This document shows, in pieces, positions 1 to 13,840 of a DNA stretch of 13,840 nucleotides. Source of the stretch: a virus. Under the pieces are notes generated by a model. The model saw nothing but the letters and a program-made list of their open reading frames with translations, was not told the origin of the DNA and did no database searches. Where the stretch lies: positions 1 through 13,840 of the IMG/VR virus record IMGVR_UViG_3300045988_099202; one strand, given 5' to 3'. How positions within the stretch are numbered: the stretch's first letter is position 1; each line of letters opens with the position of its first letter. The position numbers and the translations under genes were made by a program.

Positions 1-246
1 GGGTATTCTGGTAATAAATTTACAATTGTCATTCCCCACAATCATGGCTTGTTACCTCTGTCAGCCGCTCATCAATCACATATAAGCATCATTCAATGTA
101 TAACGTCTGTTATATAACGCATTTCCAACTCAACCAAGAGTAGAAAAAATTTCTCCTCAAACTCAACTAACAGTATCTTCACAACATCGCCTGAATGTGC
201 TATCATATAAATGTAAAGAGGAAGGAAACCTCACAAACCAGAAGGG
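1..246. repeat. Left inverted terminal repeat (ITR-L)
   Basis: Checked base by base. Positions 1-199 are the exact reverse complement of 13642-13840. Identity continues to 246/13595 with two mismatches (left C200 and C204; the right copy has T at 13641 and 13637 read on the minus strand). The sequence begins GGGTATTCTGG. Confidence 0.97.
178..206 (+). promoter_or_regulatory. ITR-borne inward-facing early promoter (left copy)
   Basis: TTCACA (178-183), 17-nt spacer, TATCAT (201-206), with TG at 198-199 giving an extended -10 (TGcTATCAT). It is followed by the GAAGGGG SD (241-247) and ATG 252. Confidence 0.6.
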
Positions 247-251
247 GAATT

Positions 252-467
252 ATGATGACTGTGTATCTCGAACGCCGTGCTATTAACCAGCTGAACCGCG
301 ATAGCATCTACGACACTGCCCGCTATTTTATGGAGGAAGATTCTGTGGTCCGGCTCCGTCGTGAATACCTTGACACCACGGTTGCTTTATCGAATAAAAG
401 CAGTAGCAATCCGAACGGATGGGAACAGGTCGAAATCCGTGTAAAGGGGGCGAAGAAGAATGTCTGA
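252..467 (+). CDS. Hypothetical early protein (71 aa)
   Basis: ATG 252 lies 4 nt after the GAAGGGG SD at the ITR edge. The track ORF start at 195 lies inside the promoter. The stop overlaps the next start (ATGTCTGA). No recognisable motifs. Confidence 0.65.
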   Translation: MMTVYLERRAINQLNRDSIYDTARYFMEEDSVVRLRREYLDTTVALSNKSSSNPNGWEQVEIRVKGAKKNV

Positions 468-651
468 TTTCCGATTTCTGGCAGTCCAGCTTCTTCGGGC
501 GAAATCCTTAACAGAGATTTGCAACTTGACAAATCGAAATTATAAGGGCTACACGCTCGATGAACGTGAATGCCTGCTGATGCTTGCAAAGGCGGTAACT
601 CGAGAGATTATCGCAACGAGACAAGCCGAAAGGAAAGAACAGAATGTGTGA
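460..651 (+). CDS. Hypothetical early protein (63 aa), weakly helix-turn-helix-like
   Basis: ATG 460 is preceded by AAGGGGG (443-449) and overlaps the upstream gene by 8 nt. The segment KSLTEICNLTNRN is vaguely HTH-like. The function is not supported beyond that. Confidence 0.6.
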   Translation: MSDFRFLAVQLLRAKSLTEICNLTNRNYKGYTLDERECLLMLAKAVTREIIATRQAERKEQNV

Positions 652-706
652 GTTACTGGCGGGTGTGCTTGCTATATTATTAGTATGTTGGGGGTTGCAA
701 CAATGA
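644..706 (+). CDS. Hydrophobic micro-ORF, 20 aa (MCELLAGVLAILLVCWGLQQ), paralog of 13281-13337
   Basis: Not in the supplied ORF track; translated by hand. ATG 644 overlaps the upstream stop (ATGTGTGA), with the AGGAAAG SD at 631-637. Its TGA (704-706) overlaps the next ATG (703) as ATGA. A paralogous peptide sits in the other arm in the same context. Confidence 0.5.
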   Translation: MCELLAGVLAILLVCWGLQQ

Positions 707-912
707 TGAAACGAGTGAAATTAACCGGCAAGCAATTGGACGAATTATATAATAGAGGTTACACGTTCACGGCAAAAAGCTATTACTGGCAGTGTTATGG
801 CGGGAATTTAGCGAACCGGATTAGCAAAGCTGAGTATTTGAGCAGGGGCATTGCTGAGCCGCTCCGCGGAGTCGAACAAGTCCGAATCTACAAGAGGGAG
901 GAAGACAGATGA
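703..912 (+). CDS. Hypothetical early protein (69 aa)
   Basis: ATG 703 is preceded by GGGGG (690-694), in an ATGA overlap with the micro-ORF stop. The track start at 685 has no SD. The stop overlaps the next gene (ATGA at 909-912). Confidence 0.65.
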   Translation: MMKRVKLTGKQLDELYNRGYTFTAKSYYWQCYGGNLANRISKAEYLSRGIAEPLRGVEQVRIYKREEDR

Positions 913-1157
913 CTGCTAATTATGTGCTTATTCGGTACGATGCTAATGGAAGAGAAATCGAAAGGAACGACGAAAGAGGTGTCAAAAGGTTTGAATTTTA
1001 TTCGCTCACGTTCGCAATGAGGTCGATGGAAATTGCTACAAACATTTCTAACGGCACGCAGTGCGCAAAGCTCTATCGTCGCCGCCGTGCCGGTGGGTAT
1101 CGCTGGGTTGCAACTCGTTTTCGTGGGGGCGCGCATCTAACTGCATGGGGTGAATAA
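909..1157 (+). CDS. Hypothetical early protein (82 aa), basic C-terminal half
   Basis: ATG 909 is preceded by GGGAGGAAG. The Arg-rich stretch LYRRRRAGGYRWVATRFRGG suggests nucleic-acid binding, but this is unproven. The gene ends at the bidirectional terminator. Confidence 0.65.
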   Translation: MTANYVLIRYDANGREIERNDERGVKRFEFYSLTFAMRSMEIATNISNGTQCAKLYRRRRAGGYRWVATRFRGGAHLTAWGE

Positions 1158-1182
1158 AAGGGAGGGCAATGCCCTCCCTTTT
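1156..1182. terminator. Bidirectional rho-independent terminator between the convergent left early operon and the late operon
   Basis: AAAA-GGGAGGGC-AAT-GCCCTCCC-TTTT: a perfect 8-bp GC-rich stem (1160-1167 / 1171-1178) with a 3-nt loop, flanked by an A-run and a T-run. It lies between stop codons at 1155-1157 (+) and 1187-1189 (-). Confidence 0.88.
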
Positions 1183-1186
1183 ATTG

Positions 1187-2641
1187 TTACACACCAACCG
1201 CGATCCAGTCTACGGCGAACTGCTCATGCGTCGTTGTACCGGAAAGCCTGATTTTTGCCGAACTTGTAGTTTTAGCAAAAATCAGCTGACTGCGTGTTAC
1301 ACTATCTTGAATCGCCCCACTGTTTGCATAAGTTGCGACCACGGTCGGAATTTCGGTAAATCCCGCCGACTGATAATCAATAATGGTGTCTTGGTCTTGG
1401 TATGCGAGAACACTGCCTCTTGCAATTTTTGGCATATTCTGGAATTTGGCAATAGCTGTTTCCAACTCTGACAAACGGGAATTGATAGAAGCCTTGTCTG
1501 TGGGGTAGTCCGAAGTACCATTGATAGCGGAACGATTATTCCAGCTCCAATTATATGCAGGGTTGATTCTTAACGCCATTGGAACATTTTCCGACCAAAT
1601 ACCGATTGTATCCCAGAGGGTGTTATATTTCGATTCTGCAGGTCTCGTGCCGATTTTTTCCAGTGCAGAAGAAGCAGTAGAAGCAGCTGTTGTCGCGTTT
1701 GCCTTGGCAATAGCGGCATTATTGTCTGCCGTTTCTGCCTTGGTATATGCATCTTGCACGGCCGCCTCAACGTTACCCAATTCCGTTGCGAGCTGCCCAG
1801 TTTTTTCATCTACATATGATATCGATGCAAACTCTTCCCCGCCAGAACTGCCCGCCACAACTTCAAAAGTAAAAACGCGGACTACCATATTAAATGTTGT
1901 CGATTCTCCGGGGCAGTCTGCTACAACTACAAAATTATTATATTTATCTGTGGTTGTGCTTTTAGGAGGCTTAACAATCAAAAATGCGTTATTGCTATCT
2001 CCAGCTGTATGCGCAACAGATGATTCGCGTTCGCAGATCGCGAAATCAAACGGCGCAATTACTTTGGAGGGGGTGAATTCCTTCCCTCTTGCGGTTCCCG
2101 GGGCTATAGCAACTTGATATTCGCCATTAAGTTTTACAAGCGAACCGGGTTTCAGCGCCGCCTCGATCGTATTTAGGCGCGCCTGAATTGTGCCTTTAGT
2201 AAGATCATACGCGCCATCAGTTCCCGCGATAGAACGTTGATTTTCTTTGCCCACCGTCTGAACTTGAAGCAACTTACTGCCGATTGCCTGTGTAGCATTG
2301 TATTCGCCGATTGTGCTCCAAATGCTGCCGAAATTAGGAACAGAAGGTTTTACGCCAATATTTTTTTCAGTTTCCAACATTCGCCCATTCAGACCGCTAA
2401 TACTTGTCGTGTGCGCTGTAATCTGATTTTGGAGTTGTTTGTCTGCGGTTGTTCGCGCGGAACGTTCGCCGCTGATTTTTTCGTCAAGCGCAGCATCCTG
2501 TTCGTCCACATATTCTTTGCTTACATTGCCGCTCTTTTCCAGCGTATCAACTCTTCCATCAAGTTCTTTGATTGAATTATAAGCCCAATCAAGATTCTGT
2601 TCGTGGAAATTCGTAAACGGGAATTGTTCCCAAATACCCAT
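1187..2641 (-). CDS. Tail fiber / receptor-binding appendage protein (484 aa)
   Basis: ATG 2641 lies 9 nt after AGGAGGT (2657-2651); the track start at 2671 is a TTG without an SD. It is the last gene of the structural module, at the gp12 position of phi29. The N-terminus WEQFPFTNFHEQNLDWAYNSIKEL is followed by coiled-coil-like heptads and beta-rich C-terminal domains. Confidence 0.7.
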   Translation of the reverse strand: MGIWEQFPFTNFHEQNLDWAYNSIKELDGRVDTLEKSGNVSKEYVDEQDAALDEKISGERSARTTADKQLQNQITAHTTSISGLNGRMLETEKNIGVKPSVPNFGSIWSTIGEYNATQAIGSKLLQVQTVGKENQRSIAGTDGAYDLTKGTIQARLNTIEAALKPGSLVKLNGEYQVAIAPGTARGKEFTPSKVIAPFDFAICERESSVAHTAGDSNNAFLIVKPPKSTTTDKYNNFVVVADCPGESTTFNMVVRVFTFEVVAGSSGGEEFASISYVDEKTGQLATELGNVEAAVQDAYTKAETADNNAAIAKANATTAASTASSALEKIGTRPAESKYNTLWDTIGIWSENVPMALRINPAYNWSWNNRSAINGTSDYPTDKASINSRLSELETAIAKFQNMPKIARGSVLAYQDQDTIIDYQSAGFTEIPTVVATYANSGAIQDSVTRSQLIFAKTTSSAKIRLSGTTTHEQFAVDWIAVGV

Positions 2642-2658
2642 ATATTTTACACCTCCTG

Positions 2659-3231
2659 TTAATATACCCAAATTAAAAACCGCTTCTTAAAATCCAGAAT
2701 AACAGCATCATAGAAGTTGAACATTGCAACACGCCGTTCACTTTCCAGCATTTCTTGCGTAGTGGTTACACCGATGTTACCGTGCGCCCGCCCTGTTCGA
2801 GTTCCTGCGCTTGTGCCTGTCCCGGCACTATCGCTTGTATCCGCGCTTGTGCTTGCGCTGGTGCTTGCGCTATTGTCAGCCGGTTTTTGTAAATCGTTGT
2901 AACCGTAAACTTGTTCTTTTGTTGAGCCACTGGAAGTGTTGTTTGCGGAATTCGTATAGCGTGAAGTGTTTGTGGTGCTGTCCTCCCATTCTTCCATTCT
3001 GTCATAATTTTCTATTGGATTATATTCCGCCGTTAGTGTTTCGGCAAAGTGTTGCCAAGTATATTGCGAAATTTTTGACCATACCCGAATTAGCGATTTA
3101 AGTAAAGGCGGCGACGAATAAAGAACAGGCAATTCTCCGCACTGCATCAATAGCGTGTCGACGAAATCTTGCACCGATATATTAGAAGGAAATTCCACGC
3201 CGTCAAAGATGGAAGGATCGAAATTATACAT
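2659..3231 (-). CDS. Putative lower collar / head-tail adaptor protein (190 aa)
   Basis: ATG 3231 overlaps the portal stop (ATGTATAA). It sits directly after the portal, as phi29 gp11 does. It has an EYNPIENYD motif and a Ser/Thr/Ala/Gly low-complexity stretch (nt 2791-2880). It is shorter than gp11, so the call rests mostly on position. Confidence 0.5.
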   Translation of the reverse strand: MYNFDPSIFDGVEFPSNISVQDFVDTLLMQCGELPVLYSSPPLLKSLIRVWSKISQYTWQHFAETLTAEYNPIENYDRMEEWEDSTTNTSRYTNSANNTSSGSTKEQVYGYNDLQKPADNSASTSASTSADTSDSAGTGTSAGTRTGRAHGNIGVTTTQEMLESERRVAMFNFYDAVILDFKKRFLIWVY

Positions 3232-4150
3232 TGTCGCCAACATCACGCTCAATCTTATTACCTCCATTTGTGTTATGCTCAATCGGATAACGCCGCTCAC
3301 AAGTGATTCTCACACCGAACGCATTCCGAACGTTGCGGATGCAATCTTGAATGGTGTCGAACCACTGCGCAACGATTGCATCTGTTTCAACGTCGTTCCG
3401 TTCCGCTTCGGCTGTAATCAGCCGTTCTTTTTTGTCGGTGTTACAATTCGGAATCCCAACACGTGTATCAAATTCTGCTTCAATTTGCCTCATGTTGGAA
3501 AGTATTCTGTCCGCGATATAGTTTTGCCCTACATTTTGTGCGAATGGCGCCCACGAGGGGGAACCATCATCGTTAAAAAGGGCTTTATCCACCCATACAG
3601 CTAATTCGCCAGATGTTACCCTATCCATCAATTCTTTGCCAGTTTGTGCGGCATTTTTAGAACTGCACGCGAACACATAGGAAAGTTTAGAATTCATAAT
3701 GTTCATTGCAAGCGATTCAACACATGTTGCAAGCAAGTCCGCGTAATAATTAACAATGTCTAACGCGCCATGATAATCGCGTTGCAACCGGAAAAGAACG
3801 CAATCCTTATCAATTTGCAAGCGCATCGGTGGCAAAAGGGGATTTGAAATCATCACGGTTGTAGGCTGATAGAAAACATTGTATCCATACAATGCGCCCG
3901 CCTGCGGAATTACACCGTAACGCTTGCTGTTAAAAATCGCCACGCTTCCCCATGCGTACAAGCAGCCGAGAAAATATGTATCGCTCCAACCTTCGGGAAA
4001 GCTCCATTTGAATTGGCTTGTTAGTTTCTGGAATAAATAGCGCTGATAATATTGGAAAAGCGCTGTGTTTTTTGTGTGGCAGGTAGAAGGGGAAATGCTC
4101 GATTCGTAGGCATTTATGCGGTTGTAATCAAAGGGCGGATTGTTAGCCAT
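3224..4150 (-). CDS. Portal (upper collar / connector) protein, phi29 gp10-like (308 aa)
   Basis: ATG 4150 follows GAAGGTGA and overlaps the upstream stop (ATGGCTAA). The size matches gp10 (309 aa). The segment VGIPNCNTDKKERLITAEAERNDVE resembles the gp10 [24 protein letters not shown] region as I recall it. Confidence 0.8.
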   Translation of the reverse strand: MANNPPFDYNRINAYESSISPSTCHTKNTALFQYYQRYLFQKLTSQFKWSFPEGWSDTYFLGCLYAWGSVAIFNSKRYGVIPQAGALYGYNVFYQPTTVMISNPLLPPMRLQIDKDCVLFRLQRDYHGALDIVNYYADLLATCVESLAMNIMNSKLSYVFACSSKNAAQTGKELMDRVTSGELAVWVDKALFNDDGSPSWAPFAQNVGQNYIADRILSNMRQIEAEFDTRVGIPNCNTDKKERLITAEAERNDVETDAIVAQWFDTIQDCIRNVRNAFGVRITCERRYPIEHNTNGGNKIERDVGDNV

Positions 4151-5672
4151 TAGATTCACCTTCTTCAATGAAAAATCCAGATGATAAATATTGCAACAGC
4201 AAAGCGATTTCTGGCTGCGAAGCAAGAATCACATCAATATCGGGGTGCTGAATTGTGGTAAACCCTGTAAGCGTTGAAAGTTTTAGCTTCTTACAACATG
4301 GCGTTCCCAAATCTTCATTATCAGAATTTGCCACATGAGCAAACCTCCAAAAGATGTGCGGTTGCACATTATAGCTTGATAAATTGCCGTTGTGTCCCTG
4401 CACACTTAAAACGCCATTAGCGGCATGTGCCGCCGTGCCGATTCCCGCAAACGTTGTTTCGCCTGAACCAATACCGGCAAGCGCTCCCTTGAAAGTGTTA
4501 GTTTGCGTCATCCCAACTAGCGCTCCTGCTCCCGCGCCTAATATCGCAAGCGCTCCGCTTCCGCCAGTGCCGAGCGCTCCAGCATTCGCGCCGGCTGCCG
4601 CTGAACCAATAACGTTTGTAACGTCAGAGATTGCGCCGCCTATCCAACTCGTTTGCGCAAGCTGTATATCTACGCCAATTTGGCATTCTGCATAATACAA
4701 GAGATTATCACCGGATGATATAGTTATACTCCCAATTCCCGATACACAATCAACCCTAATTCCGATTCCAATAGATTCCTTTTGTAGTTTTGTTGGGTCT
4801 AATTGTATTACCCCAAACGGCGGATAATATAGGTAGTATGTAGAATATGGCGCGTATGCAAGCCATTTTCCACGCCCAATTTGAGGATGAACGCCAATAT
4901 TATTTACAGTTATTCCCTTCGTGATAACGCCATCAGCAGCAAGCAATGATGCAGTTCCGCCTGTAAAATCCCATCCACAAATTGTTATGGATGAAACAAC
5001 GCCCGACGTTGGCGGTTTTTCTGGAAACCATCGGCACGAAACTATATATTGAAAAGGATTTATAATCGCACGTTGCAATTCCGCCGAAATTTCACTGTCC
5101 GCGATTCCCATGTAAGAAAAATCTGTCAAAAGGGCATGACGCAATGAAGCGAACTGTGCATTAGACATCACATAATATGCAATACCACCTACTGAATTTG
5201 TGGCGTTGTTTACGATACCCAGAACATAATAGCCAGATGTAAGAGTTGGTAACCCCCATCCTGTAACATCCGCCCCCCCGCTTGTAATTTTAGAAGTCAC
5301 AGGGTAAAGGCTATCAACTATTGATAAATCGCCAGCGCTTGCAGAACGCAAAATATACTGTGTAGATTCTTTAAGAGTTTCCCAGTAAGTAGCAAGAACA
5401 TCGCATGAAAGTGTATAAATCACACGGTTTCGGTCGAACATCATGTCGGCGACAAAATAATAACGATGGAAATCTGGAATGTATGCGTAATTGTAAGCTG
5501 CCGGGGAAAGTTGATGATCCGGAAAAATTAGCGCAACTTGCGGCGCAAGAACGCTTGTTAAATCTTTGAGCGTGCATTCCGTCAAAAAAGATAGCTGCCC
5601 CTGTTCATTTTTGGTAGTTGGGCGCTTCGTTGAATTAATACGTTTACGAAACGCATACATTCGTATTTGCAT
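4143..5672 (-). CDS. Tail knob / distal tail tube protein, phi29 gp9-like (509 aa)
   Basis: ATG 5672 follows GGAGGTGA. It sits immediately upstream of the portal, as gp9 does. YYFVADMMF...CDVLATYW resembles gp9 WFYAFV...IDVLQTW. A long Gly/Ala-rich hydrophobic segment (aa 344-420) parallels the membrane-active loop of gp9. Confidence 0.65.
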   Translation of the reverse strand: MQIRMYAFRKRINSTKRPTTKNEQGQLSFLTECTLKDLTSVLAPQVALIFPDHQLSPAAYNYAYIPDFHRYYFVADMMFDRNRVIYTLSCDVLATYWETLKESTQYILRSASAGDLSIVDSLYPVTSKITSGGADVTGWGLPTLTSGYYVLGIVNNATNSVGGIAYYVMSNAQFASLRHALLTDFSYMGIADSEISAELQRAIINPFQYIVSCRWFPEKPPTSGVVSSITICGWDFTGGTASLLAADGVITKGITVNNIGVHPQIGRGKWLAYAPYSTYYLYYPPFGVIQLDPTKLQKESIGIGIRVDCVSGIGSITISSGDNLLYYAECQIGVDIQLAQTSWIGGAISDVTNVIGSAAAGANAGALGTGGSGALAILGAGAGALVGMTQTNTFKGALAGIGSGETTFAGIGTAAHAANGVLSVQGHNGNLSSYNVQPHIFWRFAHVANSDNEDLGTPCCKKLKLSTLTGFTTIQHPDIDVILASQPEIALLLQYLSSGFFIEEGESNG

Positions 5673-5678
5673 TTTGTA

Positions 5679-6422
5679 TCACCTCCATTTATTAGCCGCT
5701 TTGCAAATAAACCAGATAGGCAAGCTATTCAGATTGATTTTTTGTAATTTATTGTACCAGTAATTCGCCCACTGAATACGATATTTACTTGTTGCTTCCC
5801 AGTCCGTTATTGCAGGGCGTTCATAGCAGAGACAGAAACTTTTTGTCAACTGCTCAACATCTGTGCTATCGGAAAAGTAAAAATCTTGGAAATTGGGGTA
5901 GATTGTGCCGCCCTCCCACTGATAATTATGCTCCACCTCGTACATAATGCGCGCAATCTGAATGCTGCCGTTGTACCAACAATCAAGCCCAGCATATGCC
6001 CCATTTGTTCCAAATATTTCTAGAGCCCAATCTATATATTTATCTGCTCCTGTCCACTGAACAAGCCCAAAACCGTATTTCTTTTCGGTGTTCTGCTTGT
6101 AATTATTTGGGTCAGGGCTCGGGGCGTGCCCGCCCTGCCATAGGGCGGGATTAAGTGTAGATTCCCGGCACATATTCCCGAGCATTGCTGATATTTGGGG
6201 GACTTTCCATCCGTTTTTATACAGCCCAGTTGCAATCAATACCCCGTTTGTTTCGCTCGCTGTCTCGTGATCTTGATAGTCAAAATATGGATCATCGTAT
6301 ATACTATAATACCACTCCTGCGGCAACCGAAACGGCTTGTACCAATGGGGATAACGTGTTTCTGTGCTATCCACAGCAGGGACTATGTTACTACCTGGTA
6401 TCCTCTGTCTATCTCCCGCCAT
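5679..6422 (-). CDS. Virion-associated peptidoglycan hydrolase (phage tail lysozyme-type domain, gp13 analog) (247 aa)
   Basis: ATG 6422 lies 6 nt after AGGAGG; the track start at 6464 lacks an SD. The motifs MLGNMCRESTLNP and GFGLVQWTG match the G-N-x3-ES / G-x-x-QW signature of the phage tail lysozyme family. Confidence 0.6.
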   Translation of the reverse strand: MAGDRQRIPGSNIVPAVDSTETRYPHWYKPFRLPQEWYYSIYDDPYFDYQDHETASETNGVLIATGLYKNGWKVPQISAMLGNMCRESTLNPALWQGGHAPSPDPNNYKQNTEKKYGFGLVQWTGADKYIDWALEIFGTNGAYAGLDCWYNGSIQIARIMYEVEHNYQWEGGTIYPNFQDFYFSDSTDVEQLTKSFCLCYERPAITDWEATSKYRIQWANYWYNKLQKINLNSLPIWFICKAANKWR

Positions 6423-6495
6423 GTTGCACCTCCTGTATTTTCTGGTAAAGTTATTTACCAACACATTTGGAAAATCGCACAGAATCGTCTCAAAC

Positions 6496-6571
6496 GTAAT
6501 AGCCCTGTATTGCTATGTTATTAACTTGGGCGCCTTATAGGGCCTGTTTTGTGCGAATACAGGGCTATTAC
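6496..6571 (-). other. Long perfect inverted repeat (16-bp stem, 44-nt spacer) just downstream of the capsid gene; possible RNA stabiliser, partial terminator or processing site
   Basis: GTAATAGCCCTGTATT (6496-6511) pairs perfectly with AATACAGGGCTATTAC (6556-6571). It lies in the 156-bp gap between the capsid stop (6579) and the next start (6422). On the minus strand the stem is followed only by GUUUGAG, so it is not a canonical intrinsic terminator. Confidence 0.55.
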
Positions 6572-6578
6572 TATTAAG

Positions 6579-7754
6579 TTAATCCATCAGAATAACAATA
6601 CCCTTTTCGGTAAAGTCAATGGCGTGTCGCTCGTTGTACTTCCAGAAAATGTTGTAATATTCGCCCTTCGCGTTCGGAGGCGTCACCCTCTGCCGCGTTA
6701 GAATCGGGCTGTACCCGAAAGCGTCACGGTCACAGATAATACCAAGTACGTTGCCTTGCTTTACGTCAGCCGTCGCCGTTGCAATAGTGCCATCAGCGGC
6801 GAGATACTGGGGCTTTACAACATTGATTTTCTGAGGGTCTGTCATAATTTGCCAGTAATTCACATATTCAACATCGCCCGCCATACGCAAGAAATTATCG
6901 TGGAACGTATCCGCAAGCGCCATCATGTTAGTTTGATGCATAAACATCGAATTAAGATAAACACGCTGTGCGGACTTAGGGCTGTGCTGGAGGAATACGC
7001 CATCGGCGCTATTGGTCTGGTACAAGCTGGAATATTCTGTCAGCATATCAGACAGATTAGCAAGGCGAGAGAACACCCACTGCGTAAACGCTTTATAGTT
7101 GGCGGGTTGCATAACGGTTGTCGCAGTCATGTCAAGCCCTGTAACGGTGTTGTACTCCGTCAGCAGATGAATAACATCGGCGTTCTGTGCAATCTTGCCA
7201 GCGGCAAACCCAGCTACGGTTGCGCGCGCGGTTTCTTCGTGCGTCTTTTCGATTTTGTTATTCATATTCGTCAAAACCATCGAAATAAATGCACCGAAAT
7301 CTTCTGCCGAATTAAACGCCGTGTTTAACTGCGTTTCAAAAATCGTTTTTTCGTATTCGTAGCTTTGCTGCCCGTAGAAGTTAAACTGTGCAACCTTCGG
7401 CTTGTGAATCGTGTACTGGTCTACGCTCTGACCGTCGGTCAAATCACAGTAAGGGTTATCGGTCAGGTCGCCCGGGTCGTCAATCGTCTTAATTTTCCTC
7501 ACCCAGTTTCCCCACTGGTCGCCGGGAATCCGCATACCCTCAAACTTCGCTTTGTATGGGCGGCTGGAAAAAATTGTTCGCGAAAGCATCTGCGAAATTG
7601 CATTCATTACAGGGTCAGCCCCCGTTTTCAACGCCTTCTGTCCGAGCGTCAACAACTGCTTAGTGTCAAGCGCGGCTGTATCCTGCCCGGTTGCATCTTT
7701 AAGCACTGCTTTCAGTAGAGTGCTAATCTTATCAATTGTCAAAGTGTTAGCCAT
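6579..7754 (-). CDS. Major capsid protein (391 aa)
   Basis: ATG 7754 lies 7 nt after GGAGGTG. It sits directly downstream of the scaffold gene, as in the phi29 gp7-gp8 order. Its size is typical of small-podovirus HK97-fold capsid proteins, and it is followed by a strong hairpin. The assignment rests on synteny and size; no diagnostic motif was recognised. Confidence 0.75.
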   Translation of the reverse strand: MANTLTIDKISTLLKAVLKDATGQDTAALDTKQLLTLGQKALKTGADPVMNAISQMLSRTIFSSRPYKAKFEGMRIPGDQWGNWVRKIKTIDDPGDLTDNPYCDLTDGQSVDQYTIHKPKVAQFNFYGQQSYEYEKTIFETQLNTAFNSAEDFGAFISMVLTNMNNKIEKTHEETARATVAGFAAGKIAQNADVIHLLTEYNTVTGLDMTATTVMQPANYKAFTQWVFSRLANLSDMLTEYSSLYQTNSADGVFLQHSPKSAQRVYLNSMFMHQTNMMALADTFHDNFLRMAGDVEYVNYWQIMTDPQKINVVKPQYLAADGTIATATADVKQGNVLGIICDRDAFGYSPILTRQRVTPPNAKGEYYNIFWKYNERHAIDFTEKGIVILMD

Positions 7755-7768
7755 TTACGGCACCTCCA

Positions 7769-8101
7769 TCAGTTCGGGCGGATAATTTCCGACAAAACAT
7801 CCTCTGCAGTCAACGTCTTGCTATTGTCAACCTGTGCACTCTGCAAATTGCCCTTCTGCACAATGCCAGTAAGATTTGCAATTTGCTGGAAAACCTTGTT
7901 GAACTGCTCCTGCGTATTATCCGGCGCCGGTGCTGGTGCCGGTGCCGGTGCTGGTGCCGGTGCCGGTGCTGGCGCCGGTGCCGGTGCCGGTGCTGGTGCC
8001 GGTGCCGGTGCTGGCGCGGGTGCATCAATCTGCATCAGCTTTCCAATCTGTTCAGCGGTGAAGCCAGCTTTTGCCAGCGTCAAAATGTCGGATACATTCA
8101 T
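7769..8101 (-). CDS. Putative scaffolding protein with central (Ala-Pro)17 linker (110 aa)
   Basis: ATG 8101 overlaps the endolysin stop (TAATG), with a GGAGG 9 nt upstream. It is small, predicted helical at both ends, and sits immediately upstream of the capsid gene, like phi29 gp7 (98 aa). Confidence 0.55.
7922..8023 (-). repeat. In-frame 102-bp tandem repeat (6-bp unit GCN-CCN, 18-bp higher order) encoding 17 consecutive Ala-Pro dipeptides
   Basis: Counted codon by codon: 34 alternating Ala (GCA/GCG) and Pro (CCG/CCA/CCC) codons between two Asp codons (8026-8024 and 7921-7919). Confidence 0.95.
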
Positions 8102-8604
8102 TATTTGTTGCCTCCATATTTATTTACAAGTGTGACAAGTTCGCCGTATAGGTTAGAATATAGTTCGTTCGCATCCTGCACAGGAGTGCTGACAACCTCA
8201 GACGCATAGTATAGGCAATCGGCCTTCGCGTGGTGCGTCCACCGCCTCCGATTAGTAATTTTATCCATCTGAACGCCTCCCGTCGTAGAATGAATTACTT
8301 CACCGTTGCCGATGTAAATTCCAACATGAGCGGCATTCACACCATCGGTATAGCGCTTTGGTTCTTTGCCATCATGTTTGATAGTAAATACCCATTCGCC
8401 TACATCGATGTTATCAAAATTGTCAGATTTGTCATGGACTGCGCCGCGCCACATATCATTCGAGCCGCGCCAGTTCTTATTGATATTGGCATATTTTCTC
8501 AAACAGTGTTCGACAAACGCCTGACAATCAAGTGTGGCGTACGGGATACCGATTAGATTATTTTTATCTGCCCTGATTTTCCCCGCCCATTCTACAGCAA
8601 TCAA
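8101..8604 (-). CDS. Endolysin, NlpC/P60-family cysteine peptidase (167 aa)
   Basis: The catalytic-type motifs [11 protein letters not shown] (Cys) and [16 protein letters not shown] (His) are typical of NlpC/P60. The TTG start at 8604 overlaps the holin stop (TTGA). No obvious cell-wall-binding domain. Confidence 0.75.
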
Positions 8605-8795
8605 TTCCCATCACCGCCCAACCTATCAATGAGGTGCTGCATCACAATCGTATTATTATTGATTGCATCCTTTAATTCCGCCGTTTCTTCCCTGTGCTGC
8701 TCACGCTCCCTATTCCAAAAATAGAAAAGTGCGCAAGTACAAGCAATCGGAAACCCTACGTTTGTAATGAGCGTAATAATGTCGGAAACTTCCAT
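8601..8795 (-). CDS. Holin, BhlA/UviB-like (64 aa from Met47 of the track ORF)
   Basis: A single TM (VSDIITLITNVGFPIACTCALFYFW) is followed by the charged helix NREREQHREETAELKD, as in BhlA-type holins. GGGAGGG lies just upstream of ATG 8795. It sits immediately upstream of, and is coupled to, the endolysin gene. An alternative start is Met43 (8807). Confidence 0.65.
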   Translation of the reverse strand: MEVSDIITLITNVGFPIACTCALFYFWNREREQHREETAELKDAINNNTIVMQHLIDRLGGDGN

Positions 8796-8811
8796 ACACC
8801 CTCCCATCTCC

Positions 8812-8900
8812 CGGAAAACAAAATGGCAATAGGGGTCGGGGCATGCGACTATGCCATGCTCACCCTTCCGGGGTTGTCGTTCGAGCTTCCCTATTGCCAT
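8812..8900 (-). terminator. Structured leader: 12-bp closing stem around a 54-nt GC-rich insert, followed by a U-tract (attenuator/terminator-like, or a small RNA 3' end)
   Basis: On the minus-strand RNA, AUGGCAAUAGGG (8900-8889) pairs perfectly with CCCUAUUGCCAU (8834-8823). It is followed by UUUGUUUUCC (8822-8813). Internal helices are possible, for example GCAUG/CAUGC and ACCC/GGGU. Confidence 0.5.
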
Positions 8901-8904
8901 AATC

Positions 8905-8933
8905 AATGTATCATAATTTTTAAATTTTGTCAA
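8905..8933 (-). promoter_or_regulatory. Near-consensus sigma-A/sigma-70 promoter upstream of the lysis and structural genes
   Basis: TTGACA (8933-8928, perfect -35), 17-nt spacer containing TG at 8913-8912 (extended -10, TGaTACATT), -10 TACATT (8910-8905). It starts 3 nt after the ATPase stop. The predicted TSS near 8899-8897 coincides with the 5' arm of the leader hairpin. Confidence 0.6.
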
Positions 8934-8936
8934 GAC

Positions 8937-9956
8937 TTATTTAACTATCCCGAAATATTGGCAGAAAACAATTTCGCAAGCCGGAGATTCGCAATAAATT
9001 TTTCGTTCAATATATGCCAGCATCAGATACCGATACAGCGTGCGGAATCGTAAACAATCATTTTCCGTAGTGCTGTATATCGGGCGCGTTCCTTGCCCGT
9101 GCGGGCTAATATAAAATGTTCGGTTGCTCTTGTGCCGATAAACTGTAATTTCTCCGCACGTTACGAGAGGCGTGTACTCTTTTAGGTTCGCGCTCATGGT
9201 TTGCAATACAGGTTTATCCAAAAAGCGATTTTCAAGCGACATATCTTTTATTTTATTATCCTTAAGAAGGCGATAAAGCGCCGTTTCTCCCTTCATGCGG
9301 CTTATGGGGCTATTGCGCAGGTTTATCAGATATAATCCGCGTTCGCCATCTTTATATTCCTGTGTTTCCTGCTCCGCCATTTTATATGCAATCGTGATAA
9401 GCCCTAAACTTTGAAAAATCGGGTTTACAATGCTGTTACTATTGGCAAGGCATAAACACTTCACAGGGGGCTTACCTTGCAGCTCTCTATTTCTGTTTAT
9501 TGTTTCATATGCATTAAAAAACGCATCCCCTTCATTTTTGATTCTGCGCTCATGCGATTCTGGAATAAATTCATCAAATATGATAATTTCAATATCATGC
9601 GCGGAAAAACCGCGAATATTTGATACGCCAGATAGTGCCAGTACATACCCGGCAGGGGTGCTTTCCTCGTTGATATACACAGCGGTTGCTTCTTTGGAAA
9701 CTTTATCCATTTCTAGAGACAAGGACATATCATCGCAAACGGGCGCAAAAGGTGACATTTCAGGCGCGCTAATAACATCCGCTTGTAGTTTCGTTCGTCT
9801 CATATAGATAAATTTCATTTTATGTTCAATCACATATTTAAGTGAACCGTAAGTTTTACCTGTACCTCTTGCACCCGTCATTAAAATAAATGGATATTTT
9901 TGTTCTATGATTCGCGCCATGTCAACATATCCATTTTTCAAAAATAGGTTATTCAT
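8937..9956 (-). CDS. DNA encapsidation (packaging) ATPase, phi29 gp16-like (339 aa)
   Basis: Walker A MTGARGTGKTY, FIYMRR, Walker B IIIFDEFI, CLCLANSNSIVNPIF and MSLENRFL parallel gp16 GARGIGKSY, FIYVRRY, VFDEFI, CICLSNAVSVVNPYF and MSLDNQFI (recalled). ATG 9956 follows GGAGGGG. The alternative ATG 9968 lies in the terminator U-tract and has no SD. Confidence 0.88.
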   Translation of the reverse strand: MNNLFLKNGYVDMARIIEQKYPFILMTGARGTGKTYGSLKYVIEHKMKFIYMRRTKLQADVISAPEMSPFAPVCDDMSLSLEMDKVSKEATAVYINEESTPAGYVLALSGVSNIRGFSAHDIEIIIFDEFIPESHERRIKNEGDAFFNAYETINRNRELQGKPPVKCLCLANSNSIVNPIFQSLGLITIAYKMAEQETQEYKDGERGLYLINLRNSPISRMKGETALYRLLKDNKIKDMSLENRFLDKPVLQTMSANLKEYTPLVTCGEITVYRHKSNRTFYISPHGQGTRPIYSTTENDCLRFRTLYRYLMLAYIERKIYCESPACEIVFCQYFGIVK

Positions 9957-9965
9957 GCTCCCCTC

Positions 9966-9998
9966 CATAAAATAAAGGCAGGGTTCTTCGCCCTGCCT
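9966..9998 (-). terminator. Rho-independent terminator at the end of the right early (replication) operon
   Basis: On the minus-strand RNA: AGGCAGGG-CGAAGAA-CCCUGCCU (stem 9998-9991 / 9983-9976), followed by UUAUUUUAU. It starts 10 nt after the stop of the 116-aa gene. There is no T-run on the plus-strand side, so it is unidirectional. Confidence 0.8.
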
Positions 9999-10007
9999 CT
10001 GACAGCA

Positions 10008-10358
10008 TCAATCGAAAATCAATTCGCACGATGTGTAGTTGCGGTTGTTTTTGCTCCGAATCTGTGTAATCATAATCTTGAAGCCTACATCGTCCATACC
10101 CGCCGTGCCCAGATAATCAACAATGGCAAGAAGCCGTTCGCTGAACGCTCTCCCATTCGTGATATATGGCACGCCATCTATGATAATCCCGCAACGCGGC
10201 TTAAACTCGCCGTTACCATCAACTGTTTCAGTCACCGCCCAAGCGTCAACGCGAACTGTTTTCAACATCAACTCCGACATCGTATGCCCTTCGCGGGAAA
10301 GCGTCAGCTTGTACAGTTCCGCCGGGGAAATGCTCTGATTAGTCTTCGTGTTACTCAT
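10008..10358 (-). CDS. Early protein, putative phi29 p5-like single-stranded DNA-binding protein (116 aa)
   Basis: ATG 10358 lies 7 nt after AGGAGGG, directly downstream of the polymerase. Its size is close to p5 (124 aa). The pattern IIIDGVPYI...SERLLAIVDYL...FKIMITQIRSKNNRNYTSCEL loosely parallels p5 AADGSLYS...ASDLIDLV...FKVKVVQGTSSKGNVFFSLQL as I recall it. Confidence 0.4.
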   Translation of the reverse strand: MSNTKTNQSISPAELYKLTLSREGHTMSELMLKTVRVDAWAVTETVDGNGEFKPRCGIIIDGVPYITNGRAFSERLLAIVDYLGTAGMDDVGFKIMITQIRSKNNRNYTSCELIFD

Positions 10359-10389
10359 GAGAAAGCCCTCCTAAATATTTGTTCGGCGG

Positions 10390-12408
10390 TTATCGCCTAA
10401 TAAGATTATAGCACAAATTACGGTCAGCGTCAACACTTATATAAGTGTTCTGCAACGCTTCGAGTAAGTCCGCGTATTTGTAAGTAATTCCCACAGCATA
10501 GGTTGAAGGGCGCAAGCATACATTTCTGGTTATTGGTAACTCGTGTCCATCAACGCTAATTGTCTTGGATACATAGTCATTATAAACACTTTCAAGCCCT
10601 CCCGCTTTTCGGAAAACAAAACCGGGCACAATTTTTACGAGTCCCCCTGCTTCTTCCAGTTCATCAGCGCCGCCCCACTCCACAATATCACCCGCAGCGT
10701 TTTTGCTGGAATTTTTGCGTACCCCCGCGATAGTTATGTTTATATGCCCCTGTTCATCCTGTGACGCATATTTTTTCGCCCCCCATGTTAAAAACTGATA
10801 ATATTCACCCTCTGTTTCTGCCACGCCCATATAATGCACGGTTCCATGGGGGTCTACGGCACACGCTCCATGAGCAAGGGATGCTGTTTTGCATCTGTTA
10901 TTATATGATTCATAACTAATTGATTCTGATTTTATATATTTACAGCTATCCGTATCGGCATAAACAAAATTATTTCCTGCAATCTTTATCATTTCTTCCA
11001 ACTCAAGTCTTGCGTACGCAGTAACCCATACGCCCCATTGATACGGCAGAAATGATTTTTTGATATTTTTAATAACGTCCGTTTCCTGCTGAATGTATTT
11101 GTTGCCGTCGAATATAATATCATCTTTTCCGGGGTCTGTGGCTGTCATGCCGTACAAGCTATTTAACAAATTCTTGCTTTTCATGTATTCATATTCACTC
11201 CCGGCGATTCCTTTAAGCGAAGTTTTGTTTGTATAATAGCGTTTTATACAATCCGTAAAAGGTTTTGGTAAATAGTCCTTCTCTGCCGTGTATATGTCTG
11301 TAAAATCAAATTCGCCATCATATTCTTCGAGAATTATCTGCATATCTACTTCTGTTACTTCAATCGTCAGCGCATCCGCTTCAAGCACACGTCCGTTATC
11401 TTCCACAGGATTTATAAGCATTTGGCATTTGCTAACAGGTATATAAGGGCAACCCCACAACGGATTGCGCAGGGTAGCGCCTGTTATGCTCATCGTACAA
11501 AGAATTGCAAGCCCGGATGAAAACGCCCTCCTAACAGTTGCTATTCCATCAGGGCATTTCTTGAATGGTTTCATAGGAAACTTCTTATTTATCATAACAT
11601 CAGGATAGCTTGACGATCGATCGACCGATTGCACACCCGATAATACCTTCCCGACGAAATAGCGGTTCGCGTGCGTGTTCCCGCCTCGAAACGCCTTGCG
11701 AAGTTTTCTGTAAATTTCTTCTGTGGGTTTAAGCGCTCCAAGTGGTGTTTGGCTTAACGCTTGTTTTGCATCCCGGCGCACGTAGCCAGTAAAGGTGCGC
11801 GGAACTGTATAGAGAGTGTCGCCATCTTGCGAAATCTTCTTTTCGGCGGCTTCAAGTAGCCCGATAACGTCATTTTGACAATATTCAATTTCATCTTCTG
11901 AAAGTTCTGTCCACGGATAACGGACTTTAGAATAGTCGAATTCAGCGCCTGACTTCTTCACGTGCTGGACATTCATTTCCTTCAGAAACTTTGAAAGCGT
12001 TTTATTTGTCCAAATATAGGAACAGCGATATTCAATACATCCGCAAGTTGCGGACAGTATTTTCCGGGCTTTAAGGCACTTAACATCACTAAATTCATAA
12101 ATCCCTGCGAGAAATTGGAACTCATACGAAAGATTGTGAACCAGACAGATTATTGTAATTCCGCCAAGATGCGCATTTAAGGCTTCCTGCAATGCTGTCC
12201 ACTCTTCCCACGTTCTCCCGTATGTGATGTAGTATTCCCCGCAAACATAAAGTCCGCACTGCCAGATGTACATTATAGCATTATCGTCTTCGAGCCTCGT
12301 TGTTTCAATGTCAAAAGCCATAAGCGCGTCGGCGTATACGATTTTAGCCCGTGGATTATCAGGCGTTAACGCCGTTATTTTTTGGATCCCATCATATACG
12401 CTGAACAC
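10390..12408 (-). CDS. Protein-primed family-B DNA polymerase (672 aa)
   Basis: Exo I AFDIETT, Exo II HNLSYEFQF, Exo III YCQNDV, motif A VDRSSSYP, motif B KNLLNSLYG, motif C YADTDS and the KxY motif GAKKYA are all present in canonical order. The GTG start at 12408 lies 2 nt after the terminal protein stop. Confidence 0.95.
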   Translation of the reverse strand: MFSVYDGIQKITALTPDNPRAKIVYADALMAFDIETTRLEDDNAIMYIWQCGLYVCGEYYITYGRTWEEWTALQEALNAHLGGITIICLVHNLSYEFQFLAGIYEFSDVKCLKARKILSATCGCIEYRCSYIWTNKTLSKFLKEMNVQHVKKSGAEFDYSKVRYPWTELSEDEIEYCQNDVIGLLEAAEKKISQDGDTLYTVPRTFTGYVRRDAKQALSQTPLGALKPTEEIYRKLRKAFRGGNTHANRYFVGKVLSGVQSVDRSSSYPDVMINKKFPMKPFKKCPDGIATVRRAFSSGLAILCTMSITGATLRNPLWGCPYIPVSKCQMLINPVEDNGRVLEADALTIEVTEVDMQIILEEYDGEFDFTDIYTAEKDYLPKPFTDCIKRYYTNKTSLKGIAGSEYEYMKSKNLLNSLYGMTATDPGKDDIIFDGNKYIQQETDVIKNIKKSFLPYQWGVWVTAYARLELEEMIKIAGNNFVYADTDSCKYIKSESISYESYNNRCKTASLAHGACAVDPHGTVHYMGVAETEGEYYQFLTWGAKKYASQDEQGHINITIAGVRKNSSKNAAGDIVEWGGADELEEAGGLVKIVPGFVFRKAGGLESVYNDYVSKTISVDGHELPITRNVCLRPSTYAVGITYKYADLLEALQNTYISVDADRNLCYNLIRR

Positions 12409-12410
12409 TC

Positions 12411-13112
12411 CTAAATCTTCCCTTCTCTTTTTGCTTTTTCAAACATTGCGCGAACGGTCGAACCGCTCACAAATTCCCCGGCTTTAAGCCGTTCTTTATA
12501 TCGCGCCCGTGCTTTGTCGGCTTGACGCTCCCAATAGTTCCACCTCTTTAACAAGTCCTCCCAGTCCGATTTTGCAAATTTTCGCTTAACGCTGGTAGTT
12601 CCTTCCTGCGATACATCAAGAATATCTTGCAAAATATAATAGTATTGCGCTTCTTTATTCGCATCAGCGTAAACCGCGAAAAATTTTCGAAATTGCAGAA
12701 AGTCCTCATAGGTGAATGTTTCTTCAGTAAACCATCCACGATGTAAAAGTGTTTCATACTCGCGTTTCCACTGGTTTTGTTGTGTATCAAATAACTGTTG
12801 TGGTGTTTTTGTTCCGCTAACAACTTTCCACATGGCGCGAATCTGCCGGACGCCTTCATCCACCGTCCGCACGGTGGAGGGTTTATCCCAATAATGGCGC
12901 TCATACTGTTTAATGCTTTCGTACTCAATGCCCTTCTTCTTTGCCGCCTTAAAGCGCTTATCCATTAGGTCAATTAACGACTTCATCTCTTTTTTAACAT
13001 CTTTTAGCGTCAAACCGGCTTTAGGAATTTTTGTACCTACATATACAGCCTTTGGAAGGGGGCGATTTTCAAGTGCCGTACTTTGCGCGAATCGTTTATT
13101 CCATCGTGCCAT
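12411..13112 (-). CDS. Putative terminal protein (replication primer) (233 aa)
   Basis: It sits immediately upstream of the polymerase and nearly abuts it, as in phi29 gene 3-gene 2. The size is similar to phi29 TP (266 aa). It is highly charged and basic, and starts MARWNKR (phi29 TP starts MARSPR). A Ser/Thr cluster (VSGSTV) near the C-terminus is a candidate priming site. No rigorous homology was established. Confidence 0.55.
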   Translation of the reverse strand: MARWNKRFAQSTALENRPLPKAVYVGTKIPKAGLTLKDVKKEMKSLIDLMDKRFKAAKKKGIEYESIKQYERHYWDKPSTVRTVDEGVRQIRAMWKVVSGTKTPQQLFDTQQNQWKREYETLLHRGWFTEETFTYEDFLQFRKFFAVYADANKEAQYYYILQDILDVSQEGTTSVKRKFAKSDWEDLLKRWNYWERQADKARARYKERLKAGEFVSGSTVRAMFEKAKREGKI

Positions 13113-13284
13113 TCTTTATAAGCCCCCTTCTCAACAACTCATTATAGACGGTTTTAATACAGAGCCGAGCTGTTTTTGATAGATTGTCCATTCTCGTAAT
13201 GTCGCAAATTTCTTTTAGTCGCTTCAAATCTTCGGGATACATGGATAGCGTTATCACTTTATATTGGCGCTTTCTATTGTTCAT
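13096..13284 (-). CDS. Putative ribbon-helix-helix (CopG/Arc-like) transcriptional regulator (62 aa)
   Basis: ATG 13284 is preceded by GGGGG and is in an ATGA overlap with the micro-ORF stop. YKVITLSMYPEDLKRLKEICDITRMDNLSKTARLCIKTVYNELL fits a beta-strand, helix, loop, helix RHH pattern. Its 3' end overlaps the TP start by 17 nt. Confidence 0.5.
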   Translation of the reverse strand: MNNRKRQYKVITLSMYPEDLKRLKEICDITRMDNLSKTARLCIKTVYNELLRRGLIKNGTME

Positions 13285-13337
13285 TGTTGCAACCCCCATG
13301 TAACAAGGATTATAAGCATGACTGCCGTTAGCAACAT
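13281..13337 (-). CDS. Hydrophobic micro-ORF, 18 aa (MLLTAVMLIILVTWGLQQ), paralog of 644-706
   Basis: Not in the supplied track; translated by hand. The GGAGG SD (13352-13348) lies 10 nt upstream of ATG 13337. Its TGA (13283-13281) overlaps the ATG of the RHH gene (ATGA). Confidence 0.5.
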   Translation of the reverse strand: MLLTAVMLIILVTWGLQQ

Positions 13338-13354
13338 TTGGTTTTCGCCTCCAG

Positions 13355-13585
13355 TTATTGTCTCCAAACGTAACGTGTTAAATTGCAATAACGGGCAAGC
13401 GGTTCAACTCGTTCGTAGCCAATAATTATGCCGCGGTCGATCTGAACCTTGAACGGAAAAACATTTACCTCCGAGCCGTCATAAAGACTTGCAATTCCGT
13501 AAATGATTCTGCCACCCTCAACATAGTAGCGGAAACCGTCATGGGTGACGTGCCAACCTTCGCGAGTGATAATTGATTTATTCAT
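13355..13585 (-). CDS. Hypothetical early protein (76 aa), first gene of the right early operon
   Basis: ATG 13585 lies 9 nt after the GAAGGG that ends the ITR; the track start at 13591 is a TTG. The composition is beta-rich, with no recognisable motifs. Confidence 0.65.
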   Translation of the reverse strand: MNKSIITREGWHVTHDGFRYYVEGGRIIYGIASLYDGSEVNVFPFKVQIDRGIIIGYERVEPLARYCNLTRYVWRQ

Positions 13586-13594
13586 GTGCAACTT

Positions 13595-13840
13595 CCCTTC
13601 TGGTTTGTGAGGTTTCCTTCCTCTTTACATTTATATAATAACACATTCAGGCGATGTTGTGAAGATACTGTTAGTTGAGTTTGAGGAGAAATTTTTTCTA
13701 CTCTTGGTTGAGTTGGAAATGCGTTATATAACAGACGTTATACATTGAATGATGCTTATATGTGATTGATGAGCGGCTGACAGAGGTAACAAGCCATGAT
13801 TGTGGGGAATGACAATTGTAAATTTATTACCAGAATACCC
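13595..13840. repeat. Right inverted terminal repeat (ITR-R)
   Basis: Reverse complement of 1-246 (244/246 identical). Similarity ends right after the shared GAAGGG ribosome-binding motif. Confidence 0.97.
13635..13663 (-). promoter_or_regulatory. ITR-borne inward-facing early promoter (right copy)
   Basis: Mirror copy on the minus strand: TTCACA (13663-13658), 17-nt spacer, extended -10 TGtTATTAT (13643-13635). The two ITR mismatches both fall in this element and bring the -10 closer to TATAAT than in the left copy. Confidence 0.6.

Follow-up and report, generated by a model that had tools for sequence, protein, structure and literature searches.

An uncultured phi29-type podophage of the human gut with what is very likely a complete linear genome of 13,840 bp

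The whole stretch of DNA analyzed here (the window, 13,840 bp) is very likely the complete linear genome of a virulent, as yet uncultured podophage of the phi29 type from the human gut. It is linear dsDNA of 44.5% G+C with 19 genes and 92% coding content, and it is almost certainly replicated by protein priming. An earlier note on this DNA had read it as a whole phi29-type genome bounded by inverted terminal repeats (ITRs), and this reading was borne out by repeat arms at both window edges and by a gene set confirmed in the main by homology.

The ITR arms start precisely at the outermost bases of the window (1 and 13840), positions 1-251 being the reverse complement of 13590-13840. The match between them is perfect over 199 nt, includes 2 mismatches over 246 nt, and reaches 251 nt with 4 mismatches (positions 200, 204, 247, and 249). 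The ITR lies far above chance; the runner-up among the inverted repeats of the window covers 30 nt at 70%. The following features were located in the two arms.

1-251, plus strand: left ITR (self-comparison, relatives)
1-3: terminal GGG of the left ITR; GGG starts the genome at both ends
90-124: invariant block of the left ITR, including the ATAACGTCTGTTAT palindrome and TATAACG in two copies
178-206: inward promoter-like site of the left ITR, TTCACA-17-TG-n-TATCAT
241-246: Shine-Dalgarno sequence (GAAGGG) of the first gene, within the left ITR
13590-13840, minus strand: right ITR (self-comparison)
13663-13635: inward promoter-like site of the right ITR, TTCACA-17-TG-n-TATTAT

Among the related contigs, the two arms of each genome are identical or nearly so, whereas the ITR sequence varies between genomes. 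Relatives begin with either GGG or AAA, the latter in the more distant ones, as in phi29. The ITR folds no better than shuffled sequence on either strand. Its length had been called unusual, a description that did not hold: ITRs span 52-413 nt in 11 related full-length contigs and 226-260 nt in members of the same genus, and that of Cp-1 is 236.

The replication genes lie on the minus strand, near the right end of the window.

12411-13112, minus strand: candidate terminal protein (TP), 233 aa, all-alpha (position directly upstream of the polymerase)
10390-12408, minus strand: protein-primed family B DNA polymerase (Pol), 672 aa (PF03175, 8.7e-16)
10008-10358, minus strand: single-stranded DNA-binding protein (SSB), phi29 gp5-like, 116 aa (hhalign 98.9%, 1.6e-17)
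9974-10000, minus strand: intrinsic terminator-like hairpin, 3' of the SSB gene

When the family profile of Pol was compared with PDB entries, the sole match was phi29 Pol (1XHX/2EX3, 1.5e-16, phi29 residues 138-466). At 10433-10405, the SSB gene is preceded by a near-consensus promoter-like site of its own, and the replication block closes with the hairpin behind this gene. The terminal protein is probably the 233-aa product encoded immediately ahead of the polymerase; this slot holds an ORF of 165-312 aa in 85 of 87 loci. The candidate shows no detectable sequence similarity to the TPs of phi29 or Cp-1, no PDB match by sequence or profile, and no fold match in PDB or BFVD, its AF2 model being of moderate quality (pLDDT 70).

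The genes for packaging, lysis, capsid, and tail follow on the same strand downstream of the SSB gene, in the order listed.

8937-9956, minus strand: DNA packaging ATPase, phi29 gp16-like, 339 aa (PF05894 Podovirus_Gp16, 3.6e-19)
8601-8795, minus strand: candidate holin, 64 aa (phrog_4898, 0.0077, weak; position ahead of the lysin)
8101-8604, minus strand: NlpC/P60 peptidoglycan endopeptidase, 167 aa (PF00877, 8.6e-8)
7769-8101, minus strand: candidate scaffold, 110 aa (position ahead of the capsid gene only)
6579-7754, minus strand: major capsid protein (MCP), phi29 type, 391 aa (PF25622 Phi29_MCP, 4.1e-19)
6465-6578, minus strand: non-coding spacer, 3' of the capsid gene
5679-6422, minus strand: tail-associated lysozyme, phi29 gp13-like, 247 aa (PF18013, 1.7e-24; hhalign 99.9%)
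4143-5672, minus strand: tail knob, phi29 gp9-like, 509 aa (weak profile match, synteny)
3224-4150, minus strand: portal or upper collar connector, phi29 gp10-like, 308 aa (PF05352, 2.1e-17)
2659-3252, minus strand: lower collar, phi29 gp11-like, about 197 aa (197/213; hhalign)
1187-2641, minus strand: candidate tail fibre or appendage, 484 aa (by position, following the lower collar)

The ATPase and portal also match phrog_2150 (3e-39) and phrog_2038 (1.7e-32), respectively, and the lengths first proposed for them (339 and 308 aa) agree with Shine-Dalgarno-bearing starts and with an independent gene call. The family alignment of the lower collar matches phi29 gp11 over 181 columns (hhalign 99.9%, 4.6e-33). 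For the knob, the single PDB match of the family profile is phi29 gp9 (5FB4), at a marginal E-value of 6.9e-4 and in two collinear stretches, one of which is a Gly/Ala-rich loop; hhalign gives 34% against gp9, yet gp9 ranks first among 25 phi29 proteins. The knob gene lies directly upstream of the portal gene, as in phi29, and genus members carry several diverged knob alleles. The NlpC/P60 protein is the probable endolysin; the candidate holin ahead of it has one hydrophobic segment, and its stop codon overlaps the lysin start. The candidate scaffold contains a Pro-Ala repeat linker (a 34-residue run), and the candidate fibre has no detectable homologue outside the genus. The spacer behind the capsid gene folds into a very stable long hairpin (z = -5.4), and this spacer differs among relatives. 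No Rfam match to a pRNA was found in the window even at E up to 1; this RNA has been documented in Bacillus phages alone (PMC11476376). Thus, the phi29-type gene set previously proposed for the window is upheld by homology for Pol, SSB, ATPase, capsid, portal, lower collar, tail lysozyme, and NlpC/P60 lysin. The knob is a weak case, the holin combines a weak PHROG match with position, and TP, scaffold, and fibre, which no similarity confirms, are placed by position only.

Small ORFs occupy both ends of the window.

252-467, plus strand: left-end early ORF, 71 aa (gene calls; differs among genus members)
460-651, plus strand: left-end early ORF, 63 aa (gene calls)
703-912, plus strand: left-end early ORF, 69 aa (gene calls)
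909-1157, plus strand: left-end early ORF, 82 aa (gene calls)
1153-1185, no strand assigned: perfect 16-bp hairpin, where the left operon and the long minus-strand gene array converge
13096-13284, minus strand: small conserved early ORF, 62 aa (found in 33 loci)
13355-13585, minus strand: first right-end early ORF, 76 aa (gene calls)

The 71-aa product had no family match in profile searches. The hairpin at 1153-1185, which gives weak terminator-like Rfam alignments, is probably a bidirectional terminator. Upstream of many genes there is a Shine-Dalgarno sequence of the GGAGG type, and the promoter-like sites of the ITR and the SSB gene have a TGn extended -10 element; these signals had been taken to suggest a Firmicutes host, and a Bacillota host is indeed plausible.

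By analogy with phi29, Cp-1, and PRD1, a TP would be covalently linked to each 5' end of this genome. The phi29-type PolB would begin on TP at both ends, opposite the template 3'-CCC, with dGMP priming and a sliding-back step that the GGG reiteration could make possible. The genome would then be copied by strand displacement, the gp5-like SSB covering the displaced strand. In this scheme each 250-bp ITR would be a composite of terminal origin, invariant palindromic block, inward extended -10 promoter, and a first-gene 5' leader with its Shine-Dalgarno sequence. Since the promoter lies inside both ITR arms, the same promoter would drive two early operons, one made up of the four small left-end ORFs on the plus strand and the other of the right-end replication block (76-aa and 62-aa ORFs, TP, and Pol), which the SSB gene adjoins. 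We infer the functions of the small ORFs and of the invariant ITR block, as well as the early or late timing; no convincing late promoter was found in the window. The gp16-type ATPase is predicted to package unit-length DNA through the gp10-type portal.

The termini of the window are very likely real. Palindromic ends can be produced by metagenome assemblers, and a study of faecal phage contigs cautions that ITRs can be artefacts and that vOTUs may combine DTR with ITR contigs (PMC9610469). That the ITR is such an artefact (a fold-back or chimeric palindrome), or that the genome is circular or terminally redundant with arbitrary contig ends, is nonetheless highly unlikely. At least two of the four positions at which the arms differ recur in an independent ENA assembly, and separately assembled, diverged relatives share the same end: GGGTATTC is the start common to the window and the independent contigs L169 (both ends), L173, and L176, whose ITRs are only ∼85% identical to that of the window. 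In another relative, L179, a TruSeq adapter is joined directly to the terminal GGG at both ends. In addition, the ITR promoter, leader, and Shine-Dalgarno sequence run into different genes at each end, and the encoded phi29-type PolB fits linear protein-primed replication. Some of the same observations bear on whether the contig is only nearly complete, with some bases absent beyond its current ends, which we consider very unlikely. Symmetric shortness is possible, as shown by an ENA contig that is exactly 80 nt short at each end but otherwise identical, and the assemblies of relatives are not perfectly consistent at the termini, L176 having 13 additional bases past the common terminus at one end. 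However, the first base is the same at both ends of the window and of L169 and at a single end of L173 and of L176, the L179 adapter adjoins the GGG with nothing between, and the window ends in a homopolymer triplet, which is what sliding-back replication requires and which the GGG would provide.

We also considered whether this complete linear element could be a linear plasmid, a phage-plasmid, or a satellite and not an autonomous virulent phage. Phage-plasmids do exist among phi29-related sequences, certain of which carry partition and toxin-antitoxin genes (PMC11476376). For the window this origin is extremely unlikely, as profile searches matched none of the 19 proteins to partition, toxin-antitoxin, or integrase families, PLSDB contained no plasmid match, and a full set of structural, packaging, and lysis genes is present. 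The genome was never found inside a longer contig; the longest contig bearing the window's proteins is ∼14.06 kb (90%-identity protein clusters, 38-235 members).

At the genus level, taken as genome-wide nucleotide similarity of 70% or more, the window forms a cluster with at least eight IMG/VR contigs (3300045988 contigs, for example IMGVR_UViG_3300045988_106820, _080360, and _080637) that have the same gene order. Blastn identity multiplied by coverage is 82-84% for the best three (L002, L008, and L006) and at least 70% for eight or nine contigs. Their Pol, TP, ATPase, MCP, and portal proteins are 89-98% identical to those of the window, and their ITRs of 226-260 nt start with GGGTATTC. All of these IMG/VR relatives are less than 95% similar to the window and so represent different species-level variants, in which the left-end ORFs, holin, and 509-aa knob occur as diverged alleles (∼35% versus 95%). 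Outside IMG/VR, the ENA contig ERZ27256449:k119_96944 matches the window at 99.99% identity across 13,371 nt, apart from the 80 nt missing at each end, and a GenBank fragment has 81% nucleotide identity. The lineage is probably MCP cluster 25 of the survey by Evseev et al. 2024 (PMC11476376).

No close cultured or ICTV-classified phage was found (identity at most about 34% for Pol and at most 27% for the capsid protein). The proposal of a new lineage therefore stands relative to cultured and classified phages but not relative to public catalogues, where more than 10 IMG/VR contigs of the cluster, the ENA contig, and the GenBank fragment were already present. The earlier note had named a near-identical, already classified genome as a challenge to its reading; that ENA contig is near-identical, but no classified phage is close. 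Phages of this kind are already common in public catalogues. The size range of 16-27 kb that had been given for the genomes of described phi29-like phages no longer applies, since cultured relatives have genomes of 10.4-12.3 kb: Vibrio K58 g2 (10,390 bp), Pectobacterium DU_PP_III (11,504 bp), Salmonella astrithr (11,569 bp), and Amedibacillus AD70P2 (12,320 bp). A genome of 13.8 kb is small, but it sets no record. The Evseev et al. survey includes 2115 phi29-related GenBank entries of 7.9-34.6 kb (PMC11476376).

As the earlier note had anticipated, the Pol, ATPase, portal, and capsid proteins match phi29-type families. The hallmark set of phi29-related phages is p2, p16, p8, p9, p10, and p11 (PMC11476376), and by sequence comparison the window encodes counterparts of p2, p16, p8, p10, and p11, with p9 marginal. 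The closest cultured phages are AD70P2 (NCBI label Guelinviridae) and Clostridium phage HM2 (17,470 bp), which like the window have small linear phi29-type genomes; their Pol and MCP are 33-34% and 27% identical to those of the window, and there is no nucleotide similarity. AD70P2, the closest isolate by MCP (27%; Pol 33%), corresponds to ∼8 of the 19 window proteins at the profile level and has the same single-strand order of TP slot, Pol, ATPase (after intervening genes), MCP, knob, portal, collar, and fibre. Its host is a Bacillota from gut or sewage, and its G+C content is 26.7% (PMC11476376), compared with 44.5% in the window. Guelinviridae phages of C. perfringens are absent among the Pol matches listed and among all MCP matches.

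Streptococcus phage Cp-1 (19,343 bp) resembles the window in its long ITR (236 bp), in a TP gene (230 aa) that immediately precedes the PolB gene, and in annotated early transcription starts that face inward near both ends, although these lie in unique sequence and the window promoter lies within the ITR. Cp-1 is 5.5 kb larger, its ATPase and portal are 24 and 19% identical to those of the window (tblastn), and its Pol gave no tblastn match to the window Pol. Bacillus phage phi29 (19,282 bp) shares p2 Pol, p5 SSB, p16 ATPase, p8 MCP, p9 knob (a weak match), p10 portal, p11 lower collar, and p13 lysozyme, the knob-portal-collar-appendage order, and a terminal homopolymer triplet. Identities to phi29 are 23-35% where measurable; with tblastn, Pol is at 23% and ATPase at 29%, and MCP is undetected. 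Unlike the window, phi29 has a 6-bp ITR and divergent early and late strands, and its pRNA, p4/p6 regulators, and head fibres were not found in the window. Two Salasmaviridae traits were looked for in the window and not found, a pRNA gene near a genome end and close protein kinship to phi29 or Cp-1. Salmonella phage astrithr and Vibrio phage K58 g2 share the hallmark genes, and their genomes are even smaller than the window; their Pol is 31-36% and their MCP 22-24% identical, and they differ in having the portal before MCP and a Gram-negative host type.

A repeat search of the window returned inverted-repeat arms at 1–251 and 13590–13840 with 98% complementarity. When the arms were compared base by base, 199 nt were perfectly matched, mismatches were found at positions 200, 204, 247, and 249, and no likeness extended past 251; the ITR of 199 perfect and 246 total nt claimed in the earlier note is therefore exact. 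The arms begin at the very first and last bases of the window.

The termini were judged from independent assemblies of relatives. By analysis of IMG/VR, we identified 13 contigs whose polymerase is 88–94% identical to that of the window, and full-length copies of relatives were retrieved via the capsid gene. The ITRs of these relatives have diverged from that of the window (∼79–88% identity over the alignable part). The sequence GGGTATTC is the shared start of the window, of related contig L169 (both ends), and of related contigs L173 and L176 (one end each), and two other relatives, L175 and L170, begin 3 and 4 bases further inside, respectively. The exact terminal 30-mer of the window had 0 matches in IMG/VR. 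Within the genus, ITRs are 226–260 nt long, and the two arms of any one genome are 96–100% identical while differing between genomes. Arms that are alike within a genome and unlike between genomes are what concerted evolution of functional terminal repeats predicts; assembler palindromes would not be expected to behave in this way.

Both ends of the sister phage L179 (L179:1–27 and the far end) carry an Illumina TruSeq adapter (GAGTTCAGACGTGTGCTCTTCCGATCT) joined straight to a terminal GGG, a sign that the library DNA physically ended there. A Nextera adapter (…TCGTCGGCAGCGTCAGATGTGTATAAGAGACAG) is present at both ends of another related contig (L017:1–50 and the far end); the adapters on these two contigs are database contamination and inflate their apparent ITR length. 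Remoter relatives start with AAA (AAAGTTAC, AAATTAGC, and similar), a terminus that phi29 shares.

The proteins of the window are present in a 15-billion-protein collection (cluster members from JGI, ENA, and Logan). The 90%-identity clusters of the window proteins had 38–235 members, the longest contig for any of them was ∼14.06 kb, and the element was never found within a larger replicon among the contigs carrying these clusters. A plasmid identity was ruled out, as there was no PLSDB match. One ENA contig (ERZ27256449:k119_96944, 13,680 bp) is 99.99% identical to the window, with 1 mismatch in 13,371 nt; it reproduces ITR mismatches, and both of its ends stop exactly 80 nt short. The ITR probably accounts for this symmetric loss, given a k = 119 assembly graph. 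Based on the shared termini, the concordance of the arms, the L179 adapter, the ∼14.06-kb ceiling, and the lack of a plasmid match, we conclude that the window comprises an entire linear genome. The earlier proposal of an entire ITR-bounded genome of the phi29 type was thus correct, and protein priming is almost certain.

Alignment of the window ITR with those of five relatives defined four parts: a conserved terminus (about 1–35), a variable stretch, an invariant block, and a conserved segment running from promoter to ribosome site.

ITR elements, operons, and expression signals of the window (coordinates, strand, feature).
90–124: invariant ITR block, palindrome ATAACGTCTGTTAT and two TATAACG copies
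178–206: left inward extended −10 promoter-like site, TTCACA-17-TG-n-TATCAT (consensus scan)
252–1157, + strand: left operon, four small ORFs
1153–1185: perfect 16-bp hairpin closing the left operon
10000–9974, − strand: terminator-like hairpin 3′ of the SSB gene
10433–10405, − strand: SSB-gene promoter-like site, TTGACG-17-TG-n-TATAAT, near-consensus (11/12 positions)
13663–13635: right inward extended −10 promoter-like site, TTCACA-17-TG-n-TATTAT (consensus scan)
− strand: right operon, 76-aa ORF, 62-aa ORF, candidate TP, polymerase

The inner ITR mismatches at 200 and 204 (versus 13641 and 13637) lie in and just ahead of the −10 hexamer, which is TATCAT on the left and TATTAT on the right. 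Because every relative has TATTAT, the left promoter of the window genome may be the weaker one. GAAGGG closes the ITR and is followed by ATG after 5 bases on the left (252) and after 9 on the right (13585). A single cassette of promoter, leader, and Shine-Dalgarno sequence, present in two copies, would therefore control the operons at the two ends. Genes for packaging, lysis, and structure come after the SSB gene on the same strand, and GGAGG-like Shine-Dalgarno sequences precede many genes. The putative roles of the promoter-like and terminator-like sites are taken from their consensus matches.

A 16-nt string, GGGGGTTGCAACAATG, comprising ribosome-binding site, spacer, and start codon, occurs at 690–705 (+) and 13297–13282 (−), where it precedes the 69-aa ORF of the left end and the 62-aa ORF of the right end. 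The left-end ORFs (252–1157, +) have no homologues beyond the genus and form the most variable part of the genome; among genus members, the four are 40–97% identical or absent, the kind of variability that early genes for host takeover or anti-defence typically show. The spacer that follows the capsid gene (6465–6578) forms a long hairpin of very high stability (−54 kcal/mol over 168 nt, z = −5.4) that no shuffled sequence equalled. Several close relatives have no alignable counterpart of this region, which may act as a transcription attenuator or an RNA-stability element.

The window has 44.5% G+C, 19 probable genes, and 92% coding density, and no tRNA genes were found in it. Curated profiles recognized six of its proteins.

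Proteins of the window matched by curated profiles (profile, E-value).
Family B polymerase, protein-primed clade: PF03175, 8.7e-16
gp16 ATPase: PF05894, 3.6e-19
Capsid protein Phi29_MCP: PF25622, 4.1e-19
Tail lysozyme: PF18013, 1.7e-24
NlpC/P60: PF00877, 8.6e-8
gp10 connector: PF05352, 2.1e-17

As a lone sequence, the window polymerase had no match in the PDB; when a profile of 20 related polymerases was used, the sole match was phi29 DNA polymerase (1XHX/2EX3, 1.5e-16). For the unassigned ORFs, family alignments were built by iterated HMM search from the ORFs of 87 related loci, and each was compared by hhalign with all phi29 proteins. This analysis identified the 116-aa protein as a gp5-type SSB (98.9%, 1.6e-17), the 197/213-aa protein as the gp11 lower collar (99.9%, 4.6e-33), and the 247-aa protein as gp13-like (99.9%). 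The hhalign probability of the 509-aa protein against gp9 was 34% only, yet gp9 ranked top of 25 phi29 proteins and was the lone match of the 509-aa profile in the whole PDB (5FB4, E 6.9e-4). The match consists of two collinear stretches, one of which is the Gly/Ala-rich loop of gp9, and the 509-aa gene lies directly upstream of the portal gene, the same place as in phi29.

This knob gene (4143–5672, −) has diverged alleles in the genus, with ∼95% identity to three relatives, ∼35% to six, and 56–60% to two. The flanking lysozyme and portal genes are 88–97% identical throughout, and the knob gene resembles a hot spot of recombination that may be linked to host range.

Three further candidates were named from their place in the gene order or from a weak match. 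These are a scaffold of 110 aa with a Pro-Ala repeat ahead of the capsid gene, a fibre of 484 aa after the lower collar, and a holin of 64 aa with one hydrophobic segment, which overlaps the lysin start and has a weak PHROG holin hit (E 0.0077). The small ORFs, fibre, and scaffold found nothing meaningful in Pfam, PHROGs, or NCBIfam, and matches of the scaffold candidate were rejected as Pro/Ala low-complexity noise. The Pro-Ala dipeptide repeat is encoded by a 6-nt tandem array (7905–8036, −). Its longest run is 34 residues in the window and 12–54 in four relatives, and it is absent from nine; the linker length of the candidate is therefore hypervariable. The phi29-type gene set listed in the earlier note is thus borne out by homology for the polymerase, SSB, ATPase, capsid, lysozyme, portal, collar, and NlpC/P60 proteins and weakly for the knob; TP, scaffold, and fibre are placed by position, and the holin by position and its weak match.

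The candidate TP is a 233-aa ORF that stops 2 bases short of the polymerase start. In 85 of the 87 related loci, phi29 and Cp-1 among them (266 and 230 aa), an ORF of 165–312 aa fills this pre-polymerase slot. The large database contains 43 clusters of the 233-aa family, every member being on contigs of ≤14.05 kb, and the AF2 model of the protein shows helices only, at moderate confidence (pLDDT 70). Invariant Tyr residues at 24, 70, 119, 148, and 158 are candidates for the residue that would be linked to the DNA. TPs diverge fast. By hhalign, the family scored <1% against the phi29 and Cp-1 TPs, and its best comparison with a 69-member TP-slot family of remoter relatives was collinear and not significant (P 0.0026). 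The protein had no PDB match by phmmer or profile search, and Foldseek of the model against PDB and BFVD gave nothing below E 0.28. Based on synteny, the phi29-type polymerase, and the ITRs, this ORF very likely encodes the TP, an assignment made by position.

By analogy with phi29, Cp-1, and PRD1, replication would initiate at both ends, primed by TP opposite 3′-CCC, and the GGG reiteration would permit sliding-back. The polymerase would then replicate by strand displacement, with the displaced DNA coated by the gp5-type SSB, and unit-length TP-DNA would be packaged through the gp10-type portal by the gp16-type ATPase. The Gly/Ala-rich loop of the knob and the gp13-like lysozyme would serve cell-wall and membrane penetration, and lysis would be brought about by the holin and the NlpC/P60 endopeptidase. 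An Rfam E-value scan of the window returned nothing relevant to pRNA, and the ITR folded as RNA on both strands had no significant structure (z about −1); pRNA is documented for Bacillus phages only (PMC11476376).

The genome is not exceptionally small, as had been claimed for it, since a polymerase search of GenBank phages returned smaller cultured ones; human-faecal "Bacteriophage sp." records of 12.4–15.7 kb came from the same search.

Cultured phi29-type phages smaller than the window.
Vibrio K58 g2: 10,390 bp
Pectobacterium DU_PP_III: 11,504 bp
Salmonella astrithr: 11,569 bp
Enterobacter Entb_47: 11,593 bp
Acinetobacter Phanie: 11,885 bp
Amedibacillus AD70P2: 12,320 bp

The smallest tailed phages isolated, according to Luque et al. 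(PMC7762592), are astrithr (11.6 kb) and Mycoplasma P1 (11.7 kb). The supposed unusual length of the ITR does not hold either, as the ITRs of related contigs span 52–413 nt and that of Cp-1 is 236.

In GenBank, the closest nucleotide match (81%) is to a faecal fragment of 4 kb. Eight or nine IMG/VR contigs have identity × coverage of ≥70% with the window, the top three at 82–84%, and core proteins are 89–98% identical between the window and these genus relatives. By the usual 70% rule, they belong to the genus of the window but to a different species. L179 and a further contig, L180, form the sister group of the window cluster (polymerase 69%, TP 50%). Among the closest cultured phages are Clostridium phage HM2 (polymerase 34%) and Amedibacillus AD70P2 (polymerase 33%, MCP 27%), which NCBI labels Guelinviridae; phi29 itself has 23% identity in the polymerase and 29% in the ATPase. 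Evseev et al. (2024) sorted 2115 phi29-related GenBank sequences of 7.9–34.6 kb into 30 capsid clusters, and the representative of cluster 25, Caudoviricetes sp. ct2Eo1, is a 13,822-bp human metagenome sequence with 45.1% G+C and a suggested Bacillota host (PMC11476376). Likened by this published description, cluster 25 is very probably the clade of the window. The lineage is new in being absent among cultured and classified phages, but it is already well sampled in public metagenome catalogues.

A tentative and rather doubtful reading is that the cluster, together with its sister group, is a phi29-like lineage at family level that infects uncultured gut Clostridia, with a TP unrelated to characterised TPs, dGMP priming on 3′-CCC, pRNA-free packaging, and a 250-bp ITR serving as both origin and early-promoter cassette, so that both ends would fire the same early programme. 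If true, 13.8 kb would sit in the size range that Luque et al. give for T = 3 capsids, an architecture not yet observed in tailed phages (PMC7762592). Current understanding is not overturned, as the group, the size range, and long ITRs are all documented already. Among the smallest tailed phages, the window provides an uncultured human-gut branch with a clean end-to-end reference whose termini are base-exact, and it helps define the minimal tailed-virion gene set (here 19 genes, with ∼8 phi29 hallmarks). Such phages are also a source of new polymerase/TP pairs with protein priming, for use in orthogonal replication systems, and of candidates for small capsids, possibly T = 3.

The relatives in GenBank come from sources that indicate a human-gut habitat. 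The host is plausibly a member of the Bacillota, given the strong use of Shine-Dalgarno sequences, the extended −10 promoters, an NlpC/P60 lysin, and nearest isolates that infect Clostridium and Amedibacillus. When the lysin was compared with contigs of 185,579 species genomes, only distant matches of 23–36% over many phyla were obtained. One of these matches is on a distant phi29-like phage genome (JAZUJA010000107.1, 12,421 bp), which matches the local polymerase (7.5e-153) and MCP (1.1e-72) profiles and was assigned to an Acutalibacteraceae MAG; it is either phage DNA contaminating that MAG or a host pointer, the only such hint and a weak one.

What the first reader, a model, noticed from the sequence alone, without database searches (positions are those of the whole stretch)
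644..706. Paired paralogous hydrophobic micro-ORFs, one in each genome arm, both ending WGLQQ and both coupled to the next gene
Hand translation reveals MCELLAGVLAILLVCWGLQQ (644-706, +) and MLLTAVMLIILVTWGLQQ (13281-13337, -). Neither is in the ORF track. Both have their own SD, and both end in an ATGA overlap with the downstream start codon. The left one also overlaps the upstream stop. Outside the identical 3' 18 nt, the DNA has diverged while the peptide is kept. Five aligned codon pairs are synonymous: TTA/TTG, CTG/CTA, GTG/GTC, TTA/CTT and GTA/GTT. That is the signature of selection on the peptide, not just on the DNA. The length and composition fit a single short transmembrane helix. 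phi29 uses small membrane proteins encoded at both genome ends (p1 and p16.7) to organise replication at the membrane, so these may be minimal analogs. Alternatively they are leader peptides controlling the downstream regulators.
Basis: seen in the sequence. Interest (0 to 1): 0.7.

Follow-up and report, generated by a model that had tools for sequence, protein, structure and literature searches.

The report
Tiny conserved hydrophobic phage peptide genes
Two unannotated 18- and 20-codon genes in a small human-gut phage, a relative of Bacillus phage phi29, are real and evolutionarily conserved; they encode very hydrophobic, probably membrane-embedded mini-peptides, and their last codons also form the ribosome-binding site of the next gene.

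Summary
The window is a complete 13.84-kb phi29-like phage genome from human gut, with 251-nt inverted terminal repeats. It encodes MCELLAGVLAILLVCWGLQQ (644-706, +) and MLLTAVMLIILVTWGLQQ (13337-13281, -).

Relatives yielded 24 distinct full-length DNA versions: 13 of the 'MLL' type and 11 of the 'MCE' type. The frame, the start codon, an upstream Shine-Dalgarno and the hydrophobic peptide are kept. Synonymous sites are heavily substituted. pN/pS is 0.22 and 0.32 in the micro-ORF frame, against 0.55-2.6 in the other frames and 0.15 for the neighbouring 62-aa gene.

The shared 18-mer is not a conserved DNA site. It varies synonymously, and its palindrome is often broken. TGGGGG (Trp-Gly) lies 8 nt before the next gene's overlapping ATG/GTG, so it is that gene's Shine-Dalgarno.

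At least four unrelated genes follow the micro-ORF in different genomes. This argues against a gene-specific leader peptide. The peptide has no soluble domain, so it is not a p1/p16.7 analogue.

Best reading: an early-expressed, autonomous single-helix membrane micropeptide of unknown target. It is present in every relative whose right arm was seen, and the left-arm copy is an accessory duplicate. It is a new small-gene family, not a new kind of system.

The parts
644..706 (+). Left micro-ORF ('MCE type'), 20 codons plus stop: MCELLAGVLAILLVCWGLQQ
   Evidence: Read. Ten further distinct full-length homologues were found, nearly always directly after an MSDFRF-family gene. pN/pS is 0.32 in this frame against 0.60 and 2.58 in the other frames.
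13281..13337 (-). Right micro-ORF ('MLL type'), 18 codons plus stop: MLLTAVMLIILVTWGLQQ
   Evidence: Read. Present in all 16 contigs of the close clade that cover this region, as 13 distinct DNA versions. pN/pS is 0.22 against 0.55 and 1.86 in the other frames.
689..706 (+). Shared 18-mer, left copy. It encodes W-G-L-Q-Q-stop and also holds the downstream gene's Shine-Dalgarno (TGGGGG 689-694), an 8-nt spacer and its ATG (703-705).
   Evidence: The Gly codon is GGG in 23 of 24 distinct versions, although GGG makes up only 23% of Gly codons in this genome.
13281..13298 (-). Shared 18-mer, right copy. Same dual role: Shine-Dalgarno at 13298-13293 and downstream ATG at 13284-13282.
   Evidence: Relatives change it to CTTGAA, TTACAG, CTGGAA, CTGGGG, TTGGGA and so on, keeping W-G-L-x-Q/K and the RTGA overlap.
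631..634 (+). Weak Shine-Dalgarno (AGGA) 9 nt before the left micro-ORF start. It lies inside the upstream gene's codons.
   Evidence: Relatives carry GGAAGGAG at the same place.
13348..13352 (-). Shine-Dalgarno (GGAGG) 10 nt before the right micro-ORF start
   Evidence: A G-rich Shine-Dalgarno is kept in every relative although the intergenic spacer differs in length and sequence.
460..651 (+). Upstream 63-aa 'MSDFRF' gene. Its stop overlaps the micro-ORF start (ATGTGTGA, 644-651).
   Evidence: Family members ending ..(Q/K/N)(N/D)V (10 of 20 aligned sequences, the window's included) were followed by the micro-ORF wherever the flanking DNA was read. Those ending ..HDETGKTNA run straight into the next gene. 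The AlphaFold model is three helices at pLDDT 89, with no convincing fold match.
703..912 (+). Downstream gene of the left micro-ORF (69 aa, 'MKQ.RLT' family), start overlapping the micro-ORF stop
   Evidence: No family hit.
13096..13284 (-). Downstream 62-aa gene of the right micro-ORF, start overlapping the micro-ORF stop
   Evidence: pN/pS 0.15. The model shows two helices at pLDDT 65. A ribbon-helix-helix fold is suspected from the sequence pattern but not confirmed.
13355..13585 (-). Upstream 76-aa gene of the right arm
   Evidence: weak match to phrog_33937.
178..206 (+). Promoter-like site inside the left terminal repeat (TTCACA-17-TATCAT with TG), positioned to drive the left early operon 252-1157
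   Evidence: The terminal repeat is 1-251. A terminator hairpin lies at 1153-1185 (I11).
13635..13663 (-). The same promoter-like site in the right terminal repeat (TTCACA-17-TATTAT with TG), positioned to drive the right arm

Best explanation
Both micro-ORFs are genuine translated genes of one small family. The consensus is (MCE/N)- or M-LL-x-A-[VIL]-[LM]-x-[VI]-[LI]-LV-x-WGL-x-Q, 16-20 aa. Each encodes a single very hydrophobic helix that most likely sits in the host cytoplasmic membrane.

They are expressed early, from the promoter-like sites in the terminal repeats, as internal cistrons of tightly packed operons. Each has its own Shine-Dalgarno. The left type can also be reached by termination-reinitiation from the upstream gene through the ATGTGTGA overlap.

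The last five codons are dual-purpose. UGG-GGG is the Shine-Dalgarno and CAAUGA/CAGUGA carries the start of whichever gene follows. This explains why the 3' 18 nt are the most conserved part, and why the two copies in this genome are identical.

The peptide itself, not the coupling, is what selection preserves. It acts in trans in the membrane on an unknown host or phage target, for example by modulating a membrane protein or the membrane barrier during takeover. The right-arm copy is present in every clade member where that region was seen. The left-arm copy is an accessory paralogue that travels with the MSDFRF gene and has been lost, shortened or deleted in many genomes.

Shown: existence, homology, purifying selection in this frame, conserved ribosome-binding sites, the overlap architecture, and independence from the identity of the downstream gene.

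Inferred: translation in vivo, membrane insertion, early timing, and action in trans.
For: 1. Frame-specific purifying selection.
- MLL type: pS 0.41, pN 0.09, ratio 0.22. The ratio is 1.86 in the downstream gene's frame, and the third frame is full of stops.
- MCE type: pS 0.65, pN 0.21, ratio 0.32, against 0.60 and 2.58.
- The adjacent bona fide 62-aa gene has a ratio of 0.15.
- Leucine positions use up to four codons across both leucine codon families (TTA/TTG and CTT/CTG) at one site. All core replacements stay within L/I/V/A/M/F/T/G/C.

2. A Shine-Dalgarno motif about 5-12 nt upstream is kept in every relative, even though the spacer changes in length and sequence.

3. The DNA block itself is not conserved. 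The palindrome GTTGCAAC is broken in L001, L017-L020, L127, L128, L131, L132, L135 and L136, while W-G-L-x-Q/K-stop is kept.

4. The downstream gene differs between genomes: the 62-aa gene, the MKQ.RLT family, the MRSIIEV 51-aa gene and the MMYSVAVYE 55-aa gene.

5. RTGA stop/start overlap is kept in 24 of 24 versions, and GGG follows Trp in 23 of 24, against a 23% genome-wide GGG share.

6. These are the most hydrophobic segments of the genome.

7. There is no RNA-structure signal (z-scores -0.68 to +1.59) and no Rfam match.

8. An unrelated 24-aa hydrophobic micro-ORF, also under constraint (ratio 0.32) and also abutting the next gene's Shine-Dalgarno, occupies the early arm of a distant clade. 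Tiny hydrophobic early peptides are therefore a recurrent feature of these phages.
Against: - There is no direct evidence of translation or membrane insertion.
- The hydrophobic run is only about 15-16 residues, which is short for a bilayer-spanning helix.
- There are no flanking charges to set the topology.
- The peptide is dispensable at the left position. Ten close genomes lack it. L130 has the core deleted. L137-139 carry a 16-aa shortened form.
- Relatives at 38-45% polymerase identity have no such ORF, so any function is lineage-specific.
- The dN/dS values are pairwise Nei-Gojobori sums over 36-51 nt from related sequences. They are not phylogeny-corrected.
- Hydrophobic-to-hydrophobic substitutions would also be tolerated by a leader rich in branched-chain-amino-acid codons.
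Confidence: 0.62

Rival explanations
1. Cis-acting leader or bridging ORF. On this reading the micro-ORF exists to deliver or gate ribosomes for the next gene. This could work by termination-reinitiation at AUGA, by a nascent-peptide arrest at ..WGLQQ-stop, or by ribosome pausing on the Leu/Ile/Val-rich codons as a read-out of branched-chain amino-acid supply. The peptide product itself would have no function.
For: - The RTGA overlap with the downstream start is invariant in 24 of 24 versions, and the downstream Shine-Dalgarno lies inside the micro-ORF.
- The left type is also chained to the upstream gene by ATGTGTGA/ATGTGTAA in 10 of 11 versions.
- At 16-20 residues the whole peptide would still be inside the ribosomal exit tunnel at termination (general knowledge).
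- Composition is 60-70% Leu/Ile/Val, as in ilv/leu attenuator leaders (my recollection).
- In L130 the peptide core is deleted but the GGGGG...ACAATGA initiation region is retained.
Against: - A pure coupling device needs no particular amino-acid sequence, yet the peptide is under purifying selection comparable to a real neighbouring gene.
- The family precedes at least four unrelated genes, so it is not the dedicated leader of one regulated gene.
- Close relatives express the same left-arm genes by direct overlap without it.
- There is no alternative-hairpin or terminator architecture and no above-background folding.
- Codon choice at the Leu/Ile/Val positions drifts freely.
- 4- and 8-nt overlaps are the norm for every gene junction in these operons, so the overlap is not special.
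Confidence: 0.17
2. Membrane-damaging mini-toxin. This is a special case of the membrane-peptide reading. The peptide would act like the 18-19-aa Ibs or the Fst/TisB type I toxins, or like a pinholin, depolarising the host membrane early. The effect could be to shut down host functions or to exclude superinfecting phage.
For: Size and composition resemble Ibs-class toxins (my recollection; that small hydrophobic type I toxins are membrane-bound is stated in PMC10730256). The peptide is strongly hydrophobic and sits in an early operon.
Against: - No sequence match to any toxin family in Pfam, NCBIfam or PHROGs, even at E up to 10.
- No convincing antisense promoter or structured 5' region sequestering the Shine-Dalgarno.
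- Constitutive early expression of a depolarising toxin, translated along with the replication genes, would be risky for the phage.
- A separate candidate lysis cassette exists: the NlpC/P60 gene at 8101-8604 next to a 110-aa hydrophobic protein at 8601-8933.
Confidence: 0.1
3. Minimal analogues of phi29 p1/p16.7. The peptides would tether terminal-protein-primed replication to the membrane, possibly together with the co-translated MSDFRF protein acting as a 'split' p16.7.
For: - The phage has a protein-primed DNA polymerase B and a putative terminal protein directly downstream of the right copy.
- In phi29, p1 and p16.7 are early membrane proteins that contact terminal protein (PMC4974454).
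- The MCE type is almost always co-encoded with, and overlaps, the three-helix MSDFRF protein.
Against: - The peptide has no soluble domain with which to bind DNA or terminal protein.
- There is no sequence similarity to any family.
- The MSDFRF protein has no detectable DNA-binding fold match.
- The MLL type is paired with a different upstream gene.
- Relatives at 38-45% polymerase identity lack the ORF altogether.
Confidence: 0.06
4. Not a gene. The conserved element would be a DNA or RNA site, either the 8-bp palindrome GTTGCAAC as an operator or simply the downstream ribosome-binding site, and the open frame upstream of it would be incidental.
For: - The 18-mer is the best-conserved part and contains a palindrome.
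- L130 keeps only this part.
- No gene caller has ever reported these peptides.
Against: - The palindrome is broken in most lineages, while the frame and peptide persist.
- The 36 nt upstream of the 18-mer show the same frame-specific excess of synonymous change: ratio 0.22 (MLL) and 0.31 (MCE) for that segment.
- The start codon and a dedicated Shine-Dalgarno are conserved in every full-length version and in the shortened L137-139 form.
- The other two frames contain stops or evolve at a ratio above 1.
Confidence: 0.03

Closest known systems
Small single-helix membrane proteins of bacteria and phages (e.g. KdpF, AcrZ, MgrB, SpoVM, and small-gene families catalogued in phage genomes)
   Same: Very short and dominated by one hydrophobic helix. 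Overlooked by annotation. Conserved only within a narrow lineage. Encoded inside operons with overlapping junctions. (The class is described in PMC10730256; the named examples are my recollection.)
   Different: At 16-20 aa these are shorter than almost all characterised examples (26-50 aa). There is no charged flank, the partner is unknown, and the 3' codons double as the next gene's ribosome-binding site.
Type I toxins of the Ibs / Fst / TisB kind
   Same: An 18-20-aa, almost purely hydrophobic peptide. Ibs toxins are 18-19 aa (my recollection).
   Different: No antisense RNA partner or structured leader was detected. No family match. The ORF is an internal cistron of a phage early operon, not a stand-alone locus.
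phi29 early membrane proteins p1 and p16.7
   Same: Early genes of a protein-primed phage, membrane-associated, encoded near the genome ends (PMC4974454).
   Different: p1 (about 85 aa) and p16.7 (about 130 aa) carry soluble oligomerisation or DNA/terminal-protein-binding parts (sizes are my recollection). The micro-ORFs have none. There is no homology.
Leader peptides and translationally coupled upstream ORFs (erm/cat leaders, ilv/leu attenuators, AUGA-coupled cistrons)
   Same: A short ORF whose stop overlaps the next start. The downstream Shine-Dalgarno lies inside it. It is rich in Leu/Ile/Val codons.
   Different: The amino-acid sequence is under purifying selection. There are no alternative RNA hairpins. 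It is associated with several unrelated downstream genes.
24-aa hydrophobic micro-ORF M[IL]LNANAMLCL.L.I.I.IY.... of a distant gut phi29-like clade (found here)
   Same: A tiny hydrophobic early-arm ORF with its own Shine-Dalgarno. pN/pS is 0.32. Its stop codon (TAG) is fused to the next gene's Shine-Dalgarno (TAGGAGG).
   Different: No sequence similarity and no WGL motif. It is the first gene of its arm. It is longer, so it has a canonical membrane-spanning length.

Membership tests
Protein-coding gene (small ORF under selection) | Open frame, start codon and ribosome-binding site conserved across relatives | tested here: met
   24 distinct full-length versions keep ATG, frame, stop and an upstream Shine-Dalgarno. 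There is one core deletion (L130) and one in-frame shortening (L137-139).
Protein-coding gene (small ORF under selection) | Excess of synonymous over non-synonymous change, specific to this frame | tested here: met
   pN/pS is 0.22 (MLL) and 0.32 (MCE), against 0.55-2.58 in the other frames. The neighbouring gene is 0.15. These are pairwise counts, not phylogeny-corrected.
Protein-coding gene (small ORF under selection) | Evidence of translation (Ribo-seq or mass spectrometry) | not testable with these tools
   No expression data are available. The peptides are absent from the 15-billion-protein collection.
Single-pass membrane micropeptide | Uninterrupted hydrophobic helix long enough to span or embed in a bilayer | tested here: inconclusive
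   The 15-16-residue apolar run has a Kyte-Doolittle mean of 2.35-2.46 over 16 residues, the highest in the genome. This is shorter than the usual 18-20 or more. No dedicated membrane-helix predictor was available.
Single-pass membrane micropeptide | Membrane localisation and a partner | not testable with these tools
   Needs fractionation, topology reporters or interaction assays.
phi29 p1 / p16.7 replication-organising membrane proteins | Soluble domain that binds terminal protein and/or DNA and self-associates | tested here: not met
   The peptides are 16-20 aa with at most 2-5 non-core residues. The properties of p1 and p16.7 come from PMC4974454.
phi29 p1 / p16.7 replication-organising membrane proteins | Sequence or profile similarity | tested here: not met
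   No Pfam, NCBIfam or PHROGs hit at E up to 10.
Type I toxin-antitoxin (Ibs/Fst/TisB-like) | Small hydrophobic toxin peptide | tested here: met
   Size and composition fit.
Type I toxin-antitoxin (Ibs/Fst/TisB-like) | Overlapping or adjacent antisense RNA gene, and a structured mRNA limiting translation | tested here: not met
   No strong antisense promoter facing either ORF. Folding is no better than shuffles. No Rfam hit.
Type I toxin-antitoxin (Ibs/Fst/TisB-like) | Membership of a described toxin family by sequence | tested here: not met
Regulatory leader peptide / attenuator | Short ORF immediately upstream of, and coupled to, the regulated gene | tested here: met
   RTGA overlap in 24 of 24 versions, with the downstream Shine-Dalgarno inside the ORF.
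Regulatory leader peptide / attenuator | Alternative RNA structures or a terminator controlled by ribosome position | tested here: not met
   z-scores from -0.68 to +1.59 for four homologous regions. One weak terminator-like match lies inside the left ORF (657-674, 3 G-C pairs); it was not followed up, and no such match lies at the right copy.
Regulatory leader peptide / attenuator | Constant association with one regulated gene or pathway | tested here: not met
   At least four unrelated downstream genes.
Holin / antiholin | Next to the endolysin, late expression, membrane helix or helices plus a charged C-terminal tail | tested here: not met
   The ORFs lie in the early arms. The candidate lysis genes are at 8101-8933. 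There is no charged tail.

The most novel reading that the evidence does not exclude
The peptide is an obligatory 'one copy per genome' factor. On this reading it is not just another small membrane protein. Two versions remain open. (a) It is the membrane half of a split anchoring system, acting with the co-translated three-helix MSDFRF protein or with terminal protein, that localises protein-primed replication. (b) It is a nascent-chain or branched-chain-amino-acid-sensing gate that sets how many ribosomes reinitiate on whatever early gene recombination places behind the portable TGGGGG-N8-ATG cassette. Either way a 16-20-aa ORF would be a modular control element of early gene expression or replication in a whole clade of gut phages.
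Probability: 0.12. Interest if true: 0.7.

Novelty: new member of a known kind. Interest (0 to 1): 0.45.

Why it matters
This shows that a 13.8-kb phage genome assumed to be fully read still hides two selected genes, of 18 and 20 codons, that no gene caller has reported. They are absent from a 15-billion-protein collection.

The family is abundant in human-gut assemblies. One adjacent-gene cluster alone is indexed in 45 blocks of the assembly collection. It is among the shortest phage genes with clear comparative evidence of purifying selection.

It also gives a clean example of dual coding, where Trp-Gly codons double as the next gene's Shine-Dalgarno. That cautions against reading extra conservation at ORF ends as DNA sites or as evidence of gene conversion.

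Functionally it points to tiny hydrophobic peptides as a recurrent early-gene feature of gut phi29-like phages, since an unrelated 24-aa family occupies the same niche in another clade. Such peptides are easy to synthesise and test for effects on host membranes. It does not, however, reveal a new kind of system.

Tried and rejected
1. N-terminal extension of the downstream genes from ATG 685 / 13299 (MLGVATM.. / MGVATM..). Some gene callers did this (P0002, P0007, P0013, P0021, P0024). Rejected because that frame evolves at pN/pS 1.9-2.6 and is stopped in L001 and in every MCE-type version.

2. Operator or palindrome GTTGCAAC. Rejected because it is broken in most lineages.

3. Gene conversion between arms to explain the identical 18-mer. 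This is unnecessary. TGGGGG-TTG-CAA-CAATGA is simply the family consensus under the combined peptide, Shine-Dalgarno and start-codon constraints, and in L018 the two copies differ at 4 of 18 positions.

4. RNA structure or a known RNA family. Nothing was found.

5. Family searches with the peptides in Pfam, NCBIfam and PHROGs at E up to 10. Nothing was found. The large homology search refuses queries under 40 aa. The exact-sequence look-up found none of eight variants.

6. Host or extra copies through the 18-mer in 596 Gb of genomes. The 21 hits were in unrelated metagenome-assembled genomes. About 17 are expected by chance (my calculation), so this is uninformative.

7. A 15-mer specific to the left type in IMG/VR. 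It gave 39 hits, of which only one (the L018 contig) is relevant.

8. Function of the neighbouring genes. Pfam/PHROGs, PDB profile search and AlphaFold plus Foldseek gave no assignment for the 62-aa or the MSDFRF protein. I suspected a ribbon-helix-helix fold for the 62-aa protein but it is unconfirmed.

9. Deeper conservation. Relatives at 38-45% polymerase identity (L021, L141-L144) have no comparable ORF.

10. A whole-peptide hydrophobicity shuffle test is only weakly discriminating. With mean Kyte-Doolittle of at least 1.7, 7% of shuffles gave two or more such ORFs. The case therefore rests on comparative evidence, not composition.
Full report
**What the window is**

The 13,840-nt window is a complete linear phage genome.
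- Its ends are 251-nt inverted terminal repeats, 98% identical (I1).
- It encodes a protein-primed-type DNA polymerase B (10390-12408, -), a gp16-like packaging ATPase (8937-9968, -), a phi29-type major capsid protein, a connector and a tail lysozyme.
- The same genome is present in a human-gut metagenome assembly (ERR912046, PRJEB9576).
- Each terminal repeat holds a promoter-like site with an extended -10 element: TTCACA-17-TG.TATCAT at 178-206 (+), and its mirror at 13663-13635 (-).
- A short operon (252-1157, closed by a perfect hairpin at 1153-1185) reads inward from the left. Everything else reads inward from the right.
- Both micro-ORFs are internal cistrons of these two end-proximal, presumably early, operons.

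**Check of the observation**

- Direct reading confirms MCELLAGVLAILLVCWGLQQ at 644-706 (+) and MLLTAVMLIILVTWGLQQ at 13337-13281 (-).
- The 18-mer TGGGGGTTGCAACAATGA occurs exactly twice. Allowing up to 3 mismatches, 0.02 matches are expected by chance.
- Both stops overlap the next start codon (ATGA). The left start overlaps the upstream stop (ATGTGTGA).
- GGAGG lies 10 nt before the right start, and a weaker AGGA lies 9 nt before the left start.
- The two peptides contain the most hydrophobic 16-residue stretches of any gene in the genome.

**Relatives: the right ('MLL') type**

- One GenBank record (MT839743, human faeces), IMG/VR contigs and two Logan assemblies share 80-90% DNA identity with the window's right arm and its structural genes.
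- All 16 contigs that cover the region carry the 18-codon ORF, in 13 distinct DNA versions.
- The peptide varies only conservatively: T/V/A at position 4, A/T/V at 5, I/V at 6 and 9, and Q/E/G then Q/K at the last two positions.
- Eleven of 17 third-codon positions vary, and three leucine positions also change at their first base. Leu2 and Leu16 each use TTG, TTA, CTT and CTG.
- Nei-Gojobori sums give pS 0.41, pN 0.09 and a ratio of 0.22 in the micro-ORF frame. The ratio is 1.86 in the downstream gene's frame, and the third frame is littered with stops.
- The adjacent 62-aa gene in the same genomes has a ratio of 0.15.
- The intergenic spacer in front of the ORF changes in length and sequence, but always keeps a G-rich Shine-Dalgarno 5-10 nt from the ATG.

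**Relatives: the left ('MCE') type**

- Most close relatives lack it. There the 'MSDFRF' gene (the homologue of 460-651) carries a longer C-terminus (..HDETGKTNA) and overlaps the 'MKQAKLT' gene (the homologue of 703-912) directly.
- A protein search with the MSDFRF protein found 23 clusters. Ten of the 20 aligned sequences, the window's own included, end in ..(Q/K/N)(N/D)V like the window's copy.
- Every such contig I fetched has the 20-codon ORF overlapping that stop. This gives 11 distinct full-length versions (window, L018, L131, L132, L135, L136, L140, L145, L147, L148, L149).
- Synonymous sites are close to saturation (pS 0.65) and pN is 0.21, a ratio of 0.32. The other frames give 0.60 and 2.58.
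- Variants such as MCNLLVALMLVLLVTWGLQQ match the MLL type at 13 of 18 positions. The two types are therefore one family, not a case of convergence.
- In a sister lineage (L131, L132, L135, L136, L140), the MSDFRF gene plus micro-ORF lies in the same arm and on the same strand as terminal protein and polymerase. No MLL copy precedes the 61-62-aa gene there.
- Two decayed forms exist. L130 has lost the hydrophobic core and keeps only ATG..GGGGGGTGAAACAATGA. L137-139 carry an in-frame shortened 16-aa form, MREMLLAVLVGWGLKQ.
- Both decayed forms are in genomes with the window's two-arm layout, where an MLL copy is expected. I could not see their right arms.

**What the 18-mer is**

- It is not a conserved DNA site. 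Relatives have CTTGAACAATGA, TTACAGCAATGA, CTGGAACAATGA, CTGGGGCAATGA, TTGGGAAAATGA, ATGCAACAATGA and so on. These break the GTTGCAAC palindrome but keep W-G-L/M-x-Q/K-stop.
- Three things are invariant: TGG, a following Gly codon that is GGG in 23 of 24 versions (GGG is 23% of Gly codons genome-wide), and a 4-nt RTGA overlap with the next start. The start is ATG in 21 versions and GTG in L010, L140 and L148.
- TGGGGG lies 8 nt before that start. G-runs serve as Shine-Dalgarno for other genes here, for example GGGGG 9 nt before the ATG at 460.
- The block is therefore dual-coded: it is the peptide's C-terminus and also the downstream gene's translation initiation region.
- TGGGGG-TTG-CAA-CAATGA is simply the family consensus. 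The perfect identity of the two copies in this genome needs no gene conversion. In L018, the only other genome seen with both copies, they differ at 4 of 18 positions.

**Autonomous gene or leader?**

The gene behind the micro-ORF varies between genomes:
- the 62-aa gene (right arm);
- the MKQ.RLT family (window, L135, L136, L140, L147, L148);
- a 51-aa MRSIIEV gene (L018, L137);
- a 55-aa MMYSVAVYE gene (L131, L132, L145, L149).

Other points bearing on the question:
- Overlapping junctions are the rule for all genes in these operons.
- Four homologous regions fold no better than shuffles. Rfam finds nothing.
- A leader that merely passes ribosomes on would not need a conserved hydrophobic sequence.

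I therefore favour a trans-acting peptide. The coupling architecture is real, however, and a cis role is not excluded. It could take the form of reinitiation, an arrest at the stop codon, or pausing on Leu/Ile/Val codons. I give this 0.17.

**Comparison with known systems**

- phi29 p1 and p16.7 are early membrane proteins that contact terminal protein (PMC4974454). They work through soluble parts that a 16-20-aa peptide does not have, so membership fails.
- Type I toxins of the Ibs class match in size and composition (my recollection). No antisense partner, structured leader or family match was found.
- The holin role is better filled by a 110-aa hydrophobic protein (8601-8933) next to an NlpC/P60 hydrolase (8101-8604).
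- The best-fitting category is the heterogeneous class of very small single-helix membrane proteins (reviewed for Gram-positives in PMC10730256). This would be an unusually short, phage-encoded, hitherto unannotated family within it.
- None of eight variants exists in the 15-billion-protein collection.

**Recurrence**

- A distant clade (polymerase about 34% identical) has an unrelated 24-aa ORF, M[IL]LNANAMLCL.L.I.I.IY...., in its early arm. It has its own Shine-Dalgarno and a pN/pS of 0.32. Its TAG stop is fused to the next gene's Shine-Dalgarno (TAGGAGG).
- Relatives at 38-45% polymerase identity show nothing comparable.
- Tiny hydrophobic early peptides are therefore recurrent in these phages but not universal.

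**Limits**

- There are no expression data, no membrane-helix predictor and no known host.
- The dN/dS values are pairwise sums over 36-51 nt from related sequences, not phylogeny-corrected.
- The neighbouring proteins remain unassigned.
- The 'at least one copy per genome' pattern is suggested by the data but not proven.

**Verdict**

Its two functional guesses are, respectively, not supported (p1/p16.7 analogue) and not favoured (leader peptide). The finding is a solid new small-gene family with a neat dual-coding feature. It is of moderate interest and is not a new kind of system.

Noticed in passing
window 1-251 and 13590-13840: The 251-nt inverted terminal repeats each contain a promoter-like site. 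Two of the few mismatches between the repeats fall at positions 200 and 204, in or next to the -10 element. The left reads TGcTATCAT and the right TGtTATTAT, so the two arms may be driven with different strengths.
   Followed up: partly
L032, L034, L038, L041, L044, L045, L048, L049, L059 (e.g. L032:212-286): A distant clade of gut phi29-like phages (polymerase about 34% identical) has an unrelated conserved 24-aa hydrophobic micro-ORF, M[IL]LNANAMLCL.L.I.I.IY...., near the genome end. pN/pS is 0.32, and its TAG stop forms part of the next gene's Shine-Dalgarno (TAGGAGG).
   Followed up: partly
L131, L132, L135, L136, L140 (first about 2 kb of each): In a sister lineage the whole set of genes that forms the window's left arm lies in the same arm and on the same strand as terminal protein and polymerase. 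These genes are MSDFRF, the micro-ORF, MKQ.RLT and the gene ending ..AWGE. The early block has therefore been moved to the opposite genome end, in inverted orientation, in one of the two lineages.
   Followed up: partly
L130:522-545 and L137:656-706: Natural decay of the left-type micro-ORF. One genome has deleted the hydrophobic core, fusing the old start in frame to the next gene. Another lineage carries an in-frame 4-codon shortening (MREMLLAVLVGWGLKQ).
   Followed up: partly
window 1-13840: No Rfam match to the phi29 prohead/packaging RNA, or to any other family at gathering threshold. The four sub-threshold hits (E up to 1) are weak matches to unrelated families. If this phage uses a packaging RNA, it is too divergent to be recognised.
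   Followed up: partly
window 6489-6578: A 23-nt inverted repeat (87% complementary, 44-nt loop) fills most of the 114-nt gap between the major capsid gene (6579-7754, -) and the tail lysozyme gene (5679-6464, -). It could be a strong terminator or processing hairpin, or a small RNA.
   Followed up: no
window 7905-8036: A tandem array of GGTGCC/GGTGCT units lies inside the 110-aa ORF 7769-8101 (-). It encodes a run of Ala-Pro repeats (..QIDAPAPAP..), a low-complexity linker in a small structural-region protein.
   Followed up: no
window 8101-8933: Candidate lysis cassette: an NlpC/P60-family hydrolase (8101-8604, -) preceded by a 110-aa protein with a hydrophobic segment (8601-8933, -). This is separate from the micro-ORFs.
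   Followed up: partly
window 250-900 compared with L002-L011, L018, L020: The left arm is a mosaic hot spot. First genes are swapped between relatives, extra 72-85-aa genes are inserted, and the micro-ORF is present or absent. The right arm and the structural genes stay 87-90% identical.
   Followed up: partly
window 12894-12968 (+): A 24-aa hydrophobic ORF (MALILFNAFVLNALLLCRLKALIH) lies antisense inside the putative terminal-protein gene. It ranks second for hydrophobicity among short ORFs. Its conservation was not examined, and it is probably incidental.
   Followed up: no

Follow-up and report, generated by a model that had tools for sequence, protein, structure and literature searches.

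What is encoded in the short interval between the packaging ATPase gene and the late genes of a small phi29-like phage? The window analysed here is a stretch of 13,840 nucleotides, positions 1 to 13,840 of IMG/VR record IMGVR_UViG_3300045988_099202, from a 13.8-kb phi29-like gut phage that encodes a gp16-type ATPase, a Phi29_MCP capsid protein, a GP10-type connector and a type-B DNA polymerase (Pfam matches in the genome are to PF05894, PF05352, PF25622 and PF03175) and has terminal inverted repeats of 251 bp. The Gp16-type DNA-packaging ATPase gene (8937..9968, minus strand; PF05894, E 3.6e-19) adjoins the interval on its upstream side, and its product matches phi29 gp16 (PDB 7jqq_A) over residues 29-306 with E 1.7e-15. 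Within the GenBank phage collection the nearest cultured ATPases are those of Amedibacillus phages AD70P2 and AD70P3, followed by those of the pRNA-using Bacillus phages. On the other side lies the first late gene (8601..8795, minus strand, ATG at 8795), coding for a 64-residue holin-like protein with matches to PHROG 9829 (unknown function, E 1.3e-5) and PHROG 4898 (holin, E 1.7e-3); the motif VGFPIA is present in the first late gene of most relatives. Scans for tRNA and tmRNA genes found none in the window. An earlier note on this DNA, made from the letters alone, had offered two readings of the interval: (a) a constitutive promoter and terminator that need a phage antiterminator, as in lambda, or (b) a discrete structured RNA, possibly an analogue of the phi29 packaging RNA (pRNA).

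The interval opens with a sigma-70-type promoter (8905..8933, minus strand; scan score 10/12 plus TG), of which the -35 hexamer TTGACA (8933-8928) begins 3 nt past the ATPase stop codon (8939-8937) and is separated from the -10 hexamer TACATT (8910-8905) by a 17-nt spacer carrying TG at 8913-8912. These elements are where the earlier note had placed them on the minus strand, although its description of the promoter as the best match in the genome does not hold, as a site at 10433-10405 scores 11/12 and six others equal its 10/12. Transcription is predicted to start at about 8898, the first position of the conserved 10-bp core of the closing helix (helix A), and the predicted start coincides with the 5' end of that helix, much as proposed. 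A promoter scoring at least 9/12, usually with a perfect TTGACA, precedes 54 of 59 distinct homologous RNAs, and the gap from the end of the -10 hexamer to the closing helix is usually 4-8 nt in this set. We also considered the interval as the coding N-terminal extension of the first late gene in a 110-codon open reading frame (8601-8933). This open reading frame is an artefact, its supposed TTG start codon being nothing other than the -35 hexamer. Of 13 close relatives, 6 have the frame out of register with the gene downstream and 3 have stop codons in it.

Downstream of the promoter, a perfect 12-bp stem (8900-8889 paired with 8834-8823) encloses 54 nt (8888-8835) folded into two hairpins, and is followed by a U-tract, all at the coordinates reported before. 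The minimum-free-energy fold of the RNA is a three-way junction (-33.3 kcal/mol, z = -3.2), and only 1 of 200 shuffled sequences is equally stable. All of its parts lie on the minus strand. The 5' arm of helix A, AUGGCAAUAGGG, occupies 8889..8900 and is identified by the fold and by compensatory changes. Hairpin 1 (8858..8886) corresponds to helices C and E of pRNA, in a descriptor parse that fits 79 of 88 loci; it is built from a lower helix C (GCUC 8886-8883 with GAGC 8861-8858), a 5' bulge GAACGACA (8882-8875) containing the pairing core CGAC (8879-8876), helix E (ACCC 8874-8871 with GGGU 8865-8862) and a near-invariant pentaloop CGGAA (8870-8866). Hairpin 2 (8840..8855) corresponds to pRNA helix D (GGCAU 8855-8851 with AUGCC 8844-8840), and within its loop AGUCGC (8850-8845) the sequence GUCG (8849-8846) is complementary to the CGAC of the bulge. 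The junction strand J3 (8839-8835), which is CCGAC in the window and AAGAA-like and purine-rich in most relatives, leads into the 3' arm of helix A (8834-8823). The U-tract UUUGUUUU (8815..8822) stands directly 3' of helix A, giving the RNA a terminator-like 3' end. At 8810..8816 stands an 'anti-E' motif, UUCCGGG, the complement of CCCGGAA, which consists of the 5' arm of helix E and the pentaloop; a Shine-Dalgarno sequence GGGAGG (8805-8800) is found about 5 nt further downstream.

The same three-way junction is present in about 120 related phage contigs, with ATPases down to approximately 33% identity, and in these it is located just past a near-consensus promoter and ahead of the late genes. 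The architecture descriptor is satisfied by 79 of 88 loci. A covariance model (R1) built from the conserved architecture gave 77 matches when searched against the window and 87 loci (519 kb), and 39 more in 50 further loci, with exactly one match per positive locus, always on the coding strand, and no strays. Paired cells make up 78.8% of the model alignment (51.6% when shuffled), and the covariation score of 0.668 compares with 0.182 for shuffled alignments and with at most 0.231 for controls in which the pairing partner was slid by 1-3 columns; none of 500 shuffles reached the observed score. All four nested helices covary. Helix A has two-sided changes at all 8 of its pairs in the model alignment, as well as compensatory and G-U changes among close relatives, and helix E is 100% paired with two-sided changes at all 4 pairs, so that covariation bears out both the stem and the helices within it. 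Helix A averages 10.3 bp in the family (range 8-12) and is 12 bp in the window. The RNA was found only in phages with gp16-type ATPases, among which it appears about as universal as the core genes. The related phages that carry it number in the hundreds. The conservation of structure is far beyond chance, and the window element is a conserved structured RNA gene and not merely a terminator.

Two other searches for candidates were set aside. A generic descriptor scan of L102, L104, L105 and phi29 recovered only the AD70P3 RNA, and its other top matches looked spurious. A second structured element, following the capsid gene (6465-6578, z = -5.4), might have been another candidate for a pRNA, yet no more than 7 of the 13 close relatives have it; a different gene junction stands at this place in the remainder.

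The most informative feature of the family is the relationship between the bulge of hairpin 1 and the D loop. Complementarity between them averages 4.38 nt within an RNA and 2.38 nt when the two elements are taken from different RNAs, and none of 10,000 permutations reaches the observed value. The pairing is 4-6 nt long and is found with 24 distinct cores; an alignment that was not fitted to it has 75.9% of its cells paired, with two-sided changes at 3 of 5 pairs. The separation of the two elements is also constrained. Helix E and the D loop are 11.07 +/- 0.99 nt apart (helix C, J2 and helix D combined), and the variance of this sum is 0.98 as against 2.54 for the summed variances of its parts, the length of C being negatively correlated with that of J2 plus D (-0.59). 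Such a constant sum fits an arrangement in which C and D are stacked end to end over one helical turn. Stacked in this way the bulge and the loop would be too far apart to pair within one molecule, which is sterically unlikely also where the linkers are of zero length, and we infer that the pairing is between molecules. The CE bulge and D loop of phi29 pRNA have the same topology, and their pairing is between molecules.

Three-way junctions with complementary or contacting elements in two arms are also known in purine riboswitches and in RNAs of the hammerhead type. There the two arms run alongside each other and touch through conserved sequences, whereas in the window family the pairing sequence is free to vary, and what stays constant is the sum of the arm lengths and not their difference. 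We saw no conserved junction core in the family, and no Rfam family matches the locus.

Comparison with phi29 pRNA shows both likenesses and differences. Each RNA belongs to a phi29-like, protein-primed phage with a gp16-type ATPase, and each has a consensus extended -10 promoter (A1 in phi29) placed so that the transcript opens with helix A. In both, the 5' and 3' ends are paired in a helix A that closes a three-way junction, the C/E arm is bulged on its 5' strand only, and the 3'-terminal nucleotides of the bulge complement nearly the whole of a short D loop. Both conserve structure and barely conserve sequence, the Bacillus pRNAs sharing only 12% sequence similarity. The window RNA is nonetheless much shorter (about 76 nt, compared with 117-174 nt), with a helix A of 8-12 bp in its family instead of about 25 bp and a helix C of 4-6 bp instead of 9-10 bp; the long, bulged A helix of phi29 pRNA engages the ATPase and is needed for packaging. 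The junctions differ too, J3 and J2 being 4-6 and 0-2 nt here and 0 and 3 nt in phi29, as does the E loop, which in the window-type RNAs is an invariant CGGAA. The window-type RNA stands at the head of the late operon and pRNA at the genome end. Neither covariance model detects the other RNA: the Rfam pRNA model (RF00044), which scores 145 bits on phi29, has no match in the window at E <= 10 and does not match the CI55P1 RNA described below, and R1 does not match phi29 pRNA. Rfam scans of the whole window and, permissively, of a 151-nt region gave only sub-threshold, chance matches of a snoRNA-like kind.

The portal proteins provide a further comparison. A basic cluster at the N-terminus of the connector (RKR in phi29) is implicated in pRNA binding, and the portal begins MARKRSNTYR in phi29, MSSKRRKIK in Clostridium phage CI55P1 and MANNPPFDYNRINAYE in the window. 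The earlier note was right that the window portal lacks such a cluster, and its absence extends to the five short-RNA relatives with readable portal starts (L088, L093, L100, L101 and AD70P3), while phi29 and CI55P1 both have one. On the side against a pRNA reading we note the lack of model-detectable homology, the short A helix, the different junction and the non-basic portal N-terminus, as well as a linkage to the late genes of the kind that a cis-acting leader would show.

Longer RNAs in other relatives provide a context for these differences. The cultured Clostridium phages CI55P1 and CI461P1, whose ATPase is 32% identical to gp16, and the metagenomic genomes L290, L314 and L302 carry RNAs of about 108-125 nt upstream of the ATPase gene, each of them a three-way junction in which helix A is long and bulged, helix C has 9 bp, the bulge is on the 5' side and J3 is 0. 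Their bulge is complementary to the D loop, and they follow a promoter and precede late or packaging genes. The pairings of L290 and CI55P1 are two compensatory changes apart, and the long RNA of L314 has a GGAA E loop. The CI55P1 RNA lies at 4764-4871 of NC_073482, and the short form is represented in culture by AD70P3 (OP172639; RNA at about 6373-6309 of the record, equal to 5856-5920 of L099). The long RNAs look like full-size pRNAs and the window RNA like a reduced form.

The most likely explanation, to which we give about an even chance, is that the late promoter yields a miniature packaging RNA that associates with itself. It builds on the observed structure, covariation, position, phage distribution and end-defining signals. 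The segment from 8898 to about 8815 on the minus strand would give rise to a stable RNA species in its own right, about 76-85 nt long, with its 5' end at the start of a strong constitutive promoter and its two ends paired as helix A. The CGAC of the bulge would pair with the GUCG of the D loop in a second copy to give dimers or rings, and, by analogy with phi29 pRNA, the assembly would dock on the prohead and help the gp16-type ATPase to package the protein-primed genome; prohead binding and a part in packaging are thus argued from phi29. The late operon would be driven by the same promoter, with helix A and the U-tract ending most transcripts as the free RNA and read-through giving the late mRNA. 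In the many clades that have no terminator the RNA would need to be processed for release. A point against this is that, by a rough geometric estimate, a five-membered ring with about 16 bp per side would have a hole of approximately 40-45 Å, which is smaller than the narrow end of the phi29 connector (about 66 Å). In a more specific form, which we hold a little less firmly and place just short of an even chance, this would be the smallest natural prohead RNA (about 76 nt), a self-assembling ring or dimer subunit essential for packaging in a very large, mostly uncultured clade of ~13-kb phi29-like gut phages. The RNA would be fused to the head of the late operon, with one promoter supplying packaging RNA and late mRNA, and in read-through transcripts anti-E would mask the E loop. 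Of the two readings in the earlier note, the comparisons favour (b), a discrete RNA analogous to pRNA, which has gained a covarying three-way junction, a predicted start at helix A, a bulge-loop pair and longer phi29-like versions, and is weakened by the portal N-terminus and by the linkage of the RNA to the late operon and not to the ATPase gene.

That linkage is the first reason to consider a cis-acting late-operon leader, the main rival, which we think possible although rather unlikely, and in which the RNA is either an antiterminator like put and EAR or a 5' domain that governs how stable the message of the first late gene is or how well it is translated, for instance if anti-E, beside the Shine-Dalgarno sequence, pairs with the E loop. 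The RNA had been regarded as linked to the ATPase gene, but in L088-type genomes it is far from that gene and in L215-type genomes another gene stands between them, the RNA in both staying with the first late gene. All the genome arrangements observed place it between the promoter and that gene, with the ATPase gene adjacent or not, as expected of a leader. A near-consensus promoter ahead of the lysis genes likewise suggests control after initiation. In the L024 clade a separate, strong hairpin terminator comes between the RNA and the Shine-Dalgarno sequence and leaves no space for a further promoter, a layout resembling that of an antiterminator.

A second line of support for a leader comes from the sequences that follow helix A. 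At least 22 of the 59 distinct RNAs, or about 4 in 10, have a stretch of 6 nt or more that complements the E loop and its flanks and tracks the sequence of the E helix; these counts are lower bounds, the Shine-Dalgarno pattern match having shortened some sequences, and the control with mixed RNAs is also high because the sequence of the E loop is invariant. Where present, the complement is about 5-12 nt upstream of the Shine-Dalgarno sequence, and in RNAs that lack it the Shine-Dalgarno sequence is 3-14 nt past helix A.

The 3' ends of the RNAs tell against a leader. Every member of the window clade has a U-rich tail (5-7 U in 8 nt), but a tail with at least 5 U in 8 nt is found in only 23 of the 59 distinct RNAs. 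Of the 80 contigs in the L105 clade, 77 have a tRNA-Gln gene that begins 3-8 nt past the RNA, between it and the late genes, and many clades are without any terminator after the RNA. The 12-bp stem of the window closes a multi-branch loop, which the terminator scanner does not model. Because the U-rich tail is restricted to 23 of 59 RNAs and other clades have a hairpin terminator or none, termination appears not to be the conserved function of the RNA. Maturation of the adjoining tRNA-Gln by RNase P would cut the RNA off, which argues against control of translation or stability, though not against co-transcriptional antitermination. The predicted start, usually at the 5' end of helix A, and the three independent devices at the 3' end (U-tract, hairpin terminator or adjoining tRNA) are marks of a free, stable RNA.

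The known antiterminators offer a limited parallel. The put RNAs of HK022 and the EAR RNA of Bacillus are cis-acting processive antiterminators, compact structured RNAs just past the promoter of a long operon and sometimes followed by terminators, and their action needs neither a +1 start nor a defined 3' end. They lack the bulge-loop pairing of the window RNA; put consists of two simple stem-loops, with no pairing of this type to our knowledge, and we know of no structural similarity between put or EAR and the window RNA. Nothing relevant matched in the Rfam scans of the locus. The freely variable pairing of 4-6 bp with its 24 cores, together with the constant spacing of about 11 nt, fits an intermolecular interaction better than a tertiary contact within a leader, and in the longer relatives each element has its counterpart in pRNA.

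The signs of a discrete RNA and of intermolecular pairing serve equally well a free, self-assembling RNA with a role outside packaging, which we consider improbable. Such an RNA could be an RNA-only homo-oligomer of the type recently described for GOLLD, ROOL and OLE, or a decoy or regulator acting in trans, for example by pairing of its E loop with the late-mRNA leader to time lysis; the late leader does hold a complement to the invariant CGGAA loop. The 11-nt spacing of the pairing elements is one helical turn, a distance that favours closed dimers in designed 'tectoRNA' dimers. The portal without a basic N-terminus is also easily accommodated. Natural multimerising bacterial RNAs have been described and offer a precedent (bioRxiv 10.1101/2024.12.08.627333, in the text of which 'kissing' occurs 14 times). 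Against this role, the RNA was found only with gp16-type ATPases and appears as universal there as the core genes, its closest architecture is that of pRNA with graded intermediates in the phages whose ATPase is closest to that of phi29, and no independent evidence for another target was found.

Reading (a) is supported only in part. Its resemblance to lambda PR'-tR'/Q consists of a constitutive promoter with a close terminator ahead of lysis and structural genes; the lambda system differs in requiring the Q protein and a DNA binding site, and in a 6S transcript without a conserved complex fold, whereas in the window family it is the fold that is conserved and the terminator that is optional. 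The conserved U-rich tail of the window clade is the part of this reading that stands; the restriction of that tail to 23 RNAs, the clades without a terminator and the lack of anything pointing to a Q-like protein go against the remainder. A strong promoter with nothing more than an unusually large intrinsic terminator or attenuator, tuning early against late transcription, perhaps with a lambda Q-like factor and with functionless inner hairpins, would account for the 12-bp stem followed by UUUGUUUU, yet it is very improbable, as the inner hairpins, CGGAA loop and bulge-loop pair, superfluous for termination, covary down to about 33% ATPase identity, the U-rich tail is not general and no Q-like protein was identified.

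The pRNA was first reported in 1987, and reviews from 2016 and 2024 still confine it to phi29 and its near relatives among the Bacillus phages. We found no earlier description of the RNA reported here in Rfam or in the papers searched on pRNA outside Bacillus phages, on phage structured RNAs or under the names of the cultured phages. Highly expressed candidate RNAs of 64-86 nt from Blautia, Ruminococcus and Lachnospiraceae phages in PMC10690425 may correspond to it. Should it prove to be a cis-acting switch of the late operon, it would still constitute an undescribed and very widespread class of regulatory RNA in the smallest tailed phages. If instead the packaging reading is right, a pRNA-like family is present in hundreds of gut-phage genomes, with graded lengths between about 125 and about 70 nt and including at least four cultured members (AD70P2, AD70P3, CI55P1 and CI461P1). 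Its minimal core would be defined as the junction, the bulge-loop pair and the E loop, and RNA nanotechnology, which has drawn so far on the pRNAs of a few Bacillus phages, would gain many new natural self-pairing three-way-junction modules. The origin of pRNA and the motor's need for an RNA would become testable by comparison and by experiment, and RNA-dependent packaging would be ancestral and widespread in the phi29-like phages rather than a peculiarity of those that infect Bacillus.

The packaging-ATPase gene (8937-9968, minus strand; stop codon 8939-8937) is followed after just 3 nt by a promoter-like sequence on the same strand, with a -35 hexamer TTGACA (8933-8928), a 17-nt spacer containing TG (8913-8912) and a -10 hexamer TACATT (8910-8905), from which transcription is predicted to start near 8898. 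A perfect 12-bp stem (8900-8889 with 8834-8823) encloses 54 nt and continues directly into the tail UUUGUUUU (8822-8815), downstream of which a 64-aa holin-like gene starts at ATG 8795 behind the Shine-Dalgarno sequence GGGAGG (8805-8800), all on the minus strand. This order of promoter, stem and tail is as the earlier note described it. At its minimum free energy (-33.3 kcal/mol, z = -3.2) the region folds into a three-way junction. The promoter was also called the best in the genome, but in a promoter scan it scores 10/12 plus TG, versus 11/12 at 10433-10405, and the proposed 110-aa open reading frame starting at 8933 does not hold up: its start is the TTG of the -35 hexamer, and among 13 close relatives the frame is out of phase in six and carries stop codons in three.

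Judged by its protein matches, the window phage is a phi29-like podovirus, with a gp16-type ATPase (PF05894), profile matches to the Phi29_MCP capsid protein, a GP10-type connector and a type-B DNA polymerase, and NlpC/P60 and tail-lysozyme proteins. The ATPase has a match (E 1.7e-15, residues 29-306) to the gp16 chain of the phi29 packaging-motor structure 7JQQ, and in the GenBank phage collection it is closest to unannotated human-faecal contigs, next to Amedibacillus phages AD70P2 and AD70P3, which are cultured, and after these to the Bacillus phi29 group. Terminal inverted repeats of 251 bp (1-251 and 13590-13840; 98% complementary) show that the window is a complete linear genome, and each contains an inward-facing promoter-like site (178-206, plus strand; 13663-13635, minus strand). 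Two further structured elements are present. A G+C-rich hairpin, AAAAGGGAGGGCAAUGCCCUCCCUUUU (1144-1230), with an A-run on one side and a U-run on the other, separates the convergent genes of the left end from the last late gene; it resembles a bidirectional terminator and gives rise to the window's weak Rfam sRNA matches. The other (6465-6578, minus strand), 3' of the major capsid gene, is built on a perfect stem of 16 bp (-37 kcal/mol, z = -5.4), and a CGCACA inside it is complementary to a UGUGCG further downstream. Only seven of 13 close relatives have it, two of them in shortened form; the rest lack it and differ in the downstream gene junction. A mobile hairpin, or an attenuator behind the capsid gene, is a possible explanation.

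Relatives of the RNA locus were gathered from IMG/VR through the ATPase (13 close and 74 more distant). The close relatives share an almost unchanging RNA core but differ in the promoter spacer, in the leader downstream and even in the gene that follows. Phages whose ATPases are 92-97% identical (L002, L005, L007 and L010-L013 compared with window 8795) differ clearly in the first late gene, of which there are two versions (ATGGAAGTTTCC... and GTGGATGTAAC...), and the near identity of the RNA upstream of both places a recombination boundary at its 3' edge. Where ATPase identity falls to 41-48% the RNA sequence is almost wholly different and the architecture is the same. Among these distant relatives the 5'-most and 3'-most strands form helix A (6-12 bp); a junction strand J1 of 0-2 nt leads to helix C (4-7 bp), which a bulge of 7-8 nt, confined to the 5' strand, separates from helix E (3-5 bp) with its near-invariant CGGAA pentaloop; then come J2 (mostly 0-2 nt) and helix D (3-7 bp, loop of 4-9 nt), and a purine-rich J3 (3-6 nt) precedes the 3' strand of helix A. 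A covariance model, R1, trained on 35 representatives, gives a single match per RNA-bearing locus, always on the coding strand, with no stray matches in 519 kb, and finds 39 matches in 50 further diverse loci. The earlier note had proposed covariation as a check, and the structure does covary. In an R1-based alignment of 60 sequences, 78.8% of cells are standard pairs versus 51.6% when shuffled, and the covariation score is 0.668 versus 0.182, with none of 500 shuffles as high and a maximum of 0.231 when partners are slid by 1-3 columns; helix E is 100% paired with both-side changes at all four pairs. The original observation is real and, on comparative sequence grounds, marks a conserved and previously undescribed RNA family. 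A catalogue (Fremin 2023, PMC10690425) listing over 10,000 candidate structured RNAs found in IMG/VR may include this motif under an anonymous identifier, for example among the highly expressed 64-86-nt RNAs that it singles out in gut phages of Blautia, Ruminococcus and Lachnospiraceae (DNAVirus_6425, 6426 and 6258).

The D loop is complementary to the 3' portion of the bulge, and they vary in concert: CGAC with GUCG in the window, GGUCA with UGACC (L021), GACCA with UGGUC (L029), AGUCA with UGACU (L034), GCACA with UGUGC (L023), GAAAC with GUUUC (L024), GUCCA with UGGAC (L066) and AGGCA with UGCCU (L082) in related loci. There are 24 distinct pairing cores among 37 distinct bulge/loop combinations. 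The longest Watson-Crick run averages 4.38 nt within the same RNA and 2.38 nt when different RNAs are combined, and none of 10,000 permutations reaches the observed mean. The R1-based alignment took no account of this pairing, yet pairing at the five proposed positions stands at 75.9%, with both-side changes at three of them, in 22-33 sequences each.

This is the core design of phi29 pRNA at about two-thirds of its size. In pRNA (RF00044 consensus and fold) the 5' and 3' ends form a long helix A closing a three-way junction, and the C/E arm is bulged on its 5' strand alone; the bulge ends in the four nucleotides AACC, which pair with GGUU in the D-hairpin loop (5 nt) of a neighbouring pRNA. 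The C-E-D region is the prohead-binding domain and helix A engages the ATPase; Bacillus pRNAs keep this structure with just 12% sequence similarity. pRNA starts about 7 nt after a TTGACA-17-TGnTATAAT promoter, and promoters scoring at least 9/12 precede 54 of 59 distinct short RNAs; their TTGACA is mostly perfect, even in cases where the -35 lies within ATPase coding sequence, and 4-8 nt usually separate the -10 from helix A. A palindrome, TTGTTTCACGTGAAACA, overlaps the -35 and spacer in L067 and L071, with a version, TTGTTTCACGTGGAACAA, between RNA and ATPase Shine-Dalgarno in L314; a dimeric regulator of the late promoter might use it as an operator. There are also differences from pRNA. 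Helix A is shorter and the junction strands are redistributed; a five-membered ring with sides of about 16 bp would, on a rough estimate, be tighter than that of phi29. The RF00044 search of the window found no pRNA match, nor does R1 match phi29 pRNA. The phi29 portal has a basic N-terminus (MARKRS...), whereas the window portal, as the earlier note correctly remarked, has no such cluster, and neither do the five short-RNA relatives with a readable portal start.

Longer RNAs bridge the two forms. In the Clostridium phages CI55P1 (L188 4764-4871, NC_073482) and CI461P1 (L189), with ATPases 32% identical to gp16 and 22% to that of the window, a promoter followed by an RNA of about 108 nt lies between the polymerase and ATPase genes. 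This RNA matches pRNA in each of its elements: helix A is bulged and 24 bp long, helix C has 9 bp, the 5' bulge reads AUACCA, an E hairpin follows, J2 is UU, the D hairpin has the loop CUGGUAA, J3 is absent, and a U-tract comes last. Its clade has compensatory changes. The metagenomic L290 (60% ATPase identity) differs by two such changes, with AGCCA/UGGCU in place of the UACCA/UGGUA of CI55P1, and the CI55P1 portal keeps a basic N-terminus (MSSKRRKIK), as in phi29. The 116-nt RNA of L314 (-49 kcal/mol, z = -3.84; GGAA E loop) has a topology almost identical to phi29 pRNA. These long forms (about 108-125 nt, in CI55P1, CI461P1, L290, L314 and L302/L303), all placed between polymerase and ATPase genes and each repeating the elements of the pRNA layout, with a long bulged helix A and bulge-loop complementarity, are probably true pRNAs outside Bacillus phages; they escape detection by RF00044 and are neither annotated nor described in the literature searched.

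In the short RNAs, the sum of helix C, J2 and helix D (from helix E to the D loop) is 11.07 +/- 0.99 nt (mode 11), with a variance of 0.98 versus 2.54 summed over the parts and a correlation of -0.59 between C and J2+D, figures drawn from phylogenetically related sequences with somewhat ambiguous parse boundaries. End-to-end stacking of C and D into a rod of one helical turn, with bulge and D loop at opposite ends on the same face, should give a constant sum; arms lying side by side and touching within one molecule should instead give a constant difference. Many members also have J1 = J2 = 0 linkers and a fully paired 5-nt loop, and from these features together we infer that the short RNA self-associates into dimers or rings.

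The main alternative is a cis-acting leader of the late operon, which we consider less likely than a packaging role. The earlier note placed the RNA beside the packaging ATPase; this is true of the window, but what stays constant across relatives is the neighbouring first late gene. L088-type genomes have their ATPase on the other strand about 8 kb away, and the RNA, with its TTGACA promoter, 12-bp helix A and U-tract, is still directly ahead of a holin-like gene, while L215-type genomes have a 115-aa gene with its own promoter between ATPase and RNA. Many clades have no terminator after the RNA. A leader is also favoured by an anti-E motif about 5-12 nt upstream of the first late gene's Shine-Dalgarno, with 6-8 nt complementary to the pentaloop and the 5' strand of helix E, mimicking its 3' strand: UUCCGGG versus CCCGGAA in the window (8810-8816, minus strand), CUUCCGGC versus GCCGGAAG in L101 and UCCGUCCG versus CGGACGGA in L088, with equivalents at the same position in L021, L023, L024, L029, L052 and L103. 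The motif accompanies about four of ten distinct RNAs and varies with helix E; in the others the Shine-Dalgarno lies 3-14 nt past helix A. Against a leader, the predicted transcript always begins at the start of helix A, and the 3' end is set by three unrelated devices: a U-tract (5-7 U in 8 nt) in the window clade, a canonical hairpin terminator in the L024 clade, and, in an abundant gut-phage clade (L105 5131-5206, MT836587, and L107-L186), a tRNA-Gln 3-8 nt past helix A and before the late genes in 77 of 80 contigs (anticodon UUG in 75, CUG in two), directly after the RNA, so that RNase P would release it. The RNA of this clade (GGGA D loop; variable E loop, not CGGAA) shows compensatory changes of its own, located in helices A, D and E. 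Some other self-assembling or trans-acting role is less probable still, and it is very improbable that so covarying a structure is a mere terminator.

The most likely of the four readings, to which we give about even credence, is that the window RNA is a miniature pRNA-like packaging RNA. It would be made from the late promoter, self-associate and act in trans in packaging, while partial termination or read-through would feed the late operon. The cultured AD70P3 (L099 5856-5920, OP172639) and AD70P2 (L106) carry a short-RNA variant after a TTGACA...TGaTATATT promoter, with E loop CCGAA or UCGAA, respectively, bulge AUAUCCAA and D loop GGGA, and provide an experimental system for the short form.
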